Shown one piece after another: positions 1 to 64,000 of a DNA stretch of 64,000 nt. The DNA is taken from positions 267,716,001-267,780,000 of the forward strand of contig NW_027362772.1 in NCBI RefSeq assembly GCF_046119375.1, in the 5' to 3' direction. Under the pieces are notes generated by a model. That model searched no databases. It saw only the letters and a program-made list of their open reading frames with translations, and had not been told where the DNA came from. Origin of the DNA: Phyllobates terribilis. Its lineage: Eukaryota. Positions within the stretch are counted from its first letter, which is position 1, and each line of letters starts with the position of its first letter. The position numbers and the translations under genes are program-made.

Positions 1-2781
1 AAATAAAATTGCGTTTTTTAAATGCATTTTTTAGGATCCCAAAAGAAGGCTATGTGAAGAAAGATGCACAAAAAACACACACAGTTGAATAAAGTCTTTA
101 AAACTCATTGGGCATGAGTTTTTATGAAATTACATCAGTTGTTAAATACAGCAGATTTTCTTTTGAAATCGGAAAAAAAACGCAGCATTTACATTATACG
201 GTATCATGGCCTTAACACCTTAACAACAGCATAGCCATATAGTTGCATATGACAGTGGAAAATATAAGGTAGAAATATAACCACCAAGGTCGGTTAAAGG
301 GTTATTCCGAAACCCAAAAGTACATTTCAATTAATAAATCTTTAAAAACAAATAACTTTTGTAATTTAAGTCATGGTAAAACTCCTTACCGTTCATTCTG
401 TACTGCAACTTAGGGTTCTCTTTGTATTACCCACTTCCTACGACGATTTGTTTGAGAATCTCTAGTGTATTATGGGATACGCAAACATATCATCATCTGA
501 AACTTCTATCACTCCCCTTTCTGCCCTAAAGCGAAGTGTCTTGTGGACTGGGATATCCCAAAGAACATGTTACCCTGAGGGTAAAAGGACCCTATTTAAG
601 GGATGTGCTACAATATAACCTTTATTAATTTGACATAAAAAGTGGTCAATACATTATAAAACTACTATAGTGGACTTGTACTGTTCCAGTATATAAAGGA
701 ATCTCCTAATCTTGGTATCCCTCTTAAGATAGCTACAATTCTTAAGATTTTTCTGTATACATGTATTTTCAAATATAGATCATGGCTGCAGTCCATAGAT
801 CTATGTAGCACTCTCTTAATATATTCGCTTCTTCTTCCAACAAGTTCCACTAGAGATACTGAAAAACACACATATATAGCTCCCCCGACTAGTTTTGCCT
901 ATACAGGCTTCCTCAGGGGGCCAGAGCTAAAACTGGCTACTAAAAATAGGGGGGAGGGGCTGTAAAAATAGTGATGTGGGGTCCCCTCTATTTTTAATAA
1001 AAAGCTAAGGCAAAGCAGACAGCTGGGGGCTGATATTAATAGGCTGGGAAGGTCCATGGATATTAGGACCTTTCCAGCCAAATAAGACCAGCCCTTAGCC
1101 ACCGTAGGTCACTCCCGGTCATGTCTCACTTTCAATGATATCAATGTCATCGTCTGTTAGACATGACTGGAAATGACCTATGGAGCATCATTCTCAGAAT
1201 GAGGCTCCATAGATTGCCATAGGGAATCGCTGGAAGTCGTGGGAACCACAATGAATTATATCGGAGCTGCGGGGATTCTTTTTTAATAATAAATGGGTGA
1301 ACCAGGGAATGTGCCAGGGAGTCTTTATTCAAATAAACTTGTTTTTCCTCTGTGTGTGTCTTTTTATTTTTTAAATATGGGGTTAGTAATGGGAGTGTCT
1401 GATAGATGCCTCTCCATTACTAACCCCTGGACTTGATGCCAGCTGATATTTCACAGCTAACATCAATCCCAAAAACTATTACTCCAATTGCCACTGCACC
1501 AGGATAATCGGGAAGAGCTGATGCTAAGGGCCAGACTTGCCACATCTAATGGATGCTCCACTTCTGAGGCGGCTGAGGGCTGGTCTTATTAGGCTTGGAA
1601 GGGGCTAATATCCATAGACCTTCCCTGCCTGTTCTGCCCAGTGCAGCTCTCTTCCAGCACAGAGTAGTCACAGACCAATTATGCAGGGGATTCTGCGGCT
1701 TCCATTGATATCACATCGACAGAGCAATGACTTCCCTTCCATTCTGCTCTGTTGATGGGTTTTGGCTGGTGACATCATTCTGATTGACAGCTTGCTCCTC
1801 ACTGCCTAACTGTGTGAAGCCTGTTGTCAATCAGTCACACCCTGTCGACAGAGCAGCCCAGAAGAGCTGCTCTGTTGACGTGGAGCAGCAGAATCACCGA
1901 CAGGAGCTGTCAGTGTCAGTTACCGCTCTGAGTGGGCATCGGATGGAGCAGACAGGTAATTGCTAACTTTTTGGGCTCATAGTAAAAAAATAATTTACTC
2001 CTGAACAACCCCTTTAATCTACTTTATTATTAATAACATAAAAGAAATCCACGACAATGTGAGTTCTAGATCTGTCATTGATAAATATATTAGAAATATA
2101 ATATGTAATCTAGCACAGAATATGATTTAGTTAATTGACACAAGCATTTAGTTATCTATGGATCCATGGAAACCAAGCGACACCGCATGAACTCATCCCT
2201 ACAGTAGATAGAAAATTGGGGCCACTTTCTATTCTGTATACTGTACTGCAGATTCCTGCTGTGAATGGACTAATTGTGAAGTGGCTGATGACTCCATTCC
2301 CAAGCATTACCTCGGATTTCATTAAAATCATCCTTCTCCATAGCAATCATCACGTTCTTATTTCCTCTCTTCCGATGAAGCTGTAATTATGGTACATGAA
2401 ATGTGTGAATAGTTGAAGAGAAAACATCATTACCCCGTTTTCTACCAGCCAGAGCCCATTAGCAAAGCAAGAAAAATGTTATGATATGAAGGAAAATGTG
2501 TGAGCCATGACGAAAGATGAGCTACGGAGTTGTAATCTACTCTACTTACTGATCATTATCTTTAAAGCTTATCGAATAGGACTGGAGAAGAAGCTCACAT
2601 AGAAGTGACTTCAGAAGACCTCGTAACTTGGGCAATGAAGAATCTTGGCAATAGATACGTACGTAACCTAGGGTAAAAACAAAATGAGCAAATTCCATGC
2701 TGCAGTAAGTAAATTAATAGCAATAGTTCATGTAGGGGACTTAGTTGACACTATTTTGATCAAAAGAGTCCAAAAGTCATC

Positions 2782-2921
2782 CCACCATGACAAGGTGTAC
2801 CCAATCAGGATGGACCCTAACTCTTGTAGTCCACCTTGCTACATGTCAGTTGACCTAAAAAAAGATGGGGGTGGAACAGGACTCACGGTCCATCCTGATT
2901 GGGTACACCTTGCCATGGTGG
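2782..2921. repeat. Inverted repeat (fold-back), arms ~2782-2816 and ~2887-2921
   Basis: 26-bp perfect inverted core CAAGGTGTACCCAATCAGGATGGACC (2791-2816) / GGTCCATCCTGATTGGGTACACCTTG (2887-2912). Origin not established; resembles Penelope-type relics. Confidence 0.7.
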
Positions 2922-3911
2922 AATGGTTTTTGTCCCCCATTGATCAATACAATGTCATCTAAGTTTTCTACATTTTTTACATTTACTATTACTATTTACT
3001 TACTACTTTGCATTTGCTCATTTTGTTTTTATCATAAGTACTATCTGTTAACTGGCTAAAGTGTGAATGTGCACCTACAAATTACACTTATATTAACATG
3101 TGTTCTGGCTCATGTCGTTGCTTTTGCATCAATCAAGTCATGCCGTTCCCCATCTCGGTCCATGGTATAGTCAGATTGTCAGTAGGAAGATATAATGTGT
3201 AGAAAAATTAACATTCACTCCTTGCAATAAGTACTTTAAAGGGGTTGTTCAGACAAATTAAAAGCAGTTTGGATTACCTTAATTGAGCTTACTATTACAA
3301 ATATATTTCGTGCCATTGTTCACATCGGTCTTGATGAGGAGATGGACTGGAGTCAGATGCTTCTGATTCATGAAGAGGTGTACATTTCTTCAATAATCAG
3401 GAGCTCTGGATGAGTGGTGTGCACCTTTGTGTTTGCCTCACCACAAATCCTACTCCAACCCCTGCGCAGTGAACTCTGCCACTCATCATGGTAGAGCTGG
3501 GCGAAAATGGCATCAGAATGCCAATAGTCATATAATTTTAGTGCAGCCTCCAGTGACACCTAAATTATGTGACTTTCCTAAACTTTTTATGACAGAATAC
3601 TGGAGTCATGTCTTTCTTTACCTTTTCTCTTGGCTTAAAATATCTAGAGATGCGTGATGCAAGATGCCCACTTTGAAAAAAAAATATGATTAAGTGATAT
3701 TCTATCAGGAGATGTCTATACTATGTGACCACCTAATGATTGTGATTAATGATTGTGGTAGGAAGCCTGTTGGGGGGTTTACTAACATGTAATGTAACAC
3801 ATTTTCTTGTCCAAATTCTTGATGAATAATAGTTGTCAACTACAGAACTGCCATATTTTCTAAAGAAAAGAAAAAGGTTTTCCAGCTACTGGAAGAAGGG
3901 TCCATGAGGAT

Positions 3912-4165
3912 TGAGCTCCAGCACTAATGAGAACATTTTAAAACTTAACTTTTACTGTGCAATTAAAAACATGATAAGAAAATGGATAAAAAAGATTAAG
4001 GATCCATAAGCTTACGCGTTTCAGGTTGGCAGCTGTGAATAAGTACCTGAAACGCATAAGCTTATGGATCCTTAATCTTTTTTATTCTTTTGGCTTTTTT
4101 TCAACCTGTTTTGAATTGTACAGTAAAAGTTATCTTTAACATTTTCTCCTTGGTGCAGGAGCTCA
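3912..4165. repeat. Long palindrome, probable Penelope-like element relic
   Basis: 33-bp arms 3994-4026 / 4045-4077 with 1 mismatch, containing GAAACGCGT. Degenerate arms extend out to ~3912 and ~4165. Confidence 0.6.
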
Positions 4166-5771
4166 GTCTTCATGGACTCTTCTTCCATTTTTGACTTGGA
4201 TACCAGCCTGGTGTGTTTCTACACTCTGTGCACCACACCCTGACCAAACAAGGTCTACTAGAATTCCTATGTGAAAACAAGTGGTTTTCACACTGAATTG
4301 TCCTCCCTGGAAGGTGAGATGATTTCCATTGTTCTCTCCTTTTCCAGCTACTGCTTGAAGACATTCCCATTGCCACTACAGTGAGTGACTGTTGTAGAGG
4401 TTACATGTCTCTACAACCAGAGCAGAATGTACAGAAACCAAACCTGACCTGTAAATCCTCTTCCTGTTGTAAAAACAAGTGACCTCTGCATCAAATCACT
4501 GGCAGCAGCGGTAAGAATCTGATTACAGCTGCTGCCAGTGATTGCCTGCAACTTTCACATGCCCATTCCCATTGGATGAGAAAGCCGTAGACTTATGTTG
4601 GACTCTTGACGTGCTGTGGAAGGATTCTCAGATGATCAGTAGATGACCATGGTTTTATTATATTTTAGACCATGCTGCATGCTTAAAAAAATCTAAATTG
4701 CAGAGCCCCTTTAAGCATATATTTTTTCTGGTTGCTCAGATAGTGTCAAAGATCAATACATTTTGGAGCAATGTACAATGTGATTTATAATCTATTTTCC
4801 ACTTTCAAAAACATTTAAATTCAAGGGCTAATTTTTTAGAAGCTAACAAACCTACAAGTATTTTTTCGAAACCCAAAAATATATGTATAGGGTATAATAC
4901 AAAGAAAAATCTGGCTAATTACGTAATTGGCATTTCCAAACATTTGTAGTTACATGTACATTTCTCTATAATGCACTGATTTAGTAAGACTTGTGCCTGA
5001 GAATCATCATTGCCTCTGGATCAACGTGATAGGACCATGAATGAGATGAGAGATTAAATGTAATAGACTGAAAGTTCACAGCAGACACAGTCAATCTCGC
5101 GAAGAGATGAATGACAGCGCCATTATTTATACCCAAGATGGAATGACATACATGAGGTCACAGAGCTGGGATACGTCCTGCCCGTTGCCTTCTATGTTCC
5201 TCGTAAAGAAAGGTGCTTGTAAATATTGCTCTTTTATATCAAGCGGTGTAAGTGAAGCCGCATTACCCCCGAGCCGATCAGCTGACAACCGCATTGTTCA
5301 CAATTTTACTGCTAATGAGCAGTTGCCACCAAATGTCACTGATGTGTAAGAAAAGCTAATGAGACTGATGCCAGGAAAAAACAGATGAGATTCTGAAAAA
5401 AAGTGAGGAAAAAAACTGAAAGTTACAAAGTAAACTCCAGAAGATGGTAAATATGTTCTTAAGGTGTAGAAATGTTCTGACAACCAGCAGAGCCAAGGAC
5501 AAGCTTTAAAAGGGTGGTCTACTGGTGGCCGAAAACCCTTCTATGAGCTGTTTATAAAAGAACTGTAAAGAAGTTCTGCCACTTCCCTTGATAAGTGGGT
5601 TTAGTCAGTACTTGTATAACTGTATGTTGTTCTATTCCTCTATCATTTGTCCTAGGAATATATATATTACTCCCTTCTCAATTTTCGTTTTCACACTTTC
5701 TCACTTTTTCACACTTATTTTTTTTATCCATCCATTGACATATGCTTATGAGGGCTTGCTTTTTGCAAAGC

Positions 5772-6334
5772 TGTCACATCTCCACCAGGAACTGCTTCTG
5801 TGACGTCTTCTTCTGTCACAGGTGGCACGGTATTTATTCTGAAGGTGGCGCTGGTGATAGAAGAGACATTGGAACTGGAGGCTCTGGATAGCGTAGGCTT
5901 TGTCCAGCCATTTAGATTGGGTGACTTGGACCAGCAGAGCCTTCAGACAGCATGGGTGTGTGTGTTGTCCAGCTGGAGTTATCAGCTCCGTTCACCAGCC
6001 AATTGTAGAGCACCACACTCTCTTTAACCTTCTCCTTGTTATGTTTGCTCCTTGTTTTGACCTCGGTTTGTGTTTCTGACTATTCTTATGGATCCTGATT
6101 TTGTCCTTGATGTGACTTCTTGGTTTTGGCCCTGCTTGGCAAATGTTCCTGCCTCTGGTTTGTATTTCGGGACGACAGCCCTTCTGTATTTAGCAATCCT
6201 GCTGTAAGTCCAGATCCTTGTATAGGAGTTAAAGGGTGTTGAGGTTTCCCTGGAATATGCCAAACAGAGTGGCTTGTGCCAAGTCTGTAGGAGGTAGCCT
6301 TTTTTGAAGCCTGTGGCCTCAGACAGACGTAACA
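5772..6334. mobile_element. Solo LTR (563 bp)
   Basis: Termini TGTCAC...GTAACA; 5-bp direct repeat AAAGC at 5767-5771 and 6335-6339. Confidence 0.7.
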
Positions 6335-7245
6335 AAAGCAAGATGTAGTTTTGCATGACACCATTCATTTTACCATATAATGTAATAAAAAATATTTAAA
6401 AAAATTCCAGAGGGTGAAATGGTGACAATTCCTCCATTGTTTTCATGGGTTTCATTTTTACAGTTTTTCTTGTCTGGTAAAAAAAAATATTTTCCAGGTC
6501 AGAAGATTTCAGTGATAATAAATGTTAAAATTGTTTTCACAATATTTAAAAAAAAAAAAAACATAGTTTGGTTTGTGTCACCATTTTCTGCGACCCCCAA
6601 ATTCTTTTATTTCTCCATCTATTGAGTTAAGTTAAGGTTTGTTATTGTGCATTTATGGCGTTTACCGTACAGGTTAAATGATTTTAGATTTTAATAAATT
6701 TGACTTTTGAGGACAAGGTAATACTAAATGCTTAGTTTTTTTATTTTTGTAAGTCTTTATTATTTTATTGAGGGAAAATGGGATGATTCTCGTACACGCG
6801 GCACTTGAACTGCTTTGTAGGAAATCTTCACTGGTGCCCATGCAAATATTTTAAGGCCATGCCCTCTTGAAAATGCCACTTGAGTTTTAGGATTCCACTG
6901 AATAATGACAATGCTTAGGCTAGTGGCGAGCGCTCCTCCCATCAGCCTAAGACGTTTTTAATTAGAGATGGATCCTACCTGCCCTTAAAATTGTAGGCTT
7001 TTAGCCTGGGAGAGGCATCATATTAGGTTAGGTTCCTAACAAAGGGGCCCATCCTGTCATTGGCTGTTGGGCTCTCAAGAATTGGCCAATTTGTACGCTA
7101 AGTATCTTCCTTTTTAACGTATTTTCTATAGCAGTAATGAAGTTCTAATTTCCTATGCTCAATGTTTGAATATGATAGCATTTCAGAGTGCAACTGTTTT
7201 TTCTTAGCTTTATTGACTTGGTCTCAGCTTGCGCTTGTTCACACT

Positions 7246-8136
7246 TAGAATCATAGAATCATAGAATGGTAGAGTTGGAAGGGACCTTCTGGGTCATCTG
7301 GTCCAACCCCCTGCTCAAAGCAGGATTCATTAGATCATCTCAGACAGATGTCTGTCCAGCCTCTGTTTGAAGACGTCCATTGAAGGGGAACTCACCACCT
7401 CTCGTGGCAGCCTGTTCCACTCATTAATCACCCTAACTGTCAAAAAGTTTTTTCTAATATCTAATCTGTGTCTCCTCCCATTTAGTTTCATCCCATTGCT
7501 TCTAGTCTTTCCTTGTGCAAATGAGAATAAAGATGATCCTTCTACAATGTGACAGCCCTTGACATATTTGTAGACAGCTATTAAGTCTCCTCTCAGTCTT
7601 CTTTTTTGCAAGCTAAACATTCCCAAATCCTACAACCGTTCCTCATAGGACATGGTTTGCAGACCAGTCACCATTCTGGTCGCTCTTCTCTGAACTTGCT
7701 CCAGTTTGTCTATGTCTTTTTTAAAATGTGGTGCCCAAAACTGTACACAGTATTCCAGATGAGGTCTAACCAAAGAGGAGTAAAGACCGATAATGACTTC
7801 ACGTGATCTAGACTGTATGCTTCTGTTAATACATCCCAGAATTGTATTTGCCTTTTTTGCTGCTGCATCACACTGTTGACTCATGTTCAGTCTATGATCT
7901 ATTAGTATACCTAAGTCTTTTTCACATGTACTGTTGCTTAGCTCTATTCCTCCCATTCTGTATATGCTTTTTTCATTTTTATTGCCCAGATGTAGTACTT
8001 TGCATTTTTCCCTGTTAAAAACCATTCTGTTGGTTGCTGCCCACTGCTCCAGTTTATTTAGGTCTTTTTGAATCCTCTCTCTCTCTTCTCTAGTATTAGC
8101 TATCCCTCCTAGCTTTGTGTCATCAGCAAATTTAAT
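7246..8136 (-). mobile_element. CR1 LINE, 5'-truncated 3' end (RT C-terminus plus 3' UTR)
   Basis: Minus-strand peptides IKFADDTKLG, FNREKCKVLHLG, CEKDLG, LYSSLVRPHLEYCVQFWAP, LQKRRLRGDLI; CR1-type (ATTCTATG)n tail at 7246-7267. Confidence 0.95.
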
Positions 8137-8849
8137 TGTCTTGTTCTTTTTGGAGGTGCTGGTCAGTCTATTTGTAGAACAACATTCATGCTGTCAGATC
8201 ATGGATATAGTTAAACTCAATGGAAAAACAGAGTGGTATATTCATTCTAGATGGGCATAGGTCACTTTAGGTCTACTTATTACAAGGCTAGGGTCATTCA
8301 ACCGTATTTTCTCTCATCTGAGAAAATCGGTCTGATTCTGCTAATCACTAGTGTTGAGCCACCCCCGTAGTGTTCGAGTTCGGTTCGTCGAACACCCGTG
8401 TGTTCGCCGAACTGTTCGTCGAACTGTTCGTCGAACACCTTCGAACACCGTTAAAACCAATGGCAGGCAAACAAAAACACATAGAAACACATAGAAAACA
8501 CCTTCAAAGGTGTCCAAAAGCTGACAAACTGCTCAGAAGACATAACTAACACATGGAAAAGTGACAAGTACATATAGTCATGCGAAAATAAAAGAGGTGG
8601 AGGAGTAAAAGGAGGGGGAGACACAGATATAGGCATGTCATGCCCTTCTAAAATCCAAAAAGTGAGAAGCCGACACGGCCAGTCCGCTCCTGCCCGTGCC
8701 ACCTCCGTATCGCCGGGTTTGTGTCAGAGCCGCGGTGAACCCTGATGGCCAGCCCCCCTCTCCCAATACTGGTGCCTGTCCGCTGGTGGGTCGAGCGAGC
8801 CCCCCTGTGGTGGAGGCAGCTCTAAGCTTTTTAATTTAAATTGTCTCTC

Positions 8850-9150
8850 TAATTTGAATGAATACACTTTAAATCCATTTACAAGGATCTATTGGAGGGC
8901 AAGTCTCATGCCAGCAGCCGCGTAATTCCAGCTCCAGTAGTGTCCACTAAAGCTGCTGCAGTTAAAAAGCTTTTATAAGGATCGAGCTCGGCTGTCCACC
9001 GCAAGGCATCCTACTGCCAGTCCCAGCCCCTATGCCTTGGGGTGCCTCCTGATGCTCTTCACTGAGTATCCCGTGGTCCCAAAGCATTTCCTTTGAAAAA
9101 ATGAAGTGTCCAAACTACAGGTGGTGTAGCTTGCTTAACAGCCGGGATAA
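8850..9150 (+). pseudogene. 18S rRNA gene fragment (decayed), cargo of A1
   Basis: ATTGGAGGGCAAGTCT..TGCCAGCAGCCGCG-TAATTCCAGCTCCA...GCTGCAGTTAAAAAGCT...GATGCTCTT..CTGAGT...CTTTGAAAAAAT..AGTGT matches the conserved vertebrate 18S segment around helix 18 and V4. Confidence 0.9.
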
Positions 9151-9227
9151 TCCGCTGACTAGCAGACCCTGCTACTAGGCACAAAGTATTTCCTGGGCTA
9201 GATGCAGTTAAAAATTTGTAATTAGAT

Positions 9228-11051
9228 ACTCTCGTTGGATGCTGAGAAAGCATTCCATAGAGTCTCCTGGCACGCCATAAATGATTCTCTTAAAAAGCTT
9301 GGGGTAGGGCTCTAGGGGACCCTTTTATAGCCAAAATCACGGCCCTGTATCGCAATACGTCACCTAGGCTGAAGATAAATGGAACTGTAGCACCCTGAGG
9401 GCTCGGTTGCTACAGAGGTATTGCACCTCACCCAGAGGTGTGATATCTCACTCTCAGGTAAGGATGTAGTGTGGATCAGGACCCGACACCTGCATGCATT
9501 ACACCACATTGCCGTGGGGCAGGGCGACCAATATGCCCCTGAGATGGGCACGACAGTCCCTGTCCCTGGCTGGAGTGGGGGGAGGGAACACTGAGGAAGG
9601 GGAACCCTGTAGTGCAGGAGCAGGGAGGAAGCAGTTCCTGGGTGCATTGAGAAGGGAGTATAAAAGGTGGGCACCATCTTAGTTCAGTGCAGAGAAGTCT
9701 GAGCAGAAGTGGCAGGTAGCAGTGGCTCTGCATGAGCTCTGCTCCGGAGGCGGGCCTAGTAACAGAGGCCCAGGCCTGGAAGAGGGAGAAGAAAGGAAGA
9801 GGAGCGGAGAAGGCTCCAGGAACGAGGAACGAAGGGATCTCAGGGGTGCGGACGGGCGAGTCGCCACCGCACGCCAGAATCCACCTGCGTGGAGGGGTCA
9901 GGCCAAAGGGGGAGACCGGTCCCCGAAACTAGTGGAGGCAGGAAACGACCCTCAGCTAGAAACAGGAGGCTGTGACATTTTATGTGGCGCAGCCCCTCGC
10001 TACACCCGCTAGGAAGGCACCACATAGGGTCAGGGAAACTGGCGCCAAGTTTACCAAGAGGAGGCCCGAGGCAGCCGGACAGAAGGGTTGGTAAGAAAGG
10101 CCAGACAAAGGACACACAAAGGGGGTCCTGTGAAGCGCTCCAAAGTTATCTGGGAGTTGTCTGAGCCCCTCACCTGGTGAGCACAGTACGACGTGGGCAG
10201 CCGTTACCTGCAGACGTGGTCTGGATAATAAGAACTGTGAGTAAAGGCCCTGGACTGCATCACTGACTCCGTGTCATTACTGCTGCTGCCCTGCACCATC
10301 ACCCCCATCCTCCGCATACACTGCCCTGAGGCTATACTCCTCCCGTGGGGAGTTATGCTACGCTCTGCTGCACCCACAACACCAGCCTCAGCAGTCTGCC
10401 CTGGAGCGGCGGTTCACTCTGACCGCAATCCACGGGTGGCGTAGTCGGACATTTAAACATCAAAACCACATAAATAGTTCCGCCACTGGTTTGACCGCCC
10501 TGAGCCACGGAACCGGGTTGCCGCCACGGAGACTACAACCACCAGCATCCACCAAAAAGGGTCCGGCTCCGGGTGTCCCAAGGCCCAGGGGGCGCGTCAG
10601 AACATTTTCATCACCTTTCACAATCACCAATGGGACAAGGCAGGGATGTTCTCTGTCCCTTCTCTTATACATCCTAGTGACGGAGCACCTGCTCTCATCA
10701 ATTCGCCATAACCCCAATATTAGGTGGATTGAGGTGGGAGGCACCGAGTACAAGTGCTCTCTATTTGCTGATGATGTCCAAGTATATATCACTCAATCAC
10801 ATATATCCATCCATGCTGTTATGGCTGAAATAGATCACTTTGTTACATGGTCAAATTTTAAAATCAATGCAGCGAAGTCTGAGGCCCTCGATGTCTCCCT
10901 CCCCAAATCCATATAGGATTCCATCCAGTCCAACTTTCCCTTTGCCTGGCCCTCACAGGGTATCAAATACTTAGGAATTCCTATTCATAGAGACCTCTCC
11001 CATCTATGTTATCTTAATTTTGGGCCCTTTATTGAACAACTCCATACAGAC
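9228..11051 (+). mobile_element. L1-clade ORF2 reverse-transcriptase fragment split by a solo LTR (cargo of A1)
   Basis: LSLDAEKAFHRVSW...LGDPFIAKITALYRNTSPRLKING | solo LTR | TFSSPFTITNGTRQGC...LFADD...GIKYLGI. The frame is continuous once the LTR and one TSD are removed. Confidence 0.9.
9386..10599 (-). mobile_element. Solo LTR (1214 bp) inside the L1 fragment of A1
   Basis: Minus-strand termini TGACGCGCCCCC...GGGTGCTACA; 4-bp TSD GAAC (9382-9385, 10600-10603). Confidence 0.85.
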
Positions 11052-11121
11052 CACGGTTGGCAAGTTAGAACTGTAAGATTCACTACGTGAACCACTGGTG
11101 TTTTGTGGAAAAGCACATGTA

Positions 11122-12495
11122 CACTGTGTTCCAAATTATTATGCAAAAAGTGTTTAGGAGTGATAAGGGAAGAATTTGTTTGTTTGTCAGTTAAACTCAT
11201 TGATGGTGATGTGTGTCAGGGCTCTTTATATCACTGTAAGCAATTGCAGACACCAGTGCTAATTAGTTTGGCAGGTGTGTCCAATGAAAGGCAAGACTAC
11301 TTAAGAAGGCTCTCTCACATTATTCAGCAGCCTACATTTTCTGCCAAAATGGGAAAGAAAAAGGATGTGTCGGCTGCTGAGAAGCAACAAATTGTGGAGT
11401 GTTTAGGTCAAGGCATGACTACAATCAACATTGTGCGATGATCAGGATGAAGTGTCTTGGCAATCAAGAAGTATGTAGCTGATTCACAGTACACACGTGT
11501 GCGTGCTGATAAGGGCAAATTGAGGACTCTTTCCTACAGGCAATTACGTCAGGTTGAAAGAGCAGCGGCAAAAAAGCCTTGTCATAGCAGCAGACAAGTT
11601 TTTGAAGCTGCTTGTGCCTCCAACGTCCCCCGAACAACAAGATGCAGGGTCCTTCAGAGGTTTGCAGCTGTGCATACGCCATCCTGTCGACCTCCTCTAT
11701 CCACTTCACACAAGCAGAAACGGCTCCAGTGGGCCAAACATTACATGAAGACTGATTTCAAAACTGTTTTGTTCACGGATGAGTGCCGTGCAGCGCTCGA
11801 TGGTCCAGATGGATGGAGTGGAGGATGGCTGGTTGATGGACACCCCACGCAAACACGGCTACAGCGCCAACAAGGAGGAGGTGGAGTAATGTTTTGGGCT
11901 GGAATCATGGGGAGAGAGATTGTCGGCCCCTTTAGGATCCCTGAAGGCGCTAAAGATGAACTCCATAATGTATTTGGATTTTCTCAAACAGCACTTCCTG
12001 CCATGGTTCAAGAAGAAGAACCGTGTATTTCACAGCAAGATCATTTTTCTGCATGATAATGCACCATCTCATGCTGCACATAAAACATCTGCATCTCTGG
12101 CTGATATGGGCATAAAAGGGGACAAACTTATGGTGTGACCCCCATGCTCCCCTGACCTCTACCCCATTCAGAACCTTTGGAGCATCATTAAAAGGAGTGT
12201 CTATGATGGCAGGAGGCAGTTCACATCTAAGCAACAGCTCTGGGAGGGTATTCTGTCCTCATGCAAAACAATTGAAACAGAAACCATCCAAAACCTGACA
12301 AATTCAATGGACGAGAGAGTTCAGAAGCTCCTTTCGAACAAGGGGTCCTATGTGAAAATGTAACATCACCTAGAAAAAAGTTTTGAGTTGAAAACTGTTT
12401 GATTTCAGTTTCTAACAACCTGCTAATGCTTATAATTTCAAAAATGACCATTTTTTTGGTCTTTATTAAAATGAAAAGGTTGATCGAAAAGTTTG
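11122..12495 (+). mobile_element. Tc1-type transposon, frameshifted, right TIR missing (cargo of A1)
   Basis: TA|CACTGTGTTCCAAATTATTATGCA left end. Transposase MGKKKD (11349), LFTDEC, GGGGVMFWAGI, FLHDNAPSH, SPDLYPIQNLW (catalytic E replaced by Q), stop ~12363. Confidence 0.9.
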
Positions 12496-12820
12496 GGGGA
12501 TCTAAGAGTGTGGCAACCCAGTAGCCATGATTACTTCGAATTCTGACAATATGAGGGTCATGCTGCAGGTAGTGCAGCAAGAAGGCACTTATGTGTCTTG
12601 CGCATCTCGGAGCCCCAAAATTATTTTCCGGGCTAGATGCAGCTAAAAATTATTTTGAATTTTAAATCTGGTGGAGCTTATTATAGATGGCCTAATAGGA
12701 TCAGTGCTGCACACTGCTACAAAGCCCAAATTATTTTCCAGTCAAGATACAGATAAACATGATTAGTAATTTGAAAGCTTAAAACGGTTGGTAGGGTGAT
12801 TTTAAACAATCATCAAGCTT

Positions 12821-15800
12821 TTACTCTCCCCAGGATGACACAGGGGTAGAAAAGTCGTTTCGGATCCATGATTTGTTCATCTTTATGAACGTGAGTCTGT
12901 CTACATTATCAGTGGAGAGCCGCGTGCGCTTATCTGTCAGCACACCACCAGCAGCGCTGAACACACGTTCAGACAGAACGCTGGCTGCGGGGCATGACAA
13001 GATCTCCAAGGCGTAAGTGGCTAGCTCCGGCCATTTATCCAGATTGGAAGCCCAAAAAGAGCAAGGGTCCAGTGACACAGTCGTGGCTTCAATGTTTACT
13101 TGGAGATACTCATGTACCATCGTCTCTAGGCGTTGACTATGTGTCAGACTTCTTGTCTCCTGTGGCCTTGCAAAGGATGGGCTAAAAAAGTGGTGAAATG
13201 ATTCCGCAAAATTGATGTTACCACCAGATACTGTGGTTCTGTTACGGTTTGAGTGCTGAACACTTGACGGTCCCACGGTTGGCAAGTTGGAACTGTGAGA
13301 TTCACTACGTGCACCACTGGTATTTTGCGGAAAAGCACATGTAAGATTCTGCAACAGTCTCTGCTGATACTCCTGCATGCGTGCATCCCTTTCTATGGCA
13401 GGAATAATTTCTGCAAATTTACTTTTGTACCGGGGATCTAACAGTGTGGCAACCCAGTAGTCAGGATTATTTCTAATTCTCACAATTCGAGGGTCATGTT
13501 GCAGGTAGTGCAGCAAGAAGGCACTCATGTGTGTTGCGCATCCAGGAGCACCAAGTCCCTGTTGTGTTGGTGGCAAGGTAACAATCATGCTTCCTTCCTC
13601 TGTCCTCTCCCCCCAACCTCGCACAACAGAAATGTGATCAAGGTCTCCCTCATCTGATGAGTCTTCCATCAGTTCGTCCTCCACTTCTTCCTGGGCTCCT
13701 GCACCTTCCTCACTAGTTTGGCTGCTACCATGCGCCCTGGTAAAACCATCTCCCCCACCCTCACATGCCTGCCGCCTTGGTGCTGCCGACCGTCTGGACC
13801 TTGCAGATGTTAGCCCTTCCGCATACAACTCCTCCTCCTCTACTTCCTCCACCTCCTCTTGTGCCACCACCTGACTCCGAATTCTGTTTAACATGTGCTC
13901 CAGCATGTAAATCACCGGAATAGTCATGCTGATAATGGCATCGTCAGCACTAAACATCTTCGTCGCCATTTCAAAACTGTGCAGAAGGGTGCATAGGTCC
14001 CTGATCTGAGACCACTCCTCCAGCGTGATTTGCCCCACCTCTGAATCTCGTTGGCCCAGGCTATACGTCAGATCGTATTGCACCAGGGCTTGTCGGTGCT
14101 GCCACAGTCGCTGCAACATGTGCAGAGTTGAATTCCACCGGGTAGGTACATCGCATTTTAGCCGGTGAAGTGGCAGGCCCAACGACTTATGTAGAGAAGT
14201 AAGTCGCTGAGCTGCGGGATGCGAACGGCGGAAGTGAGCACACAGCGACCGTGCCCTCTTCAGAAGGCCATCTAGTCTGGGATAGTGGGCTAAAAATTGC
14301 TGGACAACCAGGTTCAACACGTGAGCCATACAAGGCAAGTGTGTGACATTGCCCCGGCGAAGGGCCGCACCCAGGTTTGCAGCATTGTCGCACACGGCCT
14401 TCCCTGGTTGCAGGTCCAGTGGAGACAACCATTCATGAAATTGGTTCTCCAGAGCTGACCACAACTCCTCAGCTGTGTGACTCACATTTCCCAGACATTT
14501 CAATGTAAAAACCGCCTGATGACGTTGAGCCCTACTGCCAGCATAGTAAGGAGGTGTGCAGGATCCCTTCTGCGCAGTTAGTTAGCTTGTGGCATGACCA
14601 GACAGGCTTTGGGTGCAGGTGGAAGACCGAGAGGAGGTTGAGGAGGCAGAAGCAGTGGAGGAACTTTGACATAAAGAGGATTGACGCACAACTCGTGGGG
14701 ACGGCAAGACTTGGACAGCAGCCCCTTGTCCTGCTGTCACCATAGTTACCCAGTGCCCAGTCAGCGACATGTAACGCCCCTGTCCATGCCTACTCGTCCA
14801 AGTGTCTGTGGTGAAATGCACCCTGTCACACACAGAGTTTCTCAAAGAAGCGGTGATGTTGTGTGCGACATGCTTGTGGAGCGCAGGCACACCTTTCTTT
14901 GAGAAGTAGTGCCGACTGGGCATCTGGTACTGGGGCACTGCGACGGACATAAGGTCTCGAAAATCCTCTGTGTCCACCAGGCGGAAAGGCAGCATTTCTG
15001 TAGCCAAGAGCTTGCAGATGGTGAAATTCAACCTCTTAGCTTTCTCATGGCTAGGAGGAAATGGTCTTTTACTTGTCCACATCTGAGGGACCGAGGGCTG
15101 GCTATTGTGCTTAGACGGGGTTGATAAGGGTGTCCCCGGCAAACTGCCGGTCTGTGAGGAAGATGCAGGCGGACATGTTAGGTTGCCTTGATCCAAAGGT
15201 GGTGCTATCGATGTCGGACAGCGCTCAACACCAGCTGCTGTTACCACCTCCAAAGAAAATGATGACCTGCCAATCACGCTGGCTGTTGCGGGTAAAGAGG
15301 TGGCAGGTCTGCGCCCCAAAACAGGTGTGACTGCTGTCCCCCCAGTCACAGAGGATGAAGAGGCCGCGGATGCACAAGATATGGCAGACGGTGGTTGGCC
15401 CGGCCGGCTAGGCCGCATTGTAGCACACTGAGCTTCCCACTGCAACTTATGCTTCATGTCCATGTGCCGGTTCATGCATGAAGTACTCAAACTATGTATT
15501 TTTTGGCCTCCACTTAGCTTTTGCTGACAAATGTTACAGATAACACGAGTTGGGTCATCTTTATCGATCTGAAAAAATGCCCAGGCTATGCAAGGCTTAG
15601 CACCCATGCGACCTGAAGAGTCACCACGACTTGTGGTGAGAGGCAGAGTTGTGTTTGAGGATGCAGTTGTTGACGTGCTTCCAGTACTACGTCTCTGTCC
15701 AGGAAGGCGCAACCTGACCTCGTCGTCACTAGCATCTTCCTCCACCTCCTCTGCTGACCTCATCTCTTGGCTGACTGTGGGTTGACAGTAAGTGGGATCT

Positions 15801-16522
15801 CCAACCTCATCATCATCACCCTGTGTGTTATCACACCCGTCGTCCTCAGAGCCAACCTGTTCCTGCCCTGACAAAAAACTAATGTTGTCGCTCCAATCAG
15901 GTATTTGAGTCTTATCATCGTCTTCCTCATTGTCTCCACCAACAGGAGTTACAGTTTGGGAATGAGGGTCTACATTATGGTCAGAACCTTCTGCGTCTGG
16001 TCCTGGATCCGACTCATAAAGATTCTGGGCATCAGTGCAGATCATTTCCTCGTCTGGATTCACAGAAGCGCTGGAGTCGACCTCTGATTCCCAGGCTATA
16101 GTATGAGTAAACAGCTCTGCAGACTCAACCATCTGTTCTACCTCATACTCAGACGGGCAGCTGGAGATTTGGGAGCTGTGAGGAAGCAAGTGCGATTTGG
16201 GTGACACCTTTGATGACTGGAGTATTTGTGATGTTGAAGTTGATGTGGAGGAGAGCCCACTTAAAGGAGCACTTGATATCCGTTGAAGCACCTGCTGTTT
16301 TTGTGCCTCATCTGGAATTTGTAGCGATTGGCGTGGCCGTAAGAAAGGGATCTTATCACATTGTCCGCTAAAAGAAGTAGACATTTTAGTTTGGCTGGAA
16401 GATGGTCTTTCTTCTGCAGATGTTACTGTTGCTTTAACACCTACCCCACGGACACAACCTTTTTTCCCCTTCCCAACACGCCTATTCCCCTTTCCACCAG
16501 CAGCAGGCCTTTTTCCACTCAT
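12821..16522 (-). pseudogene. hAT transposase of A1, 1233 codons with one in-frame stop (14582-14584)
   Basis: BED finger (WAFF..CNIC..MNRHMDMKH), TTDTW, CDNAANL, CMAHVLNL, TRWNST, C-terminal CPAASVLSERVFS. ORFs 14582-16522 and 12821-14503 are in the same frame. Confidence 0.93.
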
Positions 16523-16639
16523 TTTGGTGGTTAACTAATTCACAACTCTGGAGTTGTTTTCACAAAAAAACAATGGATGGTAACCGAGCAGAGCTGAGTG
16601 GCCAAACTGTGGTATTAGGCCAAAACTATTGGCTGGGTT

Positions 16640-17035
16640 AGATGCAGAAAAAAATATATTCAGTTTGCAACCTGATGGAGGTCAGTATAGATGGACTAAT
16701 ACAACAAGTCCCACACACAGCTAGAAGCCCAATATTTTTTCAGAGGTAGATGCAGAAAAAAATATATTCAGTTTGCAACCTGATGGAGGTCAGTATAGAT
16801 GGACTAATACAACAAGTCCCACACACAGCTAGAAGCCCAAATATTTTTTCAGAGGTAGATGCAGAAAAAAATATATTCAGTTTGCAACCTGATGGAGGTC
16901 AGTATAGATGGACTAATACAACAAGTCCCACACACAGCTAGAAGCCCAAATATTTTTTCAGAGGTACTGTAGATGCAGATAAAAATTAGTTTTAATTTGC
17001 AACCTGATGGAGGTCAGTATAGATGGACTAATAGA
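16640..17035 (-). repeat. 108-bp tandem array inside A1 (~3.6 units)
   Basis: GATGCAGA...CAACCTGATGGAGGTCAGTATAGATGGACTAAT unit starts at 16641, 16749, 16858 and 16972. Confidence 0.92.
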
Positions 17036-19037
17036 ATGATGCTATGCCCAAAAGATTTTACTTCACTAGGTGCAGTAAAAAAATTGGTATTCTATACACA
17101 GGTGGTATATCTTGCAGCACAGATAGGCTACTCCACTGACTAACACACTCTGCAATAGGCCAAAAAGGATTAGCTTTGCTAGATTCAGCCAAATGCTGTG
17201 AAAAAAACTTGCACAGCACTGGCACAGACCTGCCTGGCAAAAACTGATAGGAACTGTTGTAACCTAGTCCTGAAAAGGACTCCAATTACAATTAGTCTTT
17301 ACTCCCACAACCTATCTATTTAAGAGCACAGACCTCCCTGATAAAAGTCGTAGGAAATGCTGTAACCTAGTCCTTAAAAGGACTGCAATCACAACTATTC
17401 CCTACTCCCAAGCTATCTGTATATTTGTGCGAAAATTGGCTTGAAATTAACAAGGTATAGCGCACACAGCAACAGCGGTGCCGTCTAACACGCAGCTGCA
17501 GCAGTGAGAAAATGGTGGCGACGGGGAAAATGGCTTGGTCTTATAGGGCAAGGACATGTGACATACACTGCCAATGACACATGCCCTTGCTTGTGTGAAA
17601 AAAAGCACTTCGCTCCGTGTGTGCGCTGCTGATAGGCTGACAGATTGCACCTCCCCACTGCAAATGCGGGAAAGAGAAAAAAAAATGGAGATCTTCATTG
17701 TTCCTGCAGAGATCCATCCCCTGCCCCTCCCCCCACCCCGCTGTACACTCAAACTGCGTATTAACATTAATTTTCATCATTACTGAGAAAAAATCCAGTT
17801 ATGATTTTGGTGCACGAACAGTTATCGAACATAACCTCGAACAGCCGAATTTTTATCAAATTGTTCGTGTTCGCCGAACGGCTCGAACACCACCCAAAAC
17901 AGCTCGAATTTGAGATTGGCGAACAGTTCGAGTAGAACAACGCTCATCTCTACTAATCACACTATGATCAAACTCTGATTGGGGTTTGATCACAGTTTGA
18001 TCATAGTGTACTCCGACTTTCTCAGATGTAGAGAAGATGGAAAAAAATGTCTCCATCTTCTCCATTTTGTCAGTTCTTGTCATGTCAGATCGCACTAGGA
18101 CCAAAAATATGTTTGTCCGCACGAGTCCTAACGCTTTATGGCCTCAGAGTCAGCACAAGCAGCATAATGCAGTAATGAAGTATATTAGGTGGTAGGGTGG
18201 AAGAAAGAAAAGAAGCTCCAGTTGGAGACAAATAAGGCAAGCTACAGACCAAGAAGGGACAATCTAAACCCAAAACTGCTCATGATGATGGAAGCCCATG
18301 ACTTGAACCTTTTCATACTGGCCAGACTATAGGCTTGCCGTTTGATCAGTCTCTCTGGATATGGAGTGCATTGGGAGCTAGAAGAAGGGTGACCAACAGG
18401 CAGGAAGGTTTCCTTTCTAATATATATAACTTTCTGAAAAATTTTGCAATAAGACACATAATTAGCATGCGATTAGCACACTATTATCTCCATATGGTAA
18501 TGAGCCATGATTCATATTGTGCAGACTATGATTAGCACCTTATCTCTCTGTATTAGCAGGTACATTAAGGTGTAGAAGAAGACGGCATAGCTGTTGGCAA
18601 ACATGTGGCTGAATATTAACCCTTCTCTGGCAGTTGGGTTTGCCCTTGCCACAGCTGTTATAGAGTGTGACAATATTATTTAATAGCATATGATTTGTTG
18701 TATATGGTGACAATTTCATTGTAAATGTATTTTTTAGCAACAGCATGGTGGTATTATACAGATACTATGTGGTAATATGTGATCAAGAAGTGGTATTATT
18801 TGGACCATATATATTTCACATATAACTTTATGACCAGTGATGAATTTCCTAAAGGAGAAAATCTAAGCATAGTAAGATTTAATCAATTGAAAAGGTGAGG
18901 AAACTACTCACCTGATGCATTTGTGAAAACAGATTCACAACTCCTGCTTAAAGTATGGATGAATTTGCGAAAGACTGTCGCCGACCTGCTGAAGTGGGAT
19001 TGGACTTTGAGACAAGGAGCATCCCACAGTGTGGATA

Positions 19038-19271
19038 CCGGAATGGAGAACTAGGGAATGGCGCTGTCTTTGCCACCGAGTGAGATCAAGGTGCAGGAAC
19101 TTCAGGTTGCTTGTAGGTAAAAGTTTTATTTACACTGATATAAAACAAATAAAAACTATAGAAACAGCGTGTTTTGGCTGCTTGCAGCCTTCTTCAGGTT
19201 TACCTGAAGTTCCTGCACCTTGATCTAACTCGGTGACAAGGACAGCGCCATTCCCTAGTACTTCATTCTGG
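19038..19271. repeat. Penelope-type inverted-repeat relic with a decayed hammerhead motif in the loop
   Basis: ~70-bp arms 19038-19107 / 19202-19271. The loop on the minus strand reads CCTGAAGAAGGCTGC-AA-GCAGCC-AAAAC (19168-19198). Confidence 0.6.
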
Positions 19272-20529
19272 CATAATTTTATGACAGTAATTCTTAGAGA
19301 TATAGGGTCAGATTCATCAAAACTTTAAAGCCAGAATTCTGGTAAAAAAGCTTTGTAAAAGTTGCAAAATTTTGGCACAACATAAGGCTGCACTAACATT
19401 TAGTAAATTTTGTCATTCTCACTGCATTTTCGCTTCTGTCCAAAAAAAAGTGGGCAGAGTTGGGGTGGGACTGTTAAGGGAGGGCAATGGCCCTTCACAG
19501 TTGACCAAGTGAGTGTCAAATTATTATGTTGATTGCGCAATCCAACAGAGAACCAGACAGAGACAGTGCTTGCTCTGTATGGGAGGATTCAAAAGAATCT
19601 CTGATCCCATTTATTTTGCTTAGCATTTTATATTATTTTGAGTTTATTAATGTCCAATTATCTACACCCATACTACAGGCTGGAACCAATGTTAGTACAA
19701 TTATTACAGAAATACACATATGGTCATATAATCGTTAGTTCGGTGCATGGTGGAAATGTACAAGGTCAATCCTGGCCTAGACTAGTTAGATAACAGGAGT
19801 GGGGTGTCTGACAAAATGTTCTTGAGATAAAAAGTTAGTGTGGGAAAGTTCCATGGGAAGAGAAAGAAAGAATGTATGTTATGCAAGAAGTGATAATAAC
19901 TAGTGTTGAGCGAACATGCTCGACACTGCTCGGTACTCGCCCGAGCATCACGCTTCTCGGGATGTTCGGCGAGCACCGAGCATTTCCGGGTTACTCGGGC
20001 GGGAGCTCGAGTCTCCGCCCTGCATGTTTGGCGCTCTTTACAGAGCCAATGAACATGCAGGGATTGCCAGCCAGTCACTGTAATGCCGCAGCCATGTTGT
20101 TTGTGGGCATTACAGTGATTGGCTGGCCGCACAGCGTCACCTCGAGTATTTAAAACCGGGCGTCGCCATCTTGGACACATTCGCTCCGGATCAGACAGTG
20201 TAGGGTGCTGATTTAGGGAGAGATATATCCTGCAAAATAGTTAGTGTAGGGTCTGTAAAGGCTGCCAGATCAAACAAACAGTCCTTCTCAGGACTAATAT
20301 CCATCCCAGGTATATCAGGCAGGCAGGCAGGCTGTATAGGAGACGCAGTGGTTATACCAGCAAACGCTGCATTACAGTCCTGTGTGCTGCTCCTGTTGCT
20401 GAAATTGCTGGACCCGGGGGCCAGGAAAAATCCTTTTTTTTTAATCTAAATCCTCTTTTTTTTTTCCTCCTTCACAATGTACAAATACCCATCTTATTAA
20501 CCTTTTGGTGCCCCCCCCAAAAAAAAATG

Positions 20530-21900
20530 TGTGCCTCTGATTTTTCAGACACAAATATATCTGTTGAAAATAGTCTGGTGTAGGCCAGAGAAATAGAAGT
20601 GTGGTTTTGCAGTTCTATGGGCCATTTGTATCTAAAAAAAATAGTTTGAGTGTGTCGCTCACTGTTCAGCCGCAAATATATATATATTTTAAAAAGCCTG
20701 GCATACACCAGTAAATTATTACTGTGGTTTTGATGTTCCACGGTAAAACATCTCTATTATCCTGTTTTTGGCTTTTTTGCTGTATTAAAATAATAATAGT
20801 GTCTCCCTGATTTTTCAGACACAAATATATCTGTTGAAAATAGTCTGGTGTAGGCCAGAGAGACAGAAGTGTGCTTTTGCTGTTCTACGGTAAAAAATCT
20901 CTATTATCCTGCTTTTTGCATTTTTTGCTGTAAAAAAAAAAAAAATAGTGTCTCCCTGATTTTTCAGACACAAATATATCTGTTGAAAATAGTCTGGTGA
21001 AGGCCCGAGAAATACAAGCGTGGTTTTGCAGTTCCACGGTACAAACCTCTGTATTATCCACTTTTGGACCATTTGTATCTAAAAAAAACAGTTTGAGTGT
21101 GTCGCTCACTGTTCAGCCGCAAATATATATATATTTTAAAAAGCCTGGTATACACCAGTAAATTATTACTATGGTTTTGATGTTCCACGGTAAAACATCT
21201 CTATTATCCTGTTTTTGGCATTTTTTGCTGTATAAAAATAATAATAGTGTCTCCCTGATTTTTCAGACACAAATATATCTGTTGAAAATAGTCTGGTGTA
21301 GGCCAGAGAGACAAAAGTGTGCTTTTGCTGTTCCACGGTAAAAAATCTCTATTATCCTGCTTTTTGCATTTTTTGCTGTAAAAAAAAAAAAAAATAGTGT
21401 CTCCCTGATTTTTCAGACACAAATATATCTGTTGAAAATAGTCTGGTGTAGGCCCGAGAAATACAAGTGTGGTTTTCCAGTTCCACGGTACAAACCTCTG
21501 TATTATCCACTTTTGGGCCATTTGTATCTAAAAAAAACAGTTTGAGTGTGTCGCTCACTGTTCAGCCGCAAATATATATATATTTTATAAAGCCTGGTAT
21601 ACACCAGTAAATTATAACTGTGGTTTTGCTGTTCCACGGTAAAAAATCTCTATTATTCAGGTTTTGGTAGTTTTTTCCGTAAAGAAAAACAGTAGTGTCT
21701 CCTGACTGTTGTGACACAAAAATATATCTGTTGAAAATAGTCTTGTGTAGGCCCGACATCCCAGTGTGGTTTCGCAGTTCCACGGGTCAAATCGCTGTAC
21801 TATCCAGTTTTGGGCCTTTGGTATCTAAAAAAAAAGCAGTTTGAGTGTGTCGCTCACTGTTCAGCCGCAAATATCTCTATTTAAAAAAGTGTGGTATACC
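20530..21900 (+). repeat. Higher-order tandem array in hAT-B 5' region (~449-bp unit built from ~150-bp subunits, ~3 units)
   Basis: CTGTTGAAAATAGTC anchor at 20561, 20831, 20980, 21279, 21429 and 21728; every second spacing from 20831 onward is 448-449 bp. Confidence 0.85.
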
Positions 21901-22005
21901 CCAGTAAACAATAACTGTGGTTTTCCTCTTCCACGGTTCTAATCTACTCTTTATTACCCTTTTTCCATTGATAGTGCAAGTGTAAGCTATTTTACTTCAT
22001 TTACA

Positions 22006-25000
22006 ATGGGCAAGGCGCGTGGCAAGGGACGAGGAAGTGGACGTTCTGGTGATGGTTCGTGCAGAGGACGGGGCCGTGGCCAAGGTGAAAATGTGCCACA
22101 ACCAACAGCCACATCTTCTCGCTCCCACTTCTTGACCGAATTACTAGGGAAGCACAGAACTACACCAGTATTGAGAATTGATCAGTGTGAACAGGTTATT
22201 AATTGGATAGCAGACAATACTTCCAGTTACCTGGGCACCACCACCTCCGGTCTGTCTTCCACACGGTCAACTCTTAGTAGCCGTGAGTCTCGACGGCATA
22301 CTCCTCCTCACCCTGATGCTCCTTCCTCCCACCATGCCGAGTGTCGTCACACAGCAAGTGATCCCACGCTTGGACACTCTGAAGAGCTGTTCACTGGTCC
22401 ATTTCCATATTTGGGCCCCTCGCCTGATACGCTTGAAGTGGTGGAAGAGGAGATCCCATGTTGCGATGCCCAAATATTTGAACAGCCACGGCCACAGGAA
22501 GTCGACGTTGGCAATCTGTCACAAGAGGTGGACGATGACGAGACACAATTGCCAGGAAGTGAGGAGGAGGATCGTGGTGCGCAAGTGGAAGAGGAGGAGG
22601 TGGTGGATGATCTAGTAACTGACCCAACGTGGAAGGAGGACATGCAGAGTGAGGCCAGTAGCACACAGGGGGGGGAGGCAGAGTACCCCAACAGGCAGGA
22701 AGAAGCAGTGTGGTGGCCGCAGACAGAAAGCAGGCAACCGTTCCCCGTAACACCAACACGAGGGACGTTGCCAGTACAAGCGGTAGGTCTTCCAGAGTCT
22801 GGAATTTTTTTAAAGACTCTGCTGATAACCCCAAAAAGGCCATATGTTCCACCTGCCATGCCAGCATCAGCAAGGGTGACAAAACTACCAGCCTGACCAC
22901 CACCAGCATGATCAGGCACATGGCAGCAAAGCACCCGACTTTGTGGGGCAAAATCCAGGGTCCACGACCAGTGTCAGCGGGTGTCACCACTGCTTCTTCC
23001 ACTGTTGTGCGTGCAATAGAACCCCCTGTTGTGTGTGCAAGGCAAACCCCTGTCCATACTGAATGCAAAGATGCCCCCTCCTCTCAGTCTTCACTTGTTA
23101 TGGCAGTTTCTCAAGAAACAGCATCAACGTCCACGTCCCACCGCAGCGTTCAATTGTCCATATCCCAGACCTTTGAACGAAAGCGGAAATTCGCAGCTAA
23201 CGCCCCACAGGCCACAGTCCTAAATTCACACATTTCACGACTGCTTGCATTGGAAATGCTGCCTTTTAGGCTGGTGGAGACGGAATCCTTCCGCAATCTT
23301 ATGGCGGTGGCCGTCCCTCGGTACTCGGTCCCCAGCCAACACTATTTTGCCCGGTATGCCATCCCCGCACTACACAAGCACGTGTCCCAAAGCATCTGCC
23401 GTGCCCTCAACAACGCAGTTACTGGGAGAGTCCACCTGACAACGGACACGTGGACAAGTGCTTGTGGCCAGGGACGGTACATCTCTCTGACGGCACACTG
23501 GGTAAACATAGTGGAAGCCGGGACCCAGTCGGATCTTGGGATGGAACACATCCTCCCCACACCGAGGATTGCGGGCCCTATGTCATTCAGAGTTTCCCCC
23601 ACAGTGTACAGCTCCTGCGCATCCTCCTCCTCCTCCTCATGTTCAGCCTCCATCTCAGATATCACCACATCAGTTACAAGCTGGAAGCATTGCAGTACTG
23701 CCTCCGCCAAGCGGCAACAGGCTGTGCTGAAACTCATAAGCTTAGGTGATAAACCTCACACTGCTTGTGAGTTGTGGACAGCTGTGAAAGAGCAGGCAGA
23801 TCTGTGGCTGAGACCGCTGAACCTACATCCCAGCATGGTCATGTGTGACAATGGCCGGAACCTGGTGGCGGCTCTGAGGCGAGGTGAGATCACACACGTA
23901 CCATGCCTGGCTCATGTGCTTAACCTCGTGGTTCAGCGGTTTCTTAAATCGTACCCCGAGTTGCCAGATCTGCTCGTGAAAGTACGCCGCCTGTCAGCTC
24001 ATTTTCGCAAGTCGGCTACAGCTTCCGCCGCCCTTGCTGTGCTGCAGCAGCGTTTGCAGCTTCCGGCACACCGACTGGTGTGTGATGTCCCCACACGTTG
24101 GAACTCTACCCTCCACATGTTGCAAAGGATTTGTGAGCAGAAGAGAGCAGTTGTGGAGTACCAGCTGCAACAAGGCCGTCGATATTCAGGTCAGACTCCA
24201 CACATAAGACCTCAGGAGTGGACCTGGATGTCTGACATATGTACCATCCTGACAAACTTTGAGGAGGCCACCCAGATGGTGAGTGGCGATGACACCATCA
24301 TTAGCGTCAGCATCCCACTTGTCTGTCTTTTGCAACGCTCTCTGCAGAGAATTAAAGAGGAGGCATTGCAGCCAGAGTATGATGAGATGGATCAAGAAGA
24401 CGTAGCGGGCGATTACACACAGCCCAGCCTCATCTCATCCCAACGTGCATTGGGGACAATGAGGGAGAGGAGGAGGAGGAGGAAGAACAGGAGCTGCTAT
24501 CATGCGTTGTAGACGGTAGTACCTGTACAAGTGTCATACCGTTGGTTCAGCGTGGGTGGCCTGAGGACAGGGGGGAGGAGGAAGAGGAGGAGGAGGAGAG
24601 CATGGTCAGTCGTCATCTTGGTGAGGACACGGAAATATTTTTCCCGTTACCAGTCTGGCACGCATGGCTGACTTTATGTTACGCTGCCTTAAGCGTGACC
24701 CTCGCGTTGTCAAAATGTTGTGTGACAGTCATTACTGGTTGGTGACACTTGTAGACCCCCGCTGCAAGGAGAACTTTCACTCTCTTATTCCTGAGGTGGA
24801 GAGGTCTACAAAAATGGGGCAATACCAGAAGGCCCTTGCTGCAGAACTCTTAAAAAAATTCCCATCTGAACACCCTAGCGGCAGAGGTCACAGTTCGTTG
24901 CCCAACCAAGGAGTACAGGCGAGAGAGATGCAACTCCAATCCAGCAGAGGCAGGGGAACATTGTCAACGTTCTGGGGCAGTTTTCTGACACCCGCCCAGC

Positions 25001-25357
25001 TTACAGGCCCTTGAGGCGCGGGGTACTCTCACAAGGAGTGGAAAGTTTCAAAAGATGGTGAGGGAGTACCTTGCCGATCATATCAGCGTCCTCCGTGATT
25101 CCTCTGTGCCTTTTAATTATTGGGTATCCTAGCTGGACACTTGGAATGAACTCGCTCTGTATGCCTTGGAGGTCCTGGCCTGCCCTGCCGCTAGCGTGTT
25201 ATCGGAGCGTGTTTTTAGTGCCGCTGGGGGAATTATAACTGATAAGCGCACTCGCCTGTCAACTGACAATGCTGACGAGCTGACCCTTATCAAAATGAAC
25301 AAGGGCTGGATTGGGCCAGACTTCTCATCACCACCAAATGACAGCAGAGTAACATAA
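22006..25357 (+). pseudogene. hAT transposase of family B, multiply frameshifted
   Basis: MGKARGKGRG start; BED finger VWNFF..CSTC..MIRHMAAKH; TTDTW; CDNGRNL; CLAHVLNL; TRWNST; ACPAASVLSERVFS. Spread over ORFs 22006-22896, 22710-24512, 24664-25014 and 25166-25357. Confidence 0.92.
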
Positions 25358-25501
25358 AGTCAAATCCACTGTGTTATTTCGGGAGGTGTATTCACATGCA
25401 CCGCTTCACACCCACACATGGGTATACGCTTTCTCATTTAGGCTGTTTAATCTTCTTCTCCTTATCCTCAGCCTCCACCACCACTATACCACCAGGGTGC
25501 C

Positions 25502-26287
25502 AGCATTGCAAGTTCCTCAGTCCTAATTTTTGGCAGCTTTTGCTGGGAAAGCATAAGCAAATACCATGGGAGACCCACTCCCCAATAATGGGACTTATGT
25601 TTGTAATATGCTGTACTGCATGGCTCTTGTAAGGGGCATTGCAAGTTGCTCCGTCCTAATTTTTGGCAGCTTTTGCTGGGAAAGCATAAGCAAATACTAT
25701 GGGAGACCCACTCCCCAATAATGGGACTTATGTTTGTAATATGCTGTACTGCATGGCTCTTGTAAGGGGCATTGCAAGTTGCTCCGTCCTAATTTTTGGC
25801 AGCTTTTGCTGGGAAAGCATAAGCAAATACTATGGGAGACCCACTCCCCAATAATGGGACTTATGTTTGTAATATGCTGTACTGCATGGCTCTTGTAAGG
25901 GGCATTGCAAGTTGCTCCGTCCTAATTTTTGGCAGCTTTTGCTGGGAAAGCATAAGCAAATACTATGGGAGACCCACTCCCCAATAATGGGACTTGTGTT
26001 TGTAATATGCTGTACTGCATGGCTCTTGTAAGGGGCATTGCAAGTTGCTCCGTCCTAATTTTTGGCAGCTTTTGCTGGGAAAGCATAAGCAAATACTATA
26101 GGAGACCCACTCCCCAATAATGGGACTTATGGTTGTAATATGCTGTACTGCATGACTCTTGTAAGGGGCATTGCAAGTTGCTCCTTCCTAATTTTTGCCA
26201 GCTTTTGCTTGCAAGGCATAAGCAAATACTATGGGACACCCACTCCCCAATAATGGGACTTATGTTTGTAATATGCTGTACTGCATG
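25502..26287 (+). repeat. 133-bp tandem array (~6 units) in hAT-B 3' region; last unit resumes at 27313 after a solo LTR
   Basis: GCATAAGCAA anchor at 25551, 25684, 25817, 25950, 26083 and 26216. Confidence 0.92.
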
Positions 26288-27312
26288 TGACGCGCCCCCT
26301 GGGCCGTGTGTACATATATGTGGGATACCCGGTGCCGGGTCTCTGGGGTCTGTAGTCTCCGTGGCGGTGACCCGGTCCCGTGGCTCAGGCTGGTCAAACC
26401 AGTGGCAATCTTTCTTAGGTTTTGAGGTTAATTGTCTGACTGCGCCACCCGTGGATTGCGGTCAGGGAGTACCACCGCTGCGAGGCAGACCGCTGAGGCT
26501 GGTGTTGTGTGCGCAGCATAAAATGGGATAACTCCCCTCGGGAGGAGTATAGCCTCAGGGAAGTGAGTGTGGATGATGGGGGTGATGGTGCACGAGCGCA
26601 GCAGGAATGACTCAGAGTCTTTGCAGTGCAGTTCAGGGTCTTTACTGATGATTATAAGGTAGACCCTCCCGGGAGTACTGACTAGCATAAGAGGCCTGGT
26701 CAGTCTGTGAGCAAGCAGGAGTTCCCCTGGCCAGGTGGAGTTGTAGGCCTCCCCGTCTGTCTGCACTCTTCCTGGCTACCTTGCTGTAAGCGGGTAGAAG
26801 CAGCCCACGTCCCTGAGTGTACCGTGTAGTGCTCACCCGTATGGCTGGTGACTTGGGGCCTTCTGTTAGCCTCCGCTCCACGACGGCGGTGCTGGTCCTT
26901 TGCTTGTGACTGAGCCTCCGGGCTTCTATGGCCAGAGGACCTGAAATCCTCTGCCGGCTGGTTTCTGCTGCTGGATATATAAGTCCTCACAGCTTCGGAC
27001 TCCTGTGTCAGGTTCCTATTGTCTTCTGCCAGGGCGAGCTCTGCTCAGCTTCCAGCCCCTCGTCTTTAGCTCCTAGCTCCTACAGAGCTCCTTGCTGTTA
27101 CTTTCCCTTGCTCTCACTCTGACTCTGACTGTTCTCTGTTCTCTGACTCACTCAACCCCACCCCAGATCCAGTTTATAAGGGCAGAATTCTCCCCTCCCA
27201 GGACTGGGGCAGGAGGATGTTGCATGTTTAAGGGATCCTGACCAGGAAACCTCCCACTTGCTCTCCGACGTAATCTCTATTACTGTGGTGATCAGACCCC
27301 TGGGGTGCCACA
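26288..27312 (+). mobile_element. Solo LTR (1025 bp) inside hAT-B, related to the LTR carried by family A
   Basis: TGACGCGCCCCCTGGGCC...GGGGTGCCACA; 4-bp TSD CATG (26284-26287, 27313-27316). Shares blocks such as CCACCCGTGGATTGCGGTCAG and GGGAGGAGTATAGCCTCAGGG with 57073-58286. Confidence 0.85.
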
Positions 27313-27589
27313 CATGGCTCTTGTAAGGGGCATTGCAGTACCTCATAATTGTTGGAAAGCATTCCATTCACTGCTTAGGCCAACAGTGCACAGGAGACCC
27401 AGTTGCTATAAATGGAAAAAAAGGTTTAGTTAAGGCCCTCTGACCTCCCTGTCATTTCCAGGGGGCATTGGAGTGCCTCGAAATTTTTGGTAGGCATTGC
27501 ACTCACTGTATGCCCTATAACTGTGTAGCCGAACCGCTCCTTTTGTTACAGAAACATATCCTACAAGACATATCTGGTTGACTGGCCTG

Positions 27590-29195
27590 ATATTGATGTG
27601 AATGGTCCCTGTTCCTCCTGCTCTTTCTCCTTTGCCACTACCTCATCCATCATTTATCACCTGAAGCTTTGTTTTAACGGGAGTCATAGAACTTGGATAG
27701 TAGCAGGAAAACATCCAGCAATCCTCGGAGGAGGTAGGATATGCGCCAAAACGCTGACCTCCTCAGGCCTAGCCGCTACCACATACATGCGCTTGCATTA
27801 CAACAAAACAAAGCAGATGCTAACTTCTATCATCCTCATCATGCTCCTCACCTTGGCACTCTCAACTCCCCTGATGGAGAAGCCAGGGCCCACCGGAGGA
27901 GTCTGATAGTCCGGTGGGCTCGGCCAATGCTGCCCTAAAGCAGGCCAGGCTAAGAAAAGTGTGGGAAAGGTTACCTGTACAAATAGGGGTGGCTGGGGAC
28001 CGAGTATGGACACCCGGCCACCCCCTGGAGGCTGGGGAGCAAGCGGGGACACCCGGCCACCAGGCGGCTGGGGACTGAGTATGGATACCAGGCCGCCGAC
28101 ACAGCCATGGCGTGGTGGCCAGATTCCTCCTCCACATGCCTAAAAGGCCCAATTTAAAGTGCAAGCAAGCAAGCAGTATGGTATTGCAGCCTGGGGGTGG
28201 GTGGGTGGCAGGCTGCATACTTGCGCTTGCATTGCAAGGAATGGGAGAGGTACAATTGAACACTGCCCTGGGACAAGGACTTGAATGGGGATAGTTGCAA
28301 GTCTGCAACGACAGGTACAAGGTGGGAGGCATCTTCGCATGTACCATGAACAGGGGTTTGGCATGCACACACTACAGCGGAACAGGCTCTCCTTCCCACT
28401 AAATGCACTGTGGAGGGCACAGGTAATGTTTTGGTATACGCGCTTAATCTTATGTAAAAGGCACACCAATACAAATAGGGGCGTCTGGGGACTGAGTATG
28501 GATACCTCGCTGCCAGAGCAGCCATGAGGTATTGGCCAGCTTCGGCCTCCTCTAAACTAAAAGGCCCCATTTCAAGTGCAAGCTAGCAGTATGAATTGCA
28601 GTCTGGGGTTGGGTGGGTGGCAGGCTGCACACTTACACTTGCATTAAAAGAAAACATAGCAGATGCTAACTTCTGTCATCATCATCATGCTCCTCACCTT
28701 GGCACTCTCAACTCCACCAATGGAGAAGTCAGGGCCCACCGGAGGAGTCTGGTTCTCTGGTGGGCTCATCCAATGCTGCCTAAAGCAGGCCGGGCTAAGA
28801 AAAGTGTGTGGGGGGATGTTCCAAGGAGAAATGGGGGCGGCTGGGGACCGTTTATGGACACCCGACTGCCCCCAGGCGGCTGGGGACCATGTGGACACTC
28901 GGCCGCGGGGCGGCTGGGGACTGAGTATGGACACCCGGCCGCCGGGTGGCTGGGGACTGAGTATGGATTCCAGGCCGCCAACACAGCCATGACGTGGTGG
29001 CCAGATTCCGCCTCCACATGCCTAAAAGGCCCAATTTCAAGTTCAAGCAAGCAAGCAGTATGGTATTGCAGCCTGGGGGTGGGTGGGTGGCAGGCTGCAT
29101 ACTTGCGCTTGTATTGCAAGGAATGGGGGAGGTACAATTGAACACTGCCCTGGGACTAGAACTTGCATGGGGATAGTTGCAAGTCTGCATCTTCT
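27590..29195 (-). pseudogene. Rearranged, duplicated antisense hAT transposase fragments in hAT-B 3' region
   Basis: Minus-strand QGSVQLYLPHSLQYKRKYAACH...CLLELEIGPFRHVEAES..VMAVLAAWNPYSVPS aligns with B transposase SVQLSISQTFERKRKFAA...RLLALEMLPFRLVETES..LMAVAVPRYSVPS. ~850-880-bp tandem duplication (~27813 vs ~28659). Confidence 0.75.
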
Positions 29196-30277
29196 GATGC
29201 GGCAAGGATCACTTATGATTGGCACACTTTTAGACAGTGACCTGGGAGTCAGAGATGCCTCCAGGGGTCTTCCCCATGCTGTTCCCATGTCTTTTCAGCA
29301 CTTTATGCATGTGTCACACAGCACATGGCCAGATATGGTTGTAAAATGTTAAAATGACATTTCCCGATGAATGAATTTGTCATAGTTGAAAGCAATACAA
29401 AAGTGCAAAAACGCATAAAAAATGCTACTTGTGAACATAGCCGAAGGTGTGGAGGAGTATTTTTGTTTTTGGTCATTTATTTTAACTTATACACAAGTCT
29501 TTTCCCTGGAAAGGATGTTCCTTAACATATTTCACAGGAAAAAATTTCACTTTCGTTTTATTGTGAGCCTGTAAAAGTGGCTTAATACCTCTGACCACGT
29601 TGTTGACAGCAGTGACCTGGGGGTCAGAAATGCTTCCTGGGGTGATCCCCATGCTGTCCCCATGTCATTTGAGCACTGTGACTATCGTTTTGGGCACTTG
29701 TTAGGCTTTTAAAAGACTGCCGGGGGTGCCACCGTAAAAATGCTAGAGTCTCCCAGAGACTAACATTGGGCTCGTTGCTCGGGTCGAGCACCCGAGTACC
29801 ACGGCGAGATCGGCCCGAGCTTCGAGCACCCGAGCATTTTAGTGCTCGCTCAACACTAATAATAACATGATTTTAAAGCAAGCAGACAAAATGGAGTTGC
29901 TCTAGCATGAGTATCAATATGTCTTTTACACTTGGATAGCATGTATATTAATATGTCCTTTACATTCCCCCCTAAAAATTATGTTATTATCAACAATAGA
30001 GGTGCTTTCCCAGGGTCATGCTTTGAGCCTGAGGGACATTGGTCTTCACTCAATTAGTGCCCTTGTTACCAATCGAGGCTGTCGCGGCATGTCCATCCCC
30101 CCTTGTTTGTTGACATAATCATAAAGCTCAGATCTTCAGACGTGAGGTTGGTTGGGGCAAGCGGGTAAAGGTCATCATTCCCTTGTCATCCAGGTCCTCA
30201 ATGCTGGTTACATCTGGGAGGTCCGTGTATAGTAGCACTGGATGTCGGTTAACAGCGTCCTCCTTGCTCTCTGATGA

Positions 30278-31173
30278 CTAGCAGGTTTTCCTCATGCAAA
30301 ATGGGATACAATAAAAGACTAGTTTTAGTAAAACATATATTAACAAGACGCAAGCAGCAATATGCAACACTCCTTGTAATATTCCAGCAATCCATCCACC
30401 AATCCCTTTAAATCAATTAGCAGGATTTAAAAAGGAAAATGTATCAGACCACCAACTGTCTTTCGTCAATTCATTATGTTTGTTATACTCTTCCCTGAGT
30501 TTCCTAATGTCTTCGATTTTAGTCTTTAACCGTCGGGGTCAATATAGTGACAACAGGCTCAGCCTATAACCTGACACATCCCTCCTTGAGCTGCTGTCAA
30601 ATAGTCCAGCACTAAAGTATGTTGATTAGCCACTATAATAAGTTGATTCTGCACTGCAACAGTAGTATTAATTACTTCCAAAATATTCCAAATCTGGTCA
30701 TCTAAGTAATCAATGACTTCCACTAATTTGTCCCACATTTGTGTTACCATAGGGTAAAGGAAGACAGTACTGGCTATCTTATTGGGTATACTCATTTGTA
30801 CTAAATGAGGTCTTCCTGATGGGCATGGGGTGTTGTCCTTAGCACGTTTATAGATGGTATGAAGAGGGATGGATCTCATATCTACTTTTCTATGGGGAAT
30901 AAGTTAAGTGGCTGGAGTTAGCCGGGCCAACGTACAAGTCCCCCCTACTCCGACTGGGGGCCATTTATACACATTATTCCCACAGACCCAATATGTGGCT
31001 GATGGGAGGTCCCATAAAACAGAGTGCTGTAATACTAATTTATGTACCAAATCGATAAAAACGGTGTTATTTGATAACATACACCATGAAGGCATTTGTC
31101 CCAGGGGGCTACAATATCCAACATCCGGGTTGTCACATGTTGGATCACTAGGCTTATATTCAGAAAATTCATG
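30278..31173 (-). pseudogene. env: ERV env remnants (SU C-terminal part and TM)
   Basis: YWVCG..KWPP..GGTCTLARL; ISD-like NQHTLVLDYLTAAQGGMCQVIG; membrane-proximal and TM DSWWSDTFSFLNPAN*FKGIGGWIAGILQGVLHIAACVLLIYVLLKLVFYCIPFC. Contains stops and frameshifts. Confidence 0.85.
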
Positions 31174-33058
31174 TTTTACTGCTGTTGGGGTTGTCAGGAG
31201 CACTTGATATGGTCCGTCATACAGTGGTTCTAGTCCGTGTTTCCAAACATGCTTCTTCACATACACATAATCTCCAGGCTTGAGGGTATGACAACCCTCT
31301 GCATCAGCTGGATCTGGAATAGAAGGTGATACTAACTCATGGGTGTTAGTTAAGGCTTTGGCAAGCTGAATCACATATTGCACAACATAATCTGTTTCTT
31401 CTGATAATTGTTGTGGGGTAAATCTAGCTATAGCTGGTTGTGACCCAAATAGTATCTCATAGGGTGACGGTTTATGTTTCCCTATGGGGGTGGTGCGTAT
31501 GTGATATAGTGCAATGGGAAGGAGCTCAGGCCACTGGGCCGTAGTCTCCTGCATCATTTTGGTTAATTGCCTTTTCAGTGTGCCATTCAATCTCTCCACC
31601 TTGACGGTGGATGGTAAGGAGTATGTAACGTCACTGTTGATCCGATCATGGTAAGTATTTCTTGATATACACATGATGAAAAGGCTTCTTGGCGGTAGTC
31701 TCACAGGAGAACCTGCAGTCGTGACAAAGCCTCTCCTTGCCCAGATCTCCCCAAAATCATGTGCAATCCCGAAGACGTATCTCGAGTTAGTAAATATATT
31801 CACACGTCTTCCTTCGGCCTGTTTACAAGCAGCAATCAGGGCTTTGAGCTCTGCTTCCTGTGCTGACATACTGGGGGGTAAGGCTACAGCCTCCACCAAT
31901 GTATCTTCAGTTGTGACAGCATATCCAGTATCCAGTATGAAACCTGCCAGAGGTGTCAACATATCTGGATCCATCCGTATATAACGTAAGTTCTGGGTCA
32001 TCCAAGGGTACTTCCCCCACTAGAACAAGTGGAGTTGACTCCGCATTAATTTGTTCCAGACAATTATGCGGTGGAGCCTCTTTCCCCTCTCCTTCAGGTG
32101 CTGGGAGCAGGGTGGCTGGGTTGATGGTGGTGCACCGGTGTAATTTCACATTTTCTGGCAAAATCAACATACACTGCAGCCCCAGGTGTCTATGTGTAGA
32201 CAGATGTTTAGGTTGCTGTGTGGCGTGAACCGCTCGTAGACAGCTGGGGGAGGCCCTGGCTTCCGGGTCCAGATGCACTGAGTAATACCCGACTGGGCGC
32301 TGCTTTGTACAGTGTCTCTGCGTGAGTACTCCGGCTGCATGCCCTCCTGTCTCAGAGACATACAAATGGAAAGGTTGAGCATAGTCTGGATTTCCAAGGG
32401 CAGGGGCTGTCATTATCCTTGACTTTAGTTGTTCAAAGGCTTGTTGCAGCAGTTCTTGGTGGTCCTTGTTGTTTACATCAGCCAGAGTGTCTTCTTTTAA
32501 TGCATCATATAAGGGCTGCATCAGACGTGAGGCGTCTGGGATCCATTCTCTGCAATATGTACATAGTCCGAGGAACCTTTGCAGCTCTATGGGATCTTTT
32601 GGGAATGGTAGTAGGTAGATGTCAGTCTTCCTTTCTTCTGTGAGATGTCTGGCACCCTGAGTAAGGCAGTGGCCTAAGAAGACCACTTGACCAAGGCAAA
32701 ACTGAAGTTTTGAGGCTGAGACTCGACAATTCAGTTTTGCTAGATGCATGAGGATGCTAACACTGGCCCTGATGGACATTTGCTCCGTGGGGGCACACAA
32801 AAGAAGATCATCCACGTATTGTAAAAGTACTACCTCAGAGTTGTCCAGCTGCCACAGCAGCAGACAGCTAGACATGATCTTTGCAAACTGATTAGGGCTA
32901 TTCTGCGCACCCTGCGGCATCACCGTCCAAGTCATTTGCCTGCCCTGATATGTAAATGCAAACAGAAACTGACAGTCTTTGTGTAGTGGAATGCTAATAA
33001 AAAAAAAAAAAACGTTTGCTAAATCAATTACTGTAAACCAGACAACGTGTATGTGCAT
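31174..33058 (-). pseudogene. pol: ERV pol remnant (RT, RNase H, integrase C-terminal part) with deletions
   Basis: FTVIDLAN, MPQGAQNSP, LLQYVDDLLL, LYTDGSR, SAQEAEL, VERLNGTLK, GPYQVLLTTPTAVK. Frameshift at a short tandem duplication near 31925. Confidence 0.92.
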
Positions 33059-33506
33059 CTATTAAAAGCTTAAGGATATATGACCATCTAGAAAATTAGT
33101 TTACATCACCATATTTTAGCCCTAATGTCAAAGTGGACATAAATATGTGCAGTTGAGGGTAGTGGATTGATTAGCCAACTTATCCTGAGCCCATATTTGA
33201 AGGGCTTGACAGAAGTCAACCCCACTCTCATACGTATTGGCGTCTAATGCTCTGTCACACACTGATCATGATGATCTTCCTCATACACATTCTGGGTGTA
33301 GTGTGTATTGCTGCCTGTATTCTGGGTGTGCCCAGATGGCCGCCACCAGAAGGAACCATGCTACAGGAAGGGTGCACCAAGATGGCCACCACCAAAGGGA
33401 CATCTGGTCAGAGGCCGGAGGTGATGCAATGAGTGTAGCAACATGGTCGCTGCAGGAAGGGTTGGAACTTTGGGCGGACATAGGTATAACAGATGAGGAT
33501 GGGGCA

Positions 33507-33752
33507 CTAGGAGTGGCTTGGGCAGTAGCGAGGGGTGGGCCTTCTGGACCCTGGATGGGGTGCATGACATGCAACACAATAATCTGCTGACAATGGATTC
33601 TGCTGGCCACAATTAGAACATTCCCAACAATTCATTACGCCGCCATTTTCGGAGAGCAGTATCTTTGTAATACACATAACATAGCGTCTTTCCCTTATTG
33701 TCTGTATTTTCTTCCTCCATTCACCCTTTTTTCCCTTTTTTTTTTTTGACAA
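33507..33752 (-). CDS. ERV 5' ORF segment encoding a RanBP2-type (C4) zinc finger
   Basis: WECSNCGQQNPLSADYCVAC (33567-33626) fits W-x-C-x2-C-x3-N-x6-C-x2-C. The frame joins the upstream open frame (~33900-33750) if the A12 run at 33736-33747 is A11. Confidence 0.6.
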   Translation of the reverse strand: MSKKKKGKKGEWRKKIQTIRERRYVMCITKILLSENGGVMNCWECSNCGQQNPLSADYCVACHAPHPGSRRPTPRYCPSHS

Positions 33753-34304
33753 ATTCTCTGCTGTTCCATATCAAGCCAAGGCTGTTTCCTATCTTAGCAG
33801 CTGTAACTGGGTGCTTTTCTGGCAGCGCGCATATTTTAGTTAACCATTTAAGTTCCTCCACATACATTTTTCCTTCTTTCAATAAACTCAGCGCAGCCTT
33901 TTTTCACATCAGCTGCATTTTGTAGCACTAAACAGTCACAGTGCTAGATAATTCTCCCTTCTTTGCATAAAAATAATTAAAACAACCAGGCTTCGTCTCC
34001 TCCTCTGTTTCAACATACCCCTCACCACAAATCTCATGTGCAACTTTCCTGAACTTTTCAGCGTCTTCCAACAATCCACAGTCAACTAATCTACCCCTTT
34101 TCTGCTGGATGCCTTCATCCCACAACGCAAGCTGAAGCCTTCCCCTCTAGTAGCGAGGGGTGGGCCTCCTCTGCAAGCGATACGGCGGATGGCAGGCTGA
34201 GGTCTCTCTCCCACAGGAAAATTTAACACCTTAAACATTTTTAGTGCATTCTTAAATTATCTTTTCTCTTCTCGACCGATCATGATATTCATCACATCCT
34301 CTCC

Positions 34305-34405
34305 CTCCTGTCTCTCTCTCTTCTCTCCTGTCTCTCTCTCTTCTCTCCTGTCTCTCTCTCTCTCTCACCTCCTGTCTCTCTCTCTCTCTCTCTCTCTCAC
34401 CTCCT
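34305..34405. repeat. (TC)n-rich microsatellite in the ERV leader
   Basis: Repeated CCTGTCTCTCTCTC blocks. Confidence 0.85.
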
Positions 34406-35049
34406 CCAGGGGAGACAAATTATTTCTGCTCCACGGAAACATTGATTAATCACTACAACTGACAAAAAAAAAATCCTTAATTTGTGCACAGCAGAGTCGG
34501 CCGGACCTCCCAGCTGTTCCACTGATTTTTTTTTTTTAATTCACCCCTCCCATCGGGGAAATCGTACAGACGGCTAATGAAAGGAGGAGCGCTTTTGCAG
34601 CTTTTCAGCACTCCGGACACTCGATATATGTATATCTATGTATATCTACGTGCGTGCCCTACCCAATCTTCGATCACCTGCCGCGACTGAAACTCACAGT
34701 GTCCAGTCTCCTAAGGACCTTTGTCAGAAGTTGAGAAAGATTCACACAATATTCACTTGTCAATCCGAGGTGATACTGTTCTGAAAGTAAATAATATCAG
34801 ACCCCTAATGGGACTACACCCCTTATAGTCTCACCTTTGACTATATCCAACCAGGATGTCCAGAGATACTGCAAACAACCACACACCACGTGGAAACCAC
34901 GCCAAATGGTCAGTGTCACTAGTAAAGAACTTGTGCACTTACCGTGGCCTTTTGTGGGGGATGATCAGTCCCAATTCCAGTGGGGGAGGCTGAAATCAAA
35001 AGTCTCTCTTTGTGGACATCCAGAGGTGGAGGGGCGTCACTGGTTAGGG

Positions 35050-35067
35050 ATCTGAGTCACGGCACCA
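35050..35067 (-). promoter_or_regulatory. ERV primer-binding site, tRNA-His
   Basis: TGGTGCCGTGACTCAGAT, 2 nt from the 5' LTR end; one mismatch to the canonical His PBS TGGTGCCGTGACTCGGAT. Confidence 0.85.
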
Positions 35068-35069
35068 GC

Positions 35070-35596
35070 TGTTAAGGGAGAGCAATGGCCCTTCACGGTT
35101 GACCAAGTGAGTGTCAAATTATTATGTTGATTGCGCAATCCAACAGAGAACCAGACGGAGACAGTGCTTGCTCTGTATGGGAGGATTCAAAAGAATCTCT
35201 GATCCCGTTTATTTTGCTTAGCATTTTATATTGTTTTGAGCTTATTAATGTCCAATCATCTACACCCATACTACAGGCTTGAACCAATGTTAGTACAATT
35301 ATTACGGAAATACACATATGGTCATATTATCGTTAGTTCGGTGCATGGTGGAAATGTACAAGGTCAATCCTGGCCTAGACTAGTTAGATAACAGGAGCGG
35401 GGTGTCTGACCAAATGTTCTTGAGATAAAAAGTTAGTGTGGGAAAGTTCCATGGGAAGAGAAAGAAAGAATGTATGTTATGCAAGGAGTGATAATAACAT
35501 GATTTTAAAGCAAGCAGACAAAATGGAGTTGCTCTAGCATGAGTATCAATATGTCTTTTACACTTGGATAGCATGAATATTAATATGCCCTTTACA
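35070..35596 (-). repeat. ERV 5' LTR (527 bp, uninterrupted)
   Basis: Minus strand TGTAAAGG...CCTTAACA; contains the empty hAT-B target site. Confidence 0.93.
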
Positions 35597-37777
35597 GGAC
35601 AAGGGCGTGGCAACCTCTAATTGTTAAATTCATGACATTACGCCGCAACTCCATGACTGGAGTACGCTTTGTGGTGAGGAGCACACCACCTTTCAGACAC
35701 TCCTGATTGATTAAGAGGCACATCTGACTCCATTATGCCTCCTCATCTAGATGAATCTGGGCAATAATTTTATGAAAACTTAGGCCACAATTCATCCATT
35801 TCTCCAGAATTCTAGCATAAATTGCTTTGAAAAGTTGCAAAGTTTATGTGCAACTCGAAGTTTGTTTCAGCTCCTCCAAAATGGATGGAGCTGGGGCAGT
35901 ACAGGGGTGTGATGGGGGTGACAGTATAACTCTTCTAATTTATGATGAGCTGTGACACTCCCTAAGCCATAAATTATACTCCAGTCAGTGATTGGAATAA
36001 GATTTGTGGTGAGAAGCACGGTGGCGCACGTCACTCGTCAGCAGCTCCTGATTCATAAGGAGGCGTGCACCTCTTCATGAATCAGAAGCATCTGACTCCA
36101 CCATGTCCCTTCGTTAACACGGGTGAAAAAATCGCCGGCATTGATGAATCAGAGCCTTTGCTTTTATGTCAGAGAAAATACTAGGAGGAAGCCTTCTTTG
36201 AATACAGGTTCTAGCCCCCCACAGAACTGATATCCAGGAAAAAAATTCTGCTTTGATGATGGATCTAAGTCTATCAAGCTGTCTTTGCTATGTATTTGTT
36301 TTTCGAAGGTGGGCATCTGTTATGTCATTGTGCCCCCAATATGTCACCAAGTATGGGTATTTGCAAGCATTGCCTTATGACAGCCATTCCTTTCCAGGTA
36401 AACTTTAATAGGATGAAAATTTTCTTAATGATGATGATGAGTTCTCTATTGATCGAGTTACATCGCACACACAGCCAGCAGATGGCAGTCCGGCATAAGT
36501 GGATACAGGAAAATCAGATTGTAAGCAAGATCAAATGTAATAAGGGTGAATGCTATCCTCAGGGATTTCACTTTAGAAGAGCAGGGATAGAAAATAATGT
36601 CTGAAAAAAAAAACAAATCCAGTTTGGGAATATCTAGAGACAAGAAGCATGGAGATTTTTGACTTGCATATTATTTGACTGTGTGACAAGAAGACTCAAC
36701 AATGATGGTACATTTAACTCTATCCACTGACAGATCGGCCAGATGTGCCTTGTTTTTGTAAAACCACAATACTTTTTTTTTCTTTTTTTAAGCCCTGAGG
36801 AAAATTAGACTCCTGCTGTACAGTGTTTTTTATATCCAGAAGTATCAGTCTGTCTGACACAAACAGAGTCAACTGCTCTACGTAAATACATAAATTTTCT
36901 TTTCTTTTGTGCTCAACACAATTATATTTATTCCTGTTGTTTAATAAGTATAAATACTGCAGGTAGAATGATGCCCTGTCTGGTACTTTCTGTAGGTGCC
37001 CTGTCTGGTACTTTCTATATATAACCCCTAACAATACAGTCCAGTGCCATATTTTAAGTGCCATACAATATGGCACCCCAATAATAAAGCTATACATGAG
37101 CAAACAATATTTACAAACACTTGTCTACTAAAGATGAGCAAATTGATTTGGTGCAAATCAAATTTGTGTTAAAATATTTAGGAATTCCCAGAGCACTCAC
37201 CTAAAAATGCCACAGACATTTTACTCATTGCAGAACATTTCATCGGCCAGAGAAAGATCACATGACCCCAGGCATGGCCAGGTGGGCTTCCCTATAATGC
37301 CTTGCAGCTATCACATCAGATGAGGAACCATCATAGCCAATGTAAAAGCCACGGCAGGGAATGCAGCAGCCATGTTGTACTAAATCAGAATAGTGAAGGG
37401 ACGTTAATCTCACAGTGTATCCATAGGCGTAGGAAAATATGGCCATAAAATACTGAAGAAACAGTACAGTCAGAGTGTGACAGCACAGCAGTGAAGAAGA
37501 GCCACCATCTGTTTACCAATAGATGTATTTATGGTGAGGTCACTTTGATATTAATAAAGTTGTTTTGCTTTAAAAGCTTAACAGCGGCTTGATAGAGTCC
37601 AACAAGACCCAATTGCCTGTCAAAATCCAATGAAGGTGGAACACAGTTGCCTATACAGCAATGCAGTACAATGCCATGAGCATCATCCACTGAAATACAC
37701 TTTATACTGTTCAATAAATATCAAGAAATTTTGCTTAAAAATTGCCTTATTTTACACAAATAACAACATATATTGCA

Positions 37778-37935
37778 NNNNNNNNNNNNNNNNNNNNNNN
37801 NNNNNNNNNNNNNNNNNNNNNNNNNNNNNNNNNNNNNNNNNNNNNNNNNNNNNNNNNNNNNNNNNNNNNNNNNNNNNNNNNNNNNNNNNNNNNNNNNNNN
37901 NNNNNNNNNNNNNNNNNNNNNNNNNNNNNNNNNNN
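37778..37935. other. Assembly gap (158 N)
   Basis: N run; it hides the outer ~24 bp of the Gypsy 3' LTR and its TSD. Confidence 1.
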
Positions 37936-38760
37936 TTAATAATCACCTAGGCAGGTTATCGATGCAATTAGTTTTATTCCTTCCGACCACGGTGAACAGC
38001 AATTCCAGGTAAATGTCCGACAGGCAATTCTTTTAGTCCTCGAGTTTCCAACCTTGGGATCAGTAGTTACACTGGCTTTATATCAGGCCATACTCACTGT
38101 CTCCCAACTTGTGGTTAGCCCACAGATTTCGTATCTCCAGCCAGTAAAGTCTGTAGCCACAGTCCATGATCCTCTAGACAGCAGATAAAACGATGAAAGC
38201 ACAGGTATCCAGTAGCAGCAGTCCTTTTAAGAAAGTGTAAATCCAAACGACATAATCCATAATGGTAACATGTTTATCCATTCATCCTTCCAAGTCCACG
38301 GTCTCCATCCTCTTCGTTCAATCCTTCCACACAACTCTCTAAAACATGTCTCCACTTTGTTCCACTGGGATCAGTCCTTTCCCAGGTCAGAAATGATCAC
38401 ACCCTCCCCCTTAAACATTCACTGTTCGCTAAAACAATTAAGAATATTCTAGAAGCCTTCATCTGAGACTGCCTTTAAGACCCCCTGTGGTGACGGCTCC
38501 ACTGTGTCTCAATCGACACTCACCTAATGAGATTATTGGCTGTTGAAACATTGGACTCCTGAGATAAAGATGAGATTAGTGGAATGCTGGACATTTTACA
38601 AGTGAATCTTACATACTGACAAGTAAGCAGAACTATATAAAAGATAACAAGTAAATCACTAATAAAACACAATAATAATATTGACAAAAATGGTGGTCTG
38701 TTGCTGGAAAAGTATCATAGTCTTTAGTAAGTGGGCAGCTCCTCACATACCTCCCCCACT

Positions 38761-39103
38761 TTTTCAGCACGGACACGAATGTAAGAGGTCTCGCCTTTAT
38801 GAGAATGAAACTTTGTATCATCCAGTTTCCTCAAAGCATATTCCATGTCGTCCTTGTGAATATACTCCACAGTCCCCATTCCACCCTGGTATACGTCAGT
38901 GTAATTGACATCTCTAGCTTCTCTCATATGGTCTTTCAGATCCTGCCAACTTCAGAAGCCCTAAGACAAGGATTCTGTATTTAGTTCGCTGGATCAGGGG
39001 TCTGTCCTTTGCGCGGGGTCCTCCATATCCCCCCCTGATCCCCAGTTTGTCCTGGGAAACTCCACACATGCCCATGAGAACCAAACTTGTATCCATTGCG
39101 ACC
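38761..39103 (-). pseudogene. SRSF9: Captured processed fragment of SR splicing factor mRNA (end of RRM1, linker, RRM2), SRSF9-like
   Basis: [85 protein letters not shown], with frameshifts. [12 protein letters not shown] and GETSYIRV favour SRSF9 over SRSF1. Confidence 0.88.
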
Positions 39104-40798
39104 AACCCCAGAGTGCTGACACCCAGTTAGGGGGATGGTCACTTGGCGGCCTGGTAAAGGGAGCTCTGGGTGAACAGTATCTGGGCTAACCAGGGTAAGG
39201 GTAGATCCAGTGTCCCAAAGTCCCTGGGCCTCCTCCCTGATGTAGTTTACCTCCCCTAGATTACATTCCTTCATTGTGATAGTCATTGCATTTTGTGCAT
39301 CACTCACAGCTGACATGTTGATATTGCTCCTTTCCCTATTGGCTGATGCAGTGTGAACCGGTCCTTGGCTTCCAGTTACGAGATTGGCCCAGTGGCACAC
39401 CAGTCCTGCTCCCAGATTGTTTCCCAGCAACACCTCTACTGGTAGGTGCCGCACTACTCCTACATCCACCATTCCATGACTGTGACCCCAGTCTAAATGT
39501 AGTCGGGCCCCCCGAATGTTCAAAAATTCTCCTCCGGCTACATTGACAGCTGCTGGGGACAATACATTGGTCTGGTACTAAATGGTCTTTTATCAATGTG
39601 ACTGAGGCTCCGGAGTCATGGATCCCCACAGCCTGCACACCCTCTACCCAGACAGGCTGCAGATGCTGGTTAATAGACTCTGAGGTGTCCCATCTAGTCC
39701 GGGACACTTCTCCTTGTACAACATATGCCTCTTCTTCTTCCGGTCGGGGTAGTGGGATCCTCTTTCCCTCAGCATTCCAGCCCCATTGCAGCACAGTGTT
39801 CACAGGTCGGGGACGCGGATGATGTGGACTAGAACGTTCCCGGCATTCTCTGGCAAAGTGTCCCATGCGTCCACAGTTATGTCAGTTAAGCCTTCCTCGC
39901 TCCAACATGGGCCATACTTGGGGGCTTGGGAAATCTCCCCCTCTTTGTGAAGTCCGAACTACCTGCCGTTCCTCCTCTGGCCAGTCCATTGGTTTCAATG
40001 GCCTCCCTGTAAGCTCCTGTTTCCAACTCACTGGGCCTGTACTTTCACGTTGCCCTGGTCGATTAGCAGACCAATCATCAGCCAATCTTGCAGCCTCATC
40101 CAGGCTGCTTTGTTTTCTATCTGCCACCCATTCTCTTAAATCACCTGGGAGTTTGGACATGAATTGTTCCAGCACAATTATATCTATTACATGTTCTGCT
40201 TCCTGAGCCCTCAGTCCTTCTATTCGCCGAGTGCATGCCATATGTAGTGTGTTGGCAAACTCCCGATGTGTGTGTGCGGCGGGCTTGTCAGTCTCCCGAA
40301 ACTTCCTCCGGTAGGTTTCCGGCATGACAGCATACCTCTCTAGTAATGTGCTGTGAATGGAAGAGTATCATCACTGATCCCGACAAGACAAGTTATTAAA
40401 AGCTTCTCTTGCTTTTCCGGTCAGGCCAACGCTCAAAAATCTGGTCCAGTCACTGACTGACACCTCATGCAGCAGACAGAGGTTCTCAAATAACCGGAGA
40501 TGTTCATCAATATCCGAGGTGTCCTCATTGAACTGTGGTATATCCCGGTACCTTAAAGATGCGGGCCCCTCTCTCCTGTTATCCACTGTCCTCTGCAATG
40601 AGGTGGGTTGGGGTACTGCTACATGCACACCCAGATATTTGCTTAGCACTGCCGCCTGCTCTATCTCTATCTGGTCCCAATCGTCCAAGCGTTGCATTAA
40701 GGTCACCCAATTGCCCTCGAGCAACCACTGTAGTTCTCTCTCATAGTAAGGGCTCTCAGCTCCTCCTTCTTGAGCCTCTTGTAGATGGAGTCTGCCAT
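39104..40798 (-). pseudogene. gag: Gypsy gag-pro: CA/SCAN-like domain, broken zinc knuckle, two aspartic-protease motifs
   Basis: ATG at 40798; IPQFNEDTSDIDEHLRLFE..LTGKAREAF; ETYRRKF..LEQFMSKLPGDLREWV..SLDEAARLAD; *HNCGRMGHFAREC; HDSGAS (39609-39617) with LLGNN; WDTGST (39206-39214). Confidence 0.85.
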
Positions 40799-41720
40799 CT
40801 CTTCTGCCAAGTCACCTCTCAGTAACTTTCCCTGGTATGCTGTCCAGAGATAGGTGATCCCACCGCTGCCATCACTTGTAAAGATGTGCGGTTGTGGATT
40901 TTAATAATAACCTAGGCAGGTTATCGATGCAATTAGTTTTATTCCTTCCAACCACGGTGAACAGCAATTCCAGGTAAATGTCCAACAGGCAATTCTCTAA
41001 GTCCTCGAGTTTCCAACCTTGGATCAGTAGTTACACTGGCTTTGTATAAGGCCATACTCACTGTCTCCCAACATTTGGTTAACCCACAGATTTCATATCT
41101 CCAGCCCGTATAGTCTGTAGCCACAGTCCATGATCCTCTAGACGGCAGATAAAACGATGAAAGCACAAATATCCAGTGGCAGCAGTCCTTTTAAGAAAGT
41201 GTAAATCCAAACGACATAATCCATAATGGTAACATGTTTATCCATTCATTCTTCCAAGTTCACGGTCTCCATCCTCTTCCTTCAATCCTTCCACACAACT
41301 CTCTAAAACATGTATCCACTTTGCTCCACTGGGATCAGTCCCCTCCCAGGTCAGAAGTGTTCACACCCTCCCCATTAAACATTCACTGTTCGCTAAAACA
41401 ATTAAGAATATTCTAGAAGTCTTCATCTGAGACTGCCTCTAAGACCCCCTGTGGTGACGGCTCCACTGTGTCTCAATCGACACTCACCTAATGAGATTAT
41501 CGGCTGTTGAAACATTGGACTCCTGAGATAAAGATGAGATTAGTGGAATGCTGGACATTTTACAAGTGAATCTTACATACTGACAAGTAAGCAGAACTAT
41601 ATAAAAGATAACAAGTAAATCACTAATAAAACACAATAATAATATTGACAAAAATGGTCGTCCGTTGCTGGAAAAGTATCATAGTCTTTAGTAAGTGGGC
41701 AGCTCCTCACATATATATAT

Positions 41721-42184
41721 TGTAGGCTTACAGCCGGACAGGATACTGAGGGGGATATGTGTCTTAGAGGAGCTTAGCCTCTGTGATATAAAGACCCAAA
41801 ATGCCGGCATTAGCACAAGTAGTGCAGAGAGAGTTAATAGGGCATAGCATGGGTTAGGCTTTTAGGGGCAGTCAGAAAGAGATGGGTGGGACTGGCAGTT
41901 CCCATATTTCCACTCTTGGGTGTGGTACGGCTCAAATAAAGTAGCCAGGCTGTCTCATCGGAGTGTGTGTGTGTGTGCAAAGTTGTGTTGTTCAGTCTCT
42001 GCTAGAGGTTGAGTGAAGGACTGACATCTGAACAAGTAAGCCCATGCTATATGCTGTTTTGGTTCTGTTATATCTTTTCCATCCAGAAGAGGCTGTTTTA
42101 TTTTGATAACCTGGACGGTTTATGGAGATTTAATAAACCACACACTGAATCCTCGTGTGTGCACCAGAGAGCTGATCTCTAACA
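41721..42184 (+). mobile_element. Solo LTR (464 bp) inserted in an (AT)n tract
   Basis: TGTAGG...CTAACA termini, ATAT on both sides, AATAAA ~50 bp from the right end. Confidence 0.7.
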
Positions 42185-42374
42185 ATATATGTATATACTA
42201 TACATTTATATTCTCATTGATGTCACTAGTCCAATTTAAACCAGTATGACCATATATTGTCTTGTTCTGTAGTATAGTATATATAAAGTAATCTTGTATC
42301 CTATTACATTTTGTTTTTACATTTGGTTTTCCAATCTTTACAAATATGTAGCACATTTGTTACATGCATTAGGA

Positions 42375-42560
42375 CAGGGTTCCCCAACTCCAGTCCTCAA
42401 GGCCCACTAACAGGTCATGTTTTCAGGATTTCCTTAGTATTGCACAGGTGATGGAATTATTGCCTGTGTAGGTGATGGAATTATCACCTGTGCAATAGTA
42501 AGGAAATCCTGAAAACGTGACCTGTTGGTGGGCCTTGAGGACTGGAGTTGAGGAACCCTG
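42375..42560. mobile_element. Palindromic hAT-type MITE (186 bp)
   Basis: CAGGGTTCCCCAACTCCAGTCCTCAAGGCCC / GGGCCTTGAGGACTGGAGTTGAGGAACCCTG; near whole-length palindrome; flanks CATTAGGA / CAACAGGA (6/8 match). Confidence 0.85.
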
Positions 42561-43826
42561 CAACAGGATGTAGCATTCCCTAATGTACTGTCTGAAGCCA
42601 AGATGACCCTGACACCTGGTCTCCCATTCTTTTATGTGACCATGCTGCTGGAATTTATCTCCTGCCATTGTGACCTCCTACACTCTGTACACATAGTCAT
42701 CACTTCCTTTTCCTACTACAGTATAGAACTTGACATCGCCACTCCTCTCTAGTTCTCTCCCTTTTTCTTTTTTTCTCAAGAGGGATCCCGTTTTACGTGC
42801 TGGGCAGCAGATAGTTTTGTCCAGTGAATAGGAAAACAGCAGAGCAATATGTCAGCAACAAATGTGTGCTGCATAGCTGCAATTAGAGGCACTGTCTGTG
42901 AGAGGGCAGAATTATGTGAACTGTATCACTGATATAGTAGATCACGTCGTATATCTTCATAACTATGGCATCATTTGTAATACAGAAATTCTTTGCTTTT
43001 GTGTATGTTTCCAATAACTAGAGTAGCTGAAAACATTGTGTTAATGCCTCATCTCCTAAGGATAATTTGCTCACCGAATATCTTATATAGAAAGCTATGA
43101 TTAGTCTTCCAATCTTTGTGCATCATGCAGTGCTGTTTCTGGCATAATTGCTTTACTTTCACTGGAAGATTCAATAGATTATCTCTATTTTTTTGCCAGT
43201 TCTCCTTCAAATCATAAATATAGTACACAGCTATTTCAGACCATTACATTGCTAGTAATTAGTGATGGATGCACTAACATGCAAGTCTAATAGGATCCTC
43301 TAGGGTGGGCACAAAATCCAATATGGCTTCATCAGATTTTATACACAATAGTTTATTGACAGATTTTGCAAAAAAAAGGTATTTGAATAATACTATAAGG
43401 TGTATTCTGTATTGTAAGGAATATTTTCTTCCTAACACACACCTTAGATGCTGTCGAATATTTTTTTTAGACGGAAACGGGAACAGGATTTTTTTGGTCG
43501 CCTAAAAAAGATTGGTAACAATTAATTTTATGTTTTGCATAAGCTGAAGCACCTCACATGGTACACAGATATATGAATCGTTTTAAATGGTGAGTTCAGG
43601 AGAAGACAAACCATTAGTGCAAACTGTGCAGTCACATAGGGGCTTAAGAAGCATGGGAGCCCATTTACATGCCAGAAGGTACAAGCAGCTTCTGTTGAAG
43701 GCACATAAAGGGGTCAAGGGTGGACACAGACAGAAGAGGGTCCCTGTACCAAAACAATATATGGGCCCATTGCAGTCCAACAGCTCATGACAGTTTCATA
43801 GCTTTTAAGGTTGAAGGTAGACTTAG

Positions 43827-44192
43827 AGGGGTATTCCCATCTCCAAGATCCCATCCCAATATGTAGTAGGTTTAATAACAGTAATATTAGCAAATATCTC
43901 CAATTAGAAATGTAGTATAGTATTTTTGATTCACTATCTCTTTCCTCATGTGCAGGCATTGCAGGACCTTAGGTATCCATGATTACGTCCACTGATAAAG
44001 TCACAGTTAGTTAGCTAGTTGCTAGAGGTCGTAGCCATGGATACCTAAGGTCCTGCGATGCCTGCACATGAGGAAAGAGACATAGGGAATCAAAAATGTT
44101 ATGCTACATTTCTAATTGGAAATATTTGCTAATATAACTATTATTACACCTACTACATATTGGGATAGGATCTCGGAGATGGGAATACCCCT
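43827..44192. mobile_element. T2/Kolobok-type MITE (AGGGG...CCCCT, TTAA target)
   Basis: AGGGGTATTCCCATCTCC / GGAGATGGGAATACCCCT ends, long inverted arms, flanks TTAG and TTAA. Confidence 0.8.
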
Positions 44193-45553
44193 TTAAGTCC
44201 ATCGAGTTCAACCTAAAGTCTAACATGTTGATCCAGAAAAAGGAAAAACCCAATAGGGCAAAATAATGCACAATTCCACCTGCTTTGGAGGTGAAAATGG
44301 GCCTCTTACCTCTTGGGCCTCTGAGAGGATGCACAGGTCGCACCAATGATATGCCACCTTTGAGACTAATGCATTGTGAACTATTGAACTGTTTTTGCAA
44401 AGTAGCACTCTTCTGTCTACAGGTGCATCTCACTAAATTAGAATATCATCAGAAAGTTAATTTATTTCTGCTCTTCAATACAAAAAGTGAAACTCCTATA
44501 TTCTATAGAGTCATTACAAACAGAGTGATTTATTTCAAGTGTTTATTTCTGTTAATGTTTATGATTATGGCTTACAGCCAATGAAAACACAAAAGTCATT
44601 ATCTTAGTAAATTAAAATACTTTATAGCAACAACTTGAAAAATGTATCACTGGAAAATTTAAATTGTTGTTGATTGTTTTATTATAATGGCTAAAGGTGG
44701 CTTTGGATTGTCCAGTCAAGTTATGTACAATTCCTATATATGATATTAGCACACAAATTAGTTAGCAATTCCCAAAAAATTAAATATTGTCTTAAATTAG
44801 GGATAAGAAAAGTCAAACATGGACTGTACAACTGTAATGCTGCCCATTTCAGCTATGGAAGGGAGGCATCTGAAGGGACGTTACAGCTGTGATCACCACC
44901 AAAAACAGCTGTCTCCATTGTCTGCAGCAAGATCCAAGTAAGAGAAGTGATAATTGTCAAATTAAGTTACATTTTTCTCTATATTTCAAATCAGAATTTG
45001 TGGCATGGAAAGCAAAAACAATTGCAGTTAGTTAGAAGCTGCACTGTTAAGTATGAGAGAATTTTCTCTGCCTAAAAACCTCAACAGTAAATAGTAAAGA
45101 TGAGCAAATCTGCTGAAATTAAGATTTGCTCAAATTCTGATGGAACACTGAGACTCCAGAAAGGGAAAGATCGGGAGGAGAGAACAGAAAGCGCTATCTA
45201 AGTGTAGTGAGAGTGCATTAACATCAAAAAGAATGAAAGTATTGCACTCACCTGCAGTGGTTGTGCTAATAGGCACAACACTAGATGCCACTTTAGTAAC
45301 ACATGGATTCCTTCATCAGCATGTCGCCATTCCAGTAGACCGTGGAGGAAATTTTTCCTTTCCAAAGAAATTCTGGAGGGCGCTTCAATTTCACAGAAGG
45401 AAATTCCAAGATGAATTAACAAGATGTCGTCATAAATTATGATAATAAAGTTTTATTAAAAATAGTTTTATAAACTTGTTGGTAAACTTGTTGGAGGGGT
45501 GTTCTGGGAATACCACAGCTACCAACCATAAAATGTAGTTAAAGGAAATTAAC

Positions 45554-45587
45554 ACAATGCGCTTTGGCTAATATAGCCTTCATCAGG
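45554..45587 (-). other. Degenerate hammerhead-ribozyme core (Penelope-type)
   Basis: CCTGATGA-A-GGCTA-TAT-TAGCC-AAAGCGC: intact CUGAUGA and stem II, altered GAAA. AATAAAGTTTTATT lies nearby (~45445). Confidence 0.45.
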
Positions 45588-47566
45588 TGTCTGAGGATAT
45601 ACCCCCTAAAAGTTATTTATATTTTTCCCTATCCACATGGGCGGAGTCTCCCAAAGTGAAAGACCAATCACCCTAAACCCTCCACATGTGTTTATGATTG
45701 ATGGGAAATTTGATTTACATTGATGTGACACGAATGTGCTCAGAGTTCTTTTGATTCCAAAACACAATAAATGGATGAGCGGGGAAGGAGTTAAAAAACA
45801 ATAAAATGTTATAGTCACATCTAAGATGTCCTTGCTACCACAGCTCCTCACCGGTCCTCTGCTCAAACCCTAAGGCATCAGCTCCAGCCTTGTATTTCCC
45901 CTCCCTCTTCATTGGCACTTCTAGCACCAGCTAAGCCTCAATACATATTATCAAGTGATGCATATTATGACACCATATTGAGAGTTAAGGCTTTGTCGGT
46001 ACCGGAAGAATCATCAATGAATGAAAAAGACTCTAACCGGTGCTTAGTAAGCAAGTGAGACATCGGGGAAGAGTTGCAATTGTAGGGACAGGTGAGGGAA
46101 CTAGATGAGTATGAAATTGTATTGTTTTTTATCTCCTTCCAAACGCACATAATCGAATCCCCAATTTTTGGGGCATTCGAATGATGTGCGTTTGGAAGGA
46201 GATAAAAAAAATGTACTAGAAATTTGGGAAATTTAATTTGTTTAGAATTGTTTCACTCGTCCATTCCTTAATCAATAGTATTCTTCTTTACAAGTATTAT
46301 TTCAATGTATGTACAAATATACCTCTCAATGCTGAAAAAAAGATGATTTTTTCCCCATAAAATTAGTCAAAAACAAAAGTGTAAAACAAATACAATAAAC
46401 ACATAAAAAAAAATAATTTTGAAAATAAACTATACAAACCAATGCATGTGTAATGTATATATACTGTATGTGTGTCATTGGCCAGTGGAAATCTCACCGA
46501 TCTAACAATTATTACTTATAGGTAGATAGGGAATAATTTTGAAGACTGTAACACCCTTTTAATTGGTTTGCAAAGTAAAATCTACAAAAAAGACCAATTT
46601 ATTACAAAAAAGACCAATTTATTACAAAAAAGACATGAATAAATTATACATAAAAATTTGGCTTTGGGAATTTCTGATAAATAACCTTTGTTCGGTGTAT
46701 GTTTGATTGTTACCATACGAAATTGGATTTCTATCTGATGGACTTGTGTGCATAACTGTAGCAAGATTGTTACATGACAAAGTGACCTCGGAAAAAGTAC
46801 ATCATAATCAGCTCTTTGATAACAACTTGCTCCGCCGTTTTAATGGATTTTTTCTGAAATGATTCCCCCCTGAGAACGGGCTGACATCATAAATAAGACT
46901 TTGTTAGCATCCCGCTGCTCATGAAAAGCTTTTTCAGAATAGTCTCACATGTATTAAGGAGTTCAAAACAGATTAAATACCAAAGTTTGATTTCTTTAGT
47001 GGTTGCAGCGTAGGTCTATCTGAGAACTAATGTTCTGTGGGATTCATGCATATTCAAGCAACGTTCAGATCAGTCCTCAGCTGCATCTGCATCAAATATG
47101 GAGATGTAAAATGTTTAGTTGACTCTGAGTACTTTACCTACCTTATGTCTTCCTATTTCGAAAAACTAACACAGTTCAAAAGACTTTATTCCCACAAGCA
47201 TGGCACGATATTTCACATCTTAAATGTTATATGTATATGGTAGGAGAACATCTCAAAATTCCAGTAGATATAAACTTTAGTTAATCTGTAAAGTCAGCTG
47301 TTAAAATACCACATTATTACATACAAAATACATATTTAGGATGAAACGCAATTTCAAAAATAAAGAAAGATGGCCCACTGTGCCTAAATGGAGGTTGATC
47401 ACTTTTCCAATATTGCAGGAAGCATATCAAAAATACTTCTTGAATCTTTAGAAATTCGAAATTGCCGACTTTGACCAATTTATTCTAGAAATTCAATTTG
47501 CGACAAATAAATGTTGCCGGATCTCAATACTGGATGGCTTATAATTGCTTGGAAAATACAAGGAAG

Positions 47567-47830
47567 AGGAGAAATCCCAACTGACCATAAAAGCATACAC
47601 TCTACATGCAAGGGAGACCCTGCTGACCATAAGGGCTTACACTTAACAGTAGAGAACACCCCGTTGACCATAAGAGCTTATGATCTAAAGGAAAGAGAAA
47701 GGACACTACTGAATATAAGAGCTTACTCTTTACAGGAGAGAGAAAGGACACTGCTGAATATAAGAGCTTACTCTCTACAGGAGAGAGGACCTCGGTGACC
47801 TTAAGAACTTACACTCTACAGGAGAGAGAG
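47567..47830 (+). repeat. Degenerate ~40-45-bp minisatellite (~6 units)
   Basis: GAGAGAAAGGACACT(A/G)CTGAATATAAGAGCTTACTCT(T/C)TACAG and diverged copies. Confidence 0.75.
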
Positions 47831-49450
47831 AGACTTCCGCAGTGAACCTGTAGATTGAAAAGAACTCTGATGTTCAAACTGAGCTTCACTGAAAACCACT
47901 GATCTGTGATGACCTCCGGACTGACCATCACTGTACAAGGTGTCATAATCCGGTAGATGTCACAGCTGCTGGGACATTATAGGGAAGCCCGCAACGCAGA
48001 AAGACATTAGCCTACTCTCCAATGCTTCAGCAGTGTGCGAAACGGTGCCTGACAAATTTTTTTATGTGAACCACAAAACAAAATTTCAAAATGTTCAAAT
48101 TCACTTGAGACTACAAATTTCAGTAAATTCAACTCAAACTTGATCCATCTGCTCATCTCTAGTAGCTTGTCATCCCATGAAATTAAATCTAATGTTAGAG
48201 AAGTGAATCAGTTTAAGTAAAATCAAATTAACGCAAATATTACAAAAAAAAACATTCTAATTTGCCCTTATTCACAGCCTTGTTCTGCTCTGGTGTTTTT
48301 CTTCTTCAGTCTGGTGCAATCTCTTCTACTGTCTGGTGTGGTGTCTTAGGCTCTTGAAATTTTCTATGCTTGCTAGCCTATCATAATCATTATATCCCAT
48401 AAGGTCTGATATGTTGTGGGGTCAAGATAATGCGGGGCCTTGTCATTAGCTGAAGGAAGACAACTCATTGGACTTGGAGGAGGAATACGTGGCGAAACAA
48501 ATGAAGGTTAGGTGAAAATATCTTTTTTATTTTGTTTTGTTTGTTTATTCTGCTCTTAGATCTGGAGAATACTCAAAGCACAATAAAGTAGTAATAAACT
48601 CAATGTAAATCAAAAGTCTAGGCCTAAGTCAAGCAAATCTTCCAAATTCTAATATCTGCGCATTCGCTCATCCTTACCTAATAAGTAGAGATGAGCGTTG
48701 TTCTACTCGAACTGTTCGCCAATCTCAAATTCGAGCTGTTTTGGGCGGTGTTCGAGCCGTTCGGCGAACACGAACAATTTGAGAAAAATTCGGCTGTTCG
48801 AGGTTATGTTCGATAACTGTTCGTGCACCAAAATCATAACTGGATTTTTTCTCAGTAATGATGAAAATTAATGTTAATACGCAGTTTGAGTGTACAGCGG
48901 GGCATGTGTCATTGGCAGTGTATGTCACATGTCCTTGCCCTATAAGACCAAGCCATTTTCCCCGTCGCCACCATTTTCTCACTGCTGCAGCTGCGTGTTA
49001 GACGGCACCGCTGTTGCTGTGTGCGCTATACCTCGTTAATTTCAAGCCAATTTTCGCACAAAGCTACAGATAGCTTGGGAGTAGGAAATAGTTGTGATTG
49101 CAGTCCTTTTAAGGACTAGGTTACAGCATTTCCTACGACTTTTATCAGGCAGGTCTGTGCTCTTAAATAGATAGATTGTGGGAGTAAAGACTAATTGCAA
49201 TTGGAGTCCTTTTTAGGACTAGGTTACATCAGTTCCTATCAGTTTTTGCCAGGCAGGTCTGTGCCAGTGCTGTGCAAGTTTTTGTCACAGCATTTGGCTG
49301 AATCTAGCAAAGCTAATCCTTTTTGGCCTATTGCAGAGTGTGTTAGTCAGTGGAGTAGCCTATCTGTGTTGCAAGATATACCACCTGTGTATAGAATACC
49401 AATTTTTTTACTGCACCTAGTGAAGTAAAATCTTTTGGGCATAGCATCAT

Positions 49451-50922
49451 TCTATTAGTCCATCTATACTGACCTCCATCAGGTTGCAAATTGAAAATAA
49501 TTTTTTTTCTGCATCTAGCTCTGAAAAAATATTGGGCTTCTAGCTGTGTGTGGGACTTGTTCTATTAATCCATCTATACAGACCTCCATCAGGTTGCAAA
49601 CTGAATATATTTTCTTCTGCATCTACCTCTGAAAAAATATTGGGCTTCTAGCTGTGTGTGGGACTTGTTCTATTAATCCATCTATACAGACCTCCATCAG
49701 GTTGCAAACTGAATATATTTTTTTCTGCATCTACCTCTGAAAAAATATTGGGCTTCTAGCTGTGTGTGGGACTTGTTCTATTAATCCATCTATACAGACC
49801 TCCATCAGGTTGCAAACTGAATATATTTTTTTCTGCATCTACCTCTGAAAAAATATTGGGCTTCTAGCTGTGTGTGGGACTTGTTCTATTAATCCATCTA
49901 TACAGACCTCCATCAGGTTGCAAACTGAATATATTTTTTTCTGCATCTACCTCTGAAAAAATATTGGGCTTCTAGCTGTGTGTGGGACTTGTTGTATTAG
50001 TCCATCTATACTGACCTTCATCAGGTTGCAAACTGAATATATTTTTTTCTGCATCTACCTCTGAAAAAATATTGGGCTTCTAGCTGTGTGTGGGACTTGT
50101 TGCATTAGTCCATCTATACTGACCTCCATCAGGTTGCAAACTGAATACATTTTTTTCTGCGTCTACCTCTGAAAAAATATTGGGCTTCTAGCTGTGTGTG
50201 GGACTTGTTCTATTAATCCATCTATACAGACCTCCATCAGGTTGCAAACTGAATATATTTTTTTCTGCATCTACCTCTGAAAAAATATTGGGCTTCTAGC
50301 TGTGTGTGGGACTTGTTCTATTAATCCATCTATACAGACCTCCATCAGGTTGCAAACTGAATATATTTTTTTCTGCATCTACCTCTGAAAAAATATTGGG
50401 CTTCTAGCTGTGTGTGGGACTTGTTCTATTAATCCATCTATACAGACCTCCATCAGGTTGCAAACTGAATATATTTTTTTCTGCATCTACCTCTGAAAAA
50501 ATATTGGGCTTCTAGCTGTGTGTGGGACTTGTTCTATTAATCCATCTATACAGACCTCCATCAGGTTGCAAACTGAATATATTTTTTTCTGCATCTACCT
50601 CTGAAAAAATATTGGGCTTCTAGCAGTGTGTGGGACTTGTTGTATTAGTCCAACTATACTGACCTCCATCAGGTTGCAAACTGAATATATTTTTTTCTGC
50701 ATCTACCTCCGAAAAAATATTGGGCTTCTAGCTGTGTGTGGGACTTGTTGTATTAGTCCATCTATACTGACCTCCATCAGGTTGCAAACTGAATATATTT
50801 TTTTCTGCATCTACCTCTGAAAAAATATTGGGCTTCTAGCTGTGTGTGGGACTTGTTGTATTAGTCCATCTATACAGACCTCCATCAGGTTGCAAATTGA
50901 ATATAATTTTTTTCTGCATCTA
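49451..50922 (+). repeat. 108-bp tandem array inside A2 (~13.6 units)
   Basis: Period 108 (e.g. TCTATACAGA at 49681, 49789 and 50221). Confidence 0.93.
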
Positions 50923-51038
50923 ACCCAGCCAATAGTTTTGGCCTAATACCACAGTTTGGCCACTCAGCTCTGCTCGGTTCCCATCCATTGTTTTTTTGTG
51001 CAAACAACTCCAGAGTTGTGAATTAGTTAACCACCAAA

Positions 51039-54000
51039 ATGAGTGGAAAAAGGCCTGCTGCTGGTGGAAAGGGGACTAGGTGTGTTGGGAAGGGGAAAAA
51101 AGGTTGTGTCCGTGGGGTAGGTGTTAAAGCAACAGTAACATCTGCAGAAGAAAGACCATCTTCCAGCCAAACTAAAATGTCTACTTCTTTTAGCGGACAA
51201 TGTGATAAGATCCCTTTCTTACGGCCACGCCAATCGCTACAAATTCCAGATGAGGCACAAAAACAGCAGGTGCTTCAACGGATATCAAGTGCTCCTTTAA
51301 GTGGGCTCTCCTCCACATCAACTTCAACATCACAAATACTCCAGTCCTCAAAGTTGTCACCCCAATCGCACTTGCTTCCTCACAGCTCCCAAATCTCCAG
51401 CTGCCCGTCTGAGTATGAGGTAGAACAGATGGTTGAGTCTGCAGAGCTGTTTACTCATACTATAGCTTGGGAATCAGAGGTCGACTCCAGCGCTTCTGTG
51501 AATCCAGATGAGGAAATGATCTGCACTGATGCCCAGAATCTTTATGAGTCGGATCCAGGACCAGACGCAGAAGGTTCTGACCATAATGTAGACCCTCATT
51601 CCCAAACTGTAACTCCTGTTGGTGGAGACAATGAGGAAGACGATGATAAGACTCAAATACCTGATTGGAGCGACAACTTTAGTTTTTTGTCAGGGCAGGA
51701 ACAGGTTGGCTCTGAGGACGACGGGTGTGATAACGCACAGGGTGATGATGATGAGGTTGGAGATCCCACTTACTGTCAACCCACAGTCAGCCAAGAGATG
51801 AGGTCAGCAGAGGAGGTGGAGGAAGATGCTAGTGACGACGAGGTCAGGTTGCGCCTTCCTGGACAGAGACGTAGTACTGGAAGCACGTCAACAACTGCAT
51901 CCTCAAACACAACTCTGCCTCTCACCACAAGTCATGGTGGCTCTTCAGGTCGCATGGGTGCTAAGCCTTGCATAGCCTGGGCATTTTTTCAGATCGATAA
52001 AGATGACCCAACTCGTGTTATCTGTAACATTTGTCAGCAAAAGCTAAGTAGAGGCCAAAAAATACATAGTTTGAGTACTTCATGCATGAACCGGCACATG
52101 GACATGAAGCATAAGTTGCAGTGGGAAGCTCAGTGTGCTACAATGCGGCCTAGCCGGCCGGGCCAACCGCCGTCTGCCATATCTTGTGCATCCGCGGCCT
52201 CTTCATCCTCTGTGACTGGGGGGACAGCAGTCACACCTGTTTTGGGGCGCAGACCTGCCACCTCTTTACCCGCAACAGCCAGCGTGATTGGCAGGTCATC
52301 ATTTTCTTTGGAGGTGGTAACACCAGCTGGTGTTGAGCGCTGTCCGACATCGATAGCACCACCTTTGGATCAAGGCAACCTAACATGTCCGCCTACATCT
52401 TCCTCACAGACCGGCAGTTTGCCGGGGACACCCTTATCAACCCCGTCTAAGCACAATAGCCAGCCCTCGGTCCCTCAGATGTGGACAAGTAAAAGACCAT
52501 TTCCTCCTAGCCATGAGAAAGCTAAGAGGTTGAATTTCACCATCTGCAAGCTCTTGGCTACAGAAATGCTGCCTTTCCGCCTGGTGGACACAGAGGATTT
52601 TCGAGACCTTATGTCCGTCGCAGTGCCCCAGTACCAGATGCCCAGTCGGCACTACTTCTCAAAGAAAGGTGTGCCTGCGCTCCACCAGCATGTCGCACAC
52701 AACATCACCGCTTCTTTGAGAAACTCTGTGTGTGACAGGGTGCATTTCACCACAGACACTTGGACGAGTAGGCATGGACAGGGGCGTTACATGTCGCTGA
52801 CTGGGCACTGGGTAACTATGGTGACAGCAGGACAAGGGGCTGCTGTCCAAGTCTTGCCGTCAACACGAGTTGTGCGTCAATCCTCTTTATGTCAAAGTTC
52901 CTCCACTGCTTCTGCCTCCTCAACCTCCTCTCGGTCTTCCACCTGCACCCAAAGCCTGTCTGGTCATGCCACAAGCTTTCTAACTGCGCAGAAGGGATCC
53001 TGCACACCTCCTTACTATGCTGGCAGTAGGGCTCAACGTCATCAGGCGGTTTTTACATTGAAATGTCTGGGAAATGTGAGTCACACAGCTGAGGAGTTGT
53101 GGTCAGCTTTGGAGAACCAATTTCATGAATGGTTGTCTCCACTGGACCTGAAACCAGGGAAGGCCGTGCGCGACAATGCTGCAAACCTGGGTGCGGCCCT
53201 TCGCCGGGGCAATGTCACACACGTGCCTTGTATGGCTCACGTGTTGAACCTGGTTGTCCAGCAATTTTTAGCCCACTATCCCAGACTAGATGGCCTTCTG
53301 AAGATGGCACGGTCGCTGTGTGCTCACTTCCGCCGTTCGCATCCCGCAGCTCAGCGACTTACATCTCTACAGAAGTCTTTGGGCCTGCCACTTCACCGGC
53401 TAAAATGCGATGTGCCTACCCGGTGGAATTCAACTCTGCACATGTTGCAGCGACTGTGGCAGCACCGACAAGCCCTGGTGTAATACGTTCTGACGTATAG
53501 CCTGGGCCAACGAGATCCAGAGGTGGGGCAAATCACGCTGGAGGAGTGGTCTCAGATCAGGGACCTATGCACCCTTCTGCACAGTTTTGAAATGGCGACG
53601 AAGATGTGTAGTGCTGACGATGCCATTATCAGCATGACTATTCCGGTGATTTACATGCTGGAGCACATGTTAAACAGAATTCGGAGTCAGGTGGTGGCAC
53701 AAGAGGAGGTGGAGGAAGTAGAGGAGGAGGAGTTGTATGCGGAAGGGCTAACATCTGCAAGGTCCAGACGGTCGGCAGCACCAAGGCGGCAGGCATGTGA
53801 GGGTGGGGGAGATGGTTTTACCAGGGCGCATGGTAGCAGCCAAACTAGTGAGGAAGGTGCAGGAGCCCAGGAAGAAGTGGAGGACGAACTGATGGAAGAC
53901 TCATCAGATGAGGGAGACCTTGATCACATTTCTGTTGTGCGAGGTTGGGGGGAGAGGACAGAGGAAGGAAGCATGATTGTTACCTCGCCACCAACACAAC

Positions 54001-54740
54001 AGGGACTTGGTGCTCCTGGATGCGCAACACACATGAGTGCCTTCTTGCTGCACTACCTGCAACATGACCCTCGAATTGTGAGAATTAGAAATAATCCTGA
54101 CTACTGGGTTGCCACACTGTTAGATCCCCGGTACAAAAGTAAATTTGCAGAAATTATTCCTGCCATAGAAAGGGATGCACGCATGCAGGAGTATCAGCAG
54201 AGACTGTTGCAGAATCTTACATGTGCTTTTCCACAAAATACCAGTGGTGCACGTAGTGAATCTCACAGTTCCAACTTGCCAACCGTGGGACCGTCAAGTG
54301 TTCAGCACTCAAACCGTAACAGAACCACAGTATCTGCTGGTAACATCAATTTTGCGGAATCATTTCACAACTTTTTTAGCCCATCCTTTGCAAGGCCACA
54401 GGAGACAAGAAGTCTGACACATAGTCAACGCCTAGAGACGATGGTACAGGAGTATCTCCAAGTAAACATTGAAGCCACGACTGTGTCACTGGACCCTTGC
54501 TCTTTTTGGGCTTCCAATCTGGATAAATGGCCGGAGCTAGCCACTTACGCCTTGGAGATCTTGTCATGCCCCGCAGCCAGCGTTCTGTCTGAACGTGTGT
54601 TCAGCGCTGCTGGTGGTGTGCTGACAGATAAGCGCACGCGGCTCTCCACTGATAATGTAGACAGACTCACATTCATAAAGATGAACAAATCATGGATGCG
54701 AAACGACTTTTCTACCCCTGTGTCATTCTGGGGAGAGTAA
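51039..54740 (+). pseudogene. hAT transposase of A2, 1233 codons with one in-frame stop (53481-53483)
   Basis: Same motifs as A1. ORFs 51039-53483 and 53523-54740 are in frame; TAA stands where A1 has CAA. Confidence 0.93.
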
Positions 54741-54790
54741 AAGCTTGATGATTGGTTAAAATCACCCTACCAACCGTTTTAAGCTTTCAA

Positions 54791-55010
54791 ATTACTAATC
54801 ATGTTTATCTGTATCTTGGCTGGAAAATAATTTGGGCTTTGTAGCAGTGTGCAGCACTGATTCTATTAGGCCATCTATAATAAGCTCCACCAGATTTAAA
54901 ATTACTAATCATGTTTATCTGTATCTTGACTGGAAAATAATTTGGGCTTTGTAGCAGTGTGCAGCACTGATCCTATTAGGCCATCTATACTAAAGCTTCA
55001 CCAGATTTAA
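54791..55010 (+). repeat. 110-bp tandem duplication private to A2
   Basis: ATTACTAATCATGTTTATC at 54791 and 54901; single copy in A1 (~12660-12770). Confidence 0.9.
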
Positions 55011-55176
55011 AATTAATAATAATTTTTAGCTGCATCTAGCCCGGAAAATAATTTTGGGGCTCCGAGATGCGCAAGACACATAAGTGCCTTCTTGCTGCAC
55101 TACCTGCAGCATGACCCTCATAATGTCAGAATTCGAAGTAATCATGACTACTGGGTTGCCACACTCTTAGATCCCC

Positions 55177-56550
55177 CAAACTTTTCGATCAACCTTTTCA
55201 TTTTAATAAAGACCAAAAAAATGGTCATTTTTGAAATTATAAGCATTAGCAGGTTGTTAGAAACTGAAATCAAACAGTTTTCAACTCAAAACTTTATTCT
55301 AGGTGATGTTACATTTTCACATAGGACCCCTTGTTCGAAAGGAGCTTCTGAACTCTCTCGTCCATTGAATTTGTCAGGTTTTGGATGGTTTCTGCTTCAA
55401 TTGTTTTGCATGAGGACAGAATACCCTCCCAGAGCTGTTGCTTAGATGTGAACTGCCTCCCGCCATCATAGACACTCCTTTTGATGATGCTCCAAAGGTT
55501 CTGAATGGGGTACAGGTCAGGGGAGCATGGGGGTCACACCATAAGTTTGTCCCCTTTTATGCCCATATCAGCCAGAGATGCAGATGTTTTATGTGCAGCA
55601 TGAGATGGTGCATTATCATGCAGAAAAATGATCTTGCTGTGAAATACACGGTTCTTCTTCTTGAACCATGGCAGGAAGTGCTGTTTGAGGAAATCCACAT
55701 ACATTATGGAGTTCATCTTTAGCGCCTTCAGGGATCCTAAAGGGGCCGACAATCTCTCTCCCCATGATTCCAGCCCAAAACATTACTCCACCTCCTCCTT
55801 GTTGGCGCTGTAGCCGTGTTTGCGTGGGGTGTCCATCAACCAGCCATCTTCCACTCCATCCATCTGGACCATTGAGCGCTGCACGGCACTCATCCGTGAA
55901 CAAAACAGTTTTGAAATCAGTCTTCATGTAATGTTTGGCCCACTGGAGCCGTTTCTGCTTGTGTGAAGTGGATAGAGGAGGTCGACAGGATGGCGTATGC
56001 ACAGCTACAAACCTCTGAAGGACCCTGCATCTTGTTGTTCGGGGGACGTTGGAGGCACAAGCAGCTTCAAAAACTTGTCTGCTGCTATGACAAGGCTTTT
56101 TTGCCGCTGCTCTTTCAACCTGACGTAATTACCTGTAGGAAAGAGTCCTCAATTTGCCCTTATCAGCACGCACACGTGTGTACTGTGAATCAGCTACATA
56201 CTTCTTGATTGCCAAGACACTTCATCCTGATCATCGCACAATGTTGATTGTAGTCATGCCTTGACCTAAACACTCCACAATTTGTTGCTTCTCAGCAGCC
56301 GACACATCCTTTTTCTTTCCCATTTTGGCAGAAAATGTAGGCTGCTTAATAATGTGAGACAGCCTTCTTAAGTAGTCTTGCCTTTCATTGGACACACCTG
56401 CCAAACTAATTAGCACAGGTGTCTGCAATTGCTTACAGTGATATAAAGAGCCCTGACACACATCACCATCAATGAGTTTAACTGACAAACAAACAAATTC
56501 TTCCCTTATCACTCCTAAACACTTTTTGCATAATAATTTGGAACGCAGTG
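55177..56550 (-). mobile_element. Truncated Tc1 (cargo of A2)
   Basis: Reverse complement of 11122-12495 with the same truncation point. Confidence 0.9.
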
Positions 56551-56620
56551 TACATGTGCTTTTCCACAAAACACCAGTGGTTCACGTAGTGAATCTTACA
56601 GTTCTAACTTGCCAACCGTG

Positions 56621-58444
56621 GTCTGTATGGAGTTGTTCAATAAAGGGCCCAAAATTAAGATAACATAGATGGGAGAGGTCTCTATGAATAGGAATTCCTA
56701 AGTATTTGATACCCTGTGAGGGCCAGGCAAAGGGAAAGTTGGACTGGATGGAATCCTATATGGATTTGGGGAGGGAGACATCGAGGGCCTCAGACTTCGC
56801 TGCATTGATTTTAAAATTTGACCATGTAACAAAGTGATCTATTTCAGCCATAACAGCATGGATGGATATATGTGATTTAGTGATATATACTAGGACATCA
56901 TCAGAAAATAGAGAGCACTTGTACTCGGTGCCTCCCACCTCAATCCACCTAATATTGGGGTTATGGCGAATTGATGAGAGCAGGTGCTCCGTCACTAGGA
57001 TGTATAAGAGAGGGGACAGAGGACATCCCTGCCTTGTCCCATTGGTGATTGTGAAAGGTGATGAAAATGTTCTGATGCACCCCCTGGGCCTTGGGACACC
57101 CGTAGCCGGACCCTTTTTGGTGGATGTTGGTGGTTGCAGTCTTCGTGGCGGCGACCCGGTTCCGTGGCTCAGGGTGGTCAAACCAGTGGCGGAACTATTT
57201 ATGTGGTTTTGATGTTTAAATGTCCGACTACGCCACCCGTGGATTGCGGTCAGAGTGAACCGCCGCTGCAGGGCAGACCGCTGAGGCTGGTGTTGTGGGT
57301 GCAGCAGAGCGTAGCATAACTCCCCACGGGAGGAGTATAGCCTCAGGGCAGTGTATGCGGAGGATGGGGGTGATGGTGCAGGACAGCAGCAGTAACGACA
57401 CGGAGTCAGTGATGCAGTCCAGGGCCTTTACTCACAGTTCTTATTATCCAGACCACGTCTGCAGGTAACGGCTGCCCACGTCGTACTGTGCTCACCAGGT
57501 GAGGGGCTCAGACAACTCCCAGATAACTTTGGAGTGCTTCACAGGACCCCCTTTGTGTGTCCTTTGTCTGGCCTTTCTTACCAACCCTTCTGTCCGGCTG
57601 CCTCGAGCCTCCTCTTGGTAAACTTGGCGCCAGTTTCCCTGACCCTATGTGGTGCCTTCCTAGCGGGTGTAGCGAGGGGCTGCGCCACATAAAATGTCAC
57701 AGCCTCCGGTTTCTAGCTGAGGGTCGTTTCCTGCCTCCACTAGTTTCGGGGACCGGTCTCCCCCTTTGGCCTGACCCCTCCACGCAGGTGGATTCTGGCG
57801 TGCGGTGGTGACTCGCCCGTCCGCACCCCTGGGATCCCTTCATTCCTCGTTCCTGGAGCCTTCTCCGCTCCTCTTCCTTCCTTCTCCCTCTTCCAGGCCT
57901 GGGCCTCTGTTACTAGGCCCGCCTCCGGAGCAGAGCTCATGCAGAGCCCCTGCTCCCTGCCACTTCTGCTCAGACTTCTCTGCACTGAACTAAGATGGTG
58001 CCCACCTTTTATACTCCCTTCTCAATGCACCCAGGAACTGCTTCCTCCCTGCTCCTGCACTACAGGGTTCCCCTTCCTCAGTGTTCCCTCCCCCCACTCC
58101 AGCCAGGGACAGGGACTGTCGTGCCCATCTCAGAGGCATATTGGTCGCCCTGCCCCACGGCAATGTGGTGTATTGCATGCAGGTGTCGGGTCCTGATCCA
58201 CACTCCATCCTTACCTGAGAGTGAGATATCACACCTCTGGGTGAGGTGTAAAACCTCTGTAGCAACCGAGCCCTCAGGGTGCTACAGTTCCATTTATCTT
58301 CAGCCTAGGTGACGTATTGTGATACAGGGCCGTGATTTTGGCTATAAAAGGGTCCCCTAGACCCCTACCCCAAGCTTTTTAAGAGAATCATATATGGCGT
58401 GCCAGGAAACTCTATGGAATGCTTTCTCAGCATCCAACGAGAGT
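56621..58444 (-). mobile_element. L1 RT fragment split by a solo LTR at 57073-58286 (TSD GTTC) (cargo of A2)
   Basis: NGTRQGCPLSPLLY, LFSDD; same junctions as in A1. Confidence 0.9.
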
Positions 58445-58521
58445 ATCTAATTACAAATTTTTAACTGCATCTAGCCCAGGAAATACTTTGTGCCTAGTAG
58501 CAGTGTGTGCTAGTCAGCGGA

Positions 58522-58822
58522 TTATCCCGGCTGTTAAGCAAGCTACACCACCTGTAGTTTAGACACTTAATTTTTTGAAAGGAAATGCTTTGGGACCATG
58601 GGATACTCAGTGAAGAGCATCAGGAGGCACCCCAAGGCATAGGGGCTGGGACTGGCAGTAGGATGCCTTGCGGTGGACAGCCGAGCTCGATCCTTATAAA
58701 AGCTTTTTAACTGCAGCAGCTTTAGTGGACGCTACTGGAGCTGGAATTACGCGGCTGCTGGCATGAGACTTGCCCTCCAATAGATCCTTGTAAATGGATT
58801 TAAAGTGTATTCATTCAAATTA
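58522..58822 (-). pseudogene. 18S rRNA gene fragment (cargo of A2)
   Basis: Reverse complement of 8850-9150, e.g. TGGAGCTGGAATTACGCGGCTGCTGGCA at ~58736. Confidence 0.9.
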
Positions 58823-60589
58823 GAGAGACAATTTAAATTAAAAAGCTTAGAGCTGCCTCCACCACAGGGGGGCTCGCTCGACCCACCAGCGGACAGGCAC
58901 CAGTATTGGGAGAGGGGGGCTGGCCATCAGGGTTCACCGCGGCTCTGGCACAACCCGGCGACACGGAGGTGGCACGGGCAGGAGCGGACTGGCCGTGTTG
59001 GCTTCTCACTTTTTGGATTTTAGAAGGGCATGACATGCCTATATCTGTGTCTCCCCCTCCTTTTACTCCTCCACCTCTTTTCTTTTCGCATGACTATATG
59101 TACTTGTCACTTTTCCATGTGTTAGTTATGTCTTCTGAGCAGTTTGTCAGCTTTTGGACACCTTTGAAGGTGTTTTCTATGTGTTTCTATGTGTTTTTGT
59201 TTGCCTGCCATTGGTTTTAACGGTGTTCGAAGGTGTTCGACGAACAGTTCAACGAACAGTTCGGCGAACACACGGGTGTTCGACGAACCGAACCGAACTA
59301 GAACACTACGGGGGTGGCTCAACACTGCTAATAAGTGTCTCAGCCACCACTGGAGACTGAACGAGTGATGGATGGATAGTACATGGATAGATGGATTGTA
59401 ATGTTGTGATAAACTTGCCTGGTTATGTCTGAAGGTCCTTGTATCTTGTTATCACCCTGATGAGTAGAAGATCAGTAGAATAACTATTAAATCTTTCATG
59501 GAAAATCTTGAGTCCAAATTCATGTTTTTTTCAAAGCTGACCATCTTTCGAAGCGCATGTTGGGATATTTGTTGAGCAAAGCGAAAAGGTAATCAAAGAA
59601 ACATAGTTACTGCACATTATCAGTGTCTTAGAACTTTATATAAGAAGTTTGGTTTGATATTTATTATTGCATGGAGAATAATTTATTAAAATTATTGAAG
59701 AACATACATGGACACAACGCTAATACACCAATGAGATAAAGCTCCATTAAAACTTTACTTTTATTTCTTCAATATATAAAACAAGGTATGCAAATAGAAG
59801 CTGCAGATATGTTTTGGGGGTTACGGCTTTTTTACAACTCAATATAATCTCCCTCAACATTTATTCTTATGTGGTGACTGTATAAAGACTTTTGATCTTG
59901 GAGTAAGAACATCTTCAATTCTTTAGAGATATTTAGTCATTTCATTGTTGATCATATGTACGATTAACATTAAAGGTTTTTGCTAACTTATCAGAGAATA
60001 GCATGACGTAGGCAAAGAGACCCTGATTCAGACAATGTATCACTTAGTTTAGTGGGTGCAGCAGTTCCCACACATTCAGAGGTCTTAGATACAGCCTGAG
60101 AAAGCTAAGAAAGCTAGTCCCGCCCACACCAGGCTCTGTATGTACATAGTCTATTGAAAGTTAGCTACTTATCACAGGAGAGGGTGGAGTCGGACTAGCA
60201 AGAATATGCCAGGTAGTCTAAGCAATGATAATTTCCTTGTGATAAAACCTTCACTGTAAGTAAACAATAGCACAAAGTTTGATAAGTGACACGACACATT
60301 AAGTCCAGTGTTTTAACCCCTACCTCATGCTGTCCTCAGATTGCATAGGAAAAACCTGCTGACAGATTCCCTTTAAGAGAAATATCTATTTTCTACACCT
60401 GTCCCGGATCTGGGCTCTGCTCTCTTCACCCCAGTTCACTAAACTCTCCACATCGGGCTTTGCAAGTATCCCGGCGTGCTCCCATGTGGTCTTCTACCTA
60501 GGCCTATACATGACCTTCCAAGGCACACACCTATGTCTTGATATTAAAACTTTTAGTTTGTCTGTGCATGACAACCTGTATGTGGTGTC

Positions 60590-60790
60590 CATATCGTCTC
60601 CTGTCTGCCTATGGCTTCCAGTACCTCTGCGACCTGTTCTCAGTCTTACAGGACCTCTGCTACCAGTCTGCTGTCTACAGGATGTCTACAGGATGTCTCC
60701 TGTCTGCCTGCGGCTTCCATTACCTCTGATACCTGTTCCTGATCTTCCAGGACCTCTGTTCCCCGTCAGTGGTTTCCAGGACGTCTCCTG
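60590..60790 (+). repeat. ~88-bp minisatellite that is the insertion site of A3
   Basis: GTCTCCTG at 60596, 60695 and 60783 with similar intervening sequence. Confidence 0.7.
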
Positions 60791-63700
60791 TAGAGATGAG
60801 CGTTGTTCTACTCGAACTGTTCGCCAATCTCAAATTCGAGCTGTTTTGGGCGGTGTTCGAGCCGTTCGGCGAACACGAACGATTTGAGAAAAATTCGGCT
60901 GTTCGAGGTTATGTTCGATAACTGTTCGTGCACCAAAATCATAACTGGATTTTTTCTCAGTAATGATGAAAATTAATGTTAATACGCAGTTTGAGTGTAC
61001 AGTGGGGTGGGGGGAGGGGCAGGGGATGGATCTCTGCAGGAATAATGAAGATCTCCATTTTTTTTTCTCTTTCCCGCATTTACAGTGGGGAGGTGCAATC
61101 TGTCAGCCTATCAGCAGCGCACACACGGAGCGAAGTGCTTTTTTTCACACAAGCAAGGGCATGTGTCATTGGCAGTGTATGTCACATGTCCTTGCCCTAT
61201 AAGACCAAGCCATTTTCCCAGTCGCCACCATTTTCTCACTGCTGCAGCTGCGTGTTAGACGGCACCGCTGTTGCTGTGTGCGCTATACCTTGTTAATTTC
61301 AAGCCAATTATCGCACAAATCTACAGATAGCTTGGGAGTAGGGAATAGTTGTGATTGCAGTCCTTTTAAGGACTAGGTTACAGCATTTCCTACGACTTTT
61401 ATCAGGCAGGTCTGTGCTCTTAAATAGATAGGTTGGGGGAGTAAAGACTAATTGTAATTGCAGTCCTTTTCAGGACTAGGTTACATCAGTTCCTATCAGT
61501 TTTTGCCAGGCAGGTCTGTGCCAGTGCTATGCAAGTTTTTTTCACAGCATTTGGCTGAATCTAGCAAAGCTAATCCTTTTTGGCCTATTGCAGAGTGTGT
61601 TAGTCAGTGGAGTAGCCTATCTGTGTTGCAAGATATACCACCTGTGTATAGAATACCAATTTTTTTTACTGCACCTAGTGAAGTAAAATCTTTTGGGCAT
61701 AGCATCATTCTATTAGTCCATCTATACTGACCTCCATCAGGTTGCAAATTGAATATAATTTTTTTCTGCATCTAGCTCTGAAAAAATATTTGGCCTTCTA
61801 GCAGTGTGTGGGACTTTCTCTATTAGTCCATCTATACTGACCTCCATCAGGTTGCAAACTGAATATATTTTTTTCTGCATCTACCTCTGAAAAAATATTG
61901 GGCTTGTAGCTGTGTTTGGGACTTGTTTTATTAATCCATCTATACAGACCTCCATCAGGTTGCAAACTGAATATAATTTTTTCTGCATCTACCTCTGAAA
62001 AAATATTTGGGCTTCTAGCTGTGTGTGGGACTTGTTCTATTACTCCATCTATACTGACCTCCATCAGGTTGCAAACTGAATATAATTTTTTTCTACATCT
62101 AGCTCTGAAAAAATATTTGGCCTTCTAGCAGTGTGTGGGACTTTCTCTATTAGTCCATCTAGACTGACCTCCATCAGGTTGCAAACTGAATATAATTTTT
62201 TTCTGCATCTAGCTCTGAAAAAATATTTGGCCTTCTAGCAGTGTGTGGGACTTTCTCTATTAGTCCATCTATACTGACCTCCATCAGGTTGCAAATTAAA
62301 AATCATTTTTATCTGCATCTAGCTCTGAAAAAATATTTGGGCTTCTAGCTGTGTGTGGGACTTGTTCTATTAATCCATCTATAATGACCTCCATCAGGTT
62401 GCAAATTGAATATAATTTTTTTCTGCATCTAGCTCTGAAAAAATATTGGGCTTCTAGCTGTGTGTGGGACTTGTTGTATTATTCCATCTATACTGACCTC
62501 CATCAGGTTGCAAACTGAATATATTTTTTTCTGCATCTACCTCTGAAAAAATATTGGGCTTCTAGCTGTGTGTGGGACTTGTTCTATTAATCCATCTATA
62601 CAGACCTCCATCAGGTTGCAAACTGAATATAATTTTTTTCTGCATCTAGCTCTGAAAAAATATTTGGCCTTCTAGCAGTGTGTGGGACTTTCTCTATTAG
62701 TCCATCTATACTGACCTCCATCAGGTTGCAAACTGAATATAATTTTTTTCTGCATCTAGCTCTGAAAAAATATTTGGCCTTGTAGCAGTGTGTGGGACTT
62801 TCTCTATTAGTCCATCTATACTGACCTCCATCAGGTTGCAAACTGAATATAATTTTTTTCTGCATCTAGCTCTGAAAAAATATTTGGCCTTCTAGCAGTG
62901 TGTGGGACTTTCTCTATTAGTCCATCTATACTGACCTCCATCAGGTTGCAAACTGAATATAATTTTTTTCTGCATCTAGCTCTGAAAAAAATATTGGGCT
63001 TCTAGCTGTGTGTGGGACTTGTTGTATTAGTCCATCTATACTGACCTCCATCAGGTTGCAAACTGAATATATTTTTTTCTGCATCTACCTCTGAAAAAAT
63101 ATTGGGCTTCTAGCTGTGTGTGGGACTTGTTCTATTAATCCATCTATAAAGACCTCCATCAGGTTGCAAACTGAATATAATTTTTTTCTGCATCTAGCTC
63201 TGAAAAAATATTTCGCCTTCTAGCAGTGTGTGGGACTTTCTCTATTAGTCCATCTATACTGACCTCCATCAGGCTGCAAACTGAATATAATTTTTTTCTG
63301 CATCTAGCTCTGAAAAAATATTTGGCCTTCTAGCAGTGTGTGGGACTTTCTCTATTAGTCCATCTATACTGACCTCCATCAGGTTGCAAACTGAATATAA
63401 TTTTTTTCTGCATCTAGCTCTGAAAAAATATTTGGCCTTCTAGCAGTGTGTGGGACTTTCTCTATTAGTCCATCTATACTGACCTCCATCAGGTTGCAAA
63501 TTAAAATTAATTTTTATCTGCATCTACCTCTGAAAAAAAATTTGGGCTTCTAGCTGTGTGTGGGACTTGTTCTATTACTCCATCTATACTGACCTCCATC
63601 AGGTTGCAAATTGAATATAATTTTTTTCTGCATCTAGCTCTGAAAAAATATTGGGCTTCTAGCTGTGTGTGGGACTTGTTGTATTAGTCCATCTATACTG

Positions 63701-64000
63701 ACCTCCATGAGGTTGCAAACTGAATATATTTTTTTCTGCATCTACCTCTGAAAAAATATTGGTCTTCTAGCTGTGTGTGGGACTTGTTCTATTAATCCAT
63801 CTATACAGACCTCCATCAGGTTGCAAACTGAATACAATTTTTTTCTGCATCTAGCTCTGAAAAAATATTTGGCCTTCTAGCAGTGTGTGGGACTTTCTCT
63901 ATTAGTCCATCTATACTGACCTCCATCAGGTTGCAAATTAAAAATAATTTTTATCTGCATCTACCTCTGAAAAAATATTTCGGCTTCTAGCTGTGTGTGG
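60791..64000 (+). mobile_element. hAT family A, copy A3 (5' end; continues beyond the window)
   Basis: TAGAGATGAGCGTTGTTCTACTCGAAC start; 5' region near-identical to A1/A2; retains the ~152-bp segment (61008-61159) that A2 lacks. Confidence 0.92.
61709..64000 (+). repeat. 108/109-bp tandem array inside A3 (>=21 units, open-ended)
   Basis: Same unit as in A1/A2, with two alternating variants (GGGCTTCTAGCTG..GTTCTATTAA vs GGCCTTCTAGCAG..TTCTCTATTAG). Confidence 0.95.

Follow-up and report, generated by a model that had tools for sequence, protein, structure and literature searches.

How did two transposons of about 10 kb come to hold the same pieces of ribosomal DNA and of three other mobile elements? 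The question is raised by a stretch of 64,000 nucleotides of Phyllobates terribilis (the window), in which a sequence-only reading had seen a hAT element that carries foreign DNA as it moves. The answer favoured here, with a probability of roughly four in five, is an Ac-type hAT of ~11 kb, present at more than 37,000 dispersed sites, that took up its cargo stepwise. This cargo lies between the stop codon of the transposase and the 3' end, is broken, and is predicted to be a neutral passenger.

Copies in the window and across the genome

Copy A1 spans 8349-17952 (9604 bp), with its transposase on the minus strand. It is flanked by the target site duplication (TSD) CTAATCAC at 8341-8348 and 17953-17960, and it ends in an imperfect terminal inverted repeat (TIR) of 11 bp, TAGTGTTGAGC / TAGAGATGAGC. 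Copy A2 (48686-59327, 10642 bp) is on the plus strand, inverted relative to A1, with TSD CTAATAAG and the same cargo. The window also contains the 5' part of a third copy, A3 (60791-64000, plus strand). Read from neighbouring stretches, A3 is a full-cargo copy that ends ~9.75 kb beyond the window, matches A1 at 97%, has TSD CAGGAGAC/CAAGAGAC and a broken transposase frame.

Across 9451 aligned columns, A1 and A2 show 135 substitutions (1.43%), distributed over cargo and transposase alike, and their homology ends at the element termini. Each has its own 8-bp TSD; they are separate transposition products, as had been proposed. The length difference of 1038 bp was also right in total, but the alignment divides it otherwise: instead of 1080 bp of array plus 110 minus 152, it gives 1075 of array, plus 111, plus 5, minus 1 and minus 152. 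The chief source of length variation is a 5' subterminal tandem array of 108-110-bp units, at 16639-17033 in A1. It has 3.6 units in A1, 13.6 in A2 and more than 20 in A3.

Copies fall into three subfamilies by cargo. S1 has rDNA (a 5'ETS-like piece and 18S) and a reverse transcriptase (RT)-like piece. S2 has the rDNA and a block made up of L1, fragments of the hAT's own transposase and Tc1. S3, to which A1 belongs, has the cargo of S2 plus a solo LTR.

The cargo junctions are far from confined to this locus. In the 10.6-Gb genome, the LTR-filled junction of S3 has 37,421 exact matches, and a 25-mer across the junction of L1 and transposase fragment, which had been placed correctly at ~11051, has 39,358; reversed-pattern controls give 0. 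The empty LTR site of S2 has at least 3,972 matches (15 of 15 fetched ones lie inside hAT copies) and the S1 junction at least 2,875, where exact 25-mers undercount the older subfamilies. With 8600-9450 as the query, 40 of 40 scored matches cover its full length at 99% and are spread across 10 large contigs. The copies are dispersed over both strands with distinct flanks. The claim that the cargo travels with the hAT is supported, and so is its spread through the genome.

Among 22 fetched copies with both ends, the TSD is exact in 16 and has one mismatch in 2. Counting against staged cargo, the other 4 have no TSD, and 8 of 30 copies lack both ends within 16 kb. For S1 copies the TSD is exact in 6 of 8, with one mismatch in 1 of 8. 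Full-length copies of ~11 kb predominate over short derivatives. Assuming full length, the family makes up an estimated 0.40-0.54 Gb, or 3.8-5.1% of the genome, of which about 0.15-0.2 Gb would be passenger DNA.

Three sequencing runs under other organism labels contain the element in its entirety at 99%. From these we make no claim of horizontal transfer or of its occurrence in other species: low depth, short contigs, older variants and the empty-site joint fit trace DNA or shallow sampling of a many-copy genome. In an RNA run, 1 read of 12.7 million matched, from a sample with uncertain host content.

Contents of the element

The transposase frame lies at 12821-16522 on the minus strand (A1 coordinates, here and below) and encodes 1233 aa if open. 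Profile matches above the cut-off are a BED finger (zf-BED, PF02892) and a dimerisation domain (Dimer_Tnp_hAT, PF05699). The match to the Hermes transposase (E=3e-19) spans the second Asp, CxxH, RW and Glu motifs; a TTDTW motif, read from the sequence, presumably holds the first catalytic Asp. Among database proteins, the nearest are 'ZBED4/6-like' entries from anurans (43-49% identity). In the TSDs, position 2 is T in 17 of 20 and position 7 is A in 18 of 20, which fits the consensus nTnnnnAn given for Ac-family hATs (PMC8961557). The features of the hAT superfamily are there: an 8-bp TSD, a short imperfect TIR, BED finger, DDE core and C-terminal dimerisation domain. Judged by TSD consensus, TIR, domains and similarity to Hermes, this is an Ac-type hAT.

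The family had been called near-autonomous, which understates it. A1 and A2 each have one stop codon in the frame (14582-14584 and 53481-53483), but a frame of 1227-1233 aa is open in 10 of 30 fetched copies, and in 5 of 20 within the subset not picked for likeness to A1. Further open frames, of 1226 aa, occur in 3 of 8 full-cargo copies from a separate fetch. As far as its sequence tells, the family is autonomous. Between subfamilies, a dN/dS of 0.46 shows the signature of purifying selection on the transposase.

The native 3' terminal region (8349-8662, minus strand) consists of the TIR and short palindromic repeats. It is common to all subfamilies, and a 25-mer from it has 64,707 exact matches. 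Next to it is a plus-strand rDNA piece (8666-8827), additional to the cargo first listed, from upstream of the 5' end of 18S. It is 78% alike to the region upstream of the full 18S match at one locus, and is called ETS-like by position only. The 18S fragment itself (8845-9114, plus) scores 62.9 bits with Rfam RF01960 at 8834-8937 and is 84% alike to the full-length 18S locus L096. This fragment had been thought to adjoin L1 directly. Both pieces are real, but between them lies the single remaining unit (9115-9229) of the hAT's own ~112-bp array, which is tandem in older S1 copies and 74% alike to 17098-17188.

The L1 ORF2 RT fragment (9230-11050, plus) is interrupted by the solo LTR and so comes as 9230-9385 and 10600-11050. 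In a copy without the LTR (L088), the frame is open across the LTR site and matches human L1 ORF2p at E=5e-23. The LTR (9386-10599, plus, 1214 bp, TG...CA) is flanked by a 4-bp TSD, GAAC, of which S2 copies have a single one at the empty site. Then follows a fragment of the hAT's own transposase (11051-11121, minus), 93% alike to 13273-13343, which terminates in the TA target of Tc1. The Tc1-like element (11120-12483, plus) is without ~200 bp including its right TIR, and its frame is broken; six free copies at 93-95% run on into the right end. Its end had been put at ~12495, but Tc1 stops at 12483, and is followed by 12 bp of filler (12484-12495) like the adjoining sequence. Beyond that lie a second own-transposase fragment (12496-12618, minus), 89% alike to 13432-13554, and 110-bp array-like units (12615-12779) whose number varies between copies. 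The proposed identities of 18S, L1, LTR and Tc1 are thus borne out by Rfam, human L1 ORF2p, the LTR's TSD and the Tc1-like matches.

The cargo was first read as Pack-type capture, and for part of it this may be right. The LTR has its own 4-bp TSD and an empty site, and the left TIR of Tc1 sits at a TA inside a transposase fragment. By these marks of integration, both are nested insertions made by their own integration rather than captured DNA. The L1 and rDNA junctions have no such marks, and these pieces are possibly captures. The rDNA is also the kind of material that Pack elements take up, being non-TE host sequence with a parental copy. Conversely, Pack-MULE carriers are non-autonomous and mobilised in trans, and this one encodes a full transposase. 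The picture is thus one of nested insertion together with probable repair-type capture, and not of pure Pack capture. No free L1 donor was found with the empty-site pattern, since all 15 of the fetched matches lie in hAT copies, and the free relatives of the LTR reach a likeness of only 68-90%. Both points count against staged cargo. Free close matches number 684 for Tc1 and 379 for the LTR, about half of which are mutated cargo, and so are far fewer than the carried pieces.

The hAT had also been said to spread pieces of other elements. It does so passively, since every piece is truncated or broken. No Tc1 ORF exceeds 262 aa in 26 cargo copies, whereas 2 of 6 free ones have an ORF of 337 aa. 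Tc1 is dispensable for movement because two copies (L080, L086) share a deletion of all of it.

Probable order of loading and competing explanations

Divergence within subfamilies falls from 2.4% in S1 to 1.6% in S2 and 0.4% in S3; the last figure puts the S3 burst at roughly 1.3-4 Myr ago. A transposase tree of 56 rows has an S1 clade (100/99) and an S2+S3 clade (100/99), with S3 star-like and the order S1, S2, S3. The cargo is decaying: its 18S piece differs by 7.0% between S1 and S3, near the transposase dS of 8.0%. Of an older, smaller load there is also direct evidence, as 19 of the first 20 matches of an 18S 37-mer are in S1 copies without L1, LTR or Tc1. The cargo was likely loaded in at least three steps, judging by the nested cargo states, tree and divergence: rDNA, then the L1/Tc1 block, then the solo LTR, followed by the burst. 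None of 20 loci from the 3'-end list is free of rDNA, where exact 25-mers would miss older ones; counting against staged cargo, the earliest capture thus has no empty site to be compared with. The extra S1 segment has no RT match in Pfam; matches in the Atlas, a lead only, are to unnamed eukaryotic clusters (0.95) and to RVT_1 (0.83). By its motifs the segment may be DIRS-like.

Between S1 and S2 the 5' end changes as well, by 8.7%, and one type of array gives way to another. S2 may therefore have arisen by recombination between two lineages and not by plain descent, which counts against simple staged loading. One copy (L021) also looks recombinant.

The mechanism we propose is as follows. The transposase would require only two ends with subterminal repeats, so that anything in between rides along. 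LTR and Tc1 would have integrated through their own enzymes, while rDNA, L1 and own-transposase fragments may have been joined while gaps left by excision were repaired, through template switching or end-joining. Copies would be gained by cut-and-paste plus gap repair. The cargo lineage may have won the last burst through its transposase or ends, or by chance, but not through its cargo, which is broken and looks neutral.

Could the repetition instead stem from segmental duplication at this locus, from a satellite-like unit dispersed in the genome, or from misassembly? Three copies lie within 65 kb, five sampled ones (L011, L019, L025, L031, L057) abut or nest in another copy, and two (L092, L093) are 99.9% identical over 3 kb. 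Even so, this is scarcely credible given tens of thousands of matches on both strands, with distinct flanks and TSDs and homology that ends at the TIRs; the sampled TSDs by themselves refute it. In addition, 0.93-0.97 of the words of the cargo stretch are found in runs from two studies under the best-matching organism label, and one of the samples may itself be the source. A far more serious proposal, to which we give somewhat less than even odds, is that the L1/Tc1 block arrived whole, through recombination with a hAT copy that was older, decayed and already the host of nested insertions. The true captures would then be the rDNA and the RT-like piece only. Tc1 does lie between two collinear own-transposase fragments, 7-11% diverged from the current frame with 88 bp missing; the block has array units at either edge, and its arrival coincides with the change of the 5' end. 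However, none of the fetched loci shows a complete Tc1 inserted at this TA within a full transposase, and the filler at 12484-12495, which looks templated, speaks for at least one end-joining event. This proposal is compatible with the favoured explanation, from which it differs in route alone.

Neutral cargo by itself gives no account of the about tenfold rise in copy number of the LTR-bearing subfamily. The solo LTR, the Tc1 promoter or the ETS/18S piece might alter transcription or silencing and so have caused the larger burst. This is suggested by the junction counts (37,421 against 3,972 and 2,875), by a TATAAAA box in the LTR at about 9659, and by the antisense orientation to the transposase of every foreign piece, including the RT-like piece of S1. 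It is nevertheless quite unlikely. The exact 25-mers behind the counts undercount older subfamilies, and LTR-bearing copies that predate the burst are scarce: 4 of 39 rows branch early, outside a burst clade of 35. On the way from S2 to S3, 24 amino-acid and 17 silent changes became fixed and 2.25% of the 5' end changed, either of which could account for the burst. Finally, among S3 copies the variation is larger in the LTR and rDNA pieces (0.9-1.3%) than in the transposase (0.4%). A broader version, also unlikely, has a hAT lineage under purifying selection for several Myr in one genome, snowballing foreign DNA, with the last tenfold burst (about 0.4-0.5 Gb) owed to the captured LTR altering transcription or silencing. 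Such lasting selection would imply that the transposase favours its own copy. If the burst was driven by the LTR, much of the young-looking Tc1, L1, LTR and 18S signal in giant frog genomes of this kind would be passenger DNA.

The family is a direct and datable route by which a DNA transposon enlarges a genome. Recent growth in this group has been credited mainly to Ty3 retrotransposons (PMC12822217). It is also a warning for annotation: tens of thousands of young-looking Tc1, L1, LTR and 18S fragments here are due to the movement of a hAT and do not show that their own families are active. With full-length copies predominant and purifying selection on the transposase between subfamilies, it becomes directly testable how far a natural vertebrate hAT has cis-preference and tolerates cargo, and thousands of natural intact copies are at hand.

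Comparison with known systems

DNA capture by TIR elements in animals is not new, and this includes a frog hAT, Pack-hAT-N8_XT of Xenopus tropicalis (PMC8277862). The first reading knew of no description of the family; a search of the published literature found no account of it or of a cargo hAT at this copy scale.

Like other Ac-family hATs (Hermes, hobo, Ac, Tol2), the element has the 8-bp nTnnnnAn TSD, short TIRs, BED finger, dimerisation domain and Hermes-like catalytic motifs. It differs in its ~11 kb, against the 2.5-5 kb stated for hATs (PMC8961557), its single frame of 1233 aa, long tandem arrays near both ends, and the fixation of 4 kb of foreign DNA in its dominant subfamily.

Pack-TIRs and Pack-MULEs similarly multiply foreign DNA between TIRs, with distinct TSDs. 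The animal survey reports only 4 multicopy cases in reference genomes, frog examples with 3-5 copies, and cargo from host genes (PMC8277862); Pack-MULEs are described as trans-mobilised and mostly 1-2 kb (PMC6431247). Here the transposase is kept, copies exceed 37,000, and the cargo is other TEs plus rDNA, in part by nested insertion.

Other elements, like Ricksha in human and the Starships of fungi, also move parts or copies of other mobile elements. Ricksha is a non-autonomous, ancient MuDR-type element that holds an ERV-L/LTR piece. One listing gives it as MuDR only (PMC5753468). Pokey of Daphnia, a piggyBac-type element that targets rDNA, has intergenic spacer (IGS) repeats upstream of its gene (PMC3575242). 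It too is a transposase-coding DNA transposon with rDNA-derived sequence in a non-coding region, but the hAT described here is dispersed, and has its ETS-like and 18S pieces downstream along with remains of other TEs. On Starships, TEs are reported to hitchhike (PMC13004909). Those are giant tyrosine-recombinase elements with active passengers; the passengers here are dead.

Copies and cargo in the window

The composite hAT family called family A, an Ac-type hAT of about 11 kb, is a real feature of this genome. A1 (8349-17952) and A2 (48686-59327) are inverted copies. The sequence-only reading took these for separate transposition products, and this is borne out: each is flanked by an exact 8-bp duplication of its own, and in the window self-comparison homology ends at the termini. 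Of 9451 aligned columns, 135 differ between them, spread evenly across cargo and transposase. Both copies have a single premature stop, though not at the same place. A third copy, A3, starts at 60791 and carries the same cargo; its TSD, from neighbouring assembly stretches, has one mismatch.

On the plus strand of A1, the native 3' end (8349-8662) is followed by an rDNA piece (8666-8827, 78% to DNA upstream of a full 18S locus), an 18S piece (8845-9114, 84%) and a single unit of the native array (9115-9229). Then comes an L1 RT fragment (9230-11050), interrupted by a solo LTR of 1214 bp whose TSD is GAAC. Next is a 71-bp piece of the hAT's own transposase, with TA as its last two bases. It leads to a Tc1-like element (11120-12483) that lacks its right end, then to a 12-bp filler similar to the 12 bases after it, another own-transposase fragment and 110-bp array units. 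The hAT transposase itself is on the minus strand and has 1233 aa when open, with a BED finger, a hAT dimerisation domain and a Hermes match (E=3e-19). An array of 108-110-bp units and the 5' end complete the element. The closest database proteins to the transposase reach 43-49% identity at best and are anuran wherever named. Every foreign piece (window 8666-12483, and L101:960-1800 in a fetched locus) is antisense to the transposase gene; the own-transposase fragments are in sense.

The window also holds a second hAT (19901-29858, 9958 bp, TSD ATAATAAC, TIR TAGTGTTGAGCG), a distant relative with 65-70% DNA identity to family A. Its transposase (~21943-25350) is broken, arrays of 149 and 133 bp flank either side, and an LTR-like stretch lies inside it at 26288-27315. 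Pieces of it recur in at least 10 fetched loci, at 82-95%. On the minus strand there are a broken retrovirus-like pol (30904-33058; RVT_1, RNase H and MLV-type integrase C-terminal matches in two frames), a SCAN-domain frame (39885-40367) and, just outside the A1 3' end, an RT-like fragment (7630-8193).

Spread through the genome

Exact 25-mers were counted across the 10.57-Gb genome, where reversed-pattern controls gave 0 for each. The cargo junctions are genome-wide, as had been proposed, and not just at this locus: the L1/transposase-fragment junction (~11051) has 39,358 matches and the LTR junction 37,421. The 3' end has 64,707 and the 5' end 50,160. Along the first 31 Mb of one contig, 69 of the 82 listed LTR hits have a junction partner; a mark-recapture estimate from these hits comes to 47-51 thousand copies, for one region only and with some LTR-less copies mixed in. 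We estimate 40-50 thousand copies. At ~10.8 kb each, and provided that they are full length, they would make up 0.40-0.54 Gb, or 3.8-5.1% of the assembly.

Thirty copies were fetched, 10 from the best 40 BLAST hits (nine contigs plus one more) and 20 taken at every fifth place among the first 100 pattern hits. Both ends lie within 16 kb in 22 of them, at lengths of 7.8-14.3 kb. TSDs are exact in 16 of these, have one mismatch in 2 and are absent in 4. The expectation that the cargo moves with the hAT is supported. The other eight are mostly broken up by later insertions or rearranged. A transposase frame of 1227-1233 aa is open in 10 of the 30 copies (5/20 in the pattern sample), so that the carrier, first thought only near-autonomous, appears autonomous by sequence.

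Seventeen 3'-end hits without a junction hit were sampled. Eight are the same full-cargo element, two have a shared deletion, four are another composite derivative, one lacks the LTR and two are older, interrupted copies. The deletion (L080, L086, both young, with 5' end) removes Tc1 and the transposase C-terminus, and arose by recombination of the real gene with the first own-transposase fragment of the cargo. The non-coding derivative (L074, L077, L079, L084) has the family 3' end to 8819, then inverted transposase pieces like those of subfamily S1; going by 4/17, it probably has thousands of copies.

Family copies often adjoin or nest in one another (A2/A3, L011, L019, L025, L031, L057, L119, L145, L147). 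This is perhaps commoner than a 4-5% genome share predicts; local hopping or target preference are possible causes.

The Tc1 left end with a non-cargo flank has 684 matches, and ten fetched were six free elements and four mutated cargo copies. The free ones are 93-95% alike to the cargo Tc1; two of the six keep a 337-aa frame. In 26 cargo copies, frames reach at most 262 aa. For the LTR start with a different flank (379 matches), ten fetched were five mutated cargo copies and five free relatives, 68-90% alike. Carried Tc1 and LTR pieces outnumber free close matches; the wider donor families are larger than counted, because the patterns detect close matches only. Many family copies also contain further insertions of relatives of the cargo LTR (L039:5446-10000, L013, L031, L077, L079, L087, L103, L138). 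The L039 two-LTR element is 4.8 kb, with a 745-codon frame with cold-shock domain and no RT match.

Order of loading and selection

Family A has three subfamilies by cargo. S1 has the same ends and rDNA pieces, plus 815 bp (an RT-like stretch and more ETS-like DNA), without L1, LTR or Tc1; its junction has 2,875 matches. Among the first 20 of 779 hits of an 18S 37-mer, 19 are in older S1 members. The RT-like stretch of S1 (L101:960-1560), which was lost before S2, may be DIRS-like by its motifs; Pfam does not confirm it. S2 lacks the 815 bp and has the L1/Tc1 block, and its LTR site is empty (3,972 matches). All 15 empty-site matches fetched sit in hAT copies, and no L1 donor was found among them. 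S3 is the S2 state plus the LTR. No rDNA-free ancestor was found among fetched family members.

A midpoint-rooted transposase tree (56 rows, window 14000-15700, rows covering <90% left out) sets S1 (100/99) apart from S2+S3 (100/99). S3 contains a 35-row star, and four LTR-bearing copies branch earlier. Divergence from the commonest base per column is 2.38% in S1 (n=8), 1.61% in S2 (n=4) and 0.40% in S3 (n=22). The direction from S1 to S3 follows from this order and the empty LTR site, not from an outgroup. Two papers give 1-3e-9 (PMC12822217) and 2.5e-9 (PMC11152451) per site per year; at 1-3e-9, 0.40% makes the S3 burst roughly 1.3-4 million years old. A young S3 branch (L076, L081, L082, L085, L086) has a 21-bp in-frame transposase deletion (1226 aa) and very short terminal branches, and is possibly the most recently active sub-lineage.

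S1 and S2 have 5' ends that differ by 8.7%, and in L021 an S3-like 3' part is combined with an older gene and an older 5' end. Recombination between subfamilies is therefore likely, against a simple line of descent.

DNA transposons within one genome are expected to evolve neutrally, since the enzyme acts in trans. Within subfamilies, pN/pS is 0.83 (S3) and 0.90 (S1). Between the commonest codons of S1 and S3, dN/dS is 0.46 (69 silent, 103 replacement; a simple count rather than a codon model), and 0.43-0.47 for each subfamily step. Fisher's test of the S1/S3 codon differences against S3 polymorphisms gives p=0.0015. Between S1 and S3 the 18S piece is 7.0% different, a value near the 8.0% dS of the transposase. 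The dN/dS of 0.46 suggests a cis advantage or repeated founding by functional copies.

Mechanism and known systems

What the sequences show directly is dispersal with TSDs of the hAT type, transposase frames that are intact, cargo states that nest, and the integration marks of LTR and Tc1. The rDNA, L1 and own-transposase fragments may have been gained by repair-associated template switching or end-joining, a route which PMC8277862 proposes for animal Pack-TIRs. The LTR and Tc1 would have entered by their own integration, and copies would have been gained through cut-and-paste and gap repair. The cargo is probably neutral; that it is functional for the element is not favoured.

In the features tested, family A is a hAT, and its TSDs show the Ac-type bias. 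It was not found in the full-text literature, as far as this was available; parts of it may already be in supplement repeat libraries, Dfam or Repbase. According to the sources, hATs are abundant in poison-frog genomes (3.91%, PMC11152451; up to 1.1 Gb, as quoted in PMC12822217), natural eukaryotic DNA transposons seem kept lean, with Pack-MULEs of at most 7 kb (review, PMC6431247), and Pokey carries rDNA-spacer-like sequence (PMC3575242). PMC8277862 describes multicopy animal Pack-TIRs as rare and gives a frog hAT as an example, at three transpositions.

The suggestion of Pack-type capture survives in part. Family A works like a Pack element, but its carrier is not non-autonomous, and its cargo was not gained only by capture, as LTR and Tc1 bear their own integration marks. 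The surprise is in the scale and the readable history: an 11-kb hAT, to all appearances autonomous and more than one third dead passengers, dominates a burst that produced tens of thousands of copies.

Follow-up and report, generated by a model that had tools for sequence, protein, structure and literature searches.

Host mRNA capture by LTR retrotransposons is already documented in animals. LTR-mediated retrocopies have been described in fly, mosquito, zebrafish, chicken and mammals, and typically the internal reading frames of the element are replaced, the host sequence is truncated at its 3' end, and there is neither a poly(A) nor a duplication (Tan et al. 2016, Genome Res 26:1663, PMC5131818). 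Older examples include maize Bs1, yeast Ty1 chimeras and HERV-K/FAM8A1. Acutely transforming retroviruses, in the account of Swain and Coffin (1992) as cited in PMC5131818, capture host genes by read-through and splicing together with a template switch at the 3' side. According to Emerson and Thomas (2011, cited in PMC3424704), the vertebrate SCAN domain derives from the Gmr1-like Ty3/gypsy elements. SRSF9, finally, has been reported as one of the leading parents of amphibian retrocopies, which has been attributed to non-LTR activity (bioRxiv 10.64898/2026.06.26.734816).

The locus described here lies in the window, by which we mean the whole 64,000-nucleotide stretch of Phyllobates terribilis DNA that was analysed. 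It is probable that the locus is a dead, non-autonomous copy of a Gmr1-like Ty3/gypsy element, in which a fragment of a processed host SRSF9 mRNA has taken the place of all that once followed the protease, and that the replacement took place by recombination at the RNA level.

Anatomy of the element

The element is an LTR retrotransposon of about 3.8 kb, it is dead, and all its features lie on the minus strand. The two LTRs are 95.9% identical over 814 nt, a divergence of 4.1% with one indel, and they enclose only about 2.1 kb. The 5' LTR (40877-41711, about 835 nt), found by alignment to the 3' LTR, starts with TG at 41711. Its end at 40877 is inferred from a CA with a candidate primer-binding site behind it, and its final 24 nt have no readable partner, since the 3' copy enters a run of N. 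The candidate primer-binding site, read from the sequence, is an 18-nt stretch starting with TGG (40854-40871), 5 nt past the inferred LTR end; there are no tRNA genes within the window. On the other side of the interior, a 16-nt purine-rich run read directly as the polypurine tract (38750-38765) adjoins the 3' LTR and stops 2 nt short of it. The 3' LTR is readable at 37936-38747, and its end is expected by spacing at about 37912. This position is inside the sole run of N in the window (37778-37935, 158 nt), which masks roughly the final 24 nt of the LTR and the adjoining flank, and the target-site duplication of the whole element is therefore unreadable.

Between the LTRs there is a SCAN-type gag, a protease, a truncated second protease, about 345 nt of SRSF9-like sequence and the purine tract. 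The pol domains looked for in the 2.1-kb interior (reverse transcriptase, RNase H and integrase) were not found, and neither flank of the SRSF9-like fragment holds any pol sequence. The preliminary description had pictured an SRSF9-like sequence standing in place of pol between similar LTRs, with the primer-binding site and the polypurine tract retained, and this picture holds, with the primer-binding site as a candidate.

The gag and the first protease, which is of the Asp-Ser-Gly type, form a broken gene at 39410-40798. The gag matches Pfam SCAN (E 9e-16) in the region 39882-40325, and homology to anuran Gmr1-like gag-protease sequences spans 40607-39410. The comparable part carries at least two frameshifts and at least one in-frame stop, and at least one extra frame change lies between the first ATG of gag and that part.

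Only the N-terminal half is present of the second protease (39122-39295). It sits inside an open frame at 38981-39562 and has its own Asp-Thr-Gly motif, with the codons starting at 39214, so that the truncated second protease of the preliminary description is real. Alignment with the proteases of six anuran relatives shows that it ends 29 residues past the catalytic Asp (window 39122 corresponds to Asp+29 of the partners). Identities are 16/30 to the protease of an LTR unit of Discoglossus pictus, which is described below, and 8/27 to the first protease of the window element. By these comparisons the second protease and the protease of the element itself are of different lineages, which makes the present copy a three-part mosaic. 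Word-based protein searches with the 193-residue frame of the second protease and with a 147-residue gag frame gave no matches.

The SRSF9-like fragment

On the minus strand, 38760-38951 translates into an open stretch of 64 residues with the SWQDLKD motif at its start. This piece matches Pfam RRM_1 (E 1.2e-6), and its match among PDB sequences is the SRSF9-type RRM2 1wg4 (E 1.5e-28, 101.7 bits), with the RRM2 of SRSF1 below it (E about 5e-26, 93.8 bits). A phmmer search of 1.84 billion proteins gave top matches 76-78% identical to the piece (E 5e-24), and those of them that carry a name are all SRSF9, from Chinchilla, Ursus, Alligator and Chelydra. Over the 64 residues there are 45-49 identities to SRSF9 proteins as compared to 42 to SRSF1 proteins, and the RRM2 is closer to SRSF9 than to SRSF1, by a modest margin. 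The best match is in any case an SR protein.

A frameshift-aware alignment extends the similarity upstream, and pairs residues 125-244 of alligator SRSF9 with window 39103-38757 at 74/114 identities and with three frameshifts. The aligned stretch covers the end of RRM1, the linker and RRM2, and it stops before the RS domain. The fragment has three to four frameshifts over about 345 nt and no stop on the aligned path. Besides this comparison, shuffle z-scores of 3.9-6.7 underlie the assignment of the RRM1 end and the linker; no significant match among PDB sequences was obtained when the sequence upstream of RRM2 was searched by itself in three-frame pieces. A weak colinear extension of the homology into exon 1 (window 39176-39129) was rejected, as it did not reach significance (z 1.4-2.0) and clashes with the protease homology in another frame. 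Of RRM1 only the last part is present, and a complete RRM1, the RS domain and an open frame are all missing, so the SRSF9-like sequence is a gene fragment and not a gene. We place it at 38760-39116, close to the 38748-39110 given in the preliminary description. The content proposed there, that is the RRM1 end, the linker and an RRM2 of the SWQDLKD type, is borne out by the PDB and phmmer matches and by the alligator alignment, as are the sense orientation, the position between the truncated second protease and the polypurine tract, and the exclusion of the RS domain.

The preliminary description also held that the fragment is continuous where the parental gene would have an intron, at SH(E/K)|GET. 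Alligator SRSF9 does have a phase-0 intron there, after its residue 231 (residue 52 in the window RRM2 piece), and the window DNA is contiguous across the site. A second alligator intron position, 174/175, is crossed by the fragment as well. In the alligator, residues 125-244 are spread over three exons with introns of 1.6 and 1.1 kb, as compared to 347 contiguous bases in the window. This comparison was made exon by exon, and at the DNA level only the middle exon could be aligned, at 71%. About 60 of the 150 best phmmer matches stop aligning at residue 52-53 of the RRM2 piece, which is what can be expected of reading frames called on unspliced genomic contigs. Judged against the alligator gene, the fragment is intron-free.

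Compared as DNA, alligator and frog SRSF9 sequences are 85% identical to each other, and the fragment shows 71-72% identity to them. In RRM2 the fragment has 11 private changes at positions that are otherwise invariant. Such decay, set against the LTR divergence of about 4%, suggests indirectly that the lesions of the fragment predate this insertion, as had been proposed; a divergent SRSF9 in the host could account for part of the divergence. No second copy of the chimera was found within the window, and exact-protein look-ups with three reading frames as well as word-based protein searches were empty.

Relatives and the origin of the chimera

The closest counterpart was found in Discoglossus pictus (GCA_027410445.1), where an LTR unit of 2.82 kb is present at three loci (L002, L003 and L004) that are 98.2-98.6% identical. 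Its order is LTR, SCAN gag, CCHC, truncated protease, full intron-free SRSF9, RNase H remnant and LTR. A 670-residue Gag-SRSF9 reading frame runs through the unit and is open at two of the three loci, and at two loci the LTRs are 99-100% identical. In the annotation the proteins are simply named SRSF9-like, and our literature searches gave no description of them as element-borne. The unit shows that chimeras with captured host genes do amplify.

The Discoglossus unit belongs to the same broad element clade as the window copy, with a SCAN gag, a CCHC and a gag homology of E 4e-43 between the window gag and the Gag-SRSF9 frame, and it is likewise non-autonomous. In both, SRSF9 lies in sense directly after a protease that is cut at the same residue; the break common to the two chimeras is at Asp+29 to 31, within about two residues. 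The differences are also clear. In Discoglossus SRSF9 is fused in frame to gag with its coding sequence complete, RS domain included, and starts at about residue 1, in exon 1, whereas the window copy has a broken piece from about residue 64/68 to 191 of a 221-residue SRSF9. Ahead of the purine tract the Discoglossus unit retains a remnant of RNase H, which the window copy does not have, and it occurs at several loci, while the window copy is single in the data searched. No transposons are common to 63 kb of Discoglossus sequence and the window. Long proteins with a C-terminal RRM2 (P0020, P0025 and others) were considered as further relatives and set aside, as there is no gag in them.

Both ends of the fragment are truncated, and on one side it runs directly into the purine tract. 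Here the 3' junction falls at about 38757-38765 and overlaps this tract, the final alignable SRSF9 codons sharing its first bases. On the 5' side the homology to proteases stops at 39122 and clear homology to SRSF9 begins at 39116/39103, with the junction between these positions. The most likely origin of the chimera is recombination at the RNA level while the element was being reverse-transcribed. The reverse transcriptase would have started on the RNA of the element and copied U3 and the purine tract, and would then have changed template to a spliced, co-packaged SRSF9 mRNA, at a point just 5' of the codons for the RS domain. Copying of this mRNA would have gone back nearly as far as the exon 2 start, where a second switch, back onto retrotransposon RNA, would have landed inside the protease gene. 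The window copy probably underwent more than one round of copying with enzymes from autonomous relatives, and this copying in trans would have been followed by insertion at the present locus and by decay.

The start of SRSF9 exon 2 maps to about window 39128, and the 5' junction is within about four codons of it, which means that this junction may have been made by splicing instead of by a template switch. An element inserted in sense in intron 1 of SRSF9 would then have been transcribed into the gene, a cryptic donor in the protease would have been joined to the acceptor of exon 2, the introns further downstream would have been spliced out as usual, and only the 3' junction would be due to a template switch, onto a normal RNA of the element. 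The protease of the Discoglossus chimera, broken at the same residue, is what a fixed donor predicts. On the other hand, L005, the one autonomous relative examined, has no donor-like GT near Asp+29 to 31, its best site agreeing with the consensus at 4/9 positions. The host part in Discoglossus begins in exon 1, which has no acceptor, and the first four window codons past the supposed exon start align unconvincingly. We regard such read-through transduction as unlikely, and favour two template switches between RNA molecules.

The shared breakpoint can also be explained if both chimeras descend from a single old capture, a module of truncated protease and SRSF9 that was kept because the Gag-SR fusion helps the element, and that moved between backbones, with the window copy decayed and the Discoglossus copies working. 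The placement of SRSF9 in both, in sense and directly after the truncated protease, agrees with this, and so do the second protease of the window copy, which is foreign to its backbone, and the Gag-SRSF9 frame that has stayed open at most of the Discoglossus loci. Several details of the two chimeras speak against it. The SRSF9 part starts at about residue 1 in one and at about residues 64-68 in the other, and the 3' junction in Discoglossus comes after the stop codon and is followed by the RNase H remnant, whereas in the window it falls within the coding sequence at the purine tract. Of five discriminating RRM2 positions, the window fragment shares three with amniote host genes and one with the Discoglossus element copies. 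The gag proteins are only 31-35% identical, and as DNA the fragment is no closer to the Discoglossus copies (71-72% identity) than to the host exon of the alligator (71%). We regard a common origin of the two as very unlikely.

Copies made by LINEs keep the 3' end of the mRNA, whereas the fragment lacks both the RS domain and the UTR, has no poly(A) (the longest A-run is 5 nt) and is not bracketed by direct repeats of 7 nt or more, which makes a LINE-mediated origin unlikely. That an SRSF9 processed pseudogene was inserted by LINEs into a resident element, or that deletion or recombination at the DNA level brought an element and an older pseudogene together, would accord with the rank of SRSF9 among amphibian retrocopy parents and its attribution to non-LTR activity, and the duplication of the whole unit is masked by the N run, but the fragment has no pol on either side, and so replaces pol and does not interrupt it, and it lies within a few bases of the purine tract, and we find these routes highly improbable.

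Comparison with known systems

Few vertebrate capture cases have both LTRs, the purine tract and both junctions, and the window copy adds one, with a Gmr1-like carrier. Of wider bearing is a young, multi-copy LTR unit in Discoglossus with gag and a complete SRSF9 in a single open frame. If amphibian SRSF9 copies ride on LTR elements, and not on LINE machinery, then the counts of retrogenes are partly counts of a transposon family, and a splicing factor borne by a retrotransposon becomes a candidate accessory gene. A protease breakpoint common to two distant chimeras is moreover a concrete question that can be answered by sequence alone. A further reading is that the Gmr1-like elements of lower tetrapods carry a long-lived module of truncated protease and SRSF9, which passes between backbones and is kept for an action of the Gag-SR protein on the RNA of the element, for instance on its splicing, export or packaging. 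The window copy would then be a decayed and cut-down descendant and the Discoglossus unit a working one. We consider this quite doubtful; if true, it would also explain the rank of SRSF9 among the top amphibian retrocopy parents.

Like the Gmr1-like elements, the window copy has a gag whose C-terminal part matches Pfam SCAN and which is homologous to anuran SCAN-gag polyproteins, at an identity of only about 30% to every relative found. The assignment to this group rests on gag, and the pol order with the integrase upstream of the reverse transcriptase was seen only in a distant anuran relative that came up with the Discoglossus unit, P0172 of Bufo bufo (protease, integrase, reverse transcriptase, RNase H).

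As in the capture of host genes by acutely transforming retroviruses, a spliced host sequence lies in sense downstream of gag-protease, the replication genes are replaced, and copying would depend on helpers. Unlike these viruses, the carrier in the window is intracellular and has no env, and the captured piece of a splicing factor no longer codes.

The structure of the window copy fits LTR-mediated retroposition as described by Tan et al. (2016, PMC5131818). An intron-free piece of a host mRNA lies in sense between both LTRs and replaces the internal frames, it is truncated at the 3' end, and it has neither a poly(A) nor a duplication of its own. It differs from the retrocopies of Tan et al. 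in its Gmr1-like carrier with a SCAN-type gag, and it carries in addition a second protease segment, derived from another lineage and a sign of repeated recombination.

Structure of the element and neighbouring repeats

The element lies on the minus strand and is bounded by direct repeats at 37936-38749 and 40901-41713, which are 95.9% identical across 814 nt with one indel. Repeat alignment and sequence place its 5' LTR from 41711 (TG start) to 40877, where the end was set at a CA. A candidate primer-binding site, 18 nt long and beginning with TGG, follows 5 nt past this end; no tRNA gene was found in the window. On the same strand a purine-rich tract of 16 nt occupies 38750-38765. Two bases past it, at 38747, the 3' LTR begins, and it then enters the window's single N run. 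This run (37778-37935) hides where the 3' LTR ends, the flank next to it and, with them, the target-site duplication of the whole unit; about 130 nt of the run lie beyond the missing LTR end.

The interior between the LTRs is only about 2.1 kb long, and translations and Pfam searches of it gave no reverse transcriptase, RNase H or integrase. The gag starts at 40798, with a SCAN match in its C-terminal part (Pfam, E 9e-16), and is followed by a first protease of the Asp-Ser-Gly type. A spacer of about 110 nt without assignment separates this from a second protease segment, seen in translation as the N-terminal part only (Asp-Thr-Gly codon from 39214, minus strand), and the SR-protein sequence comes directly after it. 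In the part comparable with a relative, gag and first protease are broken by at least two frameshifts and at least one stop, and at least one additional frame change lies nearer the gag start. The window copy itself is dead.

Several other repeats were seen in the window. A gammaretrovirus-like pol remnant at 30904-33058 (minus strand) carries RVT_1, RNase H and an MLV-type integrase C-terminal domain in two overlapping frames, and is flanked by 106-nt direct repeats (29859-29964 and 35491-35596, 98% identical) which may be part of its LTRs. Three hAT-type copies, at 12821-16522 (minus), 22006-24512 (plus) and 51039-54740 (plus), have long reading frames with a BED zinc finger and a hAT dimerisation domain; two of the three are alike in layout, with 646/814-residue plus 560/405-residue frames, and suggest recent hAT activity. 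Directly upstream of one hAT copy is a tandem array (49388-50983) of about 15 copies of a 108-nt unit with 95-99% identity. A weak match to a Tc3-type transposase HTH at 11457-12056 (plus), whose E of 1.7e-4 misses the Pfam cut-off, probably marks a Tc1/mariner remnant.

The host-derived fragment and its junctions

The open stretch at 38760-38951 encodes 64 residues with the SWQDLKD motif at its start. In PDB it matches the SRSF9-type RRM2 1wg4 (E 1.5e-28) better than SRSF1 RRM2 (about 5e-26). Among 1.84 billion proteins searched the best matches reach 76-78% identity, and the named ones are SRSF9 of Chinchilla, Ursus, Alligator and Chelydra. Of its 64 residues the RRM2 piece has 45-49 in common with SRSF9 proteins, against 42 for SRSF1 proteins, and it is thus SRSF9-like by a modest margin. 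In P0005, a JGI/IMG protein of 333 residues, a proteasome-subunit domain precedes an RRM2 of SRSF9 type that has 76% identity to the window piece.

The sequence ahead of RRM2 has no intact reading frame, and single-frame pieces from there gave no matches in searches of their own. A frameshift-aware alignment, retained as counts and outer bounds only, set alligator SRSF9 residues 125-244 against window 39103-38757 with 74/114 identities and three frameshifts but without a stop; alignment to two other SRSF9 proteins gave four frameshifts. The fragment holds the RRM1 end, the linker and RRM2, and it stops 34 residues before the alligator C-terminus, which means that the RS domain is missing. An SRSF9-like piece without RS domain, as claimed in the preliminary description, is confirmed by the 1wg4 match and by this alignment, and a best match outside the SR proteins can be set aside, as the best named ones are SRSF9.

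To place the introns, annotated alligator SRSF9 was mapped exon by exon, via exact matches, onto its genomic locus, which adjoins a dynein light-chain gene. The exons span residues 118-174, about 175-231 and 232-278, and a GT immediately past codon 231 indicates a phase-0 intron. Position 231/232 corresponds to residues 52/53 of the window piece, between SH(E/K) and GET. About 60 of the best 150 matches are short proteins in which the match ends at residue 52-53, as expected where reading frames were predicted from genomic contigs without splicing. The window DNA is contiguous across both intron positions, 174/175 and 231/232, where the alligator introns measure 1.6 and 1.1 kb; at the DNA level only the middle alligator exon was matched (71%). 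The earlier claim that an intron at SH(E/K)/GET had been lost is thus borne out.

At the 3' junction the final alignable SRSF9 codons end at 38757-38763 and share the opening bases of the purine tract. Neither a 3' UTR nor an A-run of more than 5 was found, and the fragment is not bracketed by any direct repeat of at least 7 nt, so that it has no TSD and poly(A) of its own, which would have spoken against capture. On the other side, second-protease homology to six anuran relatives ends at 39122 and clear SRSF9 homology begins at 39116-39103. The start of the exon with the RRM1 end maps to about 39128, which puts the 5' junction at most about 4 codons from the exon boundary. A continuation of the SRSF9 homology into exon 1 was rejected: it is colinear, weak and non-significant (z 1.4-2.0), and clashes with protease homology in another frame.

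Gag-SRSF9 units in Discoglossus pictus

Among the results of the protein search, at least 11 'SRSF9-like' proteins belong to Discoglossus pictus; they are spread over six chromosome-scale records. At the three loci fetched, nearly the entire SRSF9-like protein is intron-free, and the coding stretch sits in a 2.82-kb unit between direct repeats of 226-236 nt (L003:5603-8421, L002:40920-43743 and L004:16194-19034, GCA_027410445.1). Identity between the repeats is 99-100% at two loci and 95% at the remaining one, and the unit is 98.2-98.6% identical among the three. One frame of 670 residues, open at two of the three loci, begins just past the 5' repeat, ends with the stop codon of SRSF9 and holds SCAN, a CCHC knuckle, a truncated protease and the complete SRSF9 with two RRMs. 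The stop codon is separated from the 3' repeat by a remnant that matches the final 24 residues of the RNase H region in Bufo polyproteins. The relatives of the frame are anuran gag-pol proteins in the order protease, integrase, RT, RNase H, as in Gmr1-like elements, the lineage in which the SCAN domain reportedly has its origin (PMC3424704). The window gag is homologous to this clade (E 4e-43).

Since SRSF9 starts at about residue 1 in the frog units but at about residues 64-68 in the window copy, the 3' junctions differ, and the window RRM2 has no excess of states shared with the frog copies, the sequences favour independent captures. Against this stands a common protease breakpoint: 29 to 31 residues past the catalytic Asp, alignability to the same relatives ends in both chimeras (window 39122; frame residues 451-453 of L003:5878-7887), although their gags are only 31-35% identical. 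A hotspot, a splice donor, a shared ancestral module and chance are candidate explanations.

SRSF9 is one of the top amphibian retrocopy parents listed in a 2026 preprint, which ascribes the retrocopies to non-LTR elements (bioRxiv 10.64898/2026.06.26.734816). The Discoglossus units suggest that some amphibian SRSF9 retrocopies may ride on an LTR element family; in the literature searched we found no description of an LTR element bearing SRSF9. Together, this frog family and the shared breakpoint raise the interest of the topic above that of a single locus. An 834-residue protein (P0183; 3968-nt ENA contig, cluster of 11 sequences) has a SCAN gag and protease-like region, then an RRM of hnRNP D / A-B type (PDB E 1.5e-39), and looks like another gag-RRM chimera; it came from a query containing RRMs, and we claim no enrichment.

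Copying history and origin of the chimera

The second protease has 8 of 27 residues in common with the first, as against 16 of 30 with a frog relative. It thus comes from another lineage, and the window copy is a three-part mosaic. The fragment DNA is 71-72% identical to alligator and frog SRSF9, used as references in place of the host species' own gene, and these two are 85% identical to each other. Its RRM2 has 11 private changes at otherwise invariant positions, and there are 3-4 frameshifts per about 345 nt, compared with one indel per 814 nt of LTR. Measured against these references, the decay of the fragment appears to far exceed what the 4.1% LTR divergence allows, which fits the suggestion that its lesions predate the insertion. 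The mosaic make-up and the excess decay are evidence for more than one copying cycle. The chimera may have been amplified and copied in trans.

The structure put forward in the preliminary description, with an LTR pair, a purine tract, no pol and an intron-free SRSF9 piece, is supported. As to how it arose, splicing of a read-through transcript could have made the 5' junction, the route known from classical capture by retroviruses; in the one relative with DNA examined, nothing like a splice donor was seen at the corresponding position. LTR-mediated retroposition is the most likely origin of the fragment. In this process reverse transcriptase leaves the element RNA for an mRNA packaged with it and later returns (Tan et al. 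2016, PMC5131818); here it would have switched onto a co-packaged SRSF9 mRNA. The fragment shares with the described cases that it is cut at both ends, that it takes the place of pol and does not interrupt it, that it abuts the purine tract, and that it lacks the marks of LINE-mediated retroposition. The find is an LTR-mediated capture of a processed host mRNA, of a kind already known.
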